Shown: piece by piece, positions 1-64,000 of the stretch
How the letters are laid out: every line of letters starts with the position of its first letter
How positions within the stretch are numbered: position 1 is the stretch's first letter
DNA from: a virus
Lineage: Duplodnaviria > Caudoviricetes
DNA: 64,000 bases
IMG/VR virus record: IMGVR_UViG_3300027969_002497
Location: 1,034-65,033 of that record
Strand: one strand, 5' to 3'
Made by a program: the position numbers and the translations under genes
The notes under the pieces: generated by a model
What the model saw: only the letters and a program-made list of their open reading frames with translations
Databases searched by the model: none
Told to the model about the DNA's origin: nothing

Positions 1-678
1 TGGCGGCTGTGGGTTGGTAGGGGGCTGAGGGGGCTCAGGTTGCACGGGAGGCTCAGGGGGCTGAAGCTTGCACAACTCTTTGAACAGCCAGTCAGCCAGT
101 GCCCATGTTTGCTCGGTGTTAGTGCAGTTGTCTAAGCGCCTGCATGCCTCATCAAACAGGGGTTGCAAGCCGTTAGCCAGTGGCACTTTCACAGTGCCGT
201 GCTTACGTGCATACACTGCGAGCACAAAGGGGTACTGACGGGGGTCAGACCAGTCGGTCACCTCAGCCAAGCCATCGGAGGCCATGCGGTCAATCAACGT
301 GCCGAGTAACTGCTCAACGTTGCCAGTCAGCTTAGCTTTGACTGCGTGGTTCTCAATGAACGCATCCTCAAGGCCGTTGTGCAACTGGAGAATGTAGGCA
401 ATAGCCTTACGGTCAATTGCATTGAAGTTGGTGTATTTCCAGTGCAACAACTCATGCAGGGCAAAGCCTGTATAGCGCTCAAGATCTGCACGGGTCAGCA
501 CTGCGTCATCGGCAATGTTGGTGATGTAGATCTGACCCTGACGGTCAATGGCGGCAGTGGGAATGTCAGCCCGAAAAACAACCTTGACATTGGGCAGTCC
601 GAGGTCAGAGGCAATCTTGTGAATTGCGGCAGTGAGGGCGGGCTTGAATTCCCAACCGAAATATTTTGCTTTGAACAT
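1..678 (-). CDS. CobT/VWA-type partner of the MoxR ATPase, N-terminal part with HEXXH metallopeptidase motif (truncated by window start)
   Basis: Manual translation from ATG at 678 (RBS GGAGAG): MFKAKYFGWEF...GFALHELLHWKYT...LHNGLEDAFIE, then a Pro-rich linker; directly downstream of the AAA+ ATPase. Confidence 0.75.
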   Translation of the reverse strand, partial: MFKAKYFGWEFKPALTAAIHKIASDLGLPNVKVVFRADIPTAAIDRQGQIYITNIADDAVLTRADLERYTGFALHELLHWKYTNFNAIDRKAIAYILQLHNGLEDAFIENHAVKAKLTGNVEQLLGTLIDRMASDGLAEVTDWSDPRQYPFVLAVYARKHGTVKVPLANGLQPLFDEACRRLDNCTNTEQTWALADWLFKELCKLQPPEPPVQPEPPQPPTNPQPP

Positions 679-689
679 TTGTTCTCTCC

Positions 690-2099
690 TTAGAGCCAAG
701 ATTTGATGGCGTTTTCGTTGATGTAAGCGGCCTTGATTGCGTCAAGGGCGGCACGGGACTCAGCGGGTTGCCGAGCGGTAATGGCAGACTGCCAAGCCTT
801 GTCCACACTCAGCACAGACAGGCCGCGAATGAATGCAAGGGCAGAACGAATCGAGGGTGCATCGATGATGTCGCCTGTGTCAACCTTGGCACGGGCGGCA
901 GTGATGGCATCCACTACGTGGCAGGCCAAGGCCTGATGGCAACCAGTGTGTCGAATCAAAGCCTCGACTTCCTGATCACGGGGTAAGAATTCAAACTGCA
1001 CCACATGCGAGAAGCGGTCAGCCAGTGATGAATTCATTTGTCGGGTGCCTGTGTAGCGTCCTGAGGCATCACCATTGGTCAGCGTATTGTCAGCCGCGAA
1101 AACCAAAACACCCTGCGCTCTGCGCTGAGGTTGGCCTCCGATGTTGACGGCACTGTTGACCTCAAGCAGACCATTGAGCGGTGCCAGTTCTCCCGCGTCA
1201 CAGTTGGAAATCTCATCGAGCAAAATCACAGTCGATGGGGAAGTGAACGCAGTCAGGAACGCACCACGTTTAAACACTGTCGCACCATTCTCAAGGCCGA
1301 CAGAGCCGATGTAGTCTTCTGTCGTTGTGTACTTGTGAAAGTTAATGCGGGTGAATGAGCGGCCTGTGCGGGCGGCAAACTGCTTGGCGGTCTCGCTCTT
1401 GCCCGTACCCTTTTCGCCTCCGAACCACAGGTTTTCACCTTTGTTCTGAGCCAACAACAGGTACTCCAAAATGTCCTTAGACCACACAAAATTGGGGTCA
1501 ATGGCGGGTGCATCGGGTGCATTCCACATGTCCACATAGACCTCAAGGCCGTGCACATCGAGCACACTCACACCGAACACATCGAGGGTAGTCTTTTTGT
1601 CAACAATTGTGGCGGCAGTCGCGGAGGCGATCACGTCCTGAGCGCCCGCATCGATCACAGCCTGTTTAAACGGGGCAAAGGCCTTGGCAATGGCGGATGC
1701 CACTTCAGCGGCAACCTTGGTGTCATCGATGCTTGATGAGGCTTGCACCTTGGCGAGTTGGTCAAGGGTGATGCGGATGTTGGACACGTCACCCGCAATT
1801 GCGGCAACCGATCCATCGAGTGCGCGGGTAGCATCGAGACCCTGCAAGGCATAGGCATGGGCACGATTCGCGACAGCTTCAAGGGCGCTTGTATCGACAC
1901 CCGCAGTGGCAACCACAGGGGTAGCATTCTGCACCTGAGCCAAGGTCAGATTGCCTGCATCGATTTGCTCAGCCAACCAAGCGACACGGTCAAGCTTGGT
2001 GTTCAAGTGGGAGGGTGCACCATGGGCAGTGGTTGCACCGACAATTTTACCAACTGGGATTGCCAACAGTTGGTCACGCAAAGTCAAAGGTCTAGTCAT
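690..2099 (-). CDS. MoxR/CobS-type AAA+ ATPase
   Basis: Walker A GEKGTGKS, Walker B ILLDEIS, sensor/Arg-finger region SLADRF, SIR motif; 469 aa. Confidence 0.9.
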   Translation of the reverse strand: MTRPLTLRDQLLAIPVGKIVGATTAHGAPSHLNTKLDRVAWLAEQIDAGNLTLAQVQNATPVVATAGVDTSALEAVANRAHAYALQGLDATRALDGSVAAIAGDVSNIRITLDQLAKVQASSSIDDTKVAAEVASAIAKAFAPFKQAVIDAGAQDVIASATAATIVDKKTTLDVFGVSVLDVHGLEVYVDMWNAPDAPAIDPNFVWSKDILEYLLLAQNKGENLWFGGEKGTGKSETAKQFAARTGRSFTRINFHKYTTTEDYIGSVGLENGATVFKRGAFLTAFTSPSTVILLDEISNCDAGELAPLNGLLEVNSAVNIGGQPQRRAQGVLVFAADNTLTNGDASGRYTGTRQMNSSLADRFSHVVQFEFLPRDQEVEALIRHTGCHQALACHVVDAITAARAKVDTGDIIDAPSIRSALAFIRGLSVLSVDKAWQSAITARQPAESRAALDAIKAAYINENAIKSWL

Positions 2100-2123
2100 T
2101 TTTTCTCTCCTAGGGTACTGGTT

Positions 2124-2738
2124 TCAAGCAAGGGCGAACATGTCACCACAGCGGCATGTTGGAAGTTCTACGTCACCGTGGGCGTTGTATACCCACTTGG
2201 CGGTCATGCGGATCGAGCACTGGCATGTCGGGCATCGGGCAAGCAACATGCGGGTGCCTTGGCTTTTGTGTGAGGCAATGTCAACCTTGGCATGCGGGTA
2301 GATGCCCAGTGAATCGATGATGGCAATGTAGGCGTTGATGAAGTCCTGCCCGTGGGTGACCTCCTTGTAGGGGCTCGACTGTTTGCCTGCGGGGAGGATG
2401 TGCATGGCCTCAGCGACACGCTCATAGGCAAGGTTGGTGACGGTCAGCGCACCCTTGGCAGTGCGGCACAACTGGGCGATCAGAGTCTCGGCAACCTTGA
2501 TCGGGTCAGCGAGGATCGGTGAGATCCAAATTTCATAGTGCCCATCGGCTGAGTTGGTGTTGGGGATGCACTCGCCAAGCACCTTGAAGCCTGAGCGTTT
2601 TGCGTTGGTAGGGTAGCCAGTGGCAACCCGAATTTCAGCGGGCAGTGTGTGCCCACGTGAGGAGAAAAAGGGACGCAGTTCATCGACTGCGGCATTGAGC
2701 CAAGCCTCACGGTTGGCGTGGATAGATGGAAGTTGCAT
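2124..2738 (-). CDS. SprT-like zinc-ribbon protein with a degenerate HExxH motif
   Basis: REAWL...IRVATGYP...GEC...EIWISP...LGIYPHA...TRMLLARCPTC...CRC matches phage SprT-like proteins; start at 2738 after GGAG. Confidence 0.65.
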   Translation of the reverse strand: MQLPSIHANREAWLNAAVDELRPFFSSRGHTLPAEIRVATGYPTNAKRSGFKVLGECIPNTNSADGHYEIWISPILADPIKVAETLIAQLCRTAKGALTVTNLAYERVAEAMHILPAGKQSSPYKEVTHGQDFINAYIAIIDSLGIYPHAKVDIASHKSQGTRMLLARCPTCQCSIRMTAKWVYNAHGDVELPTCRCGDMFALA

Positions 2739-2754
2739 GGATGGTCTCCGAAGT

Positions 2755-2810
2755 GTGGCGAAATTACCACTGCAATGCACTGACTCGCAGTGCATCACGG
2801 TGAAAATTAA
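2755..2810 (-). repeat. Intergenic structured repeat, copy 1
   Basis: GTGGCGAAATTACCAC-TGCAATGCACTG...CAGTGCATCACGGTGAAAATTA; similar to 3145-3198 and 3695-3743. Confidence 0.75.
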
Positions 2811-3124
2811 GGGCAGTTGGCATGCTCACGCAGTGCACCAAGCAGGGTCAGGCCAAGCGCATGCTTGCAAATCACGTCACCCCAATTGCCAAGCGGCTCA
2901 TGTGTGAGGGCAAGCAACAGGTCTTGCCTGTCCTCTTCAGTGCGACTGATAGCACCGAAAAAGAAAAACGCCTGTTGGTAAACAAAGGCCTCACGGGTCT
3001 GCACGTTCCAACGGGTAGCGTTGGGGTACTTGTTGAAGTCATTCTGCGCAGACTTCAGAGTGGCTTTGAGAGTGGCGAGCACCTCGAATGATTGCAATTG
3101 GAAGGTGTCAGTGGTAACGGTCAT
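2807..3124 (-). CDS. Hypothetical early protein
   Basis: 105-aa ORF with AGGA RBS, co-oriented with neighbours. Confidence 0.7.
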   Translation of the reverse strand: MTVTTDTFQLQSFEVLATLKATLKSAQNDFNKYPNATRWNVQTREAFVYQQAFFFFGAISRTEEDRQDLLLALTHEPLGNWGDVICKHALGLTLLGALREHANCP

Positions 3125-3144
3125 GATTTGTCCTATGGGTTGAA

Positions 3145-3198
3145 GTGCGACTTAGCACTGCAATGCACCCGTGTGAGGTGCATCACGCTGATAAGTCA
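3145..3198 (-). repeat. Intergenic structured repeat, copy 2
   Basis: GTGC-GACTTA-GCAC-TGCAATGCACC...GGTGCATCACGCTGA-TAAGTCA. Confidence 0.8.
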
Positions 3199-3387
3199 AA
3201 GCTTGGCCTGTCGACCCCGTATGGCATCGATCTCAGCCCACAGCTTGATGTAGTAGGGGTCATCGGTGGGTAGATGACTGTTCAACTGCAGGGTGACGTG
3301 GCAGTCATGCAGTGCACGGGCACACATGTTGCTGTCGTATTCCGCAAACTTGTTGCGGCACTGGGCGGTCAGTTGGGCGTAGTTCAT
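3196..3387 (-). CDS. Hypothetical early protein (MNYAQLTAQ...)
   Basis: ATG at 3387 overlaps upstream stop (ATGA). Confidence 0.65.
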   Translation of the reverse strand: MNYAQLTAQCRNKFAEYDSNMCARALHDCHVTLQLNSHLPTDDPYYIKLWAEIDAIRGRQAKL

Positions 3388-3512
3388 GCGGCAACCTTTC
3401 TGTTTAAACACTCGTTGTAAGTGCCAGTGTAGAAAATGCGGTAGCCGTTGCGCTCTGTATCGCCCTTGCAAACAATGATGTTGCCGTGGCGGTCAATCTG
3501 TGCGGTGTACAT
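3384..3512 (-). CDS. Small hypothetical protein (MYTAQIDRHGN...)
   Basis: Manual translation, 42 aa, RBS GGGAGAG, coupled to neighbours. Confidence 0.6.
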   Translation of the reverse strand: MYTAQIDRHGNIIVCKGDTERNGYRIFYTGTYNECLNRKVAA

Positions 3513-3514
3513 GT

Positions 3515-3676
3515 TCACTCTCCCTTGTAGTGATGCATGATGGCTTTGCCGATCACTGCTTGATCGTCAAGACTGAGCATGATCGAAGCAAATGAATGCC
3601 TGTTGTTGTGAATCATGATGCGTCTAGCGTTTGCCCATGTGGGGTTCGCTTTGTAGGCGTTGACAAGTTTTTGCAT
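3515..3676 (-). CDS. Small hypothetical protein (MQKLVNAYK...), first early gene
   Basis: Manual translation, 53 aa, RBS AGGA. Confidence 0.6.
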   Translation of the reverse strand: MQKLVNAYKANPTWANARRIMIHNNRHSFASIMLSLDDQAVIGKAIMHHYKGE

Positions 3677-3694
3677 GGTGTGTTCCTAGTAACA

Positions 3695-3743
3695 GTGCGA
3701 CATTGCACTGGTGAACCCCTAGAGGCTCACCGCTGAAATGTCA
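3695..3743 (-). repeat. Intergenic structured repeat, copy 3
   Basis: GTGC-GACATT-GCAC-TGGTGAACC...GGCTCACCGCTGA-AATGTCA. Confidence 0.75.
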
Positions 3744-3883
3744 GCGCCAGTGAAAGACCATCACTGGTAGAAGTAGGGTGCGCACTAGAGAGGTGTTGCA
3801 AAGATTTGCCCTCTCTGACCATCCTTTCGGGGAGGTCTGCCTGTCTTTCCATCGACAGGGTCAAAGCGGTAGGTCTGGAGTGA

Positions 3884-3912
3884 ATTCTGCACTACTTCTA
3901 TTGCCGTGTAAA
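3884..3912 (-). promoter_or_regulatory. sigma70-like early promoter (leftward)
   Basis: Minus strand TTTACA-17 bp-CAGAAT with AT-rich upstream region. Confidence 0.55.
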
Positions 3913-4249
3913 CACCATCAATATTAACCTGACTAAATTGTAGGGTTATTAAATTGTGATGGGTTCTAGGGGTAACTGGCATCGATGCCTAGGGAGGCAC
4001 TGCAAGTGCAAGCTATATAGATATGCAATGCGCTGAGGGCGCTAAGCAAGCCTCATGCCAAGGCTGTTTTTGGCGTAAGTTTCGTGTAAGGTGCGGATCG
4101 ATTAGAGGCTCTAGGAGCGTTTAAATGGGTGTCAAGCCACTACCGCCCTAGAAAATAATTTAAATCGCTTAGCGGGGCTGTAATCGATTCTCGCAAACAA
4201 AAGTACTACAGTTCAAAATGGTTCAGTTTCATAACTAAATGGGGTGGGC

Positions 4250-4306
4250 TGTGGACAACAAATGTATAAATTTAAGTTGTACACAGGCTGTGGATAACTC
4301 TATAAT
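4250..4306. promoter_or_regulatory. DnaA-box cluster overlapping a putative terS promoter
   Basis: TGTGGATAA (4289-4297, perfect), TTGTACACA (4277-4285), TGTGGACAA (4250-4258); TTGTAC-18-TATAAT (4277-4306). Confidence 0.55.
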
Positions 4307-4378
4307 GCGAACAGTTTTGGCTTTGGCGTGATGGGTTTGGTTGGTTGGTTGGTGCTTACTTCAAAAGGGGAATGTGTC

Positions 4379-5047
4379 ATGGGGAAGTCGATGGGTGATG
4401 AGTACAAGGCTTTGTTGGGTGAAGCAATGGCGGGGAAGGGTGATGGGAGCCCTGATGCCGAGGCGGTAGAGCAAGCCGAAGGCGAACGGTTAGCACAGGC
4501 CGCAGAAGCACCAAAGAGACGGAAAGACGGTGAAGCAGTAGGAAGTAAGACACCAAGGGCAAAACCAATGACTCAGTCACAACTGAAATTCTGCGAACTG
4601 GTTATCACTGGGCAAACGTACAGAGCAAGCTACAGGCAAGCGTTCAACAACAACACAGCAAGCGACAGCACAGTCAGTGCAAATGCCAACAAGCTAATGA
4701 GAGACCCAAGGGTCTTCAAGTACATCAGTGACGGTTGGAATGAAACAGTCGAGTACTTGGCAGACGATGTTCAAGCTAGTAGGAGACTGGTGCTCAGGGA
4801 GCTACTGCACTTAGTAAAGGCGGGCAAGCAGGAAGGCACCAAATTGAAAGCGCTAGAACTAATGGGCAAAACCATTGGCATGTTTACACACACTGAAGTA
4901 GCCGAGAAGGTAGAGGTCAGCACCGAGCAGTTACGCAAGGAGCTAGCCAATCACTTGCGCATGCTTGAGCGTGTCAAGCCATCAACTGGTATCACCGATG
5001 CAGACGTGGTGCGCACACTGGAGCGTGTAAACGTGGACGTGGCGTGA
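4379..5047 (+). CDS. terS: Terminase small subunit
   Basis: HTH-like MTQSQLKFCELVITGQTYRASYRQAF...ANKLMRDPRV and KLKALELMGK..GMF motif; upstream of terL. Confidence 0.75.
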   Translation: MGKSMGDEYKALLGEAMAGKGDGSPDAEAVEQAEGERLAQAAEAPKRRKDGEAVGSKTPRAKPMTQSQLKFCELVITGQTYRASYRQAFNNNTASDSTVSANANKLMRDPRVFKYISDGWNETVEYLADDVQASRRLVLRELLHLVKAGKQEGTKLKALELMGKTIGMFTHTEVAEKVEVSTEQLRKELANHLRMLERVKPSTGITDADVVRTLERVNVDVA

Positions 5048-5203
5048 CCCCACCCGTGCCCCGCCCCCACTTGGCACGAGTCGGCACCCGCCCGCGTATT
5101 ACGCTCTAATCCACTCTTCCCAATATCTTCCATTTACAGAACACCCCCCCCTTCACTTCCAAATCCAAAACACCCCCCCTATATATATTTTTCGTTTAAA
5201 CAC

Positions 5204-5232
5204 TTGCGAACGTTCGTATTTGCGTTTAAACT
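5204..5232 (+). promoter_or_regulatory. sigma70-like promoter containing a CGAACGTTCG palindrome and GTTTAAAC sites
   Basis: TTGCGA-17 bp-TAAACT. Confidence 0.6.
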
Positions 5233-5238
5233 AGATGT

Positions 5239-5366
5239 GTTGGGAAAGCGGATGCTGTGCCAGAGTTAGGTCTATTGGTGACATAACTAAAGGGTCTCAA
5301 GGGCTGTTATGAGCAATGCTTGGGACTCCGTGAGTTCGAATCTCACCAGACGCAGCGAGTACCAAC
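5239..5366 (+). ncRNA. Candidate tRNA-mimic structured RNA
   Basis: GTTGG/CCAAC closing stem, perfect T-arm GTGAG-TTCGAAT-CTCAC, two further arms; begins at the predicted +1. Confidence 0.55.
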
Positions 5367-5442
5367 TTATATATGGGGGCGTATTGCGGTTGACGACCGA
5401 ACCTATCGTCTAGTCAGCGCTTAGGGCAGTGCTTCCCCATAT

Positions 5443-5670
5443 ATGACTGAACGCAGAAAGTTAGTGTTGGATTTCATTAGAGCCTACGTACGGTTGTACG
5501 GGGTTCCTCCTTCCTATGAGGTGATCGCCAAGGGGATTGGATTGAAGTCTAAGTCCAACATACACAGAATTATTCATCGTTTAAAAGAGGACGGGCATTT
5601 GAAAACGCAACCTTACAAGTTCCGGGCCATCCAGTTGGTTGATGGGTCCATGACATTTGCTAAGCTATGA
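5443..5670 (+). CDS. LexA-like winged-HTH DNA-binding protein (N-terminal domain only)
   Basis: MTERRKLVLDFI..Y...YGVPPSYEVIAKGIGLKSKSNIHRIIHRLKEDGHL...FRAI matches the LexA DBD; no Ser-Lys protease domain. Confidence 0.8.
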   Translation: MTERRKLVLDFIRAYVRLYGVPPSYEVIAKGIGLKSKSNIHRIIHRLKEDGHLKTQPYKFRAIQLVDGSMTFAKL

Positions 5671-7187
5671 CGCAGTTAATTGACGGTGTTGAGTTATTAA
5701 CAGCGCAGGAGGTTAAGAGCCTGATGGATCTGGCCGAGCGTGGTGATGATGCTGCCCGCGTTAAGGTGTTTGAGATGTTGAAGAGGGACAGGAACGAACG
5801 CTGTAAGGTAGACTTCCTGTACTTTGTCGAGCAGATGTGGCCTGTGTTTATATCGGGTAAACACCATGCAATCATGGCTGACGCCTTTGAGCGTGTTGCT
5901 AGGGGAGAGCTTAAGAGGCTCATCATCAACATGCCGCCCCGGCATACAAAGAGTGAGTTTGCTTCCTTCCTGCTTCCTAGCTGGTTCCTTGGGAGGTTCC
6001 CACATAAGAAGATCATTCAAACTGCCCACACCGCAGAGCTTGCTGTGGGCTTTGGAAGGAAGGTACGTAATCTTGTCTCATCAGAACCATATCAACAAGT
6101 TTTTGAAACGAAGCTTTCAAGTGATTCAAAGGCCGCAGGTCGCTGGAACACTCACATGGGCGGGGATTACTTTGCTATCGGTGTTGGCGGCGCTGTTACA
6201 GGTAAAGGCGCAGATCTCTTAATCATCGACGACCCCCATTCGGAGCAGGAAGCCAAGCAAAACAACTCCGCAGTCTTTGACAACGTCTATGAATGGTTCA
6301 CATCCGGTCCTAGGCAGCGTTTACAGCCGGGCGGAGCCATCATTATTGTGATGACACGGTGGTCTAAACGAGACCTCACCGGTCAAATTGTAAAAAATTC
6401 CTCTAAAGACGGTGTAGATCAGTGGGAAACCATTGATTTTCCTGCCATCATGCCCTCTGGGAAACCCTTATGGCCCGGTTTCTGGTCATTACAGGCCCTA
6501 GAGGCCCTGAAATCAGAGCTCCCAGTCGCTAAATGGGAAGCACAGTACCAACAGAACCCAACTTCTGAAGAGGGCGCGATCATTAAACGTGATCAGTGGC
6601 AGCTTTGGGAGGGCCAAACACCTCCCCCATGTGAATACCTGATCCAGTCTTGGGATACCGCCTTTGAAAAGAACAACCGTGCAGACTATTCAGCCTGTAC
6701 AACGTGGGGTGTCTTTCAGCACGCAGACAAACAAGGCAACCTAAGAGCCAACATTATTCTTTTGGACGCCTTTAAAGCGCGTCTGGAGTTCCCTGAACTC
6801 AAAGCAAAAGCGTTTGAGCTTTACAAGGAGTGGGATCCAGACACATTGATTGTTGAGAAGCGTGCGGCTGGCGCTCCACTGATCTATGAGATGCGCAAAA
6901 TGGGAATTCCATTGTCAGAGTTTACGCCGGGCAAGGGAAACGATAAGATCTCGCGTGTAAACGCAATCTCAGACCTGTTTGCCTCTGGCATGGTGTGGTG
7001 TCCTGAAACCCGTTGGGCTGAAGAAGTGATGGATGAATTGGCTTCCTTTCCCAACGGCGACCATGATGACCTAGTGGACTCAAGCAGTCAGGCTTTGATG
7101 CGGTTTCGCCAAGGCGGATTCATCACCATCGATACCGATGAGCCTGATGAGCCGATTTACCACCGCAGGAAAGCAGAGTATTACTAA
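5667..7187 (+). CDS. terL: Terminase large subunit
   Basis: Walker A MPPRHTKS, Walker B LLIIDDP, nuclease motifs SWDTA and HDDLVDS. Confidence 0.95.
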   Translation: MTQLIDGVELLTAQEVKSLMDLAERGDDAARVKVFEMLKRDRNERCKVDFLYFVEQMWPVFISGKHHAIMADAFERVARGELKRLIINMPPRHTKSEFASFLLPSWFLGRFPHKKIIQTAHTAELAVGFGRKVRNLVSSEPYQQVFETKLSSDSKAAGRWNTHMGGDYFAIGVGGAVTGKGADLLIIDDPHSEQEAKQNNSAVFDNVYEWFTSGPRQRLQPGGAIIIVMTRWSKRDLTGQIVKNSSKDGVDQWETIDFPAIMPSGKPLWPGFWSLQALEALKSELPVAKWEAQYQQNPTSEEGAIIKRDQWQLWEGQTPPPCEYLIQSWDTAFEKNNRADYSACTTWGVFQHADKQGNLRANIILLDAFKARLEFPELKAKAFELYKEWDPDTLIVEKRAAGAPLIYEMRKMGIPLSEFTPGKGNDKISRVNAISDLFASGMVWCPETRWAEEVMDELASFPNGDHDDLVDSSSQALMRFRQGGFITIDTDEPDEPIYHRRKAEYY

Positions 7188-7195
7188 GGAACATT

Positions 7196-9685
7196 ATGAG
7201 CATCGATAAAGCAGTCAACCAAGCACCTATGGGTCTCGACAATTTGATGGATACAGAAGGGTCTGTCGAAATTGAAATCATTAACCCAGAAGGCCTCACC
7301 ATTGGAGTCGATGGCGTTGCAGTGGATCTGCTTCCAGAGCCAGAGGACGAAGGCTTTGATGACAACCTCGCAGAATACATGGACGAGGGCGAGCTAGAGA
7401 AAGTCGCAGGCGACCTGCTTGAGTTAGTGGACACTGACATTACCAGCCGCAAAGACTGGACCGACATGTATGTCAAAGGTCTAGATGTTTTGGGAATGAA
7501 ATATGAAGAACGTACCGAGCCATGGAACGGTGCATGCGGTGTGTTTTCCACCGTACTCACCGAAGCGGCAGTCAGGTTTCAAAGTGAGACTATTATTGAA
7601 ACTTTTCCAGCGCAAGGCCCCGTCAAAACGCAGATTATCGGTGCTATTGATAAACTTAAAGAAGAGGCTGCGGAGCGTGTCAAAGAAGACATGAACTATA
7701 AGCTCACGGAAGGTATGCCTGAGTACCGCCCTGAGCATGAGCGTATGTTGTACTCCTTGGGTCTGGCCGGAGCAGCTTTTAAGAAGGTTTACTACGACCC
7801 CTCACTGGGCCGGCAAGCTTCTATTTTCTTACCCGCAGAAGATGTAATTATTCCGTTTGGCGCTTCTAGTGCGATGACATCAGAGCGCGTGACTCACATC
7901 ATGCGTAAAACCAAAAACGACATCAAGAAGCTTCAAGTGTCAGGCTTCTATTTGGATGTTGAATTAGGTGATCCACTGAATTTCTACACCGACGTAGAAA
8001 AGAAAAAAGCAGAAGACCAAGGCTACACCGTCAATGATGATGGCCGCTACCAGATCCTTGAGATCCACGTGGACTATGACTTGCCCGGCTATGAGGACGA
8101 AGACGGTATCGCTCTGCCTTACGTCATCACCTTAGAGCGCGGCACAAGCAAGATTCTGGCAATCCGCAGAAACTGGCTGGAGGACGATGCAGCTCGGTTA
8201 AAGCGCCAGCACTTTGTACAGTACACCTACGTACCCGGATTTGGTGCTTATGGTCTAGGTTTGATTCACCTGATCGGTGGATACGCCCGCGCAGGCACAT
8301 CATTGATTCGCCAATTGGTGGACGCTGGAACATTGTCTAACTTGCCCGGAGGCCTGAAGACACGTGGCATGCGCATCAAGAGCGATGACACACCAATCCA
8401 GCCCGGTGAGTTCCGTGACGTAGACGTCCCAATGGGTTCCGTCAAAGACAACATCATGACGCTGCCGTACAAAGAGCCATCACAGGTTCTGGCAGGACTG
8501 TTAGATAGGATTACAGAGGAAGGTAGACGTCTAGGCTCCATCGCAGACATGAACATCAGCGATATGTCTGCCAACGCTCCGGTAGGCACAACACTAGCAT
8601 TGCTTGAGCGCCAGCTCAAAACAATGTCGGCTGTTCAGGCCCGTGTGCATTATTCAATGAAGCAGGAGTTTAAACTGCTCAAAGACATCATTCGTGATTA
8701 CACGCCCGGTGAGTATGAGTACGACCCCTCCTCAGGTGACGCACGAGCCAAGCAAGCAGACTACGACATGGTGGATGTTATCCCAGTGTCTGATCCAAAC
8801 TCTGCAACGATGGCCCAGCGGATCATGCAGTACCAAGCTGTTATTCAGTTGGCCCAAGGTGCCCCACAGATCTATGACCTGCCCCAGTTGCACCGCCAGA
8901 TGATTGAAGTGCTAGGCATTAAAAACGCCGACAAGCTTGTACCAATCGAAGACGATCAAACCCCCCGCGATCCTATTTCGGAAAACATGGCATTCCTCAC
9001 AGGAAAGCCAACCAAAGCGTTTATTTTCCAAGACCACGACGCACACATTGCAGTCCACACATCCATGATGCAGGACCCAATGGTGATGGGCCAGATGGGT
9101 CAAAACCCCATGGCCCAACAAATGCAAGCGGCCATGATGGCTCACGTTGCCGAGCACATTGCATTCCAGTACCGCTCTAAGATTGAACAACAGCTCGGAG
9201 CTACATTGCCTGCACCAAACGCCAACCTCAGCGAGCAGGTGGAAGTTCAGTTGTCCAAGCTGGTGGCTCAGGCTGCGGCTCAGTTGTTACAGGTCAACAA
9301 GTCTCAGGCCGCTCAGCAGCAAGCCCAACAGGCCCAGCAAGACCCAGTGGTCCAGATGCAGCAACAGGAATTGGCAATCAAGCAACAAGATGCCCAGACC
9401 AAAGCGCAGAAAGTACAAGGGGACTTGGCTATCAAGCAGGCAGAGCTTCAACTCAAAATGCAGCAAGCCCAAAACCAGCAAGGGGAAGACCCAGTGCTGG
9501 CCGCTCAACGTGTCCAGCAAGAGATCGCTCAGGCAGAGCAATTGCATCAGTCAGAGCTTGCCCGTAAGGAGCAACAACATGCTCAGAGCCTGACCCACAA
9601 CCAGCAAACACAAGATCTGTTGGCTAAACAAAAAATGTTGCAAATGTTACTAAACACAACACAACAACCTAAGAAGGAAGAGTGA
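7196..9685 (+). CDS. Portal protein (podovirus type, Q-rich C-terminal barrel)
   Basis: 829 aa after terL; FKKVYYD, GFGAYGLGLIH, long Q-rich coiled coil. Confidence 0.85.
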   Translation: MSIDKAVNQAPMGLDNLMDTEGSVEIEIINPEGLTIGVDGVAVDLLPEPEDEGFDDNLAEYMDEGELEKVAGDLLELVDTDITSRKDWTDMYVKGLDVLGMKYEERTEPWNGACGVFSTVLTEAAVRFQSETIIETFPAQGPVKTQIIGAIDKLKEEAAERVKEDMNYKLTEGMPEYRPEHERMLYSLGLAGAAFKKVYYDPSLGRQASIFLPAEDVIIPFGASSAMTSERVTHIMRKTKNDIKKLQVSGFYLDVELGDPLNFYTDVEKKKAEDQGYTVNDDGRYQILEIHVDYDLPGYEDEDGIALPYVITLERGTSKILAIRRNWLEDDAARLKRQHFVQYTYVPGFGAYGLGLIHLIGGYARAGTSLIRQLVDAGTLSNLPGGLKTRGMRIKSDDTPIQPGEFRDVDVPMGSVKDNIMTLPYKEPSQVLAGLLDRITEEGRRLGSIADMNISDMSANAPVGTTLALLERQLKTMSAVQARVHYSMKQEFKLLKDIIRDYTPGEYEYDPSSGDARAKQADYDMVDVIPVSDPNSATMAQRIMQYQAVIQLAQGAPQIYDLPQLHRQMIEVLGIKNADKLVPIEDDQTPRDPISENMAFLTGKPTKAFIFQDHDAHIAVHTSMMQDPMVMGQMGQNPMAQQMQAAMMAHVAEHIAFQYRSKIEQQLGATLPAPNANLSEQVEVQLSKLVAQAAAQLLQVNKSQAAQQQAQQAQQDPVVQMQQQELAIKQQDAQTKAQKVQGDLAIKQAELQLKMQQAQNQQGEDPVLAAQRVQQEIAQAEQLHQSELARKEQQHAQSLTHNQQTQDLLAKQKMLQMLLNTTQQPKKEE

Positions 9686-9882
9686 TGAAACTTCTGGACA
9701 TATTACATGCCAAGCTGGAGGACCAACTCCAGCCTTTGCGAAGAGCCGTTAGTGATGGTGGTGCGAAATCCTACGATCACTATAAGGAACTGTGCGGAAC
9801 AATCCGGGGTCTAGAAACCGCTCAGTTAGAAATCAAAGACCTCGTGCGTAAACTTAAGGAATCAGACGATGACCCAATTTGA
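9682..9882 (+). CDS. Hypothetical head-module protein
   Basis: 66 aa, YKELCGTIRGL motif, coupled to portal. Confidence 0.7.
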   Translation: MMKLLDILHAKLEDQLQPLRRAVSDGGAKSYDHYKELCGTIRGLETAQLEIKDLVRKLKESDDDPI

Positions 9883-10273
9883 TGTTAGTGCGGTTGATCT
9901 AAGTGGAGTGCTTAATACCTCCCCTGAAGAGAAAGCCAAACAAGTTCCAGACCCAGCAACGTATCACTTAATGTGTATGTTGCCCAAGGCCGAGGAAGAG
10001 TTTAGCGAGACCGGAATTTTAAAATCCGCGACCGCTATGTATCATGAAGAGCTACTCTCGCCAGTGCTTTTTGTAGCCAAAGTTGGCCCTGATGCGTTCA
10101 AGGACGAAAAGCGTTTCCCGTCAGGCCCAGCCTGTAAGGTTGGTGACTTTGTGTTAGTGCGTCCTAACACCGGAACCCGCATGAAGATTCATGGTACTGA
10201 GTGGAGACTCATTGCAGATGATTCGGTGCAGGCTGTTGTGCAAGACCCCCGTGGTATCCAACGACCATCATAA
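9869..10273 (+). CDS. GroES-like co-chaperonin
   Basis: ETGIL mobile-loop-like segment, VAKVGPDAF...CKVGDFVL...GTRMKIHGTEWRLIADDSVQAVV. Confidence 0.75.
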   Translation: MTQFDVSAVDLSGVLNTSPEEKAKQVPDPATYHLMCMLPKAEEEFSETGILKSATAMYHEELLSPVLFVAKVGPDAFKDEKRFPSGPACKVGDFVLVRPNTGTRMKIHGTEWRLIADDSVQAVVQDPRGIQRPS

Positions 10274-10283
10274 GGAGTAATTC

Positions 10284-11258
10284 ATGGCTGAAATTGAAAA
10301 AACAGAGTTTGAATTTCCCGATGAAGCGGAAATTAACCCCCGTAAGGGCGGAAAAATGGTGGAACCAGAGCCTGAAATTGAGCTGGAATCCAATGAAAAG
10401 CCGGAAATTGAGGTCGTCAGCGATGTTCCTGAAGAGGATCGTGGCCGGCAACCACTAGGTTTTGACCCAGCAGACCCCACCGACGAGGAGCTGGCTGGCT
10501 ATACAGAGAGCGCCAGAAACCGTTTAAAGCTGTTTACCAAAGGCTTTCACGACCAACGCAGAGCAAAAGAGGCTGCAGAACGTGAGCGTGAGGAAGCTTT
10601 AAGGATCGCCCAAGCAGTCGCAGAGGAAAACAAGCGTTTAAAGGGCTCTTTGAGCCAAGGCCAGAACGCTCTTTTAGAGCAGGCAAAACGCACTGTTACC
10701 AGTGAGATTGAAGACGCAAAACGGATGTACCGGGAAGCTTACGAAGCCGGCGATACAGACAAGTTGGTGGAAGCGCAGGAAGCACTCACTACCGCTAAGA
10801 TCCGCGCCGATAAAGTAAACAATTTTCGGCCAGCCCCTTTACAGGAGGAAGAAACTCCTGTACAAATCACACCGCAACCTCAACAAGTTGCGCCAGTTGA
10901 CGAAAAACTACTTGCATGGCAAGACCGAAATCAGTGGTTTGGAAGCAACAAACGCATGACCTCATACGCTCTCGGGCTGCATGAGGAGCTTGTTGATAGC
11001 GGTATACGCGTAGGCAGTGATGAATATTACAAGCGTATTGACACCGACCTACGGGATAGATTTCCTGACCAATTTGGAGCCGGGGGATCCGTTGATGCAA
11101 AACCTCAACGTACCAAGTCCAATGTTGTTTCACCCGCAACTAGAAGTACTGCACCCAAGAAAATCGTACTGACAGAAACGCAAGTGAACTTAGCCAAACG
11201 GCTTGGCATCTCCTTGGAGAGCTATGCACGTGAGGTAGCGAAAGAAATGAGGAAATGA
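10284..11258 (+). CDS. Capsid scaffolding protein (putative)
   Basis: Acidic N-terminus, coiled coil, C-terminal AKRLGISLESYA; between portal and capsid. Confidence 0.7.
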   Translation: MAEIEKTEFEFPDEAEINPRKGGKMVEPEPEIELESNEKPEIEVVSDVPEEDRGRQPLGFDPADPTDEELAGYTESARNRLKLFTKGFHDQRRAKEAAEREREEALRIAQAVAEENKRLKGSLSQGQNALLEQAKRTVTSEIEDAKRMYREAYEAGDTDKLVEAQEALTTAKIRADKVNNFRPAPLQEEETPVQITPQPQQVAPVDEKLLAWQDRNQWFGSNKRMTSYALGLHEELVDSGIRVGSDEYYKRIDTDLRDRFPDQFGAGGSVDAKPQRTKSNVVSPATRSTAPKKIVLTETQVNLAKRLGISLESYAREVAKEMRK

Positions 11259-11713
11259 AAATGGAAAAATCTGCACGCCCTAGCCGAGCTCTTGAAACCC
11301 GCGAAGCAGCGGAACGTCCAAAACAATGGATGCCTCCACAGCTTTTGCCTGACCCCACTCCAGAGGAAGGTTACGCATACCGTTGGATTCGTATTGCAAC
11401 ACTAGGTAAGGACGACGCCACTAACATTTCCGGCAAGCTTCGCGAAGGCTGGGAACCCGTCAAGGCTTCTGACCATCCAGAGATTCGTTTGTTTGGCTCT
11501 TCCAATGGAAGGTTTCCAGACAGCGTTGAAGTGGGCGGTTTGCTGCTTTGCAAAACACCTGTGGAATTCACACAACAGCGTGATGCGTACTACCGACAGC
11601 AGTCGGAAGCACAAATGGCTGCGGTGGATAACACTTACATGCGCGAAAATGACCCAAGGATGCCTATGTTTAAAGAACGTAGATCTGAAGTCACTTTCGG
11701 AAAAGGTACTTAA
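11255..11713 (+). CDS. Conserved head-module protein
   Basis: YRWIR...EGWEPV...GGLLLCKTP; position before capsid genes. Confidence 0.7.
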   Translation: MKMEKSARPSRALETREAAERPKQWMPPQLLPDPTPEEGYAYRWIRIATLGKDDATNISGKLREGWEPVKASDHPEIRLFGSSNGRFPDSVEVGGLLLCKTPVEFTQQRDAYYRQQSEAQMAAVDNTYMRENDPRMPMFKERRSEVTFGKGT

Positions 11714-11731
11714 ATTTTTTGGAGTCTATAG

Positions 11732-12346
11732 ATGGCATACCCTACCATTGATAAGACGTATGGTTTCAAGCCTGTCAATCGCATTGACGGCCTACCTTAC
11801 GCCGGAGCGATCCGTCAAATCCCAATCGCGCCTGCCTACGCTACAGCAATCCTGAACGGTGATACCGTTAAGGTTGACACTAACGGCTACATCGTAGCTG
11901 CTAGTACAACTGATTCAGGTTCAATTGTTGGTGTGTTGGTTGGTTGTTCTTACATCAACTCGTTGAGCCAGCCTACGTTTTCACAAGCGTATCCCGCCGC
12001 TGTCTCAACTTCTACCAACATGGCTTTTGCCTTCGTTGTGGATGATCCTATGGCAGCCTTCAAGGTCTGCGCTACAGTGGCCGGTTCTACCGCTCCCACC
12101 GCTTATAGCCGTGCGATTGTTGGTTCTAACGTTGCTTTGGTTGCTAACGTTGGTTCTACTACCACTGGTGACTCGTATTATGGTATTGACGGTTCCTCCG
12201 CCAACACCACCAATACACTTCCCGTTCGTGTGATTGATGTTGTGGCTGATACCGCGACTGGCAACCCATCTGTGGCTGCTACGACTTATTACGAGTTCCT
12301 CGTTAAGTTCAACACGAACCAGTACAACAACACCACTGGTATTTAA
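11732..12346 (+). CDS. Capsid decoration/cement protein (putative)
   Basis: YGFKPV...VDDP; small-residue rich; directly upstream of MCP. Confidence 0.6.
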   Translation: MAYPTIDKTYGFKPVNRIDGLPYAGAIRQIPIAPAYATAILNGDTVKVDTNGYIVAASTTDSGSIVGVLVGCSYINSLSQPTFSQAYPAAVSTSTNMAFAFVVDDPMAAFKVCATVAGSTAPTAYSRAIVGSNVALVANVGSTTTGDSYYGIDGSSANTTNTLPVRVIDVVADTATGNPSVAATTYYEFLVKFNTNQYNNTTGI

Positions 12347-12359
12347 GGAGTAACTCACC

Positions 12360-13271
12360 ATGGCTATTTCACGCGCACAACTACTGAAAGAGTTGCTCCC
12401 CGGCCTGAACGCATTGTTTGGTCTGGAATACGCTAAATACGGCGAAGAGCACAAAGAAATCTACGAAACTGAATCTTCAGAGCGTAGTTTCGAAGAAGAA
12501 ACCAAGCTTTCTGGCTTCTCAGCTGCACCAGTCAAGAACGAGGGCTCTGCCATCGCTTATGACAATGCACAGGAAGCATGGACTGCACGTTACACCCACG
12601 AAACCATTGCGATGGGCTTCTCCATCACTGAGGAAGCCGTGGAAGATAACTTGTATGACAGCTTGTCTTCACGCTACACCAAGGCTTTGGCCCGTGGTAT
12701 GGCTTACACCAAGCAAGTCAAAGGTGCTTATGTGTTGAACAACGCCTTCACTGGCGGTCCAACATACGGCGACGGCGTGGTGCTTTGCTCTACCGCCCAC
12801 CCCTTGGTTTCTGGTGGCACTAACAGCAATCGTCCTACAACAGGCGCTGACTTGAATGAAACATCGTTGGAAAACGCTGTTATTCAGATCGCAGCTTGGA
12901 CAGACGAGCGCGGTTTGCTGATCGCTGCTAAGCCCAAGAAATTGGTTGTTCCTCCTTCATTGATGTTCGTTGCTACACGCTTGCTGGAAACAGAATTGCG
13001 TGTTGGTACAACCGACAATGACATCAACGCATTGAAGAACAACGGTTCAATTCCTGAAGGCTACACCGTAAACCACTTCTTGACAGACACCAACGCTTGG
13101 TTCCTGTTGACTGACGTGCCTAACGGTTTGAAGCACTTCGTGCGTACCCCCATGTCTACCGGAATGGACGGGGACTTTGACACAGGTAACGTTCGTTACA
13201 AAGCCCGTGAGCGTTACAGCTTCGGCGTGTCAGACCCATTGGGCATCTTCGGATCCCCCGGTTCGTCCTAA
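12360..13271 (+). CDS. Major capsid protein (HK97 fold, Mu gpT-like)
   Basis: MAISRAQLLKELLPGLNALFG...GDFDTGNVRYKARERYSFG; strong codon bias; followed by terminator. Confidence 0.9.
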   Translation: MAISRAQLLKELLPGLNALFGLEYAKYGEEHKEIYETESSERSFEEETKLSGFSAAPVKNEGSAIAYDNAQEAWTARYTHETIAMGFSITEEAVEDNLYDSLSSRYTKALARGMAYTKQVKGAYVLNNAFTGGPTYGDGVVLCSTAHPLVSGGTNSNRPTTGADLNETSLENAVIQIAAWTDERGLLIAAKPKKLVVPPSLMFVATRLLETELRVGTTDNDINALKNNGSIPEGYTVNHFLTDTNAWFLLTDVPNGLKHFVRTPMSTGMDGDFDTGNVRYKARERYSFGVSDPLGIFGSPGSS

Positions 13272-13293
13272 GCAACGTCTCTTAGGAGATGTT

Positions 13294-13322
13294 AAAAAAG
13301 GGGAGCTTCGGCTCCCTTTTTT
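13294..13322 (+). terminator. Rho-independent terminator after MCP
   Basis: AAAAAAGGGGAGC-TTCG-GCTCCCTTTTTT. Confidence 0.85.
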
Positions 13323-13323
13323 G

Positions 13324-13352
13324 TTGCATTGGTTTAAACGTAGTGGTATAAA
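13324..13352 (+). promoter_or_regulatory. sigma70-like promoter with GTTTAAAC in the spacer
   Basis: TTGCAT-17 bp-TATAAA with extended -10 TG. Confidence 0.55.
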
Positions 13353-13441
13353 CATATTAATCCGGGCTTTCCGGTGTATCAAACTGTCCCGGCAGACGAC
13401 ATACCGATTGATACACTTAACTTGTATGTAAGGAATACATC

Positions 13442-13966
13442 ATGGGATTCGCAACTCACCTCGGCCCTTGGCTCTTGGGCACTGTCCGTAACACAACCGG
13501 CACTACTGTTGGCACTATTGAAAACTGTGGCGCAACCATGGTTTCTCAAACATTTAAAAAGAACTACGCTGGTCAAGCCGCTTCTGCGACTGCTGACACC
13601 ATTTGCGTGTTGCCTGCTGGCGCTCAAATCCAGTTCATCCACATTGACACCATCACTGCGTTTACAGGCTCAACTGCCGCAAACGTGACTATTGGTGATG
13701 GCTCTACAGCCGCTTTGTACTGGGCTTCTACGGACATTACCGCTCAAGGCCGTGCCGCCGTTAGTAACGCCGCTACAAAGCTTGGCGCATGGTCTGGTGC
13801 AGCTACCACTGCTTCACCTAACGGCGCTGGTGTTGGTTCAACAGACGTAAAGATTGTTGCTACATTGACCCCAACTGTTGCCGCAGTGACCGCTGGTACT
13901 GTTCAGTACACAATCATCTACACTGTAGCCAACTCTGACGGCAATCAATTCCCAGCTTCTGCTTAA
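13442..13966 (+). CDS. Virion structural protein (putative)
   Basis: T/A/G-rich, LPAGAQI motif, post-MCP position. Confidence 0.7.
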   Translation: MGFATHLGPWLLGTVRNTTGTTVGTIENCGATMVSQTFKKNYAGQAASATADTICVLPAGAQIQFIHIDTITAFTGSTAANVTIGDGSTAALYWASTDITAQGRAAVSNAATKLGAWSGAATTASPNGAGVGSTDVKIVATLTPTVAAVTAGTVQYTIIYTVANSDGNQFPASA

Positions 13967-13974
13967 TTGATCTA

Positions 13975-13990
13975 GGGGGCTTCGGCCCCC
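13975..13990 (+). terminator. GC hairpin with UUCG loop (weak terminator or stabiliser)
   Basis: GGGGGC-TTCG-GCCCCC followed by ATTT. Confidence 0.5.
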
Positions 13991-14006
13991 ATTTACAAGG
14001 AGATTA

Positions 14007-14528
14007 ATGATGGCAATGCAATATGATGTAAAACAAGGTCACTTAAATCAGAGTGGTTTTTTTGTTCTTGGGCGAAACCGCGTTAAAGGTATTTCGTTTT
14101 TTGGTACTGGCGCAGATGGTACTGTAATATTATTTGATACGGCTTCTGTTCCAGTAACTTCTAGCGTTACTTACGCTCGCTCTGGTACAACCGTAACCGT
14201 AACTAAAGTTGCTCACGGCTTAATAACTGGCGATGTTGTTGGTATTCACTTTGACAGCAATACAAGTGTTTCGGCAACAGATGGAAATTACTCCATTACT
14301 AGAACTAGCGCGGATGCGTTTACGCTGACGGACATTAACACTGGAACCATTACTTCTACTGCGGCTTCGTATGTAAGTGGCGGTGGCCGTTGGTTGATGA
14401 CTTATGAAATAGATGCCACTGACACTTTTAGTAACGCACCATTTATTCCGGGTGAAGGCGTGTTGGCAACTCAAGGTATTTATGCGCTGATGACTAACAT
14501 TGATTCAACGCAAATTTATTATGGCTGA
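14007..14528 (+). CDS. Virion structural protein (putative)
   Basis: T/S-rich beta protein with TVTVTKVAHGLITGD motif. Confidence 0.65.
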   Translation: MMAMQYDVKQGHLNQSGFFVLGRNRVKGISFFGTGADGTVILFDTASVPVTSSVTYARSGTTVTVTKVAHGLITGDVVGIHFDSNTSVSATDGNYSITRTSADAFTLTDINTGTITSTAASYVSGGGRWLMTYEIDATDTFSNAPFIPGEGVLATQGIYALMTNIDSTQIYYG

Positions 14529-15255
14529 AACAAAACAGGCAACATTGATGGGGCGTAAGCTGTTCATAGGCATCCCAGCCTATGACGGCAAGCTAAACAT
14601 CAAGACTGCATTTGCACTGGCGCAGTTAATGCCCAAGGCGATGAGTCTTGGTGTGTCCATCACGTTGTCTGATTTGTCTAATTGTTCAATCATTACCATG
14701 GCCCGCAATGCCTTGGTACACGAATTCTTAAAAACAGACTGCACAGAGCTTCTGTTTATTGATGCAGATGTTATTGTTCAACCCGACGACATCTTGCGTT
14801 TGATGGCCCAAAGTGGTGGCATGGATATAACTGCTGGCGCTTACCCGCGTAGAGCCAAGGACGCTAAGTTCTTTGCTGACGTGTACTACGACGATAGCGG
14901 TGACTTAGAGTTCAAAGGCTCTTTGATGCGTTTAAAGCGTGCACCTACTGGCTTCATGCTGATCCAACGCCACGTCATTGAGCAGATGGTTTTTGCACAT
15001 CCAGAGTGGACTTACGAAAAGTCACCAACAGAGAAGATGTCGGCAGTGTTTGACTTTGCTATTGTGGACGGCAAGTATGTTGGTGAAGACTATTTGTTCT
15101 GCGATAGAGCTACGCAGATGGGCTTCACTGTCTACATTGATGTAGACATTAGCCTCCCCCACGTTGGGCAAGACACATTTGAGCGCAACTTTCGAGAGGA
15201 GGTTGTGATGCCGTTGCTTGAAAATATTCATCATTCAAAGCTAAAGGTAGCGTAA
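14521..15255 (+). CDS. GT-A fold glycosyltransferase-like protein
   Basis: IGIPAY, ARNALV, LLFIDAD (DxD), TGFMLI, GEDYLFC. Confidence 0.75.
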   Translation: MAETKQATLMGRKLFIGIPAYDGKLNIKTAFALAQLMPKAMSLGVSITLSDLSNCSIITMARNALVHEFLKTDCTELLFIDADVIVQPDDILRLMAQSGGMDITAGAYPRRAKDAKFFADVYYDDSGDLEFKGSLMRLKRAPTGFMLIQRHVIEQMVFAHPEWTYEKSPTEKMSAVFDFAIVDGKYVGEDYLFCDRATQMGFTVYIDVDISLPHVGQDTFERNFREEVVMPLLENIHHSKLKVA

Positions 15256-15515
15256 TGGCAACAAAGAAAAAAGGTCCGTCGTTAGCTATTGGTCGCGGTG
15301 AAAAATTACCAGCATCTAAAGGCGCTGGTTTAACCGCTAAGGGCCGAGCTAAATACAATGCCGCAACAGGCAGCAATTTAAAAGCTCCGCAACCTCAAGG
15401 CGGTGCAAGGAAAGATTCCTTTTGCGCCCGTATGTCAGGTATGCCCGGCCCAATGAAAGATGAAAAAGGCAGACCTACCCGTAAAGCAGCTTCCCTTGCG
15501 AGGTGGCAATGCTAG
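15255..15515 (+). CDS. Small basic protein
   Basis: GLTAKGRAKYN...RKDSFCARM...RWQC. Confidence 0.7.
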   Translation: MATKKKGPSLAIGRGEKLPASKGAGLTAKGRAKYNAATGSNLKAPQPQGGARKDSFCARMSGMPGPMKDEKGRPTRKAASLARWQC

Positions 15516-15748
15516 ATTTAAACACTGCGTGGTCAGCAATCCTTTCTTTGGTGATGGGGCTGCTTGGCTACATGATGAATGAAAAGTTCAGGGAGCTGGC
15601 TCGTATCACGATCCTGTTGAACAAAACACGCGAGGAGGTTGCCCGTGATAATGTTACTCAAGCAGAAGTGGATCGCATTACGAACCACATTGACCAGCGC
15701 TTCAACAAGCTTGAAGCAAAAATTGACCAACTTATTCAAAAAGGATAA
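15509..15748 (+). CDS. Small membrane/coiled-coil protein
   Basis: N-terminal hydrophobic helix, FNKLEAKIDQL. Confidence 0.65.
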   Translation: MLDLNTAWSAILSLVMGLLGYMMNEKFRELARITILLNKTREEVARDNVTQAEVDRITNHIDQRFNKLEAKIDQLIQKG

Positions 15749-15754
15749 TTGATC

Positions 15755-16165
15755 ATGGTTGCACCACTCATTGCAGCAGGGCTGAAATATGGCGCTGGTA
15801 GGCTGTTAGAAAATGTTGGCTTGCCGTCTGGGCTAACGAACCCTAAAGGTTATTTGATGGGCCAGCTACAGGGTGTAGTAGATAGAACAGCAGGCGTTGC
15901 TCCGGGCACAACAAGTTTAATCAGCGATCCAAAAAGCGCTCTTACAAACGCTGCCAAAAATTATGCCAAAGACTTGGCGGTAGACAGTTTTAAAAATCGT
16001 TCCGGAAACCAAGAAAACGCCATACAAGCTACACCATCTTCGGGTCGTGAAATGGACACTGCTGATTACGGTGGTGGCCTAAAGCGTGGTGGTAAAGTTA
16101 AATCTGCTTCACGTCGTGGTGATGGTATCGCCCAACGCGGCAAAACCAAAGGCAGGTATTTGTAA
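15755..16165 (+). CDS. Small protein with GG.V / DGIA..GKT motif
   Basis: C-terminus KRGGKVKSASRRGDGIAQRGKTKG. Confidence 0.7.
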   Translation: MVAPLIAAGLKYGAGRLLENVGLPSGLTNPKGYLMGQLQGVVDRTAGVAPGTTSLISDPKSALTNAAKNYAKDLAVDSFKNRSGNQENAIQATPSSGREMDTADYGGGLKRGGKVKSASRRGDGIAQRGKTKGRYL

Positions 16166-16506
16166 TGCCAAGTACAAGCAAAAAACAACACAATTTCATG
16201 GCAGCGGTGGCTCATAACCCAGCGTTTGCCAAGAAAGCAGGCGTCCCACAGTCCGTGGGCAAAGATTTTTCATCGGCTGACAAAGGCCGCAAATTTGCAA
16301 AAGGTGGCGACATGAAACACGAAGACGTAAAACTAGACAAAAAGATGATGCAAAAGGCTGTAAACAAACACGAAACCCGTTTGCATAAAGGCCAGCCAAT
16401 GACTAAACTTGCATCTGGTGGGTTTACACGCGCTGCCGATGGTATTGCTTCTAAAGGCAAAACCAAAGCCAAGCAAATTAAAATGAACTACGGCGGCAAG
16501 TGCTAA
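16165..16506 (+). CDS. Small basic protein with GG / DGIA..GKT motif
   Basis: KFAKGG...LASGGFTRAADGIASKGKTK. Confidence 0.75.
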   Translation: MPSTSKKQHNFMAAVAHNPAFAKKAGVPQSVGKDFSSADKGRKFAKGGDMKHEDVKLDKKMMQKAVNKHETRLHKGQPMTKLASGGFTRAADGIASKGKTKAKQIKMNYGGKC

Positions 16507-16517
16507 AGGGTTTAAAA

Positions 16518-17027
16518 ATGAAAAAACGTCAATTTAAATTTGATGAGGGCGGTGATGTGATGGAAGCAATTAATGCTTCTGAAGACGCTCAAAGCATTGC
16601 CCGCTCTATGGAAGCTGGCCCCAAAAATGAATCTTCTTCTAAAGCAGACAAGCCTAAGAATCGCGTAGTGTCTAAGAAAGAACTGGAAGACTCTGGTTTG
16701 ACATTACGTGAATTCTTAAATCGCGAGCGTGGCTTAAAGGCTCGTCGTGAGAAAGATCCTACTGCCGGTGACTCTCCTGACCGAGCAGCGCAAGAAGCAG
16801 CAGACGCAATCGATCCCGGTCGTGACATGAGAACTCCTCGTTACACACCGCCCGGCAGCGCCCCTAAGCAAACTACGCAAAAGCCTAAACCTAAAGTGTT
16901 TATGCCTGACCGCCCAGACAATAGCTACTCCGGCGCTAAGTTTAAATCAGGTGGTTCTGTCAGTTCTGCTTCACGTCGTGCCGATGGTATTGCTACCAAA
17001 GGCAAAACACGTTGCAAGGTTTGCTAA
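16518..17027 (+). CDS. Protein with GG.V / DGIA..GKT motif
   Basis: KFDEGGDV...FKSGGSVSSASRRADGIATKGKTR. Confidence 0.7.
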   Translation: MKKRQFKFDEGGDVMEAINASEDAQSIARSMEAGPKNESSSKADKPKNRVVSKKELEDSGLTLREFLNRERGLKARREKDPTAGDSPDRAAQEAADAIDPGRDMRTPRYTPPGSAPKQTTQKPKPKVFMPDRPDNSYSGAKFKSGGSVSSASRRADGIATKGKTRCKVC

Positions 17028-17036
17028 GGAAGCACC

Positions 17037-17297
17037 ATGAAAAAATACGCAGAAGGCGGCGTTTATACCGCTGAAATGGGCAAACCTCCAACAGATCCTG
17101 AGGGCGTTCCCGCGTCTAAACAGGCTCCTAAGAAAACTGCGCCCCCAAAGGACACAGTATTTCGTGAAGGCATGCCTGTGCCGCAAGATGTTGATGGTGC
17201 ATCTGCCCCCCGCAAAAAGAAAATGGCTTCTGGTGGCTACACAAAAGCCGCAGATGGCATAGCCCAGCGTGGTAAAACACGCGGAAAGATGTGCTAA
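17037..17297 (+). CDS. Small protein with GG / DGIA..GKT motif
   Basis: KYAEGGV...MASGGYTKAADGIAQRGKTRG. Confidence 0.75.
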   Translation: MKKYAEGGVYTAEMGKPPTDPEGVPASKQAPKKTAPPKDTVFREGMPVPQDVDGASAPRKKKMASGGYTKAADGIAQRGKTRGKMC

Positions 17298-17300
17298 ATC

Positions 17301-17549
17301 ATGAGAGCCAGCAGAGGAATGGGCGCTATCATGCCCTCAAAAATGCCCAACGGTGTGCGTAAAGCACGCCGTGACGACACTGACTTTACGCAATACGCTG
17401 AGGGTGGACCTGTTGGCTTGTATGCCAACATTAACGCCAAGAAAAAACGTATAGCGGCTGGCTCTAAAGAGCGTATGCGAAAGCCCGGTCAGAAGGGCGC
17501 TCCTACCGCTCAAGCTTTTATCAATTCTGCGAAAACGGCTAAAAAATGA
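17301..17549 (+). CDS. Small basic protein
   Basis: YAEGGPVGLYANINAKKKR...KGAPT. Confidence 0.7.
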   Translation: MRASRGMGAIMPSKMPNGVRKARRDDTDFTQYAEGGPVGLYANINAKKKRIAAGSKERMRKPGQKGAPTAQAFINSAKTAKK

Positions 17550-18472
17550 CCACTACCGGATCCACCCTCTTCAATATGGACTTCACGGAAATTGCCGAGG
17601 AAGCGTGGGAGAGGGCTGGCCGGGAAATGCGTTCTGGTTACGACTTGCGTACAGCACGCAGATCGATGAACCTGATGACCATTGAGTGGCAGAGCAAGGG
17701 CATCAACATGTGGACAATGGAGCAAGGGATCATTAACTTGACCCCCGGCTTAGCTACCTATGCATTGCCTAAAGACACCATTGATTTGCTGGAGCATGTA
17801 GTCCGTACCGGACAAAACACAGCCTCCACACAGGCTGATTTAACCATCACTCGTATCAGTGTTTCTACTTACGCCACCATCCCCAACAAACTGCAACAGG
17901 CCCGCCCCATTCAGGTGTGGGTGCAACGTTTGTCAGGTGAAGTAAACCCAACTAGCGCCACATTGGTCGGTTCTATTGGGGCTACTGACACAACCATTAC
18001 GCTTAGCACGGTCGTAGGCTTGGCTGGTTCAGGCTTTATTCGCCTTGAGACAGAAGACATTTATTACACATACGTCACCGGAAATGTGCTGGGCGGTGTG
18101 TTCCGTGCCCAAAACAATACCACCGCAGCTTCACATGCTAGTGGGACTGCAGTCTATGTGCCTCAATTGCCTGCCGTGACGGTCTGGCCTACACCTGACA
18201 ACTCCACTCCTTATCAGTTTGTGTACTGGAGACTGCGTCGCGTTCAAGATGCTGGCGCTGGTGTAGAAACAGCAGACATGAATTTCCGCTTCCTACCCGC
18301 TTTGGTGGCAGGCTTGGCATATCACATCGCAGTCAAAGTACCCGATCTAATGAATCGTGTAGACATGCTGAGACAGATGTACATTGAGACTTTTGAAATT
18401 GCAGCCGGTGAAGACCGTGAGAAGGCTTCCTCTAGGTTTGTACCAAGGCAAATGTTTATTGGTGGTTCCTGA
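17546..18472 (+). CDS. Head-tail adaptor/tail tubular protein with an inserted beta domain (putative)
   Basis: EEAWERAG...RRSMNLM..EW, VWPTPD, FLPALVAGLAY. Confidence 0.7.
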   Translation: MTTTGSTLFNMDFTEIAEEAWERAGREMRSGYDLRTARRSMNLMTIEWQSKGINMWTMEQGIINLTPGLATYALPKDTIDLLEHVVRTGQNTASTQADLTITRISVSTYATIPNKLQQARPIQVWVQRLSGEVNPTSATLVGSIGATDTTITLSTVVGLAGSGFIRLETEDIYYTYVTGNVLGGVFRAQNNTTAASHASGTAVYVPQLPAVTVWPTPDNSTPYQFVYWRLRRVQDAGAGVETADMNFRFLPALVAGLAYHIAVKVPDLMNRVDMLRQMYIETFEIAAGEDREKASSRFVPRQMFIGGS

Positions 18473-18885
18473 TGGGTAATCGTTTTGCATCCGGCAAAAT
18501 AGCGATTGCTGAATGTGATCGTTGCGGCCAACAATACAAGTTAAAGCGCCTTAAAACAGAAATCATTAAGCAGCGCCAATACCAGCTATTGGTGTGTCCA
18601 GAATGCTGGGACCCTGATCACCCACAACTGATGCTCGGTACGTTCCCTGTTGATGATCCACAGGGCTTACGTAACCCACGCAAAGACACTACCTATGTCA
18701 CAGCTGGTTTAAACGGCTTGCAGTTGTATCCAGTTAACAATCCAACTGGTGGGTTTCCAACGGGTGGTTCACGAGACATTCAATGGGGTTGGCTGCCCGT
18801 AGGCGGATCTAGTAATTTTGATGTAGCATTAACTCCAAACTACCTTGTTGCTACAACCTCAGTTGGAACGGTAACAATATCATGA
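18472..18885 (+). CDS. Zn-finger-containing virion-module protein
   Basis: CDRC and CPEC pairs, PQ..L...DPQGLRNPR. Confidence 0.7.
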   Translation: MGNRFASGKIAIAECDRCGQQYKLKRLKTEIIKQRQYQLLVCPECWDPDHPQLMLGTFPVDDPQGLRNPRKDTTYVTAGLNGLQLYPVNNPTGGFPTGGSRDIQWGWLPVGGSSNFDVALTPNYLVATTSVGTVTIS

Positions 18886-19391
18886 AAACTTGTTCTCGTT
18901 GCCAAATTGCTAAATCTTACGACTTGTTTTACAAGCAAGCCGTCAATAGTAAAGATGGGTATCAAGCTCATTGCAAAGCTTGCGACAATGCACGCAAAAA
19001 AAAATGGGCATTAAAAAATCCTGAATTGGCTGTAGCGTATCGTAAAACGTCTGACATCAATCGATATCAAAATCACAAAAATAAAGTCCAACAAAAAAAT
19101 AAAAACTGGAAAATTAACAACCCAAGTAAAGTTTTAGCAATGGACGCACGGCGTAGAGCAGCTGTCCATTTACGCAAGCCCAGTTGGTTTACCGATGAAG
19201 ATCACTGGATGGTAGAACAAGCTTACGAATTGGCCCGATTAAGAACACAGTTGTTTGGTTTTCCATGGCACGTAGATCACATCATTCCGCTGCAAGGAAA
19301 GCTTGTATCTGGGTTGCATTTGCCTCATAATTTGCAAGTAATACCGGGCTTAGAAAATTTGAAAAAATCAAATTGTTTTGTAACTATTTAA
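18882..19391 (+). CDS. HNH homing endonuclease
   Basis: CSRC...CKAC zinc motif, HVDHIIPL...GLH..NLQVI..ENLKKSN; AT-rich. Confidence 0.85.
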   Translation: MKTCSRCQIAKSYDLFYKQAVNSKDGYQAHCKACDNARKKKWALKNPELAVAYRKTSDINRYQNHKNKVQQKNKNWKINNPSKVLAMDARRRAAVHLRKPSWFTDEDHWMVEQAYELARLRTQLFGFPWHVDHIIPLQGKLVSGLHLPHNLQVIPGLENLKKSNCFVTI

Positions 19392-19402
19392 GGAGCTTAA
19401 AA

Positions 19403-19588
19403 ATGGCATACACACGATCAGCAGACGGCATCGCTAAAAAAGGCAAGACCGAAGGTAAAAACTTGGGCGATAGCGGTCCTACAGCCAAGCAAACCATGGG
19501 CGGTAAAAAGACATCTGGTGTTACCGGCATGGAAATGCGTAAAGTTGGCCGCAACATGGCTCGCGCCAACAACCAAAAGCGAGGCTAA
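19403..19588 (+). CDS. Small basic protein with DGIA..GKT motif
   Basis: MAYTRSADGIAKKGKTEGK; RBS AGGAG. Confidence 0.7.
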   Translation: MAYTRSADGIAKKGKTEGKNLGDSGPTAKQTMGGKKTSGVTGMEMRKVGRNMARANNQKRG

Positions 19589-19590
19589 TC

Positions 19591-19857
19591 ATGGCAACAT
19601 TTAGCAAAAAATTGATGGGCAAAGAAGTTGGCGACGCCAAGGTCTATGCCAAACCACACACAATGACTGGCAAAGCTGTGAGCGCTTCTACCAACCCCGG
19701 TAGTGGCCCTAACCGTAGTCAGTTGGCTGATTTAGACATGAGCGTTGGCGCTCAAAGCAAATCTGCCGGTAATGAGCCTACCAAGACTAGCGGCATCAAA
19801 GTGCGCGGTACAGGTGCAGCTACCAAAGGCTTGATGGCACGGGGTCCCATGGCATGA
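19591..19857 (+). CDS. Small basic protein
   Basis: GIKVRGTGAATKG motif. Confidence 0.7.
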   Translation: MATFSKKLMGKEVGDAKVYAKPHTMTGKAVSASTNPGSGPNRSQLADLDMSVGAQSKSAGNEPTKTSGIKVRGTGAATKGLMARGPMA

Positions 19858-20519
19858 ATTACACCCAGCTTGTCACTGAGGTAAGCAACTACTGCGAGAA
19901 CTCATTCCCAACTGACGACATGAATACATTCATTCGTCAGGCGGAGCAACGCATTTACAACACTGCGCAGCCAGCTAATTTGAGAAAGAATGTGACGGGC
20001 ACAATCACGTCGGCTAACAAGTATTTGTCAGCGCCTACGGATTTTTTATCGGTGTATTCCATGGCTGTGTACCCTCAAGCGGGTGGTGACTTTCTGTATT
20101 TGTTAAACAAGGATGTGAACTTCATGCGTGAAGCGTATCCAAACCAGACAGCTACAGGCAAACCAAAGCATTACGCCATTTTTGGCCCTACGGTCTCCTC
20201 AGTAGGTGCAGTCACCAATGAGTTGTCTTTCATCATTGGCCCAACACCTGATGATGTATACGCGGTAGAACTGCATTATTACTACTACCCAGAGTCTATT
20301 GTGACTGCCAGCACCACATGGCTGGGCGATAACTTTGATTCCGTTTTGTTGTATGGCACGATCTGTGAGGCTCTGATGTACATGAAGGGCGAGGCTGACA
20401 TGGTGAAGCTGGCTCAAGATCGTTATGTGCAGGCAATTGCTCTGTATAAAAACCTTGCAGATGGCAAACAGCGTGCTGATGCTTATCGTGACGGGCAAGT
20501 TAGGGTATCTGTTTCATGA
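19854..20519 (+). CDS. Head-tail adaptor/tail tubular protein (putative)
   Basis: MNYTQL...FI.QAEQRI...GKPKHYA...PTPD...LLYG. Confidence 0.7.
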   Translation: MNYTQLVTEVSNYCENSFPTDDMNTFIRQAEQRIYNTAQPANLRKNVTGTITSANKYLSAPTDFLSVYSMAVYPQAGGDFLYLLNKDVNFMREAYPNQTATGKPKHYAIFGPTVSSVGAVTNELSFIIGPTPDDVYAVELHYYYYPESIVTASTTWLGDNFDSVLLYGTICEALMYMKGEADMVKLAQDRYVQAIALYKNLADGKQRADAYRDGQVRVSVS

Positions 20520-20932
20520 GTTCGATTGTCCAAACACAGACCACCAGCTTCAAAAAGGAGTTGTACCAAGGCATTCACGACTTAACGACCGACACGTTAA
20601 AGATTGCCTTGTACACAGCCAACGCTGATTTAAACGAAGCTACCACCGTTTACACGACCACCAATGAGGTAACTGGCGGTGGTTACACGGTTGGTGGTGT
20701 TGTATTGACTGGAACCACAATTAACTCTGATGGGTATACGGCGTATGTCAACTTTAACAACGCTTCTTTCAGTGCTTCAGTGACAGCTAGATGCGCATTA
20801 ATTTACAATGCAACTCAAAGCAATAAGGCTATTGCTGTATTAGATTTTGGGTCTGACAAGACCTCTACCAGCTTTGTAATTACGATGCCATCTAATACGT
20901 CAACAACCGCGTTAATACGCTCTTCCAATTAA
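20516..20932 (+). CDS. Tail structural protein (putative)
   Basis: TSFKKEL..GIHD...KIALYT...ALIYN...VLDFG. Confidence 0.7.
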   Translation: MSSIVQTQTTSFKKELYQGIHDLTTDTLKIALYTANADLNEATTVYTTTNEVTGGGYTVGGVVLTGTTINSDGYTAYVNFNNASFSASVTARCALIYNATQSNKAIAVLDFGSDKTSTSFVITMPSNTSTTALIRSSN

Positions 20933-20941
20933 GAGGAAATC

Positions 20942-21547
20942 ATGACTAAAGAACTTTCAAACTTTGGTGACCACGCAGTAGTCAGTATGCGTTCAAACGT
21001 GGCCGGCAATGAGACTGTTGGTATTGAAGGCGTTTACACGGTGGTGTGCCGTGATGCTCAAGGCAATGTGAAGTGGGAAGATCAGTTTCCTAACCTTGTA
21101 AACGCTGTCGGTAAACAATTGATGCTTGACACATTGTTGTCTGGCTCTGCGTATACCACTGTTGGCCCATTCCTTGGTTTGATTTCAGGTGCAAGCCCCA
21201 CATTTGCGGCATCAGACACCATGACCTCTCACGCTGGCTGGACTGAGTTTACTAACTACACGGTTGGTGCATCTGCTGTACGTGGTACTGCATCGTTTGC
21301 AGTTGCAACGTCTACTGGAACAACCCCAACCAATGTAACGTCTAAGACCGCTACAGCCATTGTTTACACCATCACAGGTGCAGGCGGCACGGTGGGTGGT
21401 TGCTTCTTAGTTACAGGCACTGGCGCTGTATCTACTCAAGGCAGTACCGCTGGTACTTTGTACAGTGCTGGTGCGTTTGCTACCGCTAAAATTACCACTG
21501 CTGGTGACACTGTCAGTGTGACATACAGCACTACGGCCACCAGCTGA
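20942..21547 (+). CDS. Tail structural protein (putative)
   Basis: T/A/G-rich, NLV..VGK, GDTVSVTY. Confidence 0.7.
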   Translation: MTKELSNFGDHAVVSMRSNVAGNETVGIEGVYTVVCRDAQGNVKWEDQFPNLVNAVGKQLMLDTLLSGSAYTTVGPFLGLISGASPTFAASDTMTSHAGWTEFTNYTVGASAVRGTASFAVATSTGTTPTNVTSKTATAIVYTITGAGGTVGGCFLVTGTGAVSTQGSTAGTLYSAGAFATAKITTAGDTVSVTYSTTATS

Positions 21548-21563
21548 CCGTGAAAGGGCTGCT

Positions 21564-22313
21564 GTGTTCTATACATACGCGCACTACACCCCCGAAGGTC
21601 GCTTGTTTTATATAGGCAAAGGCCAAGGAGTACGTGCGTATGCGTTTTATCAGCGAGGTTCTCATTGGAACAACATTGTTAAAAAATATGGTGAGCCTAA
21701 AGTTGAAATATTGGCAGATTGGGATGATGAGGCCAGCGCATTTGAACATGAGAAATTTTTAATTACTTGTTGCCGTGACTTGGATGTGAGGCTATGTAAT
21801 AAAACAGATGGCGGCGAAGGCGCTTCTGGTTACAAACACACCGCTAAACAGCGTGAAAACAACCGCAAGGCTAGACTAGGAAAACCTGTATGGAATGCTG
21901 GCGTACCTTGTCGTGAAGAAACTAAATTAAAACTTAGTATGGCAAAGCTTGGGACTACCCCATGGAATAAAGGCATTCCCTCTGGGTTAAAACACACCGA
22001 AGACTTTAAACAAAAACTTCGTGAACGACACACAGGCAATACTTGGAGAGCCGGCAAACCAGCATCAGAAAAACAAAAACAAATTGCCAGCCAGTTGAGT
22101 AAAGGCAATAAACATGCTGCCGGTAACACCAACAACCGCCGCTGGAAGTGGGTGGGTACAAACATTGAAGACGGTAGTGTTGTTTTGTTTATTGGTTCTA
22201 TTGCGCTAAATGCAGCGGGTTTTCAACACGCGAATGTAATCAAATGCTTAAACGGCACACGTAAGTCGCATAAAGGCTACACTTGGCATAAAGAATTATT
22301 GGAGATTAAATAA
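21564..22313 (+). CDS. GIY-YIG homing endonuclease with NUMOD-type DNA-binding repeats
   Basis: FYTYAH...FYIGKG..RA, NKTDGGEG, PWNKG repeats, C-terminal CL.G.RKSHKGY.W. Confidence 0.85.
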   Translation: MFYTYAHYTPEGRLFYIGKGQGVRAYAFYQRGSHWNNIVKKYGEPKVEILADWDDEASAFEHEKFLITCCRDLDVRLCNKTDGGEGASGYKHTAKQRENNRKARLGKPVWNAGVPCREETKLKLSMAKLGTTPWNKGIPSGLKHTEDFKQKLRERHTGNTWRAGKPASEKQKQIASQLSKGNKHAAGNTNNRRWKWVGTNIEDGSVVLFIGSIALNAAGFQHANVIKCLNGTRKSHKGYTWHKELLEIK

Positions 22314-25300
22314 ATGGCTCTTGTACTTGCTGATCGGGTCCAAGAGACCACGACGACTACCGGCACTGGCTCAATTACTTTAGGTGGAGCCGTTCCCGGT
22401 TTCCAAACGTTCGCGGTCGTTGGCAATACGAATACGTGTTACTACACCATCGTAGATGGCTCTGCGTGGGAGGTGGGCATTGGTACGTACTCCACGACTG
22501 GCCCGACCCTAGCTCGTACAACGATCCTGTCAAATTCACTTGGCACTCTAGTAGCTATTACACTGACTGCCGGTACAAAGAATGTTTTCTTAACATACCC
22601 AGCAGAGAAGTCTGTCAATCTAGACGCAAGCAATAATGTCAGCCCTTTAGGCACTGTAGCGTCTGGTACATGGCAAGGTTCTACAATTGGACTAGGCTAT
22701 GGCGGTACAGGACAGGTAACGGCTAATGCGGCTTTTAACGCGTTAGCGCCTGCCCAAACAGGCAATTCAGGTAAATATTTAACTACTAACGGCACTGACA
22801 CCTCATGGGCCACTAATGCTGGTGGTGATGTGGTTGGCCCATCAACTGCGACGGCTAATGGTATTGTTTTATTTGATAGCACCACTGGGAAATTGATTAA
22901 AGATTCAGCCGCTACAGATGGTTTAATTCAAGGCATGACTGTAGGTTTGGGCGCTGGCTCTAGTGCTTTCAATACCATTGTAGGATACCAAGCACTGTCA
23001 GCAAACTCAACAGGCGTCGGTCTCACGGCTTTTGGCTATCAAACTTTAAAAGCAAACACGCTTGGTAATTCTTCAACAGCGTTTGGGTATTTGGCTTTAA
23101 AAGCAAACACAATTGGCTCAGGCAATACCGCCATTGGCGATCAAGCGCTTTCTTTAAATACCACAGCATCAGGTAATACAGCTGTTGGCTCTGCTGCTGC
23201 TGGTTTTTCTCTTACTGCTACCGGAATTAGCGCGTTAGGATTTTCTGCGTTATACAACAATACAGCAAATTACAACACTGCAATTGGGTCATCGGCTCTG
23301 TATTCAAATACAACAGCCACATTCAATACGGCTGTAGGTTATCAAGCCGCGTATTACCAACAAACAGGCGGCGGTAATGTTGCAATTGGGGCTTCTGCAT
23401 TATTTGGTTCAGTCACTCCAGCAAATAACACAGGGTCAAATAATACAGCCGTAGGAGGCTACGCCCTTTCTTCCAATACCTCTGGTGCCGCAAGTGTGGC
23501 TGTAGGTTATGGGGCGGGCCAGTTTAACACCACAGGGCGCGTCGTTGCAGTGGGGTTTGGAGCCGCTAGTCGAAGCACAGTGGGGTCGGGCATTACTGCA
23601 ATTGGCTACAGCGCTTTAACATCTAACACAGGCAGTTACGGCACTGCTCTTGGTGAAGAAGCGCTTGGGTTAAACAACTCATCCGCCAACAACACGGCTG
23701 TAGGGTATCGTTCACTTTACAGCAACAATGCTCAGGTTGATGCGGGCTTGTTTGTAGTTGGTACTTCGTATGTGATTTCGTTTGTAGGTACTACAAACTT
23801 TACTGCAATTGGCGCGTCTTCCAATACATTAGGGGTAGTGTTTACTGCCACAGGTGTTGGATCGGGTACAGGCCAAGCAATTGCTAACGGCGGGGTTAAT
23901 AACACTGCTATTGGCTATCAATCAGGGTATTTAATTACCACAGGCAGTAAGAACGTTGTCATTGGCAGCTATACAGGTTTTGCTGCGCCTATTAGCCAAA
24001 CAGGCAGCAACTACATCATCTTCAGTGATGGTGATGCAAATGTGCGCGGGTATTTTGATAGCTCTGGTAGTTTAAATATTGCTAGTTTGACTGCATCTAA
24101 GGTCGTGTTTACCGATGCGTCTAAAAACTTAACATCTACAGGCACTGTTGCAATTGCTCAAGGCGGTACAGGCTTAACTACAACCCCCGCCAATGGCGCT
24201 CTAGATATTGGTAACGGCACAGGCTTTACTCGCACAACATTGACTGCGGGCTCAGGCGTAACAATTACTAACGCTTCAGGTTCAATCACAATTAATGCAA
24301 CGGGTACAGGCGGTGATGTTGTTGGCCCAGCCTCTGCTACAAACAACGGCATTGTTCTGTTTGATGGCACAACAGGTAAGATCATTAAAAACTCAGCCAC
24401 GCAGGATGGTCTGATCTATGGTCTAACAGTAGGCCGTGGTGCAGGTTCTGTGGCTACCAATACTGCGGTGGGTGCGACTGCGTTGGCGGCAAATACGAGT
24501 GGGTCAAATAATACCGCTACTGGAGTAAATACTCTTTTAAGCAACACCACTGGGTCAAGTAATACATCTATTGGTCAGAACGCACTTCCATTCAACACCA
24601 CAGGTAGTTTCAATATTGCGGTAGGAACAGCATCGCTTTTTTCAAACACCACAGCATCTAACAACACCGCTGTGGGCTATCAGGCGGGATACAGCAACCA
24701 AACGGGCGCTTCAATTACTGCGGTTGGTTATCAAGCCCTTCAGTACACTACTCTTGGCGCAAATACCGCTTTAGGTTTTCAAGCTGGTGTAAATAATACT
24801 GCTGGAGATAATTTATTTGTTGGCTCTTCTGCTGGCGTAATTAACACCACAGGAACAAGAAATTCATTTGTTGGAACTGGTTCTGGTAAGAATGGAGCCT
24901 CTTATTTAACTGCTTCAGACAATACTGCTTTAGGCTACACAGCACTGTTTAATATTGCTGGTGCTGGAGCAAGCAATACGGCTTTGGGCAGTCAAGCCCT
25001 CTACAACAACACCACCGCATCCAATAACACTGCCGTAGGTTATCAGGCGGGTTATAGCAACGTCACAGGAACACAAGTCACCGCATTAGGCTATCAAGCT
25101 GGTTATGCTTCTACTGGCGGTTATTTGGTTGCTGTTGGACATCAAGCCGCTAGAAATACATCAACGGGTGTATCTGGTGTTGCGGTTGGCAATGGCGCTC
25201 TTACAGCAAACACAACTGGTTCGCAAAACACAGCAATTGGCGAGGCCGCTTTAGCCTCCAACACCACAGCATCTAACAACACTGCGGTTGGCTACCAAGC

Positions 25301-27920
25301 AATGTACTCCAATATAGATGGGGCATTTAACGTAGCGGTTGGTCGGTTAGCTTTGTACGCACAGAATGGCACTGGTAACTTACAAAACACTGCTGTTGGC
25401 AATTCTGCAATGACTGCTACCACAAGCGGCTACTTTAATGCGGCTTTGGGTTCTAGCGCTTTAGTGGCAAATACCACTGGCAATAGTAACGTAGCTGTTG
25501 GTATGCAAGCCCTAAACGCAAACACCACAGCCTCTAACAACACTGCCGTGGGCTATCAGGCGGGAAACTCAATTACAACGGGCGAAGGCAACGTAGCTAT
25601 TGGTTCTGAAACACTGCAAGCCGTTACAACGGGGGCTAACAACATTGCTATCGGCCTTTACGCATTAGAGTCAAGGTCTACGACAAGTGCTGACAACGTA
25701 GCTATTGGCTACGCTTCACAAGTTGCCGCAGGTGTAGCCTCTGCCAACGTCTCAGTTGGTAGCTCTGCATTGCGCTTTACAACAACTGGTAACAACAATA
25801 CTGCTCTTGGATCTAACGCTCTCTACTCCAACACCACAGCATCTAACAACGTTGCTGTAGGTTATCAGGCTGGTTACGCCAACACCACTGGCAATATTGT
25901 GGCAGTTGGTTTTCAGGCTTTAGTGAACAACACCACGGGTACATATAACGTTGCTTTAGGTGCAAGCGCCTTATTTACAAATAGTACAGGTACTTCAAAC
26001 ATTGGTATTGGTTTTAACGCATTAAATAAAAATACAACAGGTATTAGTAATTTAGCCATTGGTTCTTACGACATTAATTCTGGTTTGCAAGGTGCTTTAT
26101 TTGCCAATACCACTGGAGCAAGTAACGTAGCTATTGGTAATGGCGCTCTTTCGTCAAACACCACAGCATCTAACAATACTGCTGTTGGTTATCAAGCATT
26201 AGTAAGTAACACAGCATCATCTAACACGGCTGTGGGTTATCAAGCAGGATACACCAACACTACTGGTGTAAACTTAACTACTGTGGGATACCGTGCTGGT
26301 TATTCAAACACAACTGGTGAAGTTACGGCAGTTGGTAGCTCGGCGGGAACTAATAACACAACAGGCGTAGTTACTACTGTGGGTGCCGGTGCATTAGGTC
26401 AAAACACTACTGGTTTGTATAACGCCGCTTTTGGTGGTGGTGTTCCTTCTGTATCCTATGCCACACTTGGTTTAAATACTACAGGCGGTTACAACTCTGC
26501 TTTTGGTTATAGCGCACTTCAGAATAACACCACAGCTTCATACAGCACCGCAGTTGGCTACCAAGCTGGTTTTAACAATAATGCGGGTAACAACACTGCT
26601 GTTGGTTATCAGGCGGCTTATAACAATAGTTCAGGCACAAGCGGTACGTTTATTGGTTATCAAGCTGGATACAGCAACAACGCTACAAACAACACGGCAG
26701 TTGGTGGATCGGCTTTGTATGCTAACACCACTGGCCTTGGCAATACAGCAGTTGGCTCCCTTGCTTTGACCGCAAACACCACTGGTGTTGGAAACACGGC
26801 TGTTGGCGCATATTGGAATGGTTCTGTTGCATCACCTTTGTACTCAAATACTACTGGTGGTCAAAACACTGCAATGGGCCCCGGTGCGTTAGCTGGCAAC
26901 ACAACAGGTAGCACAAACGTCGCTATTGGTAACTACGCATTAACGTCCAACACCACAGCATCTAACACTACTGCGGTAGGCTATTCATCGTTGTATAGCA
27001 ACACCACTGGCGAACAAAATTCTGCGTTTGGCGCATACACACTTAGCACAAACACAACGGGCGCTTTTAACACGGCGGTGGGGATGCAAGCCCTTAATAC
27101 TAGCGTTACAGCAAGTAACAACACGGCTGTTGGTTTTCAGGCTGGTTACACTCTTACAGGGTCATCCAACGTTGCTATTGGTTACAACGCTTGTTCAAAC
27201 GGAACTTCTGGAACTTCCTCTGGTACAGACAACGCGGCTGTTGGAACATTATCGCTTAACTCCATTAGTTCTGGTAGTCAAAACGTAGCAATTGGTACTC
27301 AAGCGCTTTATCGCAACACCACAGGAAGTTACAACGTTGCAATGGGTTATCAAGCTGGATATGCAAACCTAACAGGTCAATACAACACATTCATAGGTTT
27401 TGGAGCAGGTAACACATCTACCAATACTCAAAATACTCTAATAGGTTATGCCTCAATAACTTCAGCGGCTGGAGATAGCAATGAAATTGTTATTGGTACT
27501 GCGGGAGCAACTGGTAAGGGTTCTGGAACAGCCTATATTTCACCAAATTCGGGTGCTTGCTACCAAGGCAACAATGGTGCAACGTGGGCTGTTACTTCTG
27601 ACCAACGCCTAAAGAAAAACATTGTTGACAACAACACTGGCTTGGAAAAAATCAATGCTATTCAAGTTCGCAATTTTGAGTACCGATTAGCTGAAGAAAT
27701 TACAGACGTACCGCAAAATCAAGCCGTTCAAAAGCAAGGTGTGCAGTTGGGCGTCATTGCCCAAGAACTTCAGCAAATCTTGCCTGAATGCGTTAAAACA
27801 GAATCTACTGGCGTTATGACTGTGGATGCCGACAACTTGACTTGGTACTTAGTCAATGCAGTCAAAGAACTTTCCGCGAAAGTCGCACAACTTCAATCTC
27901 AACTTAACCAAGGAGCCTAA
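22314..27920 (+). CDS. Long tail fibre/spike with NTAVG repeats and a C-terminal S74 intramolecular chaperone
   Basis: MALVLADRVQETTTTTGTG N-terminus, dozens of NTA(V/I)G..AL..NTT repeats, SDQRLKKNI...GVIAQE, coiled-coil end. Confidence 0.9.
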   Translation: MALVLADRVQETTTTTGTGSITLGGAVPGFQTFAVVGNTNTCYYTIVDGSAWEVGIGTYSTTGPTLARTTILSNSLGTLVAITLTAGTKNVFLTYPAEKSVNLDASNNVSPLGTVASGTWQGSTIGLGYGGTGQVTANAAFNALAPAQTGNSGKYLTTNGTDTSWATNAGGDVVGPSTATANGIVLFDSTTGKLIKDSAATDGLIQGMTVGLGAGSSAFNTIVGYQALSANSTGVGLTAFGYQTLKANTLGNSSTAFGYLALKANTIGSGNTAIGDQALSLNTTASGNTAVGSAAAGFSLTATGISALGFSALYNNTANYNTAIGSSALYSNTTATFNTAVGYQAAYYQQTGGGNVAIGASALFGSVTPANNTGSNNTAVGGYALSSNTSGAASVAVGYGAGQFNTTGRVVAVGFGAASRSTVGSGITAIGYSALTSNTGSYGTALGEEALGLNNSSANNTAVGYRSLYSNNAQVDAGLFVVGTSYVISFVGTTNFTAIGASSNTLGVVFTATGVGSGTGQAIANGGVNNTAIGYQSGYLITTGSKNVVIGSYTGFAAPISQTGSNYIIFSDGDANVRGYFDSSGSLNIASLTASKVVFTDASKNLTSTGTVAIAQGGTGLTTTPANGALDIGNGTGFTRTTLTAGSGVTITNASGSITINATGTGGDVVGPASATNNGIVLFDGTTGKIIKNSATQDGLIYGLTVGRGAGSVATNTAVGATALAANTSGSNNTATGVNTLLSNTTGSSNTSIGQNALPFNTTGSFNIAVGTASLFSNTTASNNTAVGYQAGYSNQTGASITAVGYQALQYTTLGANTALGFQAGVNNTAGDNLFVGSSAGVINTTGTRNSFVGTGSGKNGASYLTASDNTALGYTALFNIAGAGASNTALGSQALYNNTTASNNTAVGYQAGYSNVTGTQVTALGYQAGYASTGGYLVAVGHQAARNTSTGVSGVAVGNGALTANTTGSQNTAIGEAALASNTTASNNTAVGYQAMYSNIDGAFNVAVGRLALYAQNGTGNLQNTAVGNSAMTATTSGYFNAALGSSALVANTTGNSNVAVGMQALNANTTASNNTAVGYQAGNSITTGEGNVAIGSETLQAVTTGANNIAIGLYALESRSTTSADNVAIGYASQVAAGVASANVSVGSSALRFTTTGNNNTALGSNALYSNTTASNNVAVGYQAGYANTTGNIVAVGFQALVNNTTGTYNVALGASALFTNSTGTSNIGIGFNALNKNTTGISNLAIGSYDINSGLQGALFANTTGASNVAIGNGALSSNTTASNNTAVGYQALVSNTASSNTAVGYQAGYTNTTGVNLTTVGYRAGYSNTTGEVTAVGSSAGTNNTTGVVTTVGAGALGQNTTGLYNAAFGGGVPSVSYATLGLNTTGGYNSAFGYSALQNNTTASYSTAVGYQAGFNNNAGNNTAVGYQAAYNNSSGTSGTFIGYQAGYSNNATNNTAVGGSALYANTTGLGNTAVGSLALTANTTGVGNTAVGAYWNGSVASPLYSNTTGGQNTAMGPGALAGNTTGSTNVAIGNYALTSNTTASNTTAVGYSSLYSNTTGEQNSAFGAYTLSTNTTGAFNTAVGMQALNTSVTASNNTAVGFQAGYTLTGSSNVAIGYNACSNGTSGTSSGTDNAAVGTLSLNSISSGSQNVAIGTQALYRNTTGSYNVAMGYQAGYANLTGQYNTFIGFGAGNTSTNTQNTLIGYASITSAAGDSNEIVIGTAGATGKGSGTAYISPNSGACYQGNNGATWAVTSDQRLKKNIVDNNTGLEKINAIQVRNFEYRLAEEITDVPQNQAVQKQGVQLGVIAQELQQILPECVKTESTGVMTVDADNLTWYLVNAVKELSAKVAQLQSQLNQGA

Positions 27921-27922
27921 TC

Positions 27923-28243
27923 ATGGCAACAACTTTTACAACCAAAATCAAAGCGATGTACACCCTGCAACAGCCTGACCCTAACTATGTGGTCAATGCT
28001 TTGTGGGAAGTCACAGGCGTAGATGGCGCTAACACCGCCTCTATCGGTGGCAACACGCAGTTCAACTCTGCTGACCAAGAGGGTGCATTCATCCCCTACG
28101 CCAGCCTGACAGAAGCAATTGTCATTGGTTGGATTCCTGAGTCTGCTATCACAAGCGCACAGCAGTGTGTACAGGGTCAGATCGATTCAATTTTGAATCC
28201 TCCTGTCAGCCCTGCCGCACAGCCCTTGCCTTGGGCACCGTAA
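27923..28243 (+). CDS. Tail fibre-associated protein
   Basis: FIPYASLTE..VIGWI...PLPW, directly after fibre. Confidence 0.7.
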   Translation: MATTFTTKIKAMYTLQQPDPNYVVNALWEVTGVDGANTASIGGNTQFNSADQEGAFIPYASLTEAIVIGWIPESAITSAQQCVQGQIDSILNPPVSPAAQPLPWAP

Positions 28244-28293
28244 TTTAACGGGAAGCCACCACCCGATCTTGGTGGCACATTAAAGGAAACATC

Positions 28294-28524
28294 ATGGGAA
28301 ACGAAAAAAAGACCCCTGTGACAATCGACGGCGTAGAGTACAAGTTTGAAGACATGACACCCCAGCAGCAAGGCCTGTTGAATCATGTTGCCGACTTAGA
28401 CCGTAAGTTGGACTCAGCTAGATTTAACGTGGATCAGCTTGCCGTGGGCAGAGAAGCGTTCTTCAAGATGCTGAAAGAGGCGTTAGAAGTTCAGCCTGAA
28501 GTGTCTGACGTAGAGCCTAAGTAG
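28294..28524 (+). CDS. Tail fibre-associated coiled-coil protein
   Basis: VTIDGVEY..EDMT; RBS AAGGA. Confidence 0.7.
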   Translation: MGNEKKTPVTIDGVEYKFEDMTPQQQGLLNHVADLDRKLDSARFNVDQLAVGREAFFKMLKEALEVQPEVSDVEPK

Positions 28525-28539
28525 GCTTGAGGAATAGCC

Positions 28540-29199
28540 GTGTTTGGTTTCTCCAGCTTTGCCCAGACTCCCTTCGCCACGGTGGGGAGTACTGAGTTCA
28601 CCCTGACCGCCACGGAGAATTTAGTGTCTGAGGACTCTAGCGTCCAAACATCGGCTTTCCTACAATCTCTTACAGAGGCGTTTACATCAGGCGATATAAG
28701 TTCAGCGGCTGGATTGTTCTTTGTTACCCGCAATGAGAATTTCACATCAGATGACTCAAGCACGCAGACTTCATCGTTTACACAGAACCTGACTGAAAAC
28801 TCAACATTAGACGACCCAATTAGCGTCCAAGCAAACTCTACCGTTTCCTTGGCAGAAAACGTTGTTTCAGCCGATGACAACACGACCTCCTCTGCATTTT
28901 TGCAGTCAATTATTGAAAATCTGCTGGCCGAAGATTCCGCAATCATTTCAACAATCTTTATTTACTCAGTCGTTGAAAACATTACATCTGCAGACATTAT
29001 TGCCGCCCAAGCACAATTTTTAGCAAGCGTTGCCGAAAACGTTGTAATGAAGGAAAATACAGTTGTTACTGGATGGTTCAAGATACCCACGGACACCAAT
29101 GCTAATTGGACCACCATACTTGATGCGCAGTCACCTGATTGGGTGTTAATTGAAACACCACAAGCCCCGTCGTGGACTGTGATCAACAACTTTCAATAA
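28540..29199 (+). CDS. Tail-associated repeat protein
   Basis: MFGFSSFAQTPFA N-terminus, ~20-aa EN....D repeats, W-rich end. Confidence 0.7.
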   Translation: MFGFSSFAQTPFATVGSTEFTLTATENLVSEDSSVQTSAFLQSLTEAFTSGDISSAAGLFFVTRNENFTSDDSSTQTSSFTQNLTENSTLDDPISVQANSTVSLAENVVSADDNTTSSAFLQSIIENLLAEDSAIISTIFIYSVVENITSADIIAAQAQFLASVAENVVMKENTVVTGWFKIPTDTNANWTTILDAQSPDWVLIETPQAPSWTVINNFQ

Positions 29200-29216
29200 T
29201 TCCAAAGGAATACTAA

Positions 29217-30704
29217 ATGTCGAGTACCTACTCTAATCTGAAATTTGAACTGATCACGACGGGCGAACAGTCGGGCTCTTGGGGTGGAACCACCAACACC
29301 AACATTGGCACGGCCATTGAGCAAGCCATTGTGGGTATGGCTACCCTGACATCCGCAGACTTCACAACCAACGTTGCCACATTGACGTTGACCAACGCTA
29401 ACACAGCCCAGAATGCTCGGGCACTGTGCTTGGTAATTTCCGCTGCCTCACTGTCTGCCGCAGGTACTTTAAACGTACCCGCCATTCAAAAGCCTTACCT
29501 CATCATCAATAACGATTCCTTTGCCATCACGGTCAAGGTGTCTGGCCTGACAGGTGTTTCCGTACCCGCTGGCAAGCGTACAGTGGTCTACAACAACGGC
29601 ACTGACGTAGGCAATCAGATTGACTACCTTTCTACCTTGGCGCTAGGCACGGCGTTGCCAATCACCTCAGGCGGTACAGGCTCAACATCAACCACATTTG
29701 TTAATTTGGCTACCAACGTTACAGGCAACCTTCCTGTTACCAATTTAAACAGTGGCACTAGCGCCTCCTCTGGCACATTCTGGCGTGGTGATGGTGCATG
29801 GGCTACCCCGGTTGCTTCTTCTGCAATTAGCCGGGTAGACAACGGGGTAATGAATACTTATTACCTTACCAATCAAACTGCGTTTGGTAGTTACGCTACG
29901 GCCAGCAGTCAATATGTACTAGATCGCTGGATTGGGTATGCTACCAATGTGACCAGCGGAACCAATGCAACCTATATTGTAAATAGCAGCAACCAGATGG
30001 TGATTACCGCAGGTACACTAGCCGGTACATCCCCCACAATGGGACTGTCTCAGCGAATTGAATCAATTAATTGCGGCGGCCTGCAAAGTCAGTCCATTAC
30101 AATCTCGTTTGACGCCTTAGCATCAGCCAGCGTAACCGCTTCTGTTTACATAGCCTACGCCAATACTGCCAACACATTCCCAACAGTCAGCACGACTTCA
30201 GGTGTAAACCCTGTCACAGGTAGCGGTATGACAGCCATTCTGTCGCCGGTCAGTGTGAGTGTGACTACAACGCTTACTCGGTATTCTGCAACCTTTGACC
30301 TGACTAGCGCAGGCGCTAACGTATTAAAAGGCCTTGCAATTGGGATTCAAGTTCCAATTACATCTACGGGCCAGACGCTCACAATTACCAATGTACAGGT
30401 CGAAAAAGGAACCTCTGCAACGCCGTTCCAGTATCTGTTATATCAACAGGACCTGTATAACTGCAGCCGCTATTACGAAGCTATAACTGTAGCTTTGTAT
30501 AACAGTGTTGTCAGTGTGCCTTATTGGGCAGCTAAATCCCCAAAAAGAACTACACCCACTCTTACAGTTTCCGCACCATATGGCAGTGGGGCTGTGTTTT
30601 CATGGGCACAGTACACCAATCCTTCTGTTGGTTATATATATCAAACTACAGAACATTCTAGTCTTGGTGTTGTTGCCCTCGTTTTGATTAATGCCAACCT
30701 TTAA
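29217..30704 (+). CDS. Second tail fibre/receptor-binding protein
   Basis: MSSTYSNLKFELITTGEQSGSWG N-terminus; DRW...QRIE...VQVEKG..ATPF...C.RYY carbohydrate-binding-like domain. Confidence 0.75.
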   Translation: MSSTYSNLKFELITTGEQSGSWGGTTNTNIGTAIEQAIVGMATLTSADFTTNVATLTLTNANTAQNARALCLVISAASLSAAGTLNVPAIQKPYLIINNDSFAITVKVSGLTGVSVPAGKRTVVYNNGTDVGNQIDYLSTLALGTALPITSGGTGSTSTTFVNLATNVTGNLPVTNLNSGTSASSGTFWRGDGAWATPVASSAISRVDNGVMNTYYLTNQTAFGSYATASSQYVLDRWIGYATNVTSGTNATYIVNSSNQMVITAGTLAGTSPTMGLSQRIESINCGGLQSQSITISFDALASASVTASVYIAYANTANTFPTVSTTSGVNPVTGSGMTAILSPVSVSVTTTLTRYSATFDLTSAGANVLKGLAIGIQVPITSTGQTLTITNVQVEKGTSATPFQYLLYQQDLYNCSRYYEAITVALYNSVVSVPYWAAKSPKRTTPTLTVSAPYGSGAVFSWAQYTNPSVGYIYQTTEHSSLGVVALVLINANL

Positions 30705-30715
30705 TTGGAAGCCAA

Positions 30716-30886
30716 ATGGAATACCAATACAAACTGTACCGTTCACGTCCTACCGGCAACATTGACTACGTTCTTCTGATTCAAGGTAGTGAAATCTCGT
30801 CTATTCCTATGGATGCAGACAACATGGATTACCGAGCTTATTTAGACTGGGTAGCTAAGGGCAATCAGCCTTTACCAGCCGATTAA
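30716..30886 (+). CDS. Tail fibre chaperone-like small protein
   Basis: Manual translation ...IPMDADNMDYRAYLDWVAKGNQPLPAD. Confidence 0.65.
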   Translation: MEYQYKLYRSRPTGNIDYVLLIQGSEISSIPMDADNMDYRAYLDWVAKGNQPLPAD

Positions 30887-30898
30887 TTGTGCACATGA

Positions 30899-31045
30899 AT
30901 GCGCTGGTTTTTGCTATCACTGGTTCTCTTTCTAGAGGGGGCCACGACAAAAACTGAGTATCGCTGTGTGCGTTGGACATGGACAGGTGATGTTTTCAAC
31001 CGCAAGGTTGTTTGCCTAGAGTGGCGGAAAGTGGAGCATAAGTAA
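30899..31045 (+). CDS. Small secreted/membrane protein
   Basis: Manual translation MRWFLLSLVLFL...YRCVRWTWTGDVFNRKVVCLEW. Confidence 0.55.
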   Translation: MRWFLLSLVLFLEGATTKTEYRCVRWTWTGDVFNRKVVCLEWRKVEHK

Positions 31046-31536
31046 TGGATCCGGTTACGGCTCTTGAAGGCCTGCAAAGCGCAATAGGACTAGTTCGCAA
31101 GGCCGCTAAGGTAGCTAACGATCTAGGTGGTTTAGCGCCCATGATTGGGAAGCTCTTTGATGCAAAGAGCCAAGCCACCAAAGCGATGGTTGAAGCCAAG
31201 CGGTCTGGCAATAAGTCTAATTTTGCTTTAGCAATGCAGATTGAGACAAGTCTGATGCAGACGGCTAAGTTGGAAGCCGAGCTTCAACTGCTCTACATGC
31301 AGACTGGCAACATAGATGTTTGGAACAAAATCAAGGCTAGGGCCGCTGAAATGGACAGGGACGATGCGGTAGCGGTGCGCAAGGCCAAGGAAGAAGAGAA
31401 ACGCCAGCAGGAGGCCCAGCAAGAGCAGATGGAATGGGCAGTTGCCATTGTTATTATTGTGATGCTCGTTGGCGCAGTTGGTTGGGGGGTCACTGAGATT
31501 TCTGACCTGTGCGCTAGATCAAGGTGTGGTCGGTGA
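31045..31536 (+). CDS. Coiled-coil protein with C-terminal TM helix
   Basis: MDPVTA..., hydrophobic WAVAIVIIVMLVGAVGW. Confidence 0.7.
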   Translation: MDPVTALEGLQSAIGLVRKAAKVANDLGGLAPMIGKLFDAKSQATKAMVEAKRSGNKSNFALAMQIETSLMQTAKLEAELQLLYMQTGNIDVWNKIKARAAEMDRDDAVAVRKAKEEEKRQQEAQQEQMEWAVAIVIIVMLVGAVGWGVTEISDLCARSRCGR

Positions 31537-31682
31537 ATGAGTACCAAGAACAATTTGATATGTTTCTCAAAGTCTTTGTCAGGCTTTGCATCGCGTGGTG
31601 GGTGCTTGGCTTGCTGAGGTTCCTACCTGATTCTTTGGCAGACAAAATTGTAAATAAACTACTTGGAATGATTGGCCTATGA
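31533..31682 (+). CDS. Small membrane protein
   Basis: Manual translation from GTG, coupled to both neighbours. Confidence 0.5.
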   Translation: MNEYQEQFDMFLKVFVRLCIAWWVLGLLRFLPDSLADKIVNKLLGMIGL

Positions 31683-32290
31683 GTGATGAGAAGCCAGCAG
31701 ATGTACTAAGCAAGGTGCTGTCCTATGTTGACAGCCCGTTTAAACTGTTTGCTTTGTTGATCATGGCGGTGTTTGCGTTTTCTGGGTACTTTGTTTGGCA
31801 GAACCAAGAGTTATTGATGGGTGCTTACAAAGAATCAAAGAAAATGCCAAGCATTGTTGAGGACAGGGTAGAAGACGCTGCCGCCCACTTGCTAAAAACT
31901 ACTAACGCAACCATTGTGGCTGTGTTTAAAGTAAACCCCATGTTTGGAACCAGAGTGCTTTACCGCGCTTACACCAAAGAGGGTAGGGACAAAATTAATG
32001 ATGGGTTAGATGTCGGCTTGTTTACACAGAACGCAGGTAACAATGCAGATGTGGTCAAGCTGATGGCTGGCGAAATACCTTGTGGGGAATACAGAGCCGC
32101 GCAATCCGAAATGGGCTTGTGGTATATCGCCAAGGGCGTGAGCTACACCTGTCGAATCAGCATCCCACCTGACCCAAACAGATTTGTAGGCCAGATTACG
32201 GTGGGGTGGGATAATGAGCCTACCGACATTCAAGTGGCAAGAACCATGATGGAAATTGCAGCAACCATGTTAAGTAAAAGCAAACAGTAA
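31679..32290 (+). CDS. Membrane-anchored protein in lysis module (possible antiholin/holin-like)
   Basis: One N-terminal TM helix followed by a soluble domain with a Cys pair. Confidence 0.55.
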   Translation: MSDEKPADVLSKVLSYVDSPFKLFALLIMAVFAFSGYFVWQNQELLMGAYKESKKMPSIVEDRVEDAAAHLLKTTNATIVAVFKVNPMFGTRVLYRAYTKEGRDKINDGLDVGLFTQNAGNNADVVKLMAGEIPCGEYRAAQSEMGLWYIAKGVSYTCRISIPPDPNRFVGQITVGWDNEPTDIQVARTMMEIAATMLSKSKQ

Positions 32291-32299
32291 AGGATCGCT

Positions 32300-32815
32300 A
32301 TGCTGACACTACTATCTACCCTTATATCGTTCCTAATGGGCGGATTGCCTAAGCTTCTTGAATTCTTCCAAGACCGGTCTGATAAAAAGCATGAGCTAAA
32401 CCTTGCCCAGATGCAGATCATCCGTGAGCTAGAACTGCGTAAAGCAGGCTTTGAAGCTCAGGAACGCATTGAACACATCAAGTCAGAGCAGTTGGAAACC
32501 GAAAGCGCAGCTAACACCACGCAAGTTTTGATTGGTGCGCAGCAAGCTGAGATGCAGGCAATCTACGCTCACGACACAAGTTTAAACGAGGGTACATCTA
32601 CTTGGATGAAGAACCTACGCGCCAGCGTTCGGCCAGTCATTACCTACGGCTTCTTCTTTCTGTTGTTGTTTATAGATATGGGTCTGTTTGCCTACGGCTG
32701 GAACCGTGGCGTACCGTTCACAGAATTGGCTGAGATGTTGTGGGACTCAGAAACTCAAGCTTTGTTTGCATCAATAATTGCTTTCCACTTCGGTGGCAGA
32801 GCATTTGGCAAATGA
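32300..32815 (+). CDS. Holin-like protein
   Basis: RASVRPVITY, TM segments, FHFGGRAF end; directly upstream of lysozyme. Confidence 0.6.
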   Translation: MLTLLSTLISFLMGGLPKLLEFFQDRSDKKHELNLAQMQIIRELELRKAGFEAQERIEHIKSEQLETESAANTTQVLIGAQQAEMQAIYAHDTSLNEGTSTWMKNLRASVRPVITYGFFFLLLFIDMGLFAYGWNRGVPFTELAEMLWDSETQALFASIIAFHFGGRAFGK

Positions 32816-33288
32816 AAATCTCAGACAAGTGTTTACACATGATTCGCCACCATGAGGGGGTGAGGGTAAACCCGTATAAATGCCCAGCAAAGCTTTGGAC
32901 TGTGGGTGTCGGCCACGTCATGTTTCCAGAGCAAGGTAAGTTAAAAATAGACCAGCGGGATGCGTTTACACCACCCGTAGAGGCAATGCGTAAACACAGT
33001 ATGGAGGAAGTCGATGCGATACTTAGGGCAGACCTTGCTCGCTTTGAGAAAGGCGTGGCTACTTATTGTCCTGTGCCTCTTACTCAAGGACAGTTTGATG
33101 CGTTGGTATCATTTTCCTTCAATGTGGGGCTAGGCACATTACAGCGTTCAACCATGCGTCAGAAGGTACTGCGTGGTGACATGGAGGGGGCCGCAGAAGA
33201 ACTGCTCAAATACTGCATGGCAGGGGGTAAAATTCTCAAAGGGCTACAGAATCGTCGGATTGACGAGCGTGCCGTGTTTCTATCTTAG
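32812..33288 (+). CDS. Endolysin, GH24 phage lysozyme
   Basis: HEG.R..PYKCPA..WTVGVGH, QFDALVSF.FNVG, GL..RR..E. Confidence 0.92.
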   Translation: MKISDKCLHMIRHHEGVRVNPYKCPAKLWTVGVGHVMFPEQGKLKIDQRDAFTPPVEAMRKHSMEEVDAILRADLARFEKGVATYCPVPLTQGQFDALVSFSFNVGLGTLQRSTMRQKVLRGDMEGAAEELLKYCMAGGKILKGLQNRRIDERAVFLS

Positions 33289-33971
33289 GAAGATTTACGC
33301 TTGGCCCAATATTCTTTCTTAGCTGCTGATTGTTTTGCACGGTGTTCTGGGGTATCCCATAGCGCCCGCTTCGCTTTGTACTCTGGGGAGTACATGGTAG
33401 CTTTCAACCGTGCTTTGCGCTGGGCAAGTGCTTCTGGGTCGCGCATTTTTTCAGCGCGTTTAGGTTGGGCGGCTTGGATGCCAGCAATGCGTTTAGCGTC
33501 AAACTCAGGGTCGCCGTTGCGTTCTGACCAGCCCTTCATTGCGGGATTTTTTGCTAAGTTAGTTCGTAAAACTTCCTTTGTGCTCTCCGGTAAATTGCGA
33601 CTTAGGCCAACTCTAGGAGCAATGGTTTTTTCTCGGTGCTCTGGATCAGACCATAGCGCTTTTAACTTTTGTTTGGTTTCTGATTTAGTTTCGTGGAACT
33701 CACCGCCTTTAGATCTATTGGTAAGCGTGCCCGTACCATTTGAGACCTGTCCGTATTTTGCAATTAGTGATTGCTCCAAGAGTTGCGCTGCGGTAACATC
33801 CTGAACTGTATGAAGCTCAATAATTACATTGTCAGCACCAAGTTCTTGCACAATTTGTTTGCAGGCTGTATTGCGATGCCCAAGGCTTTTTGGGTTTGGT
33901 CTACGGACATTTTTACCCATGCCAACATAGAACGGTATTCCATCGGGCGTCTTCCAAACATAAACGTACAT
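33285..33971 (-). CDS. GIY-YIG homing endonuclease (antisense within the late operon)
   Basis: MYVYVW..PDG.PFYVGMG..R, LEQSLI..YG, LTN.SKGGE; RBS AAGGAG. Confidence 0.8.
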   Translation of the reverse strand: MYVYVWKTPDGIPFYVGMGKNVRRPNPKSLGHRNTACKQIVQELGADNVIIELHTVQDVTAAQLLEQSLIAKYGQVSNGTGTLTNRSKGGEFHETKSETKQKLKALWSDPEHREKTIAPRVGLSRNLPESTKEVLRTNLAKNPAMKGWSERNGDPEFDAKRIAGIQAAQPKRAEKMRDPEALAQRKARLKATMYSPEYKAKRALWDTPEHRAKQSAAKKEYWAKRKSS

Positions 33972-34003
33972 AGTGTTCTCCTTGTAGAAAATGGAAATAT
34001 ACC

Positions 34004-35881
34004 ATGCCGTTAAAAAAGTTGCAATTAAAAAGTGGCGTGAATCGCGAAAACACTCGCTACACCAATGAAAACGGATACTATGTTTCTGACAAGGTGCGTT
34101 TTCGTCAGGGTACGCCCGAGAAAATTGGTGGTTGGACACGTCTTTCATCCAACTATTTTCTGGGTGTTTGCCGTTCCTTATGGAATTGGGTAACGTTAGG
34201 GGGCGCTAACTACCTAGGAGTGGGCACTAACTTAAAGTTTTACATTGAGTATGGCGGTGCTTATTACGACATTACACCCTTGCGTGTAGTCCCAGCCCCA
34301 ACCATCAACAACAACCCATTTGCAGGCAATGGCACAACCACGGTGACTGTGACTGATACCGCTCATGGTGGGCTGACCGGCGACTTTGTAACGTTCAGTG
34401 GTGCTACGGGCACTTACGCTTCCACATTTAACGCTGAGTATCAAATTACTGTTTTAACAGTAGATACGTACACGATTACTACTTCTACTGCGATTGCGGC
34501 AGGAACCTATGGCGGTGCATCGGTTGTAGCTGCATATCAAATCAATATTGGTGCAGCGTATGAGCAGGTCAACCTTGGGTGGGGTTCTGGTGCTTGGGGT
34601 GCTGGGCCGTGGGGTACTGGCGGGGGTGCATCTATTATTCCAATCCGCTTGTGGTCTCAAGCCAACTTTGGTGAAAACTTGATATTTGGCTATCGCGGTG
34701 GCCCTATATATTACTGGGACAACAGCACCGGCCTTGGAACCCGTGGTGTTTTGGTGTCCAGTTTGCCAAGTGCATCTGATGTACCGCTAATGCAGAACTT
34801 CGTTTTGGTGTCTGACGCTTCACGGTTTGTGTTTGCGTTTGGTGTAAATGACTATGGTGGATCTACGCAAAATCCTATGCTTGTGCGTTGGTCTGCGCAA
34901 GAAAGTGTAGTTAACTGGACACCTGCCGCAACCAATCAGGCAGGTAGTGTTTTGTTATCACATGGCTCCAAAATTGTGACAGCCATTCAGACCCGTCAAG
35001 AGATTGTCGTGTTTACTGATTCTTCTGTGTATTCATTGCAATACCAAGGACTCCCGGTCGTTTGGAGTTCCCAGTTATTGGGTGACAACATTTCAATTGC
35101 CAGCCCTAATGCCGCCGCCCTTGCATCCAGCGTTGTGTATTGGATGGGGGTAGATAAATTCTACAAATACGATGGCCGCGTACAAACGCTGCGTTGCGAC
35201 TTACGTAAATTCATTTTCAATGATATTAATTTAGATCAAAGCGATCAGTTCTTTGCCAGCACCAATGAAGGTTTTAATGAAGTTTGGTTCTTCTATTGCT
35301 CCGCTAATGCCACGGAAATTGACCGATATGCGGTCTATAACTATTTTGAGAACAACGGCGAAGGCGTATGGTATTACGGCACTATGGCTAGAACCGCATG
35401 GCTTGACTCAGGCCTGCGTGCCCACCCAATGGCCGCTACCGCAAGCAACAACATCGTCTACCATGAACTTGGAAACGATGACAATACAACAGCAACATCA
35501 TTGCCAATCAGCTCGTTAATTGAGACAGCTGAATTTGACATTGATGACGGCGACCACTTTGGGTTTGTATGGCGCATTTTGCCGGACATCACATTTGATG
35601 GATCCGATAGCGGTACAACACCGCAAGTAACCATGACGTTGATTCCAATGCAGAACTCAGGTTCCGGCTACAACGACCCTATTTCATTGGGTGGCAATAG
35701 CAATGCAACTATTGTGCGTACAGCGACTGCGCCTATTGAGGAGTTTACCGGGCAGGTTTATGTCAGGGTGCGTGGCCGTCAAATGATTATGAAGATTGAG
35801 AACAACCAATTAGGCTGTGCTTGGCAGTTGGGTAGCCCACGTATTGACATCAGACAAGATGGCCGCAGGGGCAACTCATGA
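34004..35881 (+). CDS. Tail nozzle/DNA stabilisation protein (P22 gp10-like)
   Basis: VRFR.G.PEKIGGW, VRWS.QE...W, NEVWFFY, RVRGRQ, DGRR end. Confidence 0.75.
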   Translation: MPLKKLQLKSGVNRENTRYTNENGYYVSDKVRFRQGTPEKIGGWTRLSSNYFLGVCRSLWNWVTLGGANYLGVGTNLKFYIEYGGAYYDITPLRVVPAPTINNNPFAGNGTTTVTVTDTAHGGLTGDFVTFSGATGTYASTFNAEYQITVLTVDTYTITTSTAIAAGTYGGASVVAAYQINIGAAYEQVNLGWGSGAWGAGPWGTGGGASIIPIRLWSQANFGENLIFGYRGGPIYYWDNSTGLGTRGVLVSSLPSASDVPLMQNFVLVSDASRFVFAFGVNDYGGSTQNPMLVRWSAQESVVNWTPAATNQAGSVLLSHGSKIVTAIQTRQEIVVFTDSSVYSLQYQGLPVVWSSQLLGDNISIASPNAAALASSVVYWMGVDKFYKYDGRVQTLRCDLRKFIFNDINLDQSDQFFASTNEGFNEVWFFYCSANATEIDRYAVYNYFENNGEGVWYYGTMARTAWLDSGLRAHPMAATASNNIVYHELGNDDNTTATSLPISSLIETAEFDIDDGDHFGFVWRILPDITFDGSDSGTTPQVTMTLIPMQNSGSGYNDPISLGGNSNATIVRTATAPIEEFTGQVYVRVRGRQMIMKIENNQLGCAWQLGSPRIDIRQDGRRGNS

Positions 35882-36219
35882 TTGTTAAATCAGAATACGA
35901 ACTTGGTCAGGTGGCATCACCTAACTTGCCGTTGGCGACTGAAATCTATTCGCGTACGTACCAAGACCAACTTAACAACGTACTGCGTTTATATTTCAAC
36001 AGGGTCGATGCCATCTTAGATCAGTTAAAAACTGATCAAATCATTCCACCCTTAACCAATTACACCGTAGCAACGTTGCCAAGCGCTGTAACCTCTGGAA
36101 AGGGCGCAAGGTCTTTCGTAACAGATGCATTGCTTCCAACATTTGGCTCGACTGTAGCTGGCGCTGGTGCAGTGGCTACGCCCGTATACTCTGATGGCAC
36201 AAATTGGAAAGTTGGTTGA
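35878..36219 (+). CDS. Tail-associated protein
   Basis: NVLRLYFN, PVYSDGTNW. Confidence 0.7.
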   Translation: MIVKSEYELGQVASPNLPLATEIYSRTYQDQLNNVLRLYFNRVDAILDQLKTDQIIPPLTNYTVATLPSAVTSGKGARSFVTDALLPTFGSTVAGAGAVATPVYSDGTNWKVG

Positions 36220-36220
36220 C

Positions 36221-37489
36221 ATGCAACAAAGTAATAACTTTAACAGTGCGTTAGAAAATATTATGGGCCCGCCAGCCAAAATTCCTGAGGCTAAACCTGA
36301 CTATACGCAAGCCCTAATCAATCAAATATTAGGTCAAAACACAAGCTCTAAATGGACAGGCCAAGGCCACGGCTCAGCGCAAGCTAACGCCGCTGACATG
36401 GCAAAGATTTTGTCAGGCATTGGCATTAGTGATGTTAAGCAGTTTGGTAAAGTTGTTAAAAAAGACGTGCCAACGGAGGTTCGTCCAGATGGAAGAGGCG
36501 GGTTTGTCAACCCCCAAACTGGTAAGGCTGTTGACCCAAGTCTGGTGACATCAACCTCAATGTCTGGCGAGGCTGGCGATTCAATGATGTATACAGCCCC
36601 CGTTGGCACTCAAGAAGGCTGGGGCAACAAACTGACTGGTGAGTTTGTACCTAATACATATAGTGAGCGTCAAACAGGCAATTTCTTTGGCGGAACATTT
36701 GCCGGTAAAGGCAACACTGGATATGGAGTGCAGTTAGATGCGCAGGGCAACCCTATGTTTTACACGCAGGGTGCATCTTCTAATGACCTTGTTAATATGT
36801 TTAAAGATAATCCCCTCCTAGGCACAATTGCGCAGGCTGGAGCGGCTTACTTTGGCGGTCCGGCAGGTACGGCTGCATTAGCGGCTGCCATGGGTAAAAA
36901 GCCAGTGGATATTCTGAAATCTGCGGCTCTTTCTTATGCTGGCGGCCAAGCCGCAAATGCAGTCTCGGGCATGGAAGGTATAAACAATATATTGGGTAAA
37001 ACAGGCACTAACATTGCTGCAAATACAGCTAGGCAAATAGTTGGCAGTGGCGGCAAAGTAGATCCTGTCCAAGCGTTGCTCGGGAGTGCCATTAACACTG
37101 GGGTAGATAATTTAACATCAGGAATGTTTAGTGAGGATGGATTTGTGCCAAAAGCCCTGCAAGGCGTTGTTGGTAGCGCAGCTAGGGCAGCCCTCAATAA
37201 ACAACCTATCAATCAGGCAATTGTTGGCGCTCTTGCAAATCAAGCATTTAGTGCCAACGATCAAACATCCGGTTCGCCAGTTGGAAATCAAAACGTGGCA
37301 GCAACTGATAATACGTTTAAACCTACGCAATTGGCGGCAGCACCTGTTCAAAGTGATACTAGCCCGATACAATTAATGACAGATATTTTTGGAACCGATA
37401 TTGCAAAAGCGCAGAAGACTGGCGCTCGTACTTATGGTTTTTCCGGTGGTGGCGATATTGATGAGCTACTGCAACTTTTAAGGAGCTAA
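36221..37489 (+). CDS. Putative internal virion/ejection protein
   Basis: G/A-rich, hydrophobic AYFGGPAG segment, ends FSGGGDI. Confidence 0.6.
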   Translation: MQQSNNFNSALENIMGPPAKIPEAKPDYTQALINQILGQNTSSKWTGQGHGSAQANAADMAKILSGIGISDVKQFGKVVKKDVPTEVRPDGRGGFVNPQTGKAVDPSLVTSTSMSGEAGDSMMYTAPVGTQEGWGNKLTGEFVPNTYSERQTGNFFGGTFAGKGNTGYGVQLDAQGNPMFYTQGASSNDLVNMFKDNPLLGTIAQAGAAYFGGPAGTAALAAAMGKKPVDILKSAALSYAGGQAANAVSGMEGINNILGKTGTNIAANTARQIVGSGGKVDPVQALLGSAINTGVDNLTSGMFSEDGFVPKALQGVVGSAARAALNKQPINQAIVGALANQAFSANDQTSGSPVGNQNVAATDNTFKPTQLAAAPVQSDTSPIQLMTDIFGTDIAKAQKTGARTYGFSGGGDIDELLQLLRS

Positions 37490-37490
37490 C

Positions 37491-39110
37491 ATGGAATGGG
37501 ATGAAACAGGTTATAGCGAAGAGCCAATGGATGATTATGGCCTACCATTACAGCAAAGCTATGAAAATGCATTAATTCAACAAGCCGAGAATGAGCGGCG
37601 TGCCGCAGATCAAGCTCAAGCTGACTACATTTCTGCTACCCCAGAATATCGTGATTATGGCGATACCAGCGGTGTTGGTGCCGCAGGAACGTCTTACAAT
37701 TTTGAAGCAGGTGCAGGCGGCGGCTTGAAGAATTTGCTCAACAAGTTAACTAGAAATAAAGCTGGTCAGTTGGACTATGCCAAACTTGCAATGTTGCTGT
37801 ACGGTGCTCAGACATTAGCCAAGGGAAACCAACCAGCCCCTAAGCTTGGATTCCAAGGCGTTATTCCAACATCGACAGCCACTACCAACTTAGTTACAGC
37901 GCCCCCTCCCGGTCGTAAAGCAGGTGCTTACGGCATTAACTATGGTGGTGATGCTAAATTCACACCTATGGCGGAAGGCGGCTTAACCAACCTAGCCAGT
38001 GGCCGTTATTTACAAGGTGAAACCGATGGCATGGCCGATAAAATTCCCGCACAGATTGGACAAGACCAGCCTGCCGCGCTTAGCCATGGCGAGTTTGTTA
38101 TTCCTGCGGATGTCGTGTCTCATTTGGGTAACGGTAACTCTGATGCCGGCGCTAAGAAGCTGTACCAAATGATGGACAAAGTTCGTCAAGCACGTACAGG
38201 CGACAAGAAGCAGGGCAAGAAAATTAACCCAGACAAGTTTATGCCCGGTGGCTTGGCTCAGGCCTATGCAAATGGCGGTAGTGTGTTGAAGTTTGAGGGT
38301 GGTGGTGTTACCCCAACTAGCGGTGAGCAGACCATTTCCTCATACGCCGCCCCGTATGTCACCAACATGCTGTCTGAGGCAGAGGCGTTATCTAAAACGC
38401 CTTACCAAGCGTACACAGGTCAATTGACTGCCGGCCCATCAGCCTTGCAGACTAAAGTTTCTGAAGGCTTAGGTAAGGTCAACTTCCCCGGTAACCTTGG
38501 GCAAAGCTTTAGCGCCTCTGGTGCTCCAGCAATCCCGGCTGACGGCTCACAGCCGTCCTCCTCTGCGGGTGGTATTGCATCGCAGTACATGAATCCGTAC
38601 TTGCAGTCTGTGTTAACACCTCAACTGGCTGAACTTCGTAGGCAAGCTGAGATTACAAATCAGTCAGGTTTGGGTGCATTGACTAAGTCAGGCGCTTTTG
38701 GTGGTGGCCGTCAGGCCATCATGGAATCTGAAGCAGGCCGTAACCTCATGCAGGAAATGAACAAGACTGTAGGCCAAGGCTACTCTACCGCCTATGACAA
38801 GGCTATGGGTCAGTTCAACACCGAGCAAGGTCAGTCTAAGGATCTTATGAAGATGATGGCCGATCAAGGCATGGTTGACCGTAGTATGGATGCTGAACAG
38901 GTTGCAGCCGATAAAGCTCAATTTGAAGAGGCTAGGGCAAACCCTTATAAGCAACTGCAATTTAGGCAGTCTATGTTGGACAAGTTGCCAATTACAGCAA
39001 CCAACTACAACAGCGTGACACCTAGTATGTTGGAGACAATGTCTGGCAACTTAACTAATTTAGATGCAATGTTACGCAGACTTGGCCTTCTTGAAACACC
39101 TCCTAAGTAA
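37491..39110 (+). CDS. Putative internal virion/ejection protein
   Basis: DGMADKIPA...LSHGEFVIPADVV, YMNPY, GAFGGGRQ. Confidence 0.7.
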   Translation: MEWDETGYSEEPMDDYGLPLQQSYENALIQQAENERRAADQAQADYISATPEYRDYGDTSGVGAAGTSYNFEAGAGGGLKNLLNKLTRNKAGQLDYAKLAMLLYGAQTLAKGNQPAPKLGFQGVIPTSTATTNLVTAPPPGRKAGAYGINYGGDAKFTPMAEGGLTNLASGRYLQGETDGMADKIPAQIGQDQPAALSHGEFVIPADVVSHLGNGNSDAGAKKLYQMMDKVRQARTGDKKQGKKINPDKFMPGGLAQAYANGGSVLKFEGGGVTPTSGEQTISSYAAPYVTNMLSEAEALSKTPYQAYTGQLTAGPSALQTKVSEGLGKVNFPGNLGQSFSASGAPAIPADGSQPSSSAGGIASQYMNPYLQSVLTPQLAELRRQAEITNQSGLGALTKSGAFGGGRQAIMESEAGRNLMQEMNKTVGQGYSTAYDKAMGQFNTEQGQSKDLMKMMADQGMVDRSMDAEQVAADKAQFEEARANPYKQLQFRQSMLDKLPITATNYNSVTPSMLETMSGNLTNLDAMLRRLGLLETPPK

Positions 39111-39122
39111 TAAGGTTTAAAC

Positions 39123-40958
39123 ATGATACGTCCAAGCGTTAATCAAATTACCTCAGCTTACACGGGCCGCATGCCTGCGTTACAAGACCAAGTTGAGAAG
39201 GACAAGCAAGCCAACAACGGCATTCCGTCCGACCTGCGCAAGTTGCTTGCGTTGCAGGATTTGACATCTGATCAACAGCACATGGGCATTGATCAGGCAT
39301 TGCGGTCACCACAGAATCCCCCCACTGTTAGCCAGAGCTTGCAAGACCGTGCCAAGCAAATTTTGCAGGCCAGAATGTCACAGGCTCAGCAAAACAACGC
39401 TATTGCCCAGCAACAGCAACAGGCAATGATTAACCAAGGACGCCCCGGCCCTGTGCCTGAGGGCATTGCACAGCCTGCCCGTCAACCAGAAGGTATCGAC
39501 CAGTTAATGTCTAACGTGGGTGATTCCTACGCGAATGGTGGCATTGTTGCGTTCAGTGGCGAAGACTCTAGCTTTGTTCAAAGCATAAAAGCATTAAAAG
39601 ACAAAGTAGCGGGCGCTTTTACGGAAACTGACGAGGAAAAGCAAGCACGATTGTTAAAACAACGTTTGCAACAAGAGGGCGCACCTATTGGTTACTTTAC
39701 CAAAGGTGCAAGCGACTATGAGAAAAGCAGTGCAGTGCGGGATTTTATTATTGAAAATCCCGGCATTGTTAACAGCCCAGTGTTTAAAGCAGATCCTGCT
39801 GGCTATGTTACACGAGCTGCGGAAAACAAAAGAACCGCTAAACCTGCAACGGTTACACCTGAAGAAAATGCTGCTGAAGGCATGAGATTGATGAGCCGTG
39901 TTGATGCGGCAACACAGCCTCAAGCGGCCCCCGTTGATACTAAGCCGGCTCCCCCTGCCGCACCACCTAAACCGCAGATTACTAAGACTACATCACAACC
40001 TAGCATTGCTAACTTACCTACATTGCCACCTGAATTACCTGCACCCGCAGAAGGTTCTCCAAGGGCTATTTTAGGAAAAGGCATGACGTTAGATCCAGAC
40101 GCTGAAATGAACCGCATTCTGGCTGCTCGTGAGAAGTTAGTGGGCGCTCCTGATACATCGCAGTACCAAGCATTGATTGAAGAACTGCGTGGTCAGAAAG
40201 CCAAGCTCCAACAGAAGAAAGAGCCGGGCTTTGATAGCCTGATGGAGTACTTCGGTGAGATTGCCGCAGGCCCCACAGTAGGACGATCCGGTAAAGCTGG
40301 CGCTATGGCCGCTGAGCGTTTACGCTTACGTGAGCTTGAGAAAGAGAAGCAAGCCAATGCGCTGTCTGAACGCATGATTGAAGCCGCCCAGAAACAGCAA
40401 GACGCTATCTACGGCTACAAGAAGGAAGGCTTTGCCCTCAGTGAAACCGAGCGCGCTCGTGTGTTTAAAGAACGTTATGAGTCTGCTAAGGCCGCTGGTG
40501 AGTCTGATGACCGCGCTAGAACATTAGCTCAGCAGGCTGTGTTGGAGCGTGAACGTAATGCCGCCACAGTTAAGGCTGCTGGCATTAGTGCTGGTGCCCG
40601 TCAAGGTCAATTGATGGACATTGCTCAAGCCCTAATAAAAGACGATAAGACTGGCAAGTTAGATTTGAAAGCCGCTTTAGACAAAGCCGCTCGTATTGTT
40701 GGAGTGACTCAACTGGCCGGCCAAGATGTTCGTTCTATCAAGGACAAAGAGGAGCGAATTGCCAAACTTGAAGAGCGGTATCCACTGTGGAGCCGAACAG
40801 GCCCTAGCAAAGGTGCTATTGCTGCTAGAAAGGAATTTGAAGAAGGCATGGCTAGAATTGAAGCCTCCTATAGCGGTGCGGGCGGAGCTGGTTTAAACTC
40901 TTTACCAGCCACACAAGCTGGAGTTAAAATTCTCAGCATTGAACCATCACCAACATAA
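39123..40958 (+). CDS. Putative internal virion/ejection protein
   Basis: YANGGIVAF motif, Pro-rich linker, coiled coils. Confidence 0.65.
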   Translation: MIRPSVNQITSAYTGRMPALQDQVEKDKQANNGIPSDLRKLLALQDLTSDQQHMGIDQALRSPQNPPTVSQSLQDRAKQILQARMSQAQQNNAIAQQQQQAMINQGRPGPVPEGIAQPARQPEGIDQLMSNVGDSYANGGIVAFSGEDSSFVQSIKALKDKVAGAFTETDEEKQARLLKQRLQQEGAPIGYFTKGASDYEKSSAVRDFIIENPGIVNSPVFKADPAGYVTRAAENKRTAKPATVTPEENAAEGMRLMSRVDAATQPQAAPVDTKPAPPAAPPKPQITKTTSQPSIANLPTLPPELPAPAEGSPRAILGKGMTLDPDAEMNRILAAREKLVGAPDTSQYQALIEELRGQKAKLQQKKEPGFDSLMEYFGEIAAGPTVGRSGKAGAMAAERLRLRELEKEKQANALSERMIEAAQKQQDAIYGYKKEGFALSETERARVFKERYESAKAAGESDDRARTLAQQAVLERERNAATVKAAGISAGARQGQLMDIAQALIKDDKTGKLDLKAALDKAARIVGVTQLAGQDVRSIKDKEERIAKLEERYPLWSRTGPSKGAIAARKEFEEGMARIEASYSGAGGAGLNSLPATQAGVKILSIEPSPT

Positions 40959-40969
40959 GGTAAGTTGCC

Positions 40970-43900
40970 ATGTCGATAGCTCGTGTTCAGTTGCCGGACG
41001 GCAGGATTGCTACTGTTGAAATCCCAGACGGACTGTCAATAGAACAAGCACAGACATTACTTAATAAGCAATTTGCTCCTAAACCAGAAGAGCCCGCAAT
41101 TGGGCCTGCTGGTTTCTCATTAAAAGATACAGCCCGTACCGCTCAGCAGGGTCTGTATGGTGGACTGCAATCTTTAACAGACATATTTGGCGCTGGTAAC
41201 GTAGCTTCCAAAGAGCTTACAGAGCTTCAGCAAGAAGCCGCAGGCAAAATGTCAGAAGAGCGTAAGGCTGAGATTGCCCGACGTGAACTGCTTAAAAAGA
41301 AAGCTGAAGGCGATACTTGGGAAGAAATTAAAGCCACTGTGGGTGGCTTTACGGAAGCACCGTTGCAGACGTCCATTGGTGCATTAGCGTCTAGCGTACC
41401 AATCATTGCCAGCGCTTTCCTGCCCGGTGGACAGCCTGCCGCCGCCGCTGGAGCCGCAGGCCGTATAGGGCTGGGTGCAAGAGCCTTAGCCGCCGCTAAA
41501 ACACCAGCCGCAGGCATCGGTGCTTTGATGGGTGTCGGTGGTCAGAAAGGCCAAGACTACCAAGCAGTTAAAGAAGCATTGCTTGCAAAGAATTTTTCTG
41601 AAGCAGACGCAGAAAGACTCGCACAAGAAGTAAGTGGTTACTCACTTGAGAATGCTCCACGTCAATTGGCATCTGGTTTGATGGGTGGCTTAGAGGGTGT
41701 GACGGGTATCGAAGGCTTGCTTGGCCGTGCCGGCAGACTCGGTAAAGCGTTGCCTAAAGTTGAGAAGGCTGTTGATTTGCCTGAGCCAACATTTGGTCAA
41801 GCACTGCGTAAGAACATTCTTGGTGAGGCTGCACCTGAAGCAGCACAGGCCGCTACAGGGCAAGTTGGCACTAACATCGCAATGAATCAGGCCGGTATCC
41901 CAACTGACCTGACATCAGGTGTTGCGGCACAAGTCATCCATGATGCACTGGTCGGTGGAACATTAGGAGCGGCTACATCACCACTCAAGATGCGTGAGAT
42001 GCGTCAAGAGTATGTCAACGATGAGATTGCCCGTAAGCGTGAGGAAGACGCAAAGATTGCGGAAGGCATTAAGAAAGCCGCCGCACAGCGTGAGCAAACT
42101 AAACAGCAGATTGTTGGTGATCAGCCTTTGCTGTTAGCAGGCCCTAGCCAAGAGCTTGAGCCTACTAGAGAAGTTCCTCCTCTTCAAAATCCCATTGGCA
42201 ACCTAAGGCCTGAAGAGCTAGGCCCTGAAGTTACCAGCTACATTAATCAATACCGCAAAGCAAACAATCTTCCGCGTTTAAACACGTACTCTATCGAGGA
42301 CGTCAAAGATGCAATGACTGCGGTCAACCCAGAAGGTGAGAAAGCCGCTCTGGATTCCATCCTTGCCGCCAAGACTGGTTACACCGGTCAACAGACCATC
42401 ACAGCCAAGGATGTGCAGAATGCCGCGATTGAAAAGAACGTTGCTACTGGAACCAAAGGGTTCAGCGATTTCTTAGCCCGGACAACCGGTGTAAACAGCC
42501 TCGACCAGATGTCTGAGCCGCAGCTGTACGCTGCGTTTAAAGCACTGGCTGACATGCCAGCAAACACAACCGGGCAGCAGATTGTTTTACCAGAAGGCAC
42601 TAACGCATCACGGTTTACACAGAAACAATACGACGGCGCAGTTAAATACGTTGGTCTGACGTTCCAAGAAAACAATGGCAAGCCTTTGTCTATTGAAACC
42701 ATTTTGGCTGACATCAAGGACTCAACCAATCTAGCAACTGACCGCGATGCCAAGGCGTTGTTGGATACAGCGATTAACAATGGCGACCTTGAGAAGAGCC
42801 AGCAGGTTGTTTACCGCACGTTTAAACCAGATACAGACCAGCTGGTAGCGACGTACCCAACACGTGAGCGTGCTGAAGCAGCAGCCCAGAAGCAACGTTT
42901 AAATGTACGTGAGGCTACCCTTACCCAAGTTGCCCCTAAGGCTCCTGTTACACCTCCAAAGGCTCCAAGAGCAGGCCTGCCTGCCGGCTATGACATTACA
43001 GAGCGTCAATTCAAAGAAGGTGAACAGCCTGAGGGCTACCAGATTATTTCAGAGGAAGGCGGCAAGCCATTCCCAACAGTCCTAAACCAAGCAGAAGTGC
43101 AGGGGAAGATTGACCAGCTTTCAACAGATCGCAGAGAAATTGCTGACAACAAACTTCAAGAGGTTCTGAAGTACGAGCAAACAGTCAATGAAGGCAAGCG
43201 TGAGCTTGAGAAGATGGAAGCGGCTGGTGAGTTTGACACTGACGCATACAAACAGAAGAAAGCCCGTCAAGCGGCCAAGGAAGACCTCCTAGGTAAGCGC
43301 ATTGAAACCCTCTACAAAGAGATTACGTCACTGACAGCGCCTTTGAAGTCCAAGCCTGTAGGTTCCAAGGCTATAGCCCGTAAAGGCTTTACGGTCACCA
43401 AGGAAGGTAAGGAGTCCGGTACATTCCCCACCCGTGAAGCGGCTGAGGAAAGCATTCTTGCGGGGCTGTCTGATGAGGCATTAGATGCCTTGGTATCTGA
43501 TAAGAAGTTTGGTGGCCTAGCTAACCGTGCGGCGGCTGAACAGAACCGTCGCCGTAGTGCTCCAGCTACCAAAGGTAAAAAGGTTTCTGAAGTACTTAAA
43601 GACCTTGAGTCTGGCCCTCCAATCGCTGAGACACCTGAGCTCCTAGCGAAGACTAAGCCTTTACGTGACATGCTCAACCGCTTTGGTTTGGGTGATGTTG
43701 CCTTAAAGATTGTCAAAGCCATTGAGAACAAAGCCAATGGTTCTTATGCCGGTAAAGTTATTGAGTTGGTTCTTGATTCCAAGCAACCCATACGCACCCT
43801 ACGCCATGAGTCATTGCATGCTTTGAAAGAACTCGGCTTCTTCACTGACGCGCAGTGGAAGTCGCTGGAGAAGATGGCCCGCAACACGTGGAAGCAAAAA

Positions 43901-46900
43901 TACCTTGGCGGTTCTACAGCCCTGCTCAAAGACGGTACAACAGGCACACGCCTGCAAGCCTACGAGGAGATGGGTCTGTCGGAGGCTGACATCCTAGAAG
44001 AAGCCATCGCTGATGCCTTTGGTGACTTTGATGTAAACAAAGCTCCTCCCGGAATGCTGACTGCGCTGCTGAACAAAATGCGTGGTTTCTTTGAAAGTTT
44101 AAACAACTACTTAGAAGGCCGTGGCTTTGAGAATTCACAGGACATCTTTGGTGCTGTTGAGAAGGGCCAGCTAAAAGCCGGCCAAGCTCAGGCCGGCGGT
44201 AAGAAGCTTAGTGTGCAAGCGGCTGAGGAAGGTGAACCTGTTAAGAAGGTTGACCCTAACGACGTTAGCAACATTGTTAACAACAGCCCGTACAAAGACG
44301 CAGGCATTAATGTATTGAACTCACAGATTGAAAAAACTTCTAAACCATTGGAAGTCGATGATGTGGGGGTATTGTTTGACAGCGCCTACAAGGCAGAGTT
44401 TGGCAAACAAGGTGATTGGCGCAACCCCGCTGACTTTAAACGAGCCGTTGTTCAGGCGGTTGATGAGTTACAAGTTCAGTTGCAACAGGCTAAATCTGGC
44501 CTAGACTGGTACGACGAAGATATTGCCAAAGCTTTTGAATTAACTCAGCGTTCTATACCCAGTTTAAAGAAGCCTGAAAAACGTGCTTTGTTCTCAGTGA
44601 TTGCTGGGATTATGTCTCCTAGCACCAACGCCCGAGACAACTGGGTCATTGCCGCGCAGGCCTATCAGCACTACGAAAAAACTGGTGTTCTTCCCGGAAC
44701 TAACCCTGCAACAGGTGGCCTGTGGATGGGCGGTTTGGAATCAGCAAACAAGAAAAAACAGTTAGACATGCTTAACGCAATGTTGCAACCTAAGTCCAAA
44801 GGTGGTTTGGGTGAAAAGGGTGCTGTTGAATGGTTGCAGGGTAGCCACACAGTTGCAGACATTACCAAGTTGCGAGCACAATACGGTGGCATGGGTAAGT
44901 CTAATGTTGGCGGAAAAGCAACAGATGTTCTGCCCGGCTTTACCGCCTTTGGCCCCAAGGTTGGTCCATTTGTAATGAATATAAATGGCATTCATGAGGT
45001 CACAGTTGATGTGTGGATGACACGCACATTCAACAGATATTTTGGACAGATGATGGGGCCTGATGGTAAGATGGTTCGTGCCCCAACAGAGCCACAGCGT
45101 GTTGCAATTAAAAATCTTGCAGTGTTAGCGGCACAGCAACTGGGCATTAAACCGTATCAGGTGCAGTCTGTTCTTTGGTTCATGGAACAGCAGATATTTA
45201 ACAAGCTTGGAACAGGAGCAAAGAGCTATGGCTTCAGCGACGGCGCAGTCAAATTTAGCGAAACGCAAGGCGGAGTTGGTGGAGCAAAAGTGCCTCCTGC
45301 AAACAGCGGCTCTAATGCGGTTGCGAACCAACCAACCGGACAGCAAGCTGGACGAGCTGGCGTTCAAGCGGGTCAACCAACAACTAGAACAACTCAGCAA
45401 GGAGTAGACAATGCAACAGGACGCAAACTTCCCGTTGGACAAACTGCCGTTCGATCCGGCACAGGAGGCCGGAAAAAGCTCTCCGTCCAAGCCGCTGAGG
45501 AGGGACAGCCCGAATCAGCCGGAGACCGAAGAGGACGGAATCAGGGCAGAGGCCTTACGCCGCTTGCAGGTGCGCCGATTATTTCAGGGGCAACGGGGCC
45601 AGACCCAAGGATAGTCCAAGTCGCAGAGGACTACGCAAAGCAGTATGAAATTTCATACCGCAGGCAAGCAGTCTATGCTGAAATTGATGAGGATTTTTCC
45701 AAGCTAATCGCTGATGCCTATGAGGCGATGCCTCATGCCCCACAGGATCCTAAGGTCAAAGAGGCCTACCAAGATCTGATGCGACAAACTAGGAATCAAT
45801 ATGATGCCTTGGTTGACGCGGGGTATTCCTTTACATTCTTTGACAGCAACACCGACCCGTACGCGGGCAACCCGTTTAACGCAATGCGTGACTTGCGTCA
45901 AAACCAACAGATGGCTGTGTATGGAACCTATGATGGTTACGGCACTGACGGCATTACTGGAGCAGCCGTTGAAGACAACCCTATGTTGGAAGATACCGGT
46001 CTGCGTTGGCCTGACCAAGACGGTGTGGAGCATATGGTTACAGCTAACGATCTGTTCCGCGCTGTGCATGATGCCTTTGGTCATGGTTTAGAAGGGGCAG
46101 GCTTCCGCGCCCAAGGTGAAGAGAATGCATGGCAAGCACACGCACGTTTGTTTACAGGCCCTGCTGTGGGGGCTATTACTAGTGAAACTAGAGGGCAAAA
46201 CAGTTGGCTTAACTACGGCCCATACGGTGAAAAGAACCGTACCGCCAAACTTGAAGATACTGTTTTTGCTGAGCAAAAAACTGGGCTGTTGCCTCCTTGG
46301 ACATGGCAAGATAGGCTTGTTGATGACGAAGGCTTGGTGCTGGGTGTTCAACAACCTGACGCAATCAGCATTAAAGGTTTGCATTACGGCAAAGCCCGTG
46401 TAGCAGAACTTGACTCATCTAAATACGGTACAGGTCTTCGTGGTGCTGAGCGTCGCAGGCTTGAGCAAACTGATGATGAACGCATTAAAAAGCGTGTGTA
46501 TTTTTACGTTCAAAAGCCAGACGGCTCAACACCATACCCAGAGTCCGGGGTGGGTCCATACGTTTACACACAACAATTTGACAATGTGCTGGGTTCCGGC
46601 CCAACCATGAGCCGTTTATTTAACGAAGCCAATGGCGACTCCAACAACTTTGAGAGCTTAGTGGTAGACGCTGGCTACGATGGCTACGCTGTGCCATCTA
46701 TGGGCATGATGGTTATTTTGAACCACAACACCCCAGTCAAGTACAAAGGCACACGGTCTGAGTTAACAGACAATCAGAAAAAATTCAGTTTAAGTGAAGC
46801 CCCGCCAAATTCTCTTTTAACAAAGAGGATGAGTAATATCGGTATTAAATCTACCGATGATTTCTGGAAGCGCATTCAAAATGTGATGATTGGAACTGGA

Positions 46901-49900
46901 TCTAGAAACCCATCATTGGGCGCGGCACTTGATACCACCAGTACTTCTGATCAAGTAAAACAAGCAATTTCTGTGTGGAAACAAGATGTTGCAGCATCCG
47001 GCATTCAAAGCTATTTGCAAAGGTTTAGGATACAAGGTGCAGTACCTGAGCTTGATGATGTGATTGCAGGCCCACCATCGGTGAAAAAAATGCTCCTTGA
47101 AGCTGGCATAAGGCCTACATTAGGGAACGCTATAGCCGCATACAACTCATTGCCACAAAGTGCTGTTAATGATGTGCGCTACAGCCTCCGTGAAGCGCCA
47201 GACACACCTGAGTTTAAACGCTTCTTTGGCCGCAGCGGATTTATCAACAGCGCTGGCGAACCAATGACGATGTATCACGCAACTGATGCAGACATCACTG
47301 AGTTCCGAAGCTCTGAAGACGGCAAGCTGGGCGCTGGCATTTACATGTCATCAGTTCCAGACTATGTCACCCAGTACGCCCCCGAAGGCAACGTGATGCC
47401 TTTGTACGCTAGTGCTCAGAATCCATTCATTCTGAACATCAGCGGTGATGCAATTAAAACCTTGTCAGAAACTCGCAGAGCTTATGGCATGGGTATCGGC
47501 CAACAGATGGAAGCCGCAGTCTCTTTGCTGACGCAAGGTAAAAAGCGTTTAAAGGATCTTTCAGGCCAGCAGGTACAGAACTTGTTTAAACGCAACGGTT
47601 ACGATGGCATTCTGGCTCGTGACGACGCCGGGAACATCATCGAAGCTAACGTGTTTAAACCAGAGCAGGTCAAGTCTGCGACCGGTAACGTTGGAACTTA
47701 CAGTCCAAAGAGCAAAGACATCCGTTACAGCTTGCGTGATGCAACCGACATGTTTGCCGGCAAAGAACTTGAGAAAGCTTCCAAGACTGAGTACAAAGGC
47801 CGTTACAAGCTAGTCAACATGGACATTGATGACTTTATGAAGTTGTCAAAGGTGGCTGGTCAAGATGCCGGAGCCCAAAGCAGGGCTGATGCAAGGGTAC
47901 AAGCCGGTACACCATTTACCACCGTGCCTCATTTGTACGTAGATCCCGATGGTACTGACTTGCGTGTTACCGGACATGACGGTAGACACCGCGCACGTGC
48001 TTTGAAGAAGGCCGGCTACGATACCATGCCAGTCGAATTGCGTAGCATGATTCGTTGGTCTGAACAAATTGACCCTGAAAGTTCTGATTACCGTGAAAAC
48101 TGGCCTGAGCGTATTTATGCTGAGGAAGGCGCTCTGCGTGAAGGTGCATCTATTGAAATGCCAGTCACCCGCGAGCAGTCTCCTTTAAACTACCAAGCGC
48201 CAACTAAGAAGTTCAGCGTCCGTAGCGTAGAAGATGCGATCAAGGCTATGCCTAACGGTGACAAGATCCACCAAGCGGTTGCCGGTAAGACTACCGCCCG
48301 TGAAGAGAAAAGCATTGCCCGCCGCATTCTGGATGCTTTTGCAGGCGACAGCATTGCCTCACTGCGTCAGCAAGCATTGAACCGCTACAACCAACTGAGC
48401 GTCTATGACAAGCGTCTGGCCGACCAAATGGGTGGTAAAGCGTTGCTTGCAGACTCCAGTGCTGAAGCCGCTGCTTTGCTTTCCGACACTGCGTCCGGTG
48501 TGGCTGCCGCCGCATTTGGTGTAAACAACATTGGCGGTGCGCCGGTCTACAGAAACGGTGTAACGGTCGTTGACAACTTTGACGGTAAAGTCAAAGGACT
48601 CATGGACATCCTCATGCCATTGGCTGAGTTGAAAGACCCATTTGCCTACCGCGCATTCCAGTTCTATGCCGCGTCTAAACGGGGCTCACGCTTTGAAGCC
48701 GACGGCAGAGAGAAACTGTTTGACAAAGACGACCTTGCCTATGCAGCGCAGTTGGAAGATCAGTACCCAATGTTTAAACAGGTGCACGCAGACTGGATCA
48801 CATACAACAACAAGCTCGTAGATTACATGGTCGCTACTGGCATCATCAGCAAAGGCAAGGCCGCTGAGTTTACCAAGTACGCTGATTACATTCCGTTCTA
48901 CCGTCAGCTAGAAGGTGAGGACACCATCGGCCCCAAGGTCTTCCAAAGCATCTCAGGTGTCAAGGCCCCTAAAAAACTAAAAGGGGATACTGACGCACCG
49001 CTTGCCGACTTCATGGAAACCATTGTTCGCAACACCCAGTCGATCATCCAAGCCGGCATGAAGAACACTGCCGGCCAGAAGGCGGTTGATGTTGCCCTGC
49101 AGTTAGGTGATGCTGAGTTACTGGAAAAACAGTCTAGCGCTCCCGGAACTGTGACCATCATGCGTGATGGTGAATACAAGTCATACGCAGTTGCTGATGA
49201 ACTGTTCATAAACTCAGTTAAGAGTTTAAACATGCCAGATGTGAAGCTCTGGGGCATCTTTGCTGGCCCGGCTGGTTTACTGCGTAGCATGGTTACCAAA
49301 GACCCCGGCTTTATGTTAGCCAACTTGTTGCGTGACTCCATGTCAGCCTACGTCACTAGCGGTGTCAAAATGACTCCTATTGCTGACACTGTGGCTAACT
49401 TTGGCCGCGCTCTTGGTGGTAAAGACCCAACATACCAAGCACTGGTAAAAGCCGGTATCTTGGGTGGATACGACTACGCCCAAGGTGTTGAGAAGAGCGG
49501 TGCGCAGCTTACCGCTGACCTACGTAAGCGTACAGGCAACCAAACACTGAGTGAGAGGGCTCAGGACGGCTTTGGCTTGTGGAGCACCTTAGAAAAGGGA
49601 ACCTCTGCGTCTGATGCCGCTACCCGTATGGCTGTTTACAACCGTGTCCTTGAGGACACAGGCAATGAAGCTGAGGCGATCTTCCGCGCCCTTGAGGTGA
49701 TGAACTTTAACCGCAAGGGTGCAAGCCCTATTGTGCGTTTGTTGACTGCCGCCATTCCGTTCCTGAACGCCCGTATGCAGGGCTTGGATGTGTTCTACCG
49801 TGCAGGCATTCAGCCGTTCTTAGACAAGAACCCAACCGACCGCGCTAAGGCTGTACAGAAGGCATTCTTCACACGGGGCATGTACCTGACATCACTGAGC

Positions 49901-50785
49901 ATTGCGTACTGGGCAATGACCCATGACGATGATGACTACCTTGCTCAGGAGCAGGAGACACGCGACAACAACTGGCTGATCCCATCAATGGGTGTCAAGA
50001 TCCCAATCCCATTTGAGGTGGGTGTTCTGTTTAAAGTGATTCCTGAGCGCATCATGGGGTATACCCTAGGTGACGATACAGGGAAGGACTTTGCAGAGTC
50101 TATGGGCCGTGCGGCTTGGAGCACCTTTGGCTTCCTACCTGTACCTCAGACTGCGTTGCCATTGCTTGAGGCCGCTACAAACTACTCGTTCTACACAGGT
50201 AGGAACATTGTAGGTCAGGGTATGGAGGGTGTTTCAGCTGAGTTCCAACAAGGCCCTAGCACCTCCAAGGTTGCATCGTTCTTGGGTGAGAACTTAGGTG
50301 TGTCACCGCTCAAAGTGGATCACATGATTAAGGGCTACACCGGAACCATCGGTACTTACATGGTAGATCTGATGGACTCTATCGGTGATTTAAACAGTGA
50401 GTCTCCTAAGGCTGCGAAACGCTTTGAGCAGATGCCTGTGTTAAAACGCTTTGCAGTGGATCCTGAGGCAAAGGGTACGGTCACCGCCTACTACAAACTG
50501 AAAGACGCAGTTGATGAAACCGTTAGGACAATCAACTTGTTAGAGCGCACCGGTAAGTTTGATGAGTTAGTGCCATACGCTCAAGAGAACGCTAAGCTGT
50601 ACTCAAGCCGTAGTTACATTTCCAGCATGGAAAAACAAATGAAGAAAATGCGGGAGGCCGCACTTCAAATTAACAACTCAAGCATGAGCGCTGAGGAAAA
50701 GCGGGAGGCCTTGAGTGCTGTGAATCAAGCACAGATCAACATGACCCGTCACATACAGAGTGTCAAGAAGATGTTGACAGAGTGA
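40970..50785 (+). CDS. Giant polyvalent virion protein (metallopeptidase, HhH-GPD-like, ART-like x2, ParB-like, LPD38)
   Basis: RHESLH..EEAIA; GPKV..F..N...TVDVWMTR; HDAFGH...ETRGQNSW; YHAT...GIY...GYDG...EQVKSA; DGRHR; IPIPFE...NYSFYTGRNIV...SPLKVDH. Confidence 0.85.
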   Translation: MSIARVQLPDGRIATVEIPDGLSIEQAQTLLNKQFAPKPEEPAIGPAGFSLKDTARTAQQGLYGGLQSLTDIFGAGNVASKELTELQQEAAGKMSEERKAEIARRELLKKKAEGDTWEEIKATVGGFTEAPLQTSIGALASSVPIIASAFLPGGQPAAAAGAAGRIGLGARALAAAKTPAAGIGALMGVGGQKGQDYQAVKEALLAKNFSEADAERLAQEVSGYSLENAPRQLASGLMGGLEGVTGIEGLLGRAGRLGKALPKVEKAVDLPEPTFGQALRKNILGEAAPEAAQAATGQVGTNIAMNQAGIPTDLTSGVAAQVIHDALVGGTLGAATSPLKMREMRQEYVNDEIARKREEDAKIAEGIKKAAAQREQTKQQIVGDQPLLLAGPSQELEPTREVPPLQNPIGNLRPEELGPEVTSYINQYRKANNLPRLNTYSIEDVKDAMTAVNPEGEKAALDSILAAKTGYTGQQTITAKDVQNAAIEKNVATGTKGFSDFLARTTGVNSLDQMSEPQLYAAFKALADMPANTTGQQIVLPEGTNASRFTQKQYDGAVKYVGLTFQENNGKPLSIETILADIKDSTNLATDRDAKALLDTAINNGDLEKSQQVVYRTFKPDTDQLVATYPTRERAEAAAQKQRLNVREATLTQVAPKAPVTPPKAPRAGLPAGYDITERQFKEGEQPEGYQIISEEGGKPFPTVLNQAEVQGKIDQLSTDRREIADNKLQEVLKYEQTVNEGKRELEKMEAAGEFDTDAYKQKKARQAAKEDLLGKRIETLYKEITSLTAPLKSKPVGSKAIARKGFTVTKEGKESGTFPTREAAEESILAGLSDEALDALVSDKKFGGLANRAAAEQNRRRSAPATKGKKVSEVLKDLESGPPIAETPELLAKTKPLRDMLNRFGLGDVALKIVKAIENKANGSYAGKVIELVLDSKQPIRTLRHESLHALKELGFFTDAQWKSLEKMARNTWKQKYLGGSTALLKDGTTGTRLQAYEEMGLSEADILEEAIADAFGDFDVNKAPPGMLTALLNKMRGFFESLNNYLEGRGFENSQDIFGAVEKGQLKAGQAQAGGKKLSVQAAEEGEPVKKVDPNDVSNIVNNSPYKDAGINVLNSQIEKTSKPLEVDDVGVLFDSAYKAEFGKQGDWRNPADFKRAVVQAVDELQVQLQQAKSGLDWYDEDIAKAFELTQRSIPSLKKPEKRALFSVIAGIMSPSTNARDNWVIAAQAYQHYEKTGVLPGTNPATGGLWMGGLESANKKKQLDMLNAMLQPKSKGGLGEKGAVEWLQGSHTVADITKLRAQYGGMGKSNVGGKATDVLPGFTAFGPKVGPFVMNINGIHEVTVDVWMTRTFNRYFGQMMGPDGKMVRAPTEPQRVAIKNLAVLAAQQLGIKPYQVQSVLWFMEQQIFNKLGTGAKSYGFSDGAVKFSETQGGVGGAKVPPANSGSNAVANQPTGQQAGRAGVQAGQPTTRTTQQGVDNATGRKLPVGQTAVRSGTGGRKKLSVQAAEEGQPESAGDRRGRNQGRGLTPLAGAPIISGATGPDPRIVQVAEDYAKQYEISYRRQAVYAEIDEDFSKLIADAYEAMPHAPQDPKVKEAYQDLMRQTRNQYDALVDAGYSFTFFDSNTDPYAGNPFNAMRDLRQNQQMAVYGTYDGYGTDGITGAAVEDNPMLEDTGLRWPDQDGVEHMVTANDLFRAVHDAFGHGLEGAGFRAQGEENAWQAHARLFTGPAVGAITSETRGQNSWLNYGPYGEKNRTAKLEDTVFAEQKTGLLPPWTWQDRLVDDEGLVLGVQQPDAISIKGLHYGKARVAELDSSKYGTGLRGAERRRLEQTDDERIKKRVYFYVQKPDGSTPYPESGVGPYVYTQQFDNVLGSGPTMSRLFNEANGDSNNFESLVVDAGYDGYAVPSMGMMVILNHNTPVKYKGTRSELTDNQKKFSLSEAPPNSLLTKRMSNIGIKSTDDFWKRIQNVMIGTGSRNPSLGAALDTTSTSDQVKQAISVWKQDVAASGIQSYLQRFRIQGAVPELDDVIAGPPSVKKMLLEAGIRPTLGNAIAAYNSLPQSAVNDVRYSLREAPDTPEFKRFFGRSGFINSAGEPMTMYHATDADITEFRSSEDGKLGAGIYMSSVPDYVTQYAPEGNVMPLYASAQNPFILNISGDAIKTLSETRRAYGMGIGQQMEAAVSLLTQGKKRLKDLSGQQVQNLFKRNGYDGILARDDAGNIIEANVFKPEQVKSATGNVGTYSPKSKDIRYSLRDATDMFAGKELEKASKTEYKGRYKLVNMDIDDFMKLSKVAGQDAGAQSRADARVQAGTPFTTVPHLYVDPDGTDLRVTGHDGRHRARALKKAGYDTMPVELRSMIRWSEQIDPESSDYRENWPERIYAEEGALREGASIEMPVTREQSPLNYQAPTKKFSVRSVEDAIKAMPNGDKIHQAVAGKTTAREEKSIARRILDAFAGDSIASLRQQALNRYNQLSVYDKRLADQMGGKALLADSSAEAAALLSDTASGVAAAAFGVNNIGGAPVYRNGVTVVDNFDGKVKGLMDILMPLAELKDPFAYRAFQFYAASKRGSRFEADGREKLFDKDDLAYAAQLEDQYPMFKQVHADWITYNNKLVDYMVATGIISKGKAAEFTKYADYIPFYRQLEGEDTIGPKVFQSISGVKAPKKLKGDTDAPLADFMETIVRNTQSIIQAGMKNTAGQKAVDVALQLGDAELLEKQSSAPGTVTIMRDGEYKSYAVADELFINSVKSLNMPDVKLWGIFAGPAGLLRSMVTKDPGFMLANLLRDSMSAYVTSGVKMTPIADTVANFGRALGGKDPTYQALVKAGILGGYDYAQGVEKSGAQLTADLRKRTGNQTLSERAQDGFGLWSTLEKGTSASDAATRMAVYNRVLEDTGNEAEAIFRALEVMNFNRKGASPIVRLLTAAIPFLNARMQGLDVFYRAGIQPFLDKNPTDRAKAVQKAFFTRGMYLTSLSIAYWAMTHDDDDYLAQEQETRDNNWLIPSMGVKIPIPFEVGVLFKVIPERIMGYTLGDDTGKDFAESMGRAAWSTFGFLPVPQTALPLLEAATNYSFYTGRNIVGQGMEGVSAEFQQGPSTSKVASFLGENLGVSPLKVDHMIKGYTGTIGTYMVDLMDSIGDLNSESPKAAKRFEQMPVLKRFAVDPEAKGTVTAYYKLKDAVDETVRTINLLERTGKFDELVPYAQENAKLYSSRSYISSMEKQMKKMREAALQINNSSMSAEEKREALSAVNQAQINMTRHIQSVKKMLTE

Positions 50786-51059
50786 TACGACCCGTCTCAA
50801 AGAGCCAACCAATGGTTCTGAGATGGGCTGTATCCCAAGCATCAAACTTCTGTTGCTTACTTAGGGTTTTCCCTTGGTCTATGTCTGCATGGCATGTAAA
50901 ACATAAGGCCGCGATTCTGTAGTCGTGGGCCTTGATGCCCATTCCCTTGCCATCACGCTGTTGGTTGGAATGCGCGGCAACCACCGTGCCGTCCTGCTTA
51001 CCGCAGATCTGACAGGGTGATTCCCGCACAATCTCAAGGAGCTTTTTGTTCCGGTACAT
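50763..51059 (-). CDS. DUF1364/YbcO-like HNH-type nuclease
   Basis: CQIC...VVAAHSN...GMGIKAHD...LCFTCH..ID. Confidence 0.75.
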   Translation of the reverse strand: MYRNKKLLEIVRESPCQICGKQDGTVVAAHSNQQRDGKGMGIKAHDYRIAALCFTCHADIDQGKTLSKQQKFDAWDTAHLRTIGWLFETGRITLSTSS

Positions 51060-51258
51060 TCTGTTCCGCTAAGAAGTTGATGTACTTGGCGATTTCCTTG
51101 CCGGTGTAATCAATGTCACCGTACCCCAGAAATCTGGATGCCACTCGTTTAAACACAGCCTGCTGAGCTGCCTGCCAAACTTCGTAGCTCCAGCCACCAT
51201 CACCCTCAAACGACCGACTGCCAATAAACTCACAGTATTCCTTCTGAGACTCAGTCAT
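51034..51258 (-). CDS. Hypothetical protein
   Basis: 74-aa ORF coupled to neighbours. Confidence 0.55.
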   Translation of the reverse strand: MTESQKEYCEFIGSRSFEGDGGWSYEVWQAAQQAVFKRVASRFLGYGDIDYTGKEIAKYINFLAEQNVPEQKAP

Positions 51259-51497
51259 AGGAGGCCTTGGAACTCAGACAGCTTGTGGGCGTAGTGACGT
51301 GCTTTGTCAGCATCGTCAGTGCCGGCTTTACGACCGGCCCTCATGGAGTACTTGATGACGTTACCCTTAAGAAATCCAATGAACTCCTCTGGGGTAAGCA
51401 CTGCCTCCATCACCTCCCAAGGGGAGATTTCCATAGTTTTATAGTGATCGCCATTGACTTGGTAATCGTCAGCGCTTTGGTGAACCATTTCAATCAT
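51255..51497 (-). CDS. DUF3310 (SaV-like) protein
   Basis: QVNGDHY...GFLKGNVIKY..RAG.K...D..KA.HY. Confidence 0.8.
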   Translation of the reverse strand: MIEMVHQSADDYQVNGDHYKTMEISPWEVMEAVLTPEEFIGFLKGNVIKYSMRAGRKAGTDDADKARHYAHKLSEFQGLL

Positions 51498-51669
51498 TTG
51501 TTTTCTCCTGTTTAAACGTTAGGTAATACTGCGCCGGGAACTTTGCTTTTTGTTTTACATATTTACGTAGCCATTCTGCCCCGCCAAGCTCTTTAAACAT
51601 GAGCCACTCAACATCAGACATTTTTACCTGTCTTGCTTTAATTGGCATAGTGGGTTGAGGTCTAGGCAT
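51490..51669 (-). CDS. Small DNA-binding protein (RHH-like)
   Basis: MPRP...RQVKMSD.EW..FKELGGAEWLR. Confidence 0.6.
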   Translation of the reverse strand: MPRPQPTMPIKARQVKMSDVEWLMFKELGGAEWLRKYVKQKAKFPAQYYLTFKQEKTND

Positions 51670-51847
51670 TCTTCGGTCTCCTCGTAGCTCGGAGAGTCCA
51701 ACAGCCGGCACAGTACCATTTGCTAGAACTCATTTGAATACCTCCTTCAGGTGGCTTGATGTTGTCGCATTTGTCGCACTGTTTAAACTTATGCAAATTC
51801 TGCTGCATGCCGTTTAAATCTAGTTGTTGTTTTACAAACCCATTCAC
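51662..51847 (-). CDS. Small Zn-finger protein
   Basis: CDKC...WYCAGC. Confidence 0.6.
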   Translation of the reverse strand: MNGFVKQQLDLNGMQQNLHKFKQCDKCDNIKPPEGGIQMSSSKWYCAGCWTLRATRRPKNA

Positions 51848-52053
51848 TTCTTCATTCCCCTTACAAACGCGGCAAAGCTATGGGCGGTATCGCCAAACGC
51901 TTTCATTGCCTCAAATTCCTTAGCCACCTCCTCCAACACAAAGTTGCGTTGTGATGGGGACACGTAAATGTCGAAGTGGTACGGCTGTCCTGTTTTCATT
52001 TTGTTCTCGTGTTCGATACGTGCGAACTCATCGTCTTCGTCTGTGTGAATCAT
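51844..52053 (-). CDS. Hypothetical protein
   Basis: RNFVLEEVA...FGDT..SFAAFVR; coupled. Confidence 0.6.
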   Translation of the reverse strand: MIHTDEDDEFARIEHENKMKTGQPYHFDIYVSPSQRNFVLEEVAKEFEAMKAFGDTAHSFAAFVRGMKK

Positions 52054-52241
52054 CTCTTCTCCTTATGTATTCTGTCCCAGTGTTCTCCATACTCTTCTTC
52101 AGCCATAGCCCACTGAAATAAAAATACCCACATGTTGACAGTGTCGTGGTGGATTTCGTAGTAACGCTCAGCCTGAGCAAGGTTCTCGGCCTTACATCTT
52201 TCAATGTAGCTTTCTCGCGTGTCATCGTTGTACATAGTCAA
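52050..52241 (-). CDS. Hypothetical protein
   Basis: 63-aa coupled ORF. Confidence 0.5.
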   Translation of the reverse strand: MTMYNDDTRESYIERCKAENLAQAERYYEIHHDTVNMWVFLFQWAMAEEEYGEHWDRIHKEKR

Positions 52242-52585
52242 GTGTTCTTCCCCTTGAGTTTGGTTTCAATGGCAACCCAACAATCTTCTAAGTCTTCCAA
52301 TCTGTAAACTGCTTCTTCAAATTCTTTTTTAGTCAGCCCAACCCATGTGCGCTGTGGTGGGGCAACGTAAATTTTTGTGCTTGGTCTAAAGTCCAAACGC
52401 TCTAATGCAGTATTGGTAAACAGTTCACCAGCCGTCCCAACAGGCTCATCCTTCGCTTCTAGTGCGGCTTTAATTGCGGTGATGGCCTCGTGGTAATCCT
52501 GAGTAAGCGTTAGACCATGAATGTTTGCATCCCTGACTTCTATCAACGCCTCCAATGCAAGGCGTAATGCTTCGTCTTTAGTCAT
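52238..52585 (-). CDS. Mosaic small protein (MTKDEALRLALEAL...WVGLT...KNT)
   Basis: Shares terminal modules with the 59036-59227 gene. Confidence 0.65.
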   Translation of the reverse strand: MTKDEALRLALEALIEVRDANIHGLTLTQDYHEAITAIKAALEAKDEPVGTAGELFTNTALERLDFRPSTKIYVAPPQRTWVGLTKKEFEEAVYRLEDLEDCWVAIETKLKGKNT

Positions 52586-52866
52586 GCTTGTCCCCTTGCT
52601 CGGATTATTTCAGCAGGTTCATGTGGTTCGTAAAACCCAATGCCGTTGTCTCTGTCATCAAACAGTTTTGCACACGCCTCACGCTCTAGCGCAATAGCCA
52701 CATCAACCGCTTTTTCAGCGGCTTTCATTGCCGCGTCAGTTAATCGCTCGCGCTCGGCAGAAGCGACAAGGTTGGCAAAGCGTTCAAGCCTCTCGTCACC
52801 AATTTCAAGATATTCTTTTGACCAACCGCACTTTAGCGCCATGCGAATAATGTCTTCTCTGTTCAT
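52582..52866 (-). CDS. Mosaic small protein (EREACAK...IRARG family)
   Basis: Motif shared with 58647 and 59224 genes. Confidence 0.65.
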   Translation of the reverse strand: MNREDIIRMALKCGWSKEYLEIGDERLERFANLVASAERERLTDAAMKAAEKAVDVAIALEREACAKLFDDRDNGIGFYEPHEPAEIIRARGQA

Positions 52867-53045
52867 GACTCCTCCTGTAGTGATACAGGCATGTAGTGGC
52901 ATGCCTTGCTCTTACTGTTTTTTACATTGACTGTGACGCGACCCTTCGGTTGCTTGGGGTAGTCTGCCCACCGCTTGCAGTTACAGCACTTAGCACTGAT
53001 CTGCTCGGGCTTGCATAGGATATAACCAAACAGTAACGGGATCAT
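52863..53045 (-). CDS. Small Cys-rich protein
   Basis: C..C.NCKRW; coupled. Confidence 0.5.
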   Translation of the reverse strand: MIPLLFGYILCKPEQISAKCCNCKRWADYPKQPKGRVTVNVKNSKSKACHYMPVSLQEES

Positions 53046-53248
53046 TCACCAAGCTCCTCAAAGATTTGATCCGTTAAATCACGTACCCTCTTCAACACAG
53101 CGTTCATGTCTGCCTTGTGTGTAAACTCACCTGTGACAGCCATCTTGATGTTTGTAAGAGCCTTGTACATAATGGGACCCTTTAACGCAAACAACAAGTT
53201 GTCCTCGTCATCAGGGTACGTAAATTCAATGACTGCTTTGGTTTTCAT
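53042..53248 (-). CDS. Hypothetical protein
   Basis: MKTKAVIEF.YP.DE; coupled. Confidence 0.6.
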   Translation of the reverse strand: MKTKAVIEFTYPDDEDNLLFALKGPIMYKALTNIKMAVTGEFTHKADMNAVLKRVRDLTDQIFEELGE

Positions 53249-53402
53249 TTAGGCGTCCCATTGGTTTAAACACAAGCCATTTATCACCTAGCTGCAAAAC
53301 TGAACGCACCCACTTGCGTTGATTGTGTTGGTTGGTATGGTCAGGCACTAGATGATTGTTGTAGATCTGCCTTGCCTTCTGACGTAGTTGCTGTGTCTGC
53401 AT
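53226..53402 (-). CDS. Hypothetical protein
   Basis: NQRKWVRSV..LGDKWL. Confidence 0.6.
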   Translation of the reverse strand: MQTQQLRQKARQIYNNHLVPDHTNQHNQRKWVRSVLQLGDKWLVFKPMGRLNENQSSH

Positions 53403-53625
53403 GCTTGTCTCCTGTGATTTTTTCAATTAATGATGTGGGCATCTTGCTTGCAATCCAAAAGCCCAACTGATTTTTACTGTACCCACGCTCAATCATTTCC
53501 TCCGGTGTACGGCAACGCCTGTCCACCCCGTACTTACCAACACGGTGCCCCGAAAAGGCACCCGTACTGTTGAAGTACTCCTTACAGCCTTGGCACTGAT
53601 TGCGGTCACCCTTTAAAGGAATCAT
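53341..53625 (-). CDS. Phage zinc-binding protein (CxxC...F..HR...C)
   Basis: CQGCKEYFNS..AF..HRVG...RRCRTPEEM. Confidence 0.65.
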   Translation of the reverse strand: MIPLKGDRNQCQGCKEYFNSTGAFSGHRVGKYGVDRRCRTPEEMIERGYSKNQLGFWIASKMPTSLIEKITGDKHADTATTSEGKADLQQSSSA

Positions 53626-53921
53626 GCAACCTCCCGCATAAGGTTCTTGCTGACCTCATCGCAGATCACATCAGCAAATGACTGCCCCGAGGGGAAGCGC
53701 ATCTGACATGCGTGGTGACCGGCAATGACTTCGCAGGCCTTATTTAAACCATCGTTAAAGCCTTGGATGTAAGGGTCCCCCTCAGACATCCGAATGCTTA
53801 GGCCTTCACGCAGAACCTGAGCCATGGTGATGCGTTGCTTTTTAGAAAACTTCTTAAGCTTGACGTAGTCGGCATCGTCGATGTACGTCATAAAGGGTTT
53901 CAGTTTATTAGAATGGGTCAT
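53622..53921 (-). CDS. Ribbon-helix-helix DNA-binding protein (putative)
   Basis: PFMTYID...KLKKFS.K..ITMAQVLRE. Confidence 0.6.
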   Translation of the reverse strand: MTHSNKLKPFMTYIDDADYVKLKKFSKKQRITMAQVLREGLSIRMSEGDPYIQGFNDGLNKACEVIAGHHACQMRFPSGQSFADVICDEVSKNLMREVA

Positions 53922-54297
53922 CAAAGCTCCCTGTTTCAAATTCATGAACTAAGGCATCAAACCTAACCTTAGCCTCAATGTTTCCGTGCAGCTCAGTACG
54001 TGACTGAATTCCACAGCGTTTACACAGCATGTGAGCTGTATCGGTTTCGTTGTCGCACATCAAGAATTCTTGGAAGTCAGGGTTGCGACACAGCATTCCG
54101 GCCTTCTGCACACGGTTGTCGTATGCGGTAGCGGATTCATCGTCCTGTATGCGCACTACTGCGCATGCGTAACGTGCCCCAACAAAGTCGCGAATTAGTT
54201 CTTCGGGCGCTTCGTCAGGGTGTATGGCTAGCGTCAAGACAAAACCGGTACGGTCTTGCTTGAGCGCTACTTTACGTGCTTCAAATTGCATAGCCAT
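53908..54297 (-). CDS. Hypothetical protein
   Basis: AGMLCRNP.FQ.F...CGIQSRTEL. Confidence 0.7.
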   Translation of the reverse strand: MAMQFEARKVALKQDRTGFVLTLAIHPDEAPEELIRDFVGARYACAVVRIQDDESATAYDNRVQKAGMLCRNPDFQEFLMCDNETDTAHMLCKRCGIQSRTELHGNIEAKVRFDALVHEFETGSFDDPF

Positions 54298-54792
54298 TTA
54301 AACGGTCTTCCGTTGGCTGGCAAGGTAATCAACAATGATGTTCAGTCTGTTGATTTCTGCCCGTAGCTTTGCAATTTCTGCATCGTCTTTTGCCATTGTT
54401 TCCCGTAGCACAGCCTGCCCCTTGGTCGGCTCCTGCTTCTTCTCAAGCTCAGCATAAATGCGGTTTACTTGATTGACAGGATCCTCATCAGGCCAAGTAG
54501 GCGTGTTCATGGCAACTGACTTAGCTGTCCACTTACCTTCCGCCATGGCGACAAGATCCTTGGGAGGCCACTTTTTGCGAATCTCCTCACCAATCTTCCA
54601 CATGGTGTGGAACTTCCTCTTAGCGTTAGCACTGCCGGTAAAACCGTATTGGTAATACACCGCCTGTACCTTAGAGCGGGGGAAGCCAAGCTTGTTCACA
54701 ATCATGTCCAAGCTTGCGTAAGGGTGGTCTACAAGAAAATCCAACATAGCGTTGGTTGCGGGTTGTAATTTACGTGATGCTGTGTATCTCAT
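54298..54792 (-). CDS. Putative HTH + coiled-coil protein
   Basis: ASLDMIVNKLGFPRSKVQAV; C-terminal coiled coil. Confidence 0.55.
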   Translation of the reverse strand: MRYTASRKLQPATNAMLDFLVDHPYASLDMIVNKLGFPRSKVQAVYYQYGFTGSANAKRKFHTMWKIGEEIRKKWPPKDLVAMAEGKWTAKSVAMNTPTWPDEDPVNQVNRIYAELEKKQEPTKGQAVLRETMAKDDAEIAKLRAEINRLNIIVDYLASQRKTV

Positions 54793-54803
54793 GACCTGTC
54801 TCC

Positions 54804-55115
54804 TCAGAAAGGAATGTCGCTGTCGTCATCGGGGAACGACTGCGCTTGTGATTCCTGACGAACACTACCTCCCTGTGCGTTAGGCACAAAGCGATCCACT
54901 GCGATAGACAGATAGGTCTTGCCTGACTTGGACACCTTCTTCCAACCGGACAGCTTCACAATCACCAAACCGTTTTCAGTCTTGATGTTGGTGAGATCCT
55001 TCATGTTTAAAGCGATGTTCCCAAAGTAGTCAGGTGACTTAGGGGTCTTCTTGCTTTGGGTTGCAAACAACTGGCCTGAGTCAGGCATTGGTTTGAAATC
55101 AGAATTGGTACTCAT
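54804..55115 (-). CDS. ssDNA-binding protein (putative)
   Basis: PDY.G...LSGWKK...GKTYLS, acidic tail DDDSDIPF. Confidence 0.7.
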   Translation of the reverse strand: MSTNSDFKPMPDSGQLFATQSKKTPKSPDYFGNIALNMKDLTNIKTENGLVIVKLSGWKKVSKSGKTYLSIAVDRFVPNAQGGSVRQESQAQSFPDDDSDIPF

Positions 55116-55258
55116 TTTTGCTCTCCTTTAATAAATTCATAAATGTCGGTTAGTAAATCAAAAAACTCCACCTTCTCTTGGTGCTCAGCAAATACGGCAA
55201 ACGCCATTTCCACTGCCTTAATGCGCAAGCGCTGATCGACTGTTAAGTCGTTATTCAT
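55112..55258 (-). CDS. Small hypothetical protein
   Basis: Manual translation MNNDLTVDQRLRIKAVEMA..., 48 aa, coupled. Confidence 0.55.
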   Translation of the reverse strand: MNNDLTVDQRLRIKAVEMAFAVFAEHQEKVEFFDLLTDIYEFIKGEQK

Positions 55259-55977
55259 TTAGCCTCTCCTTCAGAAAATTGCTTTTTAAGTTCTTGGAAC
55301 TTGGTTAAGACCTGTGTGTACAGGTCGGGGTGCGTCACCTTCAGCGAGTCAAGCTGAAGCTGATTGCTCTTCCAGTAGCTGTTTAAACCAGCTACGGTGG
55401 TGCAGTGGTTGGTGTACTCGACCATTCCGTCTGCAAACAATTGGCGGCTAGCGTCTGAGTTGTCCCAACCATCACCCACTTGCAGGGGCTTGGTCTTCGC
55501 TAGAATCTTTTCGTACTTGGGGCCGTCTTCCTGTTTGGTTAACTCGCCCATTGGAGCTGTCGCCTGTGGCGTAGAAGCGGCTTTTGATTCCTCTTCGGGT
55601 AGGTCTTCCCCTGCGTAGATGTACAGCCCCAAACCGTGCAAAGAGACAGCCTTAGTCATACATCGAACAATTGCGGTGTTGACTTGAAAAGCGTCAGGGT
55701 TCTGAATAGGTTGGTTGCGATGATTCATCACAGGCAACATACAGGTACGTGGCTGACCAAACATGGTTACGGTCACCCAAACCATACCCGTACCGTTGAC
55801 GTCCATGTAGGGCATCTCAGTGTACTGGTCACGCATAAAAGTCTTGACCTCAAAGAATGCGGTTGGGTCAACTTTCAAGGCCTCTTGCCAAGCCCACGCC
55901 CATGACAGGTACGTCAGGCCGTTCTTCTTCTCAGTGTTCTCATTAACATTGACCTTCAACAAATCATGCGACGTCAT
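55255..55977 (-). CDS. Sak-like single-strand annealing protein (DUF1071)
   Basis: EKKNGLTYLSWAWAW, LPVM..RN, RC.TKA...HGLGLYIYAGEDLP. Confidence 0.85.
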   Translation of the reverse strand: MTSHDLLKVNVNENTEKKNGLTYLSWAWAWQEALKVDPTAFFEVKTFMRDQYTEMPYMDVNGTGMVWVTVTMFGQPRTCMLPVMNHRNQPIQNPDAFQVNTAIVRCMTKAVSLHGLGLYIYAGEDLPEEESKAASTPQATAPMGELTKQEDGPKYEKILAKTKPLQVGDGWDNSDASRQLFADGMVEYTNHCTTVAGLNSYWKSNQLQLDSLKVTHPDLYTQVLTKFQELKKQFSEGEAK

Positions 55978-56830
55978 TGAGTTCCCCTTGGTATTGTTTA
56001 CACCACTTGCTGACTCCACAGAAATCTCCTGTGCATCGCTTGGGTTCGCCTTTGCGGGTTTCGACATAGCCTTTTTCCTTTTCTGCCAACTCAGTGGCTT
56101 CTTCTAACGTTTTAAATACTCTGATCGCAGTCTTGCGACCCTCCCTCTTCGTTGCGTAAGTTGTCTCACTCATCCAACGTTCTTCATCGGTGCAAGGCTG
56201 TAGCTCGTCACCAAAATCCTGTGCCACACGGGCGTTGCGGTGCATCTCAAGACGCTCACGTACATAGGTCTCAGTCCTGATGGCGTCCCACATTGGGATG
56301 TCAATCATGATTGCCTCAGCCTCAGGGTAGCCCTCGCTGTTGTCATGGGGGGAGTAGTCCTTGATGATTGCGCAGATCTGCAAGCCTTTGACTGGAACCT
56401 TCTTCACGGTCTCAACCAACCACTTGTAGATATTCAACTGCGTCATCCAGTCATCCTTGCCCTGCTTGACTGACCACGCCTTAACAAACTTGTAATCAAT
56501 GATTACAACCCCGCCATCTACCTGCTTCTGTAGATCGATTGCACCGCTGATGACAATGCCATCGACCTCGGTAAAGATGCGCTCCTCGTTAAGGTAACCC
56601 TCCACTTCCTTGGCTTCAAGCTTGCCGTGCATGAATGTTCCCAGTTGGGATGCAATCATTTTGGTAACGTCTATGGTCATAGACTCATCGTACTGTTCGC
56701 GTAATCTGCGAATCTTTGGTGGCGACATTAGCTCGGTAACGCTATACTGTGAGGAGCCCTTACTGTAATAGTTACGTGAGAGCAAAGCCACTAATGGTGC
56801 GGGTAAGTTCTGCTTATTGGTAATTTCCAT
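55964..56830 (-). CDS. PD-(D/E)XK exonuclease (Cas4-like)
   Basis: GT..H, SGAIDL, IIDYK, QLNIY, C-terminal RC...C..S.WC. Confidence 0.85.
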   Translation of the reverse strand: MEITNKQNLPAPLVALLSRNYYSKGSSQYSVTELMSPPKIRRLREQYDESMTIDVTKMIASQLGTFMHGKLEAKEVEGYLNEERIFTEVDGIVISGAIDLQKQVDGGVVIIDYKFVKAWSVKQGKDDWMTQLNIYKWLVETVKKVPVKGLQICAIIKDYSPHDNSEGYPEAEAIMIDIPMWDAIRTETYVRERLEMHRNARVAQDFGDELQPCTDEERWMSETTYATKREGRKTAIRVFKTLEEATELAEKEKGYVETRKGEPKRCTGDFCGVSKWCKQYQGELNDVA

Positions 56831-56849
56831 CTTCTCTCCTTGGTGTTAT

Positions 56850-57281
56850 ATGACTGACAAACTCAATAATAGCGATGTTACAACAAAATTGCAAGGGCTA
56901 TCATTAATTATTTTTGGTGAGCCAGCTTCTAAAGCAAATTCTCGGAGGGTTGTACGCTACGGTGGTATGTCTAGACTGATTAAGTCTAAGAAAGCATTAA
57001 GTTACGCTGATGTGTTTTTGCAACAGTGCCCAGTGTTTCCTACACTACTGACTGGTGACTTGAAAATTACTCTCCGTATTTACTATGCGTCAAGGCGACC
57101 CGACTTGGACGAGTCTCTTATATTAGATCTGCTACAGGGTAGGGTGTATGTGAACGACCGCCAAGTAAAAGAGCGTCATTGCTACTGGGGGTTGGATCCT
57201 GAGCACCCACGTACTGAGATGGTTGTCGAGCAGATCGCAGAGGTAGCCCCAAAAAAAAACCCCACCAAGCGAACTCGATGA
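56850..57281 (+). CDS. rusA: RusA-like Holliday junction resolvase (start may be TTG at 56889)
   Basis: GEPASKAN, RRPDLD, D.LQG.VY.NDRQV, PRTE. Confidence 0.8.
   Translation: MTDKLNNSDVTTKLQGLSLIIFGEPASKANSRRVVRYGGMSRLIKSKKALSYADVFLQQCPVFPTLLTGDLKITLRIYYASRRPDLDESLILDLLQGRVYVNDRQVKERHCYWGLDPEHPRTEMVVEQIAEVAPKKNPTKRTR
56866..56894 (-). promoter_or_regulatory. sigma70-like promoter for the recombination operon
   Basis: Minus strand TTGCAA-17 bp-TATTAT. Confidence 0.6.
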
Positions 57282-57584
57282 GGTTTAAACCCGAAGCGGC
57301 AACTGCGGGGAGGAGAGATGTCAAATTGTACCACCGTGCATCAACTGATGTCTATAGACATCCATAGAGTTCCACAGAAGTCCAAGTAGTCTGCACGCAC
57401 TCTACCAGCCGAGCCTTATAGGTACGTCTTGGCGGGTGTGTTTAAACGTTGCGCAGCAGCCCCGGCGTGCTGGTTTCTGTTTAAACATCGCGGCAGCCAG
57501 AATACCACCGGGAAGTAAAACACAGCTGTAGGTTGTGTGTAAACATCTGCGCAGCCGCTGCTAAAAATATTTTTTGCATTGCTT

Positions 57585-57613
57585 AACACAACCTGATAAG
57601 TTGTGTTTATAAT
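57585..57613 (+). promoter_or_regulatory. Inverted-repeat operator next to a -10 box
   Basis: AACACAAC-N7-GTTGTGTT directly followed by TATAAT. Confidence 0.5.
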
Positions 57614-57619
57614 TAAATC

Positions 57620-58090
57620 GTTGCTGTAGGAGGTAACAAGGTTAAAGCCATTTACACATGCGTTCCGCTTTACCTAATATTCAGTAGTGGTATTAGGCAA
57701 GGCTCCTACCGGACGCAGTTGTAAGTGGCTTTTTCTTTTTCGGGACTAGGACTGTGCAATGGGTTAGCGCCATTGTGGACTTCCTTTCTATGTTTTGAAA
57801 CACACTGCTTTATGTGAGCAGTTCTAGTTCCTCCCCCTCCTACGACAACCGTACTCCAGACGTTACTAAGGGGTAGAAATCTGCCTGCGTGGAAGCAAAG
57901 GGTTACGTGGTATGCGCAAGCTAGGGGGCAGTTCCCGAATAATCCACGGTGCTGGTCGTATCTGCAAGCATAGGGGTCAGCTAACGCTGACATGCAGAAG
58001 CCGTAAGGCGGTTGAAACCATCCCTCTCTACTCTCATGGGGTAGGGGGGTCTATGGGTTGAAATTAACATAAGCCCCCCAAGGGGCGATA
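57620..58090 (+). ncRNA. Long structured non-coding leader (c4/CI-like switch plus further domains)
   Basis: Multiple long stems, U-tract at 57730-57740, GTAGGAG/CTCCTAC complementarity; no convincing + strand ORF. Confidence 0.55.
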
Positions 58091-58100
58091 AGGAGAGAAG

Positions 58101-58484
58101 ATGCGTAGCAAGATCGCAGTCGGCAAAACCATCGCAGGGTTTGCTTACACGGTGTCAAAAAATCACAACGGTGATGGAAATGAACGGGTGCTTATTGACA
58201 CGTTTGCCAAAACCCAAACAAAAGCCAAGGCTAAATTAGTTAACAGCAAAAGATATTTTTACAGTAAAGAGTATTCGAAGTACAGATTGTTTTCGGTGCA
58301 TTTGTCTGTGATGCGTGAGCTAGAACTAAATTTGGATGATGGGATGGAAGGCTTTCCGTGCCTTGATGATGACGAAGACTATGAGCCGCCAGTCAAGACA
58401 ATTAACGGTCGGATTGTGATTGAAGATCCGTTTGATTTAAAGAACCCAGCCACCACAACACGTAGGAAAAACAATGTACGTTAG
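58101..58484 (+). CDS. Hypothetical protein
   Basis: RBS AAGGAG, 127 aa. Confidence 0.65.
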   Translation: MRSKIAVGKTIAGFAYTVSKNHNGDGNERVLIDTFAKTQTKAKAKLVNSKRYFYSKEYSKYRLFSVHLSVMRELELNLDDGMEGFPCLDDDEDYEPPVKTINGRIVIEDPFDLKNPATTTRRKNNVR

Positions 58485-58650
58485 AAAGGTTAGAGGCCAA
58501 AACAAAGTCGGGCGCATCATCATGACTGCGACTGAAGCTCAAATGGTTAGAAAAATAGGCATGCCGCTAGAGACCTACGTTAAAAATTATCTTGCGATCA
58601 TTGCAAAACAACGCAGATGGAAATGGTATTTCAAAAAGGGGAGCAAATGA
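58474..58650 (+). CDS. Small hypothetical protein
   Basis: Manual translation MYVRKVRGQNKVG...RRWKWY. Confidence 0.55.
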   Translation: MYVRKVRGQNKVGRIIMTATEAQMVRKIGMPLETYVKNYLAIIAKQRRWKWYFKKGSK

Positions 58651-58895
58651 CTGACATGGAAATACTTCAGATCGCAGATCAGTGCGGGGTTGTTGCAGTT
58701 ACCAAGCATGAATGGGATGGCAGACGATTCAATCATACTGATGATTATTTGGACGGTGATGGGGCGGCTTTAGTTATCTTTGCCAATTTAATAGCACAGC
58801 ATGAGCGTGAGGCGTGTGCAAAGGTGTGTGAAGACAGTGTGGAATACGCTGGCGATACTTTGGCTCAAGCCATCCGAGCAAGGAACAAAGCATGA
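58647..58895 (+). CDS. Mosaic small protein (EREACAK family)
   Basis: FANLIAQHEREACAKVC...AIRAR. Confidence 0.65.
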   Translation: MTDMEILQIADQCGVVAVTKHEWDGRRFNHTDDYLDGDGAALVIFANLIAQHEREACAKVCEDSVEYAGDTLAQAIRARNKA

Positions 58896-59035
58896 ACGAA
58901 GAACAAGATAGTGCCACGCTTTTCCGAGGTTTGTTTGTATGTATTGGAAGTTATTTAATTGGCAGTGAATACGGCTCAGCCCTTGGTTGGGGTGTGTGGT
59001 TCATTGCTATGTCCATGAATTAATGAGAAGAACAC

Positions 59036-59227
59036 ATGACCCAAGATGAAATCATCCCTTTACACATAGAAGACGAGTATGTTCGCAATTATTTGTGGGA
59101 GCGGGCGTTAATTGCCATTGATGACCCTTGTTGCCGCAGTCATCCCCACGAAAACATGAACGAATACTGCCAGCACAGAACTGAATTAGCGCGGTATCAA
59201 GCCAAACTCTTGGAGAAGAACACATGA
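59036..59227 (+). CDS. Mosaic small protein
   Basis: CCRSHPHE.M...C; flanked by a 16-bp direct repeat. Confidence 0.6.
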   Translation: MTQDEIIPLHIEDEYVRNYLWERALIAIDDPCCRSHPHENMNEYCQHRTELARYQAKLLEKNT

Positions 59228-59469
59228 CAAATGATGAAATCATTCAGATAGCTAGACGGTCATATAAAAGCTGTGAACACATACCCAATGTGAAAATTCC
59301 ACCAGAATTTATCGAACGCTTTGCCAAGCTAGTAGAACAACAGGCGAAAGCGGAAGAGCGTGAGGCGTGTGCGAAGTTGTGTGACCTCATGGCTGTACGC
59401 TATGAAGATATGCGAGGTGCGGCATTGGAATCAGCCGCAGATAGCATTAGATTAAGGGGGAAAGCATGA
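59224..59469 (+). CDS. Mosaic small protein (EREACAK family)
   Basis: ERFAKLV...EREACAKLC...IRLRG. Confidence 0.65.
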   Translation: MTNDEIIQIARRSYKSCEHIPNVKIPPEFIERFAKLVEQQAKAEEREACAKLCDLMAVRYEDMRGAALESAADSIRLRGKA

Positions 59470-59669
59470 AGCAACGTGTTTACACGGTCGGTGTCGGTGA
59501 TCAGGTCAGACTGGTCAGGGCATCCAACCGCAGACAAGCGATAGCGCATGTTTCAACAGGCCTGATGACAATCAGAGTCGCAACACAGGAAGATATTATT
59601 AACCAACTGGACAAAGGAGTACCAATAGAAAACTATACACCGCCCGAGCAGATTGAGTTAGAACTTTAA
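59466..59669 (+). CDS. Hypothetical protein
   Basis: RLVRA....QAI.HV...VATQ. Confidence 0.65.
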   Translation: MKQRVYTVGVGDQVRLVRASNRRQAIAHVSTGLMTIRVATQEDIINQLDKGVPIENYTPPEQIELEL

Positions 59670-59690
59670 TATTAAAACAGGAGAGAAAAC

Positions 59691-59987
59691 ATGGACATTA
59701 AAAAACTATTTCGCAGAGATTCCCGTCAAACATCAATAGAAGCGGCAATAAGTATTGTGCCGGCATTGACTGACATTCAGAACGCAGTCTTGGCCTACGC
59801 CAAAAGCAGACCTACTGGCTTCACCGATGATGAGCTTAGCCGGCATTTCCTAAGCTACGGCTCGACATACCGTACCCGCAGGGCTGAGCTAACAGCTAAA
59901 AATTTAATCGTGGATTCGGGAAAACTCGCTCGACTTCCAAGCGGTCGGAATGCTACAGTTTGGGTTTTAGCCTACTACGTGGAGTGA
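59691..59987 (+). CDS. Winged-HTH protein (putative)
   Basis: TS.EAA...G.TDDEL...RTRRAEL...I.DSG...SGR.A.VW. Confidence 0.65.
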   Translation: MDIKKLFRRDSRQTSIEAAISIVPALTDIQNAVLAYAKSRPTGFTDDELSRHFLSYGSTYRTRRAELTAKNLIVDSGKLARLPSGRNATVWVLAYYVE

Positions 59988-59989
59988 TC

Positions 59990-60229
59990 ATGACCCGCAA
60001 TTACAAACAAGAATACACAACGCAGAAAGAACGTGGCGAACACGAGAACCGCATGGAGCGGCAACGTGCTAGGCGTAAGCTTGACGCAAAGGGAGTGACC
60101 CGTCACGGTAAAGACGTTGCCCACGTGAAGGCGCTCAGTAAAGGTGGTTCAAACGCAGATGGAATCAAACTGCAGTCCCCCAGCAAGAACCGCTCGTTTA
60201 AACGAACTTCATCAGGCGCGATGAAATGA
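59990..60229 (+). CDS. Small HNH-like protein
   Basis: RNYK.EY...GKDVAH.KALSKGGSN...KNRS. Confidence 0.65.
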   Translation: MTRNYKQEYTTQKERGEHENRMERQRARRKLDAKGVTRHGKDVAHVKALSKGGSNADGIKLQSPSKNRSFKRTSSGAMK

Positions 60230-61911
60230 ACGCTGAATTTGTGGATCAGTTCCACTTCAACGAATCTACTCGGGTAGCTTGCCCGTACTGCTCTCAGGAG
60301 CGAAGCAAAACAACACAAAAAGACATGACGCTGACGCGCAAAGCGGATGGTGCAGTCGTATTCCATTGTCACCACTGCCAAACCAATGGCTCGGTGCAAC
60401 CTACAAAACTGGAGAGAAAATTGGCCGCAGTCCCACAAACAACAATCATCTCGCACAAGCTAGGTGATGCGCATTATGCGTACCTAGCACAGCGTGGCAT
60501 ATCAGCCGCAACCGCAGACCTCATGAAACTCTTTGCCGCTGATAAGTATTTCAGTAAGCTAGGAAGGCAGGCAGATGCGATTGGCTTCCCCTACTACCGC
60601 AACGGTGCATTGGTTGCCGCTAAGTACCGATCATTCCCCGACAAGGACTTCACACAGGACGCAGGGGGCGCTCATGATTTCTTTGGCATTGAACATGTCA
60701 TCAAGGGGGAGCCGATCATCATCGTAGAAGGTGAGATTGATTGTTTAACTGCGATTGAGTGTGGTTTAAACAACGTGGTTTCCGTTCCTGCTGGCGCTCC
60801 AATTAAGGTGGCTGATGGTAAGGTGCTTCCGTCAGAGGACAAGAGATTTGCCTTTGTATGGAATGCCCGTGAGGTACTCGATGCCGCCCCATATGTGATC
60901 CTTGCAACCGATCAGGACACAGCAGGGCAAGCCCTCGCAGAGGAATTGGCTAGGCGTATTGGTAAGGAGAAGTGCAGGCTCGCCAAGTTCAGTCAGAAGG
61001 ATTTAAATGAGGTGCACCTGAGTGACCCGTCTCGGACGGGACACGTACAGGCGATCATCGACTCCGCCACACCGTACCCTATCAGCGGAATTTCTGACGC
61101 AGCTACGTACTATGACCGTTTAAACGACTTGTACTCGAAGGGGACGGGGAAGGGGTTCTCAACAGGGTATCAGTCGGTCGATGAAATTTATACAGTCGCA
61201 CCCGCACAACTCACAGTGGTGACAGGCTACCCGTCATCGGGTAAGTCAAACTTCATTGATCAGGTGATGGTCAACCTAGCTCGTGCGCATGACTGGAAGT
61301 TTGCGGTCTGCTCATTTGAGAATCAGCCTGAGATCCACATCAGCCGACTGATGGAAATCTACACACGCAAGCGCTTCTTTGAGGGCAGGGATCGTATGGC
61401 TGAGAGCGAGAAGGAGGAGGCGTTTAAATTCGTTAAGGAGCACTTCCTGTTCATCGATACAAACGGGGAGGAGCCAAGCACCTTGGACTCGATCCTTGAG
61501 CGGGCACGTGCGGCTGTGAAGCGGATGGGTGTACGGGGGCTGATCATTGACCCGTATAACTACATTGAACTGCCACGCAGTGAGGGCACTGAGACAGCGG
61601 CAATCAGCGACATGCTGACCCGTGTGCAGAAGTTCTGCAAGGCACATGATGTGCATACGTGGTTCATTGCGCACCCCTCTAAGATTACCCGTCAAGGCGT
61701 GGAACAGCCCCGCCCTGATGGGATGTCCATCGCAGGCTCAATGGCTTGGTGGGCAAAAACGGATTGCGGTCTCACCGTGCACCGAAAGGATCACCACGTT
61801 GAAATCGCAGTATGGAAGTGTCGCTACAGATGGGTAGGGACACAAGGTGAAACAACGATGCTCTACAACAAAACAGCGGGCACATATTCGGAGAACTTAG
61901 ATGCATTCTGA
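60226..61911 (+). CDS. Twinkle/T7 gp4-type primase-helicase
   Basis: Zn finger CPYC...CHHC, TOPRIM EGEID and ATDQD, Walker A GYPSSGKS, IIDPYN, AHPSK. Confidence 0.92.
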   Translation: MNAEFVDQFHFNESTRVACPYCSQERSKTTQKDMTLTRKADGAVVFHCHHCQTNGSVQPTKLERKLAAVPQTTIISHKLGDAHYAYLAQRGISAATADLMKLFAADKYFSKLGRQADAIGFPYYRNGALVAAKYRSFPDKDFTQDAGGAHDFFGIEHVIKGEPIIIVEGEIDCLTAIECGLNNVVSVPAGAPIKVADGKVLPSEDKRFAFVWNAREVLDAAPYVILATDQDTAGQALAEELARRIGKEKCRLAKFSQKDLNEVHLSDPSRTGHVQAIIDSATPYPISGISDAATYYDRLNDLYSKGTGKGFSTGYQSVDEIYTVAPAQLTVVTGYPSSGKSNFIDQVMVNLARAHDWKFAVCSFENQPEIHISRLMEIYTRKRFFEGRDRMAESEKEEAFKFVKEHFLFIDTNGEEPSTLDSILERARAAVKRMGVRGLIIDPYNYIELPRSEGTETAAISDMLTRVQKFCKAHDVHTWFIAHPSKITRQGVEQPRPDGMSIAGSMAWWAKTDCGLTVHRKDHHVEIAVWKCRYRWVGTQGETTMLYNKTAGTYSENLDAF

Positions 61912-62236
61912 CAGTTTAAACAACCAACCAGCAGGCTCACCAAATGAGCCAGCACAGATCCCAGCAACGCGTTTAAACAAGCGTGAAGAAATTGCTGAGT
62001 GTTACGATGAGGGTATGCTTTTTTTAAGCGAACCCGAATACGATGAGGCCATCCTTGGGGTGGCTCGAAGGTTTGGACAGGAGGAGGCCGTTGCCTATGA
62101 CGCAGACAAGGTCTATGGGATCATTGGCAAACTTCTAGACACAGATGACATCACAGTCATCTATGACTACTTTCAGTACAACATCATTGGCGCTTATGTG
62201 GGTGAGCGAACACCCGTATTCGTAGATGTTGTTTAA
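61901..62236 (+). CDS. Conserved hypothetical protein
   Basis: DEAILG...AYD...YF.YNIIGAYVGE.TPVF. Confidence 0.7.
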   Translation: MHSDSLNNQPAGSPNEPAQIPATRLNKREEIAECYDEGMLFLSEPEYDEAILGVARRFGQEEAVAYDADKVYGIIGKLLDTDDITVIYDYFQYNIIGAYVGERTPVFVDVV

Positions 62237-62303
62237 ACGTTCCGCCGGCAGCCAGAAACAAAATCCTGCTGCGGCGTACTGTTTAAACGCATTTTTATAG
62301 GCC

Positions 62304-62332
62304 AAAAAAAAGGGAGCGTAATGCTCCCTTTT
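62304..62332. terminator. Bidirectional terminator between convergent operons
   Basis: AAAAAAAAGGGAGC-GTAAT-GCTCCCTTTT. Confidence 0.8.
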
Positions 62333-62571
62333 CAATCCTTGATTCTCGCTTGATGTACTGCTAGGTGCATGACCTTGTGTCGGCCACACAGTCGCGGGTA
62401 TCGGTACTCATCCAGTCTATGGACTGACCAAACCCCGTTGTGGTAGGTGATGTATCGCTCTCCGATGGGTATGAATCTCTCATGGTTTACAAGCTCCAGT
62501 AAGTGGTCATGGGCATAGGCCTTTTTGAGGAAGTCGGGTGCATGGTGCGTCACAGTCTTAACTTTACGCAT
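62332..62571 (-). CDS. Hypothetical early protein
   Basis: 79 aa, coupled. Confidence 0.55.
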   Translation of the reverse strand: MRKVKTVTHHAPDFLKKAYAHDHLLELVNHERFIPIGERYITYHNGVWSVHRLDEYRYPRLCGRHKVMHLAVHQARIKD

Positions 62572-62810
62572 CAGTGCACCTCATCGCTCGATGGACGCAT
62601 GAAGCGCTCCATGTCGTAGGTAGCCGCCACAGCAGACAGCAACTCATCCTTGTCGTAGTCCTCATGCACGGCAAGGCATACAGCCGCCTTGAACAGGACA
62701 CCAAGCAGTGACTCAGGATCCAGTTCAGAGCGTTGCATGACCTCGACAATCTCTGCATAGCTTGCGCTAAGGCGCTTGACCTCCTCCTCACTCAGTTGTC
62801 TGACTTTCAT
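62571..62810 (-). CDS. Hypothetical early protein
   Basis: 79 aa, coupled. Confidence 0.6.
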   Translation of the reverse strand: MKVRQLSEEEVKRLSASYAEIVEVMQRSELDPESLLGVLFKAAVCLAVHEDYDKDELLSAVAATYDMERFMRPSSDEVH

Positions 62811-63048
62811 CGCTTTTCTCCATGTATCGGACTAAGGCCTGAGCCTGCTCATTGCCGTGCATTTTAAGAATGATCTCGTACATCTGCGGGGCAATGGCGA
62901 TCAGTCGGGCATTCGCCCGTTGGGTGGCTACAGGTAGATTTTTGTTGACGCATGATCCAACTTGAGGTTGCCCGTGCTCATTCTCATAGCCCCATACAGT
63001 AGCGCTGTGCGCAGTCCAAGGGTGCGGTGTAATGTGTTTAAACATCAT
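62788..63048 (-). CDS. Hypothetical early protein
   Basis: TP.PW...ANARLIA.AP.MYE motif common in phage early proteins. Confidence 0.65.
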   Translation of the reverse strand: MMFKHITPHPWTAHSATVWGYENEHGQPQVGSCVNKNLPVATQRANARLIAIAPQMYEIILKMHGNEQAQALVRYMEKSDESQTTE

Positions 63049-63137
63049 GGCCTCCAGTAAAACAAATCAAGCAGTAAAACAATTGCACCGATCAGGAACA
63101 CGGCACGTTCTATTTTTTCCCATAGTGTGTGGTTCAT
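63045..63137 (-). CDS. Small membrane peptide
   Basis: Manual translation MNHTLWEKIERAVFLIGAIVLLLDLFYWRP. Confidence 0.55.
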   Translation of the reverse strand: MNHTLWEKIERAVFLIGAIVLLLDLFYWRP

Positions 63138-63364
63138 TCTTCTACCTTTCGATCACCAAACAGGCATTGAATGGCGGCATCGATGGCGTCCCAGTTGACA
63201 CCGATGTTGGCATCAAACGCATCAGCGACAAGATGCAGAACTTCAATGCATTCAGCCTCGGTTAATTCAAAGCCCCAGTAGTCCTCAAGCCGCGCCTCGA
63301 CATCCTCAACGTGCCAGTCATCGCGCAGTACCCAACCATCATGTGATTCAATCATTCGTGCCAT
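63134..63364 (-). CDS. Hypothetical early protein
   Basis: WHVEDV...LTE.EC.EVL...FDANIGVNW. Confidence 0.65.
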   Translation of the reverse strand: MARMIESHDGWVLRDDWHVEDVEARLEDYWGFELTEAECIEVLHLVADAFDANIGVNWDAIDAAIQCLFGDRKVEE

Positions 63365-63530
63365 TTTTGCTCTCCTTGTTTAAACGTGTTGATTTCAGAA
63401 TGCCCTTGGCAAACTCAATGTCGAGGGTCAGATGCTCGATCCATGAGCCATCATCGATGTAGCGGTCAGCAGACAGCACCAAGCTGTTCAGTGCCGCCCT
63501 AAGGTAGACAATCCGTTCTTGGTCAGTCAT
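63348..63530 (-). CDS. Hypothetical early protein
   Basis: 60 aa, RBS GGAGG. Confidence 0.55.
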   Translation of the reverse strand: MTDQERIVYLRAALNSLVLSADRYIDDGSWIEHLTLDIEFAKGILKSTRLNKESKNGTND

Positions 63531-63693
63531 TGGTCACCTCCATCAAGTCATAAAGTTCTGATTCACCTGATGTTTTGTAGTAAGACTCCCAAGCCTTTTC
63601 GTCAAGCAGTTGACGGGCTTGGTCTTCATTCTCAGCCTCTACTTCTACGTCCACAGCAAAGCTGATCATTACGGTTGCGGTATATGTTTTCAT
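63523..63693 (-). CDS. Small hypothetical early protein
   Basis: Manual translation MKTYTATV...VEVEAENEDQA. Confidence 0.55.
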   Translation of the reverse strand: MKTYTATVMISFAVDVEVEAENEDQARQLLDEKAWESYYKTSGESELYDLMEVTND

Positions 63694-63857
63694 TTGCTTG
63701 CTCCTCGATTAAACGATTCAATCCACTTAAGCAGTGCAAAGCTTGCTTGCTTACGGCTAAGTCCAAACCTATCCATGAGGTAAGGGGTTGCACCAAACAT
63801 GTTGATGCGGCCTGAGTCACGCAAGGCGATCAGGTATTGATTGATTTCTTCAGTCAT
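63690..63857 (-). CDS. Hypothetical early protein
   Basis: YL..LRDSG.INMFGA.PYL...FGL....A...L..W. Confidence 0.7.
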   Translation of the reverse strand: MTEEINQYLIALRDSGRINMFGATPYLMDRFGLSRKQASFALLKWIESFNRGASK

Positions 63858-63913
63858 TGTTTTCTCTCCTGCTACTGGTTTCATTTTGGTTTAACACAAG
63901 GGGGCGAACCCCC

Positions 63914-64000
63914 TCATGCGGCAAGCTTCAGCTTGTTGAACGCGACAGCGCCCATGTCTGCGAGGTTGTCAACCCGTACAGCATTCGGGTAGACGCTGTC
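63914..64000 (-). CDS. C-terminal end of a gene entering the window; probably the VWA/CobT-like gene that starts at 678
   Basis: ...DSVYPNAVRVDNLADMGAVAFNKLKLAA*, resembling a VWA domain C-terminus; followed by a GGGGG-TTCG-CCCCC hairpin. Confidence 0.55.
   Translation of the reverse strand, partial: DSVYPNAVRVDNLADMGAVAFNKLKLAA

What the first reader, a model, noticed from the sequence alone, without database searches (positions are those of the whole stretch)
1268..63385. Palindrome GTTTAAAC is about 30-fold over-represented, regionally confined and placed on promoters
By eye I count at least 34 exact GTTTAAAC sites: 1268, 1664, 3402, 5194, 5224, 13332, 18707, 31738, 40891, 42276, 42820, 44097, 47212, 47584, 47653, 48772, 49224, 51147, 51510, 51781, 53264, 55381, 57283, 57440, 57479, 60196, 60764, 61118, 61914, 61971, 62231, 62281, 63036, 63378. 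About one is expected for an 8-mer in 64 kb near 50% GC. One-mismatch variants (GTGTAAAC, GTTTAAAG, ATTTAAAC) are also frequent. Phages usually avoid palindromes. Of the 34 sites, 31 lie in the circularly contiguous arc 40.9 kb to 5.2 kb, and only 3 lie in the 35 kb of head/tail genes. Sites occur in coding DNA on both strands and overlap predicted promoters at 5204 and 13324. Inference: a selected genome-wide recognition site, such as a binding site for a phage or host protein (the polyvalent protein carries a ParB-like domain; several HTH/RHH genes are present), a self-mark, or an ejection/replication signal.
Basis: partly seen in the sequence, partly recalled or inferred. Interest (0 to 1): 0.85.

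Follow-up and report, generated by a model that had tools for sequence, protein, structure and literature searches.

The report
Phage GTTTAAAC sites tied to SprT-like protein
This freshwater phage keeps dozens of copies of the eight-letter DNA word GTTTAAAC under selection, and the word travels across unrelated phages with one small SprT-like zinc-ribbon protein that probably reads it.

Summary
GTTTAAAC occurs 38 times in the window (39 in the 65-kb circular phage contig) against 1.6 expected. Synonymous-codon shuffling predicts 3.8 sites in genes where 27 are seen. Eighty relatives hold 0.82 sites per kb. Single sites stay in place at 70-78% DNA identity, 15 of 18 against a 17% background. 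Candidate host genomes are not enriched.

Unrelated phage lineages that are rich in the word share one gene, a SprT/Spartan-like protein with a C-terminal KQxTR zinc ribbon (window 2124-2798, minus strand).
- Ten of 12 cultured phages with this gene are enriched in GTKTAAAC.
- The two exceptions lack the KQxTR ribbon.
- None of 8 phages without the gene is enriched.
- The window's own copy has lost the protease HExxH motif but keeps the ribbon.

Best reading (about 0.55): the sites are docking sites for that ribbon module. Binding itself is untested.

I found no paper describing this pairing. Earlier agents of this scan reported the same pairing on other genomes. I reached it before reading their notes and tested it here.

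The parts
2124..2798 (-). SprT/Spartan-like protein gene (224-aa ORF; relatives start about 20 codons later and are 204 aa). HExxH is replaced by AQLCR. KSQGTR and a C-terminal CxxC...CxC ribbon are kept. Proposed reader of the sites.
1268..1275 (.). GTTTAAAC site, in the AAA ATPase gene, F-K frame
   Evidence: conserved in G1, G2, G3
1664..1671 (.). GTTTAAAC site, in the AAA ATPase gene, F-K frame
   Evidence: conserved in G1
3402..3409 (.). GTTTAAAC site, in small early gene 3196-3471
5194..5231 (.). pair of sites (5194, 5224) in the terS-terL gap
   Evidence: both conserved in G1 and G2
8668..8675 (.).
   Evidence: conserved in G1, G2
13332..13339 (.). intergenic GTTTAAAC site
   Evidence: conserved in G1, G2
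18707..18714 (.). GTTTAAAC site, L-N frame; GTGTAAAC at the same place in G1 and G2
31738..31745 (.). GTTTAAAC site, F-K frame
32580..32587 (.).
   Evidence: conserved in G2
37315..37322 (.).
39115..39122 (.).
40891..40898 (.). GTTTAAAC site, first of the dense arc
42276..49231 (.). eight sites inside the 3271-aa polyvalent-protein gene: 42276, 42820, 44097, 47212, 47584, 47653, 48772, 49224
   Evidence: 47212 conserved in G3 and 49224 in G1 and G2
51147..55388 (.). five sites in the minus-strand early genes and their gaps: 51147, 51510, 51781, 53264, 55381
57283..57486 (.). cluster of three sites (57283, 57440, 57479), with GTGTAAAC at 57537, in the poorly coding stretch 56.8-57.7 kb
60196..61125 (.). 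three sites (60196, 60764, 61118) at and in the primase/helicase gene
61914..62288 (.). cluster of four sites (61914, 61971, 62231, 62281) after the primase/helicase gene. The matching region of G003 has five sites about 46 b apart.
63036..63385 (.). two sites (63036, 63378) in small minus-strand genes

Best explanation
GTTTAAAC, or more exactly GTKTAAAC with a weak YGT..ACR flank, is a cis-acting site on double-stranded phage DNA. It is kept by selection at about 1 per kb in the early/replication arc and in the polyvalent-protein gene. Its most likely reader is the phage's own SprT/Spartan-like protein (window 2124-2798, minus strand), acting through its conserved C-terminal KQxTR zinc-ribbon module.

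Shown here:
- the sites are selected and conserved in position;
- the word is specific to phages rather than to the candidate hosts;
- across unrelated phages the word co-occurs with this gene, and specifically with its C-terminal module.

Inferred:
- the protein binds the sites;
- in phages that keep HExxH, binding tethers a DNA-dependent protease to the phage chromosome;
- in this clade the protease motif is lost, so the protein acts only as a site-bound DNA-binding factor;
- a site just upstream of the gene in several lineages gives autoregulation.

The final purpose is not settled. Candidates are clearing or excluding host proteins from phage DNA, regulating early genes, or marking phage DNA as self.
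For: Selection on the DNA.
- 38 sites against 1.63 expected.
- 27 sites in 84 CDS against 3.84 +/- 1.5 (maximum 8) in 300 synonymous-codon shuffles.
- F-K is written TTT-AAA in 33 of 49 cases and L-N as TTA-AAC in 21 of 73.
- In the arc, 23 of 28 peptide contexts that could carry the word do carry it, against 4 of 12 in the structural region. The site at 63036 is counted twice because two ORFs overlap there.

Conservation.
- The 80 best TerL relatives (80-95% aa identity) hold 579 sites in 708,831 b, and all 80 have at least one.
- Whole records hold 46, 49, 37, 13 and 25 sites, against 0-1 for the reversed word.
- 15 of 18, 14 of 18 and 4 of 6 aligned G0 sites are exact in G1, G2 and G3. Background conservation of 8-mers is 0.17, 0.17 and 0.09.

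Link from the motif to the gene.
- A collection scan for two sites 15-45 b apart gave 115 new loci.
- A SprT-family HMM hits 19 of the 33 loci with >= 1 site per kb, 4 of the 25 with 0.45-1 per kb and 0 of the 57 with < 0.45 per kb. Fisher 6e-11, lineages not independent.
- Among the 24 high-density loci with no DNA similarity to this phage, the most widespread ORF family (11 contigs) is this one.

Link from the gene to the motif, in cultured phages. Figures are sites seen against the Markov-1 expectation.
- UtzChips 23 / 0.07, KeAlii 23 / 0.27, R5C 17 / 0.77, Marky 37 / 0.22, Arya 7 / 1.95, Persinger 3 / 0.40.
- Venkman 34 in 38.6 kb.
- Mano 4, ep3 4 and KA2-1 8.

Phages without the gene. The profile was checked with 5 of 5 positive controls.
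- Host-matched controls: 0, 1, 0, 2 and 0 sites.
- The three nearest TerL relatives: 3, 1 and 1 sites.

Double dissociation.
- Epa5 (0 sites) and LK3 (1 site) keep HExxH but lack KQxTR and the ribbon cysteines.
- The G0 and L104/L153 clades have lost HExxH, keep KQxTR and the ribbon, and have the densest arrays.

Site next to the gene. A site lies 18-70 nt upstream of the gene's start in UtzChips, KeAlii, Marky, Persinger and Arya, and in Mano, ep3 and KA2-1.

Fold. pLDDT is 88. The best solved matches are minigluzincins including SPRTN (6mdx, Z 7.4, rmsd 4.1, 102 aligned) and Wss1 (5xbn, Z 7.3).
Against: - No binding was tested. The link is co-occurrence only.
- The 12 gene-bearing isolates were picked by me for host diversity from 164 hits. 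Several are related to each other: Arya, Mano, ep3 and KA2-1, and UtzChips and KeAlii.
- The enrichment is weak in Persinger (3), Mano (4) and ep3 (4).
- The two exceptions, Epa5 and LK3, belong to one virus family, so the dissociation rests on few lineages.
- 14 of the 33 high-density loci show no SprT hit. All of those I checked (5) are fragments 13-21% complete, so this is uninformative rather than contrary.
- In this window no site lies within 120 nt upstream of the SprT-like gene, and the gene's protease motif is dead.
- The fold Z-scores are middling by the tool's own warning. Pfam gives no hit for the window's own protein, although 11 of 27 aligned relatives hit PF10263.
- SPRTN's zinc sub-domain is known to me (recalled) as a binder of single-stranded DNA without sequence specificity.
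- The model does not explain why the sites are confined to one arc here and in Venkman but evenly spread in actinophages and R5C.
Confidence: 0.55

Rival explanations
1. The sites are read by another factor that I did not identify, either a different small phage protein or a conserved host protein. The SprT-like gene merely travels with them, for example as a co-regulated early gene whose promoter carries one of the operators.
For: - Only co-occurrence links SprT to the word.
- Most early genes of this phage have no family assignment.
- A site just upstream of the SprT gene fits the gene being a target of regulation as well as it fits autoregulation.
- The window's SprT-like protein has lost its catalytic motif.
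Against: - In an all-against-all comparison of ORFs from 12 motif-rich sequences, no other family is shared by more than 5, and that one is TerL. The 6- and 5-member clusters are ORFs overlapping the SprT gene on the other strand. SprT presence in the 12 was partly by construction.
- The hosts span Proteobacteria and Actinobacteria, so a single host reader would have to be very widely conserved.
- Host-matched phages without the gene are not enriched.
- Loss of the KQxTR ribbon goes with loss of the word.
Confidence: 0.2
2. The word marks an enzymatic event on the DNA, such as a site-specific nick, cut or base modification. Known parallels are the nick-associated motifs of phages T5, tf and Rembedalsseter, or a methylation-linked iterated palindrome like cyanobacterial HIP1.
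For: - The word is a strict 8-bp palindrome, identical to a type II restriction site.
- In Rembedalsseter-like phages a nick motif is clade-wide, mostly inside genes and regionally concentrated (PMC11780129, passages read).
- An HNH endonuclease gene lies at 50763-51059.
Against: - No methyltransferase was found by Pfam or PHROGs in the genes scanned. Not every ORF was scanned.
- The HNH gene is not shared by the other motif-rich phages.
- Candidate host genomes are not enriched, unlike HIP1 hosts.
- Actinophages use the asymmetric form GTGTAAAC in both orientations.
- This could not be tested on reads. All 24 public runs that hold the DNA are kept as contigs.
Confidence: 0.1
3. One reading: the sites are bound by the ParB-like domain of the injected polyvalent protein, or by an HTH/RHH/LexA-like regulator, as parS-like or operator sites.
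For: - A GHDGRHRARAL string, resembling a ParB/Srx box as I recall it, sits at residue 2337 of the polyvalent protein.
- There is a weak RHH match in gene 53622-53945 (E 0.005-0.007).
- The site-dense arc includes the polyvalent gene itself.
Against: - Pfam finds no ParB family at E <= 1.
- A relative of the polyvalent protein was found in only 1 of the 33 high-density loci (L181, 31% identity). It is absent from the shared families of the motif-rich isolates.
- No ParA partner was seen.
- The three nearest TerL relatives differ from this phage in many genes, so they do not discriminate.
Confidence: 0.05
4. The word acts in RNA. It could be a translation-initiation spacer (SD-GUUUAAAC-AUG), a cleavage site for an endoribonuclease that inactivates early mRNAs (as T4 RegB does at GGAG, recalled), or a U_UUA_AAC frameshift site.
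For: - In the L118 and L104 lineages many sites sit exactly between a GAGG-type Shine-Dalgarno and the ATG.
- 22% (128 of 579) and 11% (45 of 394) of sites lie 0-7 nt before an ATG-initiated ORF, against 9% and 6% for random positions.
- The sites concentrate in early genes.
Against: - Most sites are not at gene starts.
- In actinophages the asymmetric form occurs in both orientations relative to transcription, so the mRNA would carry two different words. The counts are 7 vs 3, 3 vs 9 and 10 vs 12.
- About half of the actinophage sites are intergenic.
- A strict palindrome is expected for double-stranded DNA recognition, not for RNA.
- Only the L-N frame (12 of 28 coding sites) could serve as a slippery heptamer.
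Confidence: 0.04
5. There is no function. The excess is a by-product of composition, codon-pair use or a mutational bias.
For: The Markov-6 expectation from the 7-mers is 35. This only says that the 7-mers are equally enriched.
Against: - Dinucleotide and synonymous-codon shuffles fail to reproduce the excess.
- Dipeptide counts are near expectation: FK 49 against 38, LN 73 against 75.
- Intergenic sites are over-represented, 11 of 39 in about 5% of the DNA.
- Sites are conserved in position 5-fold above background.
- The reversed word is absent.
Confidence: 0.01

Closest known systems
   Same: Dozens of copies of one short site are dispersed through a phage genome, inside genes as well as between them. 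They are kept by selection and are read by a phage-encoded protein.
   Different: Stoperators are 13-bp and asymmetric, are oriented with transcription, are read by an HTH immunity repressor and are specific to one phage cluster. Here the site is an 8-bp palindrome (or a near-palindrome used in both orientations). The candidate reader is a SprT-like zinc-ribbon protein. No repressor or integrase was found in this phage. The same word recurs in phages of Proteobacteria and Actinobacteria.
SPRTN/Spartan and Wss1 DNA-dependent metalloproteases (PDB 6mdx, 5xbn)
   Same: The candidate reader has the same minigluzincin protease fold followed by a small zinc-binding DNA-binding module. Relatives carry HExxH and match Pfam PF10263. 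A preprint on Cluster AZ phages reaches the same fold assignment for its gp46 (10.1101/2025.05.26.655371, passages read).
   Different: SPRTN and Wss1 are, as far as I recall, not sequence-specific, and they act on DNA-protein crosslinks in cells. Here a defined 8-bp word tracks the C-terminal module. In this phage the catalytic motif is lost (AQLCR).
KorA/KorB operators of IncP plasmids and C1 operators of phage P1; recalled
   Same: Palindromic or short operators are scattered over a whole mobile genome and read by one global regulator. As I recall it, the KorA operator is GTTTAGCTAAAC and shares the GTTTA/TAAAC arms.
   Different: Those systems have 7-17 sites, placed at promoters and read by HTH or ParB-type proteins. 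Here there are 39 sites, mostly inside genes.
HIP1 (GCGATCGC), the highly iterated palindrome of cyanobacteria; recalled (Elhai 2015)
   Same: An 8-bp palindrome at about 1 per kb, written into genes through codon choice.
   Different: HIP1 is a feature of the host genome and is tied to cognate methyltransferases. Here 151 sampled genomes of the candidate host family have at most 103 sites per 2.4 Mb and mostly fewer than the reversed word. No methyltransferase was found in the genes scanned.
Nick-associated motifs of phages T5, tf and Rembedalsseter (PMC11780129, passages read)
   Same: A clade-wide short motif, mostly in coding DNA, concentrated in one part of the genome, of unknown function.
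   Different: Those motifs are asymmetric, lie mainly on one strand and are shown to coincide with nicks. Nicks could not be tested here.

Membership tests
SprT-like / Spartan / Wss1 metalloprotease family (Pfam PF10263), for gene 2124-2798 | Sequence match to the family profile | tested here: inconclusive
   The window's own protein gives no Pfam family at E <= 0.01. 11 of its 27 aligned homologues match PF10263, best E 4e-8. tblastn finds 164 phage records, most annotated 'SprT-like protease'.
SprT-like / Spartan / Wss1 metalloprotease family (Pfam PF10263), for gene 2124-2798 | Minigluzincin protease fold | tested here: met
   Model pLDDT 88, pTM 0.83. Matches are 4jiu Z 7.5 (rmsd 2.8, 90 aligned), SPRTN 6mdx Z 7.4 (4.1, 102) and Wss1 5xbn Z 7.3 (3.3, 103). 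Foldseek's top hit is SPRTN 6mdw, E 0.015. The Z values are middling by the tool's own note.
SprT-like / Spartan / Wss1 metalloprotease family (Pfam PF10263), for gene 2124-2798 | Catalytic HExxH zinc-binding motif | tested here: not met
   The window has AQLCR where relatives at 45-50% identity have HELCH. The closest relatives (55-92% identity) also lack it. This copy is therefore a likely pseudo-protease within the family.
SprT-like / Spartan / Wss1 metalloprotease family (Pfam PF10263), for gene 2124-2798 | C-terminal zinc-binding DNA-binding sub-domain | tested here: met
   KSQGTR followed by CPTC...C.C, predicted as a small beta ribbon at residues 184-199. DNA binding itself is not testable with these tools.
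Stoperator-type dispersed operator array | Many selected copies of one short site dispersed through a phage genome | tested here: met
Stoperator-type dispersed operator array | Asymmetric site with one orientation relative to transcription | tested here: not met
   The site is a palindrome here. The asymmetric form in actinophages occurs in both orientations.
Stoperator-type dispersed operator array | Read by the phage immunity repressor of a temperate phage | tested here: inconclusive
   No integrase or HTH repressor appeared among the genes scanned. Many small genes have no assignment.
HIP1-type highly iterated palindrome | The same palindrome is iterated throughout the host genome | tested here: inconclusive
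   The host is unknown. Five MAGs that hold related TerL contigs have 3-68 sites in 2-4 Mb. 151 genomes of the family of one of them have at most 103. None is enriched.
HIP1-type highly iterated palindrome | Cognate DNA methyltransferase present | tested here: inconclusive
   None was found in the roughly 45 proteins scanned. The small structural-region ORFs were not scanned.
ParB-parS partition or condensation system | ParB protein with a recognisable ParB N-terminal domain and HTH, plus a ParA partner | tested here: not met
   No ParB family at E <= 1 in the polyvalent protein. Only a DGRHR string is present. No ParA was found. The AAA protein 690-2099 matches CobS-like and clamp-loader-like PHROGs.
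Nick-associated phage motif | Strand breaks at the motif in virion DNA | not testable with these tools
   All 24 runs holding the DNA are kept as contigs only.

The most novel reading that the evidence does not exclude
GTKTAAAC is a conserved 'address' that phages of at least two bacterial phyla write into their own chromosomes. It recruits a Spartan-like, DNA-dependent protease, or in clades such as this one its catalytically dead descendant, through a KQxTR zinc ribbon. This would be the first sequence-specific member of the crosslink-protease family. It would give phage DNA a self-mark from which DNA-bound host proteins (silencers, defence sensors, stalled enzymes) are cut away or excluded. 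The dense array on the early, first-expressed arc would protect the infection at its most vulnerable stage.
Probability: 0.25. Interest if true: 0.9.

Novelty: new variant of a known kind. Interest (0 to 1): 0.8.

Why it matters
Arrays of selected binding sites dispersed over a phage genome are known for a few repressors in single phage clusters. This case differs in two ways.

- The same 8-bp word recurs in freshwater, marine, enteric and soil phages of Proteobacteria and Actinobacteria.
- It tracks a widespread gene that is routinely annotated 'SprT-like protease' and has no known role in phages.

If the pairing holds, it assigns a function and a DNA target to a gene family present in at least 164 sequenced phages. 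It would also provide a natural sequence-specific relative of the Spartan/Wss1 proteases. And it gives a simple genomic signature, the GTKTAAAC z-score, for predicting this biology from sequence.

The pairing can be tested directly in easy systems. E. coli phage ep3, Enterobacter phage Arya and SEA-PHAGES Arthrobacter and Microbacterium phages all carry both the gene and the sites.

Tried and rejected
Host-wide motif or uptake sequence. Rejected for the candidate hosts. Five MAGs with related TerL contigs and 151 genomes of one candidate family are not enriched, and most have fewer sites than the reversed word. The true host is unknown.

Codon-pair or dipeptide artefact. Rejected.

Clade-wide feature of the capsid/terminase lineage. 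Rejected. The nearest TerL relatives at 56-58% identity have 0-3 sites.

Regular spacing in the window's arc. Not found: CV 0.88 against 0.96 for random placement, P = 0.34.

Promoter placement. Not reproduced. A TTGAC[AT]-spacer-motif arrangement occurs in only 15 of the 80 related loci.

ParB reading. No Pfam support.

Cultured relatives of the motif-rich uncultured lineages. blastn of L188 and L104 against the phage collection gave only short matches.

Nicks or ends at the sites on reads. All 24 runs are held as contigs, so I did not lay them.

Literature. Five full-text searches found no paper that links GTTTAAAC or GTGTAAAC to phage genomes or to SprT-like proteins.

Complex prediction. 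I ran none. The tool takes no DNA, and a dimer test would not decide the question.

Whole-contig SprT search in five high-density loci that had no hit. All five are fragments 13-21% complete, so the result is uninformative.

Full report
**1. The observation**

GTTTAAAC occurs 38 times in the window. Dinucleotide-preserving shuffles give 1.63 +/- 1.2, with a maximum of 4.

The window is bases 1034-65033 of a 65,033-b viral contig. The contig's ends overlap by about 130 b, so the assembly is circular. It holds 39 sites.

GTTTAAAC (39) stands with its two overlapping extensions, TGTTTAAA (42) and CGTTTAAA (39), far above every other 8-mer of the contig. The flanks carry only a weak preference: not G before the word and not C after it.

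31 of 38 sites lie in the arc 40.9 kb -> 64 kb -> 5.2 kb (1.09 per kb) and 7 lie in the rest (0.20 per kb). Binomial P = 2.7e-6.

**2. Not an artefact of composition or coding**

Coding sites use only the two frames without a stop: xxG TTT AAA Cxx (F-K, 16 sites) and xGT TTA AAC (L-N, 12 sites). Eleven of 39 sites are intergenic or at a gene edge, although about 95% of the contig is covered by ORF calls.

Shuffling synonymous codons within each of 84 ORFs gives 3.84 +/- 1.5 sites (maximum 8 in 300 shuffles) against 27 observed. The dipeptides themselves are near expectation (FK 49 against 38, LN 73 against 75). But F-K is written TTT-AAA in 33 of 49 cases and L-N as TTA-AAC in 21 of 73.

Of the peptide contexts that could carry the word synonymously, 23 of 28 carry it in the arc and 4 of 12 in the structural region. 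One site is counted twice because of overlapping ORF calls. Both codon choice and local protein sequence are therefore bent toward the word, and more so in the arc.

**3. Relatives**

The large terminase finds more than 598 viral contigs. The 80 best (80-95% aa identity) hold 579 sites in 708,831 b (0.82 per kb), and every one has at least one.

Five whole records hold 46, 49, 37, 13 and 25 sites, against 0-1 for the reversed word. The two complete ones show the same split into a dense arc and a sparse structural module.

Single sites are kept in place. Of the G0 sites that fall in blastn-aligned stretches (65-85% identity), 15 of 18 are exact in G1, 14 of 18 in G2 and 4 of 6 in G3. Random 8-mers of the same alignments are conserved in 17%, 17% and 9% of cases. 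Between G1 and G2 the figure is 24 of 30 against 24%. Changed sites are often GTGTAAAC.

That variant is itself about 9-fold enriched in the relatives (233 against 25 expected), as is CTTTAAAC (115 against 22). Changes at position 2 are depleted.

**4. Neither host nor capsid lineage**

A scan of one genome per species for the terminase gave 5 contigs. Two are in Burkholderiaceae or Burkholderiales MAGs and one in a Saprospiraceae MAG. Those genomes have 3-68 sites in 2-4 Mb. 151 genomes sampled from the family of one of them have at most 103, and mostly fewer than the reversed word. The host remains unknown.

Public runs that hold the DNA are freshwater metagenomes. 5 of 24 hold half or more of the sampled words, and two may be the source.

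The nearest sequenced relatives by terminase (56% identity: 023Pt_psg01, DSL-LC04, HTVC027P) have 3, 1 and 1 GTKTAAAC sites in 57-62 kb.

**5. The word occurs in unrelated phages**

I scanned the viral contig collection for two sites 15-45 b apart. This gave 115 new loci. 33 have at least 1 site per kb. 24 of these have under 500 b of blastn similarity to this phage, with G+C from 0.22 to 0.48. Together these 24 hold 394 sites in 194 kb, and their one-mismatch variants are at expectation.

In these lineages too the terminase and portal genes have no site, while the early genes have up to 3 per kb. Many sites fill the spacer between a GAGG-type ribosome-binding site and the ATG. Sites at gene starts are nevertheless a minority: 11-22% against 6-9% for random positions.

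**6. The common gene**

tblastn of all ORFs of this phage against the 33 dense loci showed one protein, window 2124-2798 (minus strand), as the most widely shared. It is present in 12 of the 33 dense loci and in 0 of 57 sparse loci.

An independent all-against-all clustering of the 24 distant loci put the same family first, in 11 contigs. With a profile built from 27 homologues the counts are 19 of 33 loci (>= 1 per kb), 4 of 25 (0.45-1 per kb) and 0 of 57 (< 0.45 per kb, 593 kb). Fisher 6e-11, lineages not independent.

I reached this before reading the scan's earlier notes. Those notes report the same pairing on several other genomes.

**7. Test in the other direction**

The family is annotated 'SprT-like protease' in 164 phage records. 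I picked 12 of them for host diversity.

| Phage | Sites | Expectation or control |
|---|---|---|
| UtzChips | 23 GTGTAAAC | Markov-1 expectation 0.07 |
| KeAlii | 23 | 0.27 |
| Marky | 35 + 2 | 0.22 |
| R5C | 17 GTTTAAAC | 0.77 |
| Arya | 7 | 1.95 |
| Persinger | 3 | 0.40 |
| Venkman | 34 in 38.6 kb, 30 of them in the first 15 kb beside the gene | reversed word 0 |
| Mano | 4 | reversed word 0 |
| ep3 | 4 | reversed word 0-2 per strand |
| KA2-1 | 8 | reversed word 2-3 per strand |
| Epa5 | 0 | reversed word 0 |
| LK3 | 1 | reversed word 0 |

Five host-matched phages without a profile hit have 0, 1, 0, 2 and 0 sites. They infect Microbacterium (three phages), Streptomyces griseus and Enterobacter. 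The profile found the gene in 5 of 5 positive controls. The three terminase neighbours also lack the gene.

The two exceptions are informative. Their proteins keep HExxH but have neither KQxTR nor the ribbon cysteines. Conversely, this phage's clade and the L104/L153 clade have lost HExxH, keep KQxTR and the ribbon, and have the densest arrays. The word therefore follows the C-terminal module, not the protease. This rests on few lineages.

**8. The protein**

The model has pLDDT 88. Residues 24-168 align with minigluzincin proteases:
- abylysin 4jiu, Z 7.5;
- SPRTN 6mdx, Z 7.4;
- Wss1 5xbn, Z 7.3.

A small beta ribbon follows. The Z values are middling by the tool's note, but they agree with PF10263 hits in 11 of 27 aligned relatives. 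They also agree with the published reading of the Cluster AZ gp46 (10.1101/2025.05.26.655371, passages).

**9. Level of action**

- In actinophages the asymmetric form lies in both orientations relative to transcription, and about half of the sites are intergenic. This argues for double-stranded DNA rather than RNA.
- A site lies 18-70 nt upstream of the gene's start in UtzChips, KeAlii, Marky, Persinger, Arya, Mano, ep3 and KA2-1. The last four are related to each other. No such site is present in this window.
- Spacing is more even than random in KeAlii (P = 0.009), R5C (0.025) and Marky (0.0004), but not in this phage's arc.

**10. Reading**

The best-supported account is a dispersed array of docking sites for the ribbon module of the SprT-like protein. 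What docking achieves is inference. The rivals are another reader, a nick or modification mark, the ParB-like or RHH candidates, an RNA role, and chance. They are weighed in their own sections.

**11. Limits**

- No binding test was possible.
- I chose the isolates by hand.
- Several lineages are related to each other.
- The host is unknown.
- Supplementary files and raw reads were not available.

Noticed in passing
window 2124-2798 (-): The SprT-like gene of this clade has AQLCR/AMLCH where relatives at 45-50% identity have HELCH. It is nevertheless conserved at 82-92% identity among close relatives, so it looks like a maintained pseudo-protease.
   Followed up: yes
L215 / record MT375522.1 (Methylophilales phage Venkman): A cultured phage shows a steep gradient of GTTTAAAC from the record's left end, where the SprT-like gp1 lies. 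Counts are 16 sites in 0-5 kb, 8 in 5-10, 6 in 10-15, 2 in 15-20 and 2 in the remaining 18.6 kb.
   Followed up: partly
L118:2150-4710 and L104:5590-6210: In two uncultured lineages the word fills the spacer between a GAGG-type ribosome-binding site and the ATG of successive small early genes (GAGGGA-GTTTAAAC-ATG).
   Followed up: partly
L104:175-9432: The densest lineage (37 sites in 12.4 kb) encodes a sigma-70 region-4 protein, a dNMP kinase, a class-II glutamine amidotransferase next to an Amidoligase_2 protein, a GT2-like protein and an SLT lysozyme. This might point to modified DNA or a phage sigma factor.
   Followed up: no
window 40970-50785 (+), residue about 2337: The polyvalent protein carries GHDGRHRARAL, a ParB/Srx-like string that Pfam does not detect. 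Pfam finds LPD38, ART-PolyVal and DUF7178.
   Followed up: partly
window 50763-51059 (-): A 98-aa HNH endonuclease (phrog_131, E 4e-27) lies directly after the polyvalent gene on the other strand.
   Followed up: no
window 690-2099 (-) and contig 44-697 (-): A CobS-like AAA ATPase and a CobT-like VWA protein lie in the same leftward operon as the SprT-like gene.
   Followed up: no
G011-G160 (genomes of the family of G007): In most of the roughly 2-Mb genomes of this bacterial family GTTTAAAC is rarer than its reversed word, for example 2 against 76 and 13 against 66. This is the usual avoidance of palindromes.
   Followed up: no
window 4080-4160 (-): The divergent region before the leftward operon reads TTGACA-CCC-ATTTAAAC-GCTCC-TAGAG on the minus strand. 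A one-mismatch copy of the word sits in the spacer of a promoter-like element. The tool's scan does not list it.
   Followed up: partly
G003:C1:25706-25896: A relative has five sites about 46 b apart (25706, 25752, 25788, 25834, 25889) just after its primase/helicase gene. This matches the window's cluster at 61914-62288.
   Followed up: no

Follow-up and report, generated by a model that had tools for sequence, protein, structure and literature searches.

Three copies of a structured RNA element of about 55 nt were found on the minus strand of a phage genome, each placed ahead of a small gene, and helices A, H1 and H2 of this element all covary across 82 to 167 distinct homologues. The comparative support is unusually clean, the motif is placed in a fixed manner relative to a stop codon on one side and the following ribosome site on the other, and it is absent from Rfam 15. 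Judged from sequence, the element acts in cis as a structured part of polycistronic mRNA, and the motif is a real family occurring in several groups of uncultured phages. By analogy with the RNase III sites of phage T7, the best explanation, which is tentative (probability roughly 40%), would be a processing and insulating signal, with H1 staying on the upstream mRNA and H2 serving as the 5' cap hairpin of the downstream one.

Copies in the phage genome

The window, i.e. the whole stretch of DNA that was analysed, comprises 64,000 nucleotides (positions 1,034 to 65,033 of IMG/VR record IMGVR_UViG_3300027969_002497), and coordinates refer to it. Read 5' to 3' on the transcribed strand, the element is made up of strand A (6 nt), which lies at the upstream stop codon, the linker UCAGCG, a variable hairpin H1, the dinucleotide CA and a 4-bp hairpin H2 (GUGC/GCAC), the 6-nt loop of which (A') is complementary to strand A. 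The features of the three copies are as follows.

2755..2809, minus strand: copy 1, whole element (stop codon to H2 end), between the 105-aa ORF and the SprT-like 204-aa gene
2804..2809, minus strand: copy 1, helix A 5' strand UAAUUU, holding stop codon TAA 2807-2809; 4 loop pairs only
2798..2803, minus strand: copy 1, conserved linker UCACCG
2772..2798, minus strand: copy 1, hairpin H1 (G2798 to C2772), 11-bp stem in the minimum-energy fold
2755..2770, minus strand: copy 1, hairpin H2, with GUGG 2767-2770, 8-nt loop UAAUUUCG 2759-2766 and CCAC 2755-2758
2736..2749, minus strand: copy 1, Shine-Dalgarno GGAG 2746-2749 and ATG 2736-2738 of the SprT-like gene
3145..3198, minus strand: copy 2, whole element, between the 63-aa ORF and the 105-aa ORF
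3192..3197, minus strand: copy 2, helix A 5' strand GACUUA, at stop codon TGA 3196-3198; 6/6 pairs
3186..3191, minus strand: copy 2, conserved linker UCAGCG
3160..3186, minus strand: copy 2, hairpin H1 (predicted fold)
3145..3158, minus strand: copy 2, hairpin H2, with GUGC 3155-3158, loop A' UAAGUC 3149-3154 and GCAC 3145-3148
3122..3134, minus strand: copy 2, Shine-Dalgarno AGGA 3131-3134 and ATG 3122-3124 of the 105-aa ORF
3695..3743, minus strand: copy 3, whole element, leader before the 53-aa ORF
3737..3742, minus strand: copy 3, helix A 5' strand GACAUU; TGA 3741-3743 ends a doubtful micro-ORF (ATG 3759-3761); 6/6 pairs
3731..3736, minus strand: copy 3, conserved linker UCAGCG; alternative pairing with CGCUGA 3741-3746 possible
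3710..3731, minus strand: copy 3, hairpin H1 (predicted fold)
3695..3708, minus strand: copy 3, hairpin H2, with GUGC 3705-3708, loop A' AAUGUC 3699-3704 and GCAC 3695-3698
3674..3687, minus strand: copy 3, Shine-Dalgarno AGGA 3684-3687 and ATG 3674-3676 of the 53-aa ORF

A regular-expression scan of the whole 65,033-bp genome returned exactly three full copies, all on the minus strand, which from UCA(G/C)CG to the end of H2 span 2755-2803, 3145-3191 and 3695-3736. The same three were recovered at 2750-2812 (45.2 bits), 3142-3200 (68.5 bits) and 3692-3745 (68.7 bits) by a covariance model that was itself partly built from the window copies, the best further match in the 64 kb having an E value of only 1.9. 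Both searches thus agree with the three locations given in the first-pass annotation and add none in the genome. A degenerate fourth copy picked out by eye at about 3985-4040 on the minus strand (TCAGCG ... TTGCAGTGCC) was dropped because the covariance model did not recognise it.

The minus-strand reading also bore out the architecture first described, namely stop codon, UCA(G/C)CG, hairpin, CA, GUGC-loop-GCAC, ribosome-binding site and ATG, as well as the complementarity between the loop and the segment at the stop codon. This pairing extends over 6 bp each in copy 2 (GACUUA/UAAGUC) and copy 3 (GACAUU/AAUGUC) and is weaker in copy 1, because UAAUUU there forms no more than 4 A-U pairs with the 8-nt loop UAAUUUCG. 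Copies 1 and 2 do begin at the stop codon of the upstream gene (TAA 2807-2809 of the 105-aa ORF and TGA 3196-3198 of the 63-aa ORF, respectively). For copy 3, the micro-ORF MVFHWR that had been assigned the same part exists (3741-3761, with TGA at 3741-3743); its ATG is not preceded by a Shine-Dalgarno sequence, and the argument drawn from it is weak.

Homologues and conserved structure

Homologues were collected from viral and metagenome contigs, giving 167 distinct sequences that do not count as independent events because many come from one phage lineage. The pattern TCAGCG ... CAGTGC N6 GCAC was matched 122 times in 119 viral-contig loci; 26 pattern matches combined pairing of the flanking 6-mer with the loop at 5-6 positions with a central stem no shorter than 5 bp, the chance of 6/6 flank-loop pairing being about 0.3% by simple arithmetic. 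Across 82 distinct homologues, 96.0% of cells were paired; shuffles reached 71.2%, and sliding the partners gave no more than 48.3%. The alignments had been fitted to the A/A' and H1 pairs of the model (A2 and A3) or selected for pairing (A1). Changes on both sides were observed at 6/6 pairs of helix A and at 10/10 pairs of H1, so the central hairpin does alter its sequence and keep its pairing, as had been read from the three copies; a prior set of 41 homologues gave the same picture. Within the 167 sequences, complementarity of strand A and loop is kept by 58 different 6-mer/loop combinations, and the four pairs of H2 are kept in 160. Compensated double changes in H2 occur in 25 of the 167 and cover three of its four pairs (GUGG/CCAC, GUAG/CUAC, GUGU/ACAC, CUGG/CCAG and AUGC/GCAU). 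G-U pairs far exceed A-C pairs (195 vs 13; 149 vs 4 in a second set), and the folded strand is therefore the mRNA-sense strand. The conserved structure proposed in the first-pass annotation is upheld by these data.

Sequence conservation is focused on the linker and H2, about a dozen junction nucleotides being near-invariant, and helices A and H1 are free to vary. The conservation of UCAG and GUGC/GCAC could equally be explained by tertiary contacts or by a protein site. Two refinements of the structure were rejected: for a three-way covariation of linker positions 13-14 with H2 positions 50-51, the compensated cases coincide with the class preceding SprT-like genes and many haplotypes are uncompensated, and an extension of the long hairpin by C11-G and A12-U found no covariation support.

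The strands of helix A and H2 interleave, each helix with compensatory change, and the topology is therefore that of an (H-type) pseudoknot. In the nested alternative, A/A' closes a long hairpin over H1; this is the minimum-energy structure predicted for copy 2, it averages 3.4 kcal/mol more stable than H1 plus H2 with strand A free, and it is favoured in 98% of 155 sequences. H2, which covaries too, competes with this nested long-hairpin fold or knots it. Covariation fits simultaneous and sequential folds alike and cannot tell them apart.

No match to the whole window was obtained with Rfam 15 at the gathering score. At E values up to 10, region 2600-4350 gave three matches (two mir-33, one Yar_3), none to a ribozyme family, which were taken as chance. 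The element had earlier not been recognised as a named family, and the match to a known Rfam family that would have explained it did not appear. The motif was undescribed in the literature searched, as far as the sources were accessible; a catalogue of more than 10,000 phage RNA candidates, available in part (PMC10690425), may include it. Megablast of 1-5400 against a phage collection gave no match, and phage 023Pt_psg01 (MW574966.1), the closest named relative by terminase, carries no copy. A search for the GACAUU-type element in one genome per prokaryote species returned 0 stretches, a result without bearing on the host.

Position relative to genes

The element occupies spacers between cistrons and, in addition, the leader before the first cistron. 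In 69 of the 88 distinct contexts, the linker is preceded at a distance of 2-12 nt by the end of an open frame of 25 codons or more (52 at the identical offset), i.e. within or at helix A, with three stop codons and five or more offsets being represented. Downstream, a Shine-Dalgarno-like word with a start codon is present in 83 of the 88, the word beginning 4-10 nt past H2 in most cases (15 at most) and the start codon lying 12-27 nt past it. Leader copies in relatives are mostly without an upstream ORF. The position of the stop codon within helix A may be mere genome compaction.

A promoter/terminator scan of 2600-4400 yielded two promoter-like sites and two that resemble terminators, numbers not above those from shuffled sequence; none lies within the three elements, which contain no promoter-like hexamers or U-tracts. 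The idea of an N4-type hairpin promoter was also discarded, since the Pfam matches of the 3271-aa protein identify it as polyvalent (ART-PolyVal, LPD38) and include no polymerase family.

Proposed function

If the element is a processing and insulating signal, folding would begin once the stop codon is free of ribosomes. An irregular hairpin of about two helical turns would arise from the stacking of A/A', the internal loop (UCAGC opposite CAGUGC) and H1, and a host endonuclease, most likely RNase III, would cleave at the 3' side of the conserved loop. A family search of the window's own genome for an RNase III domain found none, and its controls gave matches; a like search for a T7-type RNA polymerase also found none, with controls that gave no match either, so this result carries no information. 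H1 would be left as a protective 3' hairpin at the end of the upstream mRNA; it lies about 9 nt past the stop codon, and a terminating ribosome therefore need not melt it. The short A/A' duplex would then dissociate, and the downstream mRNA would come to begin with the GUGC-A'-GCAC hairpin, a few bases ahead of its ribosome site. The small genes would in this way each be stable and translatable on their own, irrespective of their neighbours, an outcome that fits an operon with gene swapping at the elements. Against this sequence of events, helix A and H2 can also form jointly as a pseudoknot, and a plain double-stranded RNase III substrate would then not exist. Of eight RNA runs listed, each with a share of 0.23 or less and all in the form of assembled contigs, the four that were aligned gave no beginnings or ends of molecules, which contigs of this kind cannot show; gaps in their cover carry no meaning.

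The interleaving of helix A and H2, both of which covary, would also fit a static pseudoknot gated by the ribosome, in which A/A', H1 and H2 coexist and the 6-nt loop is fully paired as in kissing loops; we regard this as possible, if rather doubtful. A ribosome that terminates at the strand-A stop codon would melt helix A, no cut being needed. Either the standby region just ahead of the following Shine-Dalgarno sequence would become differently accessible, or the stop codon would be held beside the following start, with the translation of neighbouring cistrons being coupled or insulated as a result. The stop codon held by strand A in 69 of 88 contexts and the end of H2 4-10 nt before the Shine-Dalgarno sequence are in keeping with such gating, and the retention of H2 in leader copies without an upstream ORF fits H2 forming with no ribosome on A. 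Those same leader copies would have to operate without upstream translation, however, and the downstream genes own strong ribosome sites. The predicted folds leave Shine-Dalgarno sequence and start codon unpaired and so offer no evident inhibitory structure that could be unfolded; a version of the translation-coupled switch suggested in the first-pass annotation in which the element would sequester the ribosome site is not supported. A fully paired loop with zero-length linkers is, moreover, sterically demanding; the TAR kissing complex and the pistol ribozyme are examples suggesting that such a loop is feasible. In a review, rpmI-rplT with its +52-nt spacer offers a precedent, and post-stop structure correlated negatively with coupling (PMC12548453).

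Recognition of the UCAG linker and the GUGC/GCAC stem by a protein, on a covarying scaffold, would account for the distribution of conservation, given that a constant linker and H2 beside variable A and H1 make a pattern typical of protein operators carried by an RNA scaffold. Candidates would be a translational repressor of phage or host origin, an RNA chaperone or a factor modifying RNA polymerase. The leader pseudoknot of T4 gene 32 is a phage precedent (PMC10690425). Gene content makes a protein site improbable. At 45 related loci the motif is present in 45, and no protein accompanies it in all lineages (SprT-like in 32, MoxR in 26, p42 in 23, p53 in 18, p63 in 8 and p105 in 5); the small neighbouring ORFs have no Pfam match, and complete 48-kb phages carry the motif with no match to either the terminase or the MoxR ATPase of the window.

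The motif is compact (about 55 nt) and combines a pseudoknot and three covarying helices with a junction of about a dozen near-invariant nucleotides, features that would also suit a new small self-cleaving ribozyme, with UCAG(C) and (C)AGUGC as its core at a three-helix junction, which, by analogy with gene-flanking ribozyme arrays in phages (PMC3088659), would cut the operon mRNA into single-gene pieces. The motif occurs in unrelated phages, and such a ribozyme may therefore need no specific partner. The prior for a new class is low, however, and no ribozyme covariance model of Rfam 15 was matched (hammerhead, twister, twister-sister, pistol, hatchet, HDV-like, hairpin), even at E values up to 10. 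The H1 loop varies freely and thus makes no tertiary contact, which likewise speaks against a ribozyme, and we consider self-cleavage very improbable.

A DNA-level recombination linker with no RNA function, i.e. a conserved boundary for cassette swapping, is hardly credible: genes between elements do vary among relatives (locus L002 has p63, one element and SprT, the window an additional 105-aa ORF and element), the PeSLs of T4-type phages are a precedent (PMC2839356, PMC4122927), and contigs of related phages lose likeness at 2809, 3139, 3198, 3694 and 3744 (weak evidence, because the contigs were aligned at 85% likeness), but linkers need identity and not compensatory change, 58 A/loop pairs keep their complementarity, the G-U excess (195 vs 13 A-C) points to selection on folded sense-strand RNA, and recombination is more likely a by-product of a conserved element.

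If the processing and insulating signal is the right reading, the motif would show how phages express shuffled genes independently of their neighbours, and it would provide a compact natural part for synthetic operons. Were it self-cleaving, it would represent a new ribozyme class and a natural 'insulator part' that leaves a finished 5' hairpin ahead of every ribosome site. The design is interlocked, a single 6-mer serving both in the lower stem and as the loop of the hairpin that follows, and would make the motif a concrete two-state RNA.

Relation to known systems

The closest parallel to the processing and insulating signal is found in phage T7. The spacers 0.4/0.5, 0.7/1 and 1.2/1.3 and the 0.3 leader measure 63-80 nt, and their predicted folds consist of a lower stem, an internal loop and an upper stem of 9-10 bp; the stop codon of gene 0.4 lies within the 5' strand of the lower stem, with a ribosome site soon after. 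We take these hairpins to be RNase III sites (R0.3, R0.5, R1, R1.1, R1.3), as reportedly set out by Dunn and Studier in 1983. The T7 signals and the motif share several copies per operon with one in the leader, a predicted nested fold in which a conserved internal loop separates a lower stem from an upper one of about 10 bp, and a stop codon in or adjoining the lower stem with the ribosome site shortly downstream. They differ in the length of the lower stem (6 bp in the motif vs roughly 9 bp predicted for T7), in the internal loops, for which T7 has no sequence likeness to the motif, and in the 3' strand of the lower stem, which in the motif doubles as the loop of H2 and creates a pseudoknot or two-state topology, whereas the T7 sites lack H2.

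Clustered hammerheads, according to Perreault et al. 2011 (PMC3088659), flank phage and prophage genes and have been suggested to divide long transcripts into mRNAs of gene length; like the motif, they are repeated small structured RNAs bordering single genes or short blocks of varying identity. The motif, in contrast, has neither a hammerhead core nor a match to a ribozyme in Rfam. The PeSL (promoter-early stem-loop) of T4-type phages (PMC2839356, PMC4122927) joins a promoter to a terminator-like stem-loop and works at the level of DNA and transcription. Like the motif, it is a conserved sequence of about 50-70 nt found at the borders of small variable ORFs, in a plastic region where genes are gained and lost, whereas the motif has no sigma-70-type promoter or terminator-like stem-loop and is under selection on its RNA fold.

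The T4 gene 32 leader pseudoknot (PMC10690425) and rpmI-rplT, where coupling proceeds through RNA unfolding across a +52-nt spacer (PMC12548453), share with the motif a pseudoknot-capable structure upstream of a ribosome site, and rpmI-rplT illustrates that an upstream terminating ribosome can remodel structure across a spacer of about 50 nt. Both are single sites, each serving one gene and one binding protein, whereas the motif is repeated before unrelated genes and leaves the ribosome site uncovered.

Genome and operon carrying the element

The window covers nearly the whole 65,033-bp virus record. From 4.3 kb on, the plus strand encodes the small and large terminase subunits, portal and structural proteins, including an 1868-aa protein with an endosialidase-chaperone domain; the nearest named terminases (~56% identity) were those of phage 023Pt_psg01, phage DSL-LC04 and Pelagibacter phages HTVC027P and HTVC023P. 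A minus-strand operon diverges from these genes at ~3.9 kb and runs to the left end in the order leader, 53-aa, 42-aa and 63-aa ORFs (linked through stop/start codon overlaps), 105-aa ORF, SprT-like, MoxR-type AAA ATPase and CobT/vWA-like genes. The last three are retained as a trio in most relatives. The following features of the window were considered:

1-2738, minus strand: operon tail with 204-aa SprT-like, 469-aa MoxR-type AAA ATPase and CobT/vWA-like genes
2755-2809, minus strand: element copy 1
3145-3198, minus strand: element copy 2
3695-3743, minus strand: element copy 3, in the operon leader
3731-3746, minus strand: copy 3 linker UCAGCG, able to pair with CGCUGA just upstream
3985-4040, minus strand: stretch partially resembling the motif
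5127-5179: two 24-nt direct repeats (family D10), 29 nt apart, each with a seven-C run at its end, between the small terminase and LexA-like genes
5189-5231, 1267-1285 and 3397-3409: direct repeats holding the palindrome GTTTAAAC (TTTTCGTTTAAAC / TTTGCGTTTAAAC)
5443-5670: gene for a 75-aa protein consisting of a LexA-type DNA-binding domain only
40970-50785: 3271-aa ORF, assigned as a polyvalent protein from its ART-PolyVal, LPD38 and DUF7178 domains, with no RNA polymerase family among its Pfam matches

Two of the palindrome-containing repeats lie ~200 nt upstream of the LexA-type gene, and these repeats may be operators.

Architecture and translation signals

The first-pass annotation had proposed three minus-strand copies of one architecture, and direct reading of all three stretches bore this out, the order being stop codon, a 6-mer strand (A), the linker UCA(G/C)CG, a variable central hairpin (H1), CA, the hairpin GUG(C/G)-loop-(G/C)CAC (H2), Shine-Dalgarno sequence and ATG. 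A whole-genome regular expression and a covariance model each returned just these three copies. Copies 2 and 3 have, as had been claimed, an H2 loop (A') perfectly complementary to A, and the weaker pairing noted for copy 1 amounts to four A-U pairs only, with an 8-nt loop. The 3985-4040 stretch, which starts with TCAGCG and contains TTGCAGTGCC, was not recognised by the covariance model and represents a decayed copy or a chance resemblance.

Of 88 distinct contexts, 69 had an open frame (25 codons or more) ending 2-12 nt before the linker, 52 of them at one shared offset that makes the last two stop bases also the first two bases of A; the stops TGA, TAA and TAG were all represented. The other 19 were for the most part leader copies, the first of their operons. 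Downstream of H2, 83 of the 88 had a Shine-Dalgarno-like word, mostly beginning 4-10 nt past the hairpin, and a start codon 12-27 nt past it (commonest 17-18). A bacterial ribosome that holds a stop codon in its A site has roughly nine further bases in its mRNA channel; on the element these would be strand A and the linker, with H1 sitting at the channel entrance. The ribosome site was unpaired in the predicted folds.

Covariation and alternative folds

In a MAFFT alignment of 41 distinct copies (A1), 97.9% of cells were paired against 75.0% in shuffles, percentages that are inflated because the copies were selected by pairing thresholds; both sides changed at 6/6 pairs of helix A (A/A'), 9/10 of H1 and 1/4 of H2. 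Alignment A2 (82 distinct rows) was model-made, with A/A' and H1 but not H2 in the fit; it gave 96.0% against 71.2% in shuffles and no more than 48.3% with partners slid, with both-side changes at 6/6 pairs of helix A and 10/10 of H1. When the parse permitted loops of 6-8 nt, H2 had four pairs in 160 of 167 sequences, and 25 compensated variants, GUGG/CCAC (13), GUAG/CUAC (5), CUGG/CCAG (4), GUGU/ACAC (2) and AUGC/GCAU (1), establish covariation at three of its four pairs. G-U pairs exceeded A-C pairs (195 vs 13 in A2; 149 vs 4 in a further alignment, A3), which identifies the folding molecule as the mRNA-sense strand rather than a DNA cruciform. Conservation peaked in the linker (strongest at A12), the CA junction and H2, and the third-position A of the stop codon was also conserved.

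The strands of helix A and H2 interleave, which implies a pseudoknot topology. The minimum-energy structure of copy 2 was a nested fold with A/A' enclosing H1. With forced pairs and a nearest-neighbour model, which cannot score the pseudoknot, the nested fold was favoured over H1 plus H2 with A free by a mean of 3.4 kcal/mol (sd 1.4) in 98% of 155 sequences, 12 of the 167 having been left out for poor parse. H2 alone was worth approximately -3.5 kcal/mol and the A/A' duplex approximately -3.3. In the minimum-energy fold of copy 3, the linker/CGCUGA hairpin replaces helix A, a competing structure particular to the leader copy.

Distribution

The SprT-like protein, used as a query against viral contigs, retrieved 18 related loci, of which 16 (L002-L017) held motif copies; none were found in L018 and L019, whose SprT-like proteins are at 31% identity. 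The copy before the SprT-like gene (~3925-3983 or equivalent position in L006, L009, L010 and L014) forms its own subclass, with linker UGACUG or UCACCG, an A/U-rich helix A and an H2 that closes an 8-nt loop with GUAG/CUAC or GUGG/CCAC. The conserved-word pattern alone matched 122 times in 119 loci; 26 matches combined a central stem with an A/loop complement of 5-6 bp, and the remainder look like chance. The covariance model R1, built from A1, gave 112 matches (82 distinct) across 48 sources and a further 148 in 78 metagenome stretches selected using the commonest motif subtype. Altogether 167 distinct full-length sequences were collected, with 58 different A/loop combinations and 5-6 pairs in nearly all. 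Complete relatives carried 1-4 copies, always in a single cluster; arrays of five (L138) and four (L070, L140 and L212) copies were seen.

Two complete, GC-richer 48-kb phages carried one copy (L033 in G005, 7370-7421) and two copies (L086 in G006, 2677-2729 and 3434-3486). Neither matched the window's terminase or MoxR ATPase and the ORFs beside the motif differed, so the motif is not confined to one lineage of phage or to a single neighbour gene. These occurrences suggest that the element has passed between phage lineages or relies on a host factor common to its carriers.

Possible functions

We tentatively favour a processing and insulating signal (probability about 0.4). A nuclease of the host, for example RNase III, would cut the long hairpin within the conserved loop; the upstream message would keep H1 as its 3' hairpin, while in the downstream message GUGC-A'-GCAC would fold into a 5' hairpin. 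Such a signal would explain why both A/A' and H2 are under selection, why a copy stands in the leader and why the motif is present in unrelated phages; relying on a host nuclease, it would also account for the window's genome, in which a family search found no RNase III domain. A cassette-like context fits this reading: the small ORFs between copies ranged in occurrence from 5 to 23 of 45 loci, and L002 has the 63-aa ORF, one element and SprT where the window has an additional ORF and element. Contigs of related phages from four runs lose likeness at the element borders, which is weak evidence for the same context.

A static pseudoknot gated by the ribosome is a less probable account. That the conserved positions form a protein operator is improbable, and a new ribozyme is more doubtful still. 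A pure recombination linker is very unlikely.

Comparison with known systems

The T7 record has 63-80-nt spacers at 0.4/0.5, 0.7/1 and 1.2/1.3, and a leader before 0.3; in the predicted fold of each, an internal loop separates a lower stem from an upper stem of 9-10 bp. Gene 0.4 has its stop codon within the 5' strand of the lower stem and gene 0.7 has its own two bases ahead of the stem, with a ribosome site soon after. These hairpins, unannotated in the record's table, we take to be the RNase III sites R0.5, R1, R1.3 and R0.3 of Dunn and Studier (1983), reportedly cleaved at the internal loop's 3' side. Their arrangement corresponds to that of the motif in its long-hairpin state. The motif differs in having H2, the 3' strand of its lower stem being also the loop of a conserved hairpin immediately ahead of the ribosome site. 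A published precedent for cutting long phage messages is provided by hammerheads clustered around phage genes (PMC3088659). No Rfam 15 family matched the motif and no description was found in the literature searched, although it may feature in a published compilation of candidate phage RNAs. Given the T7 sites, hammerhead arrays and PeSLs, the kind of element is already known; the motif family is new, as is its interlocked A/H2 design.
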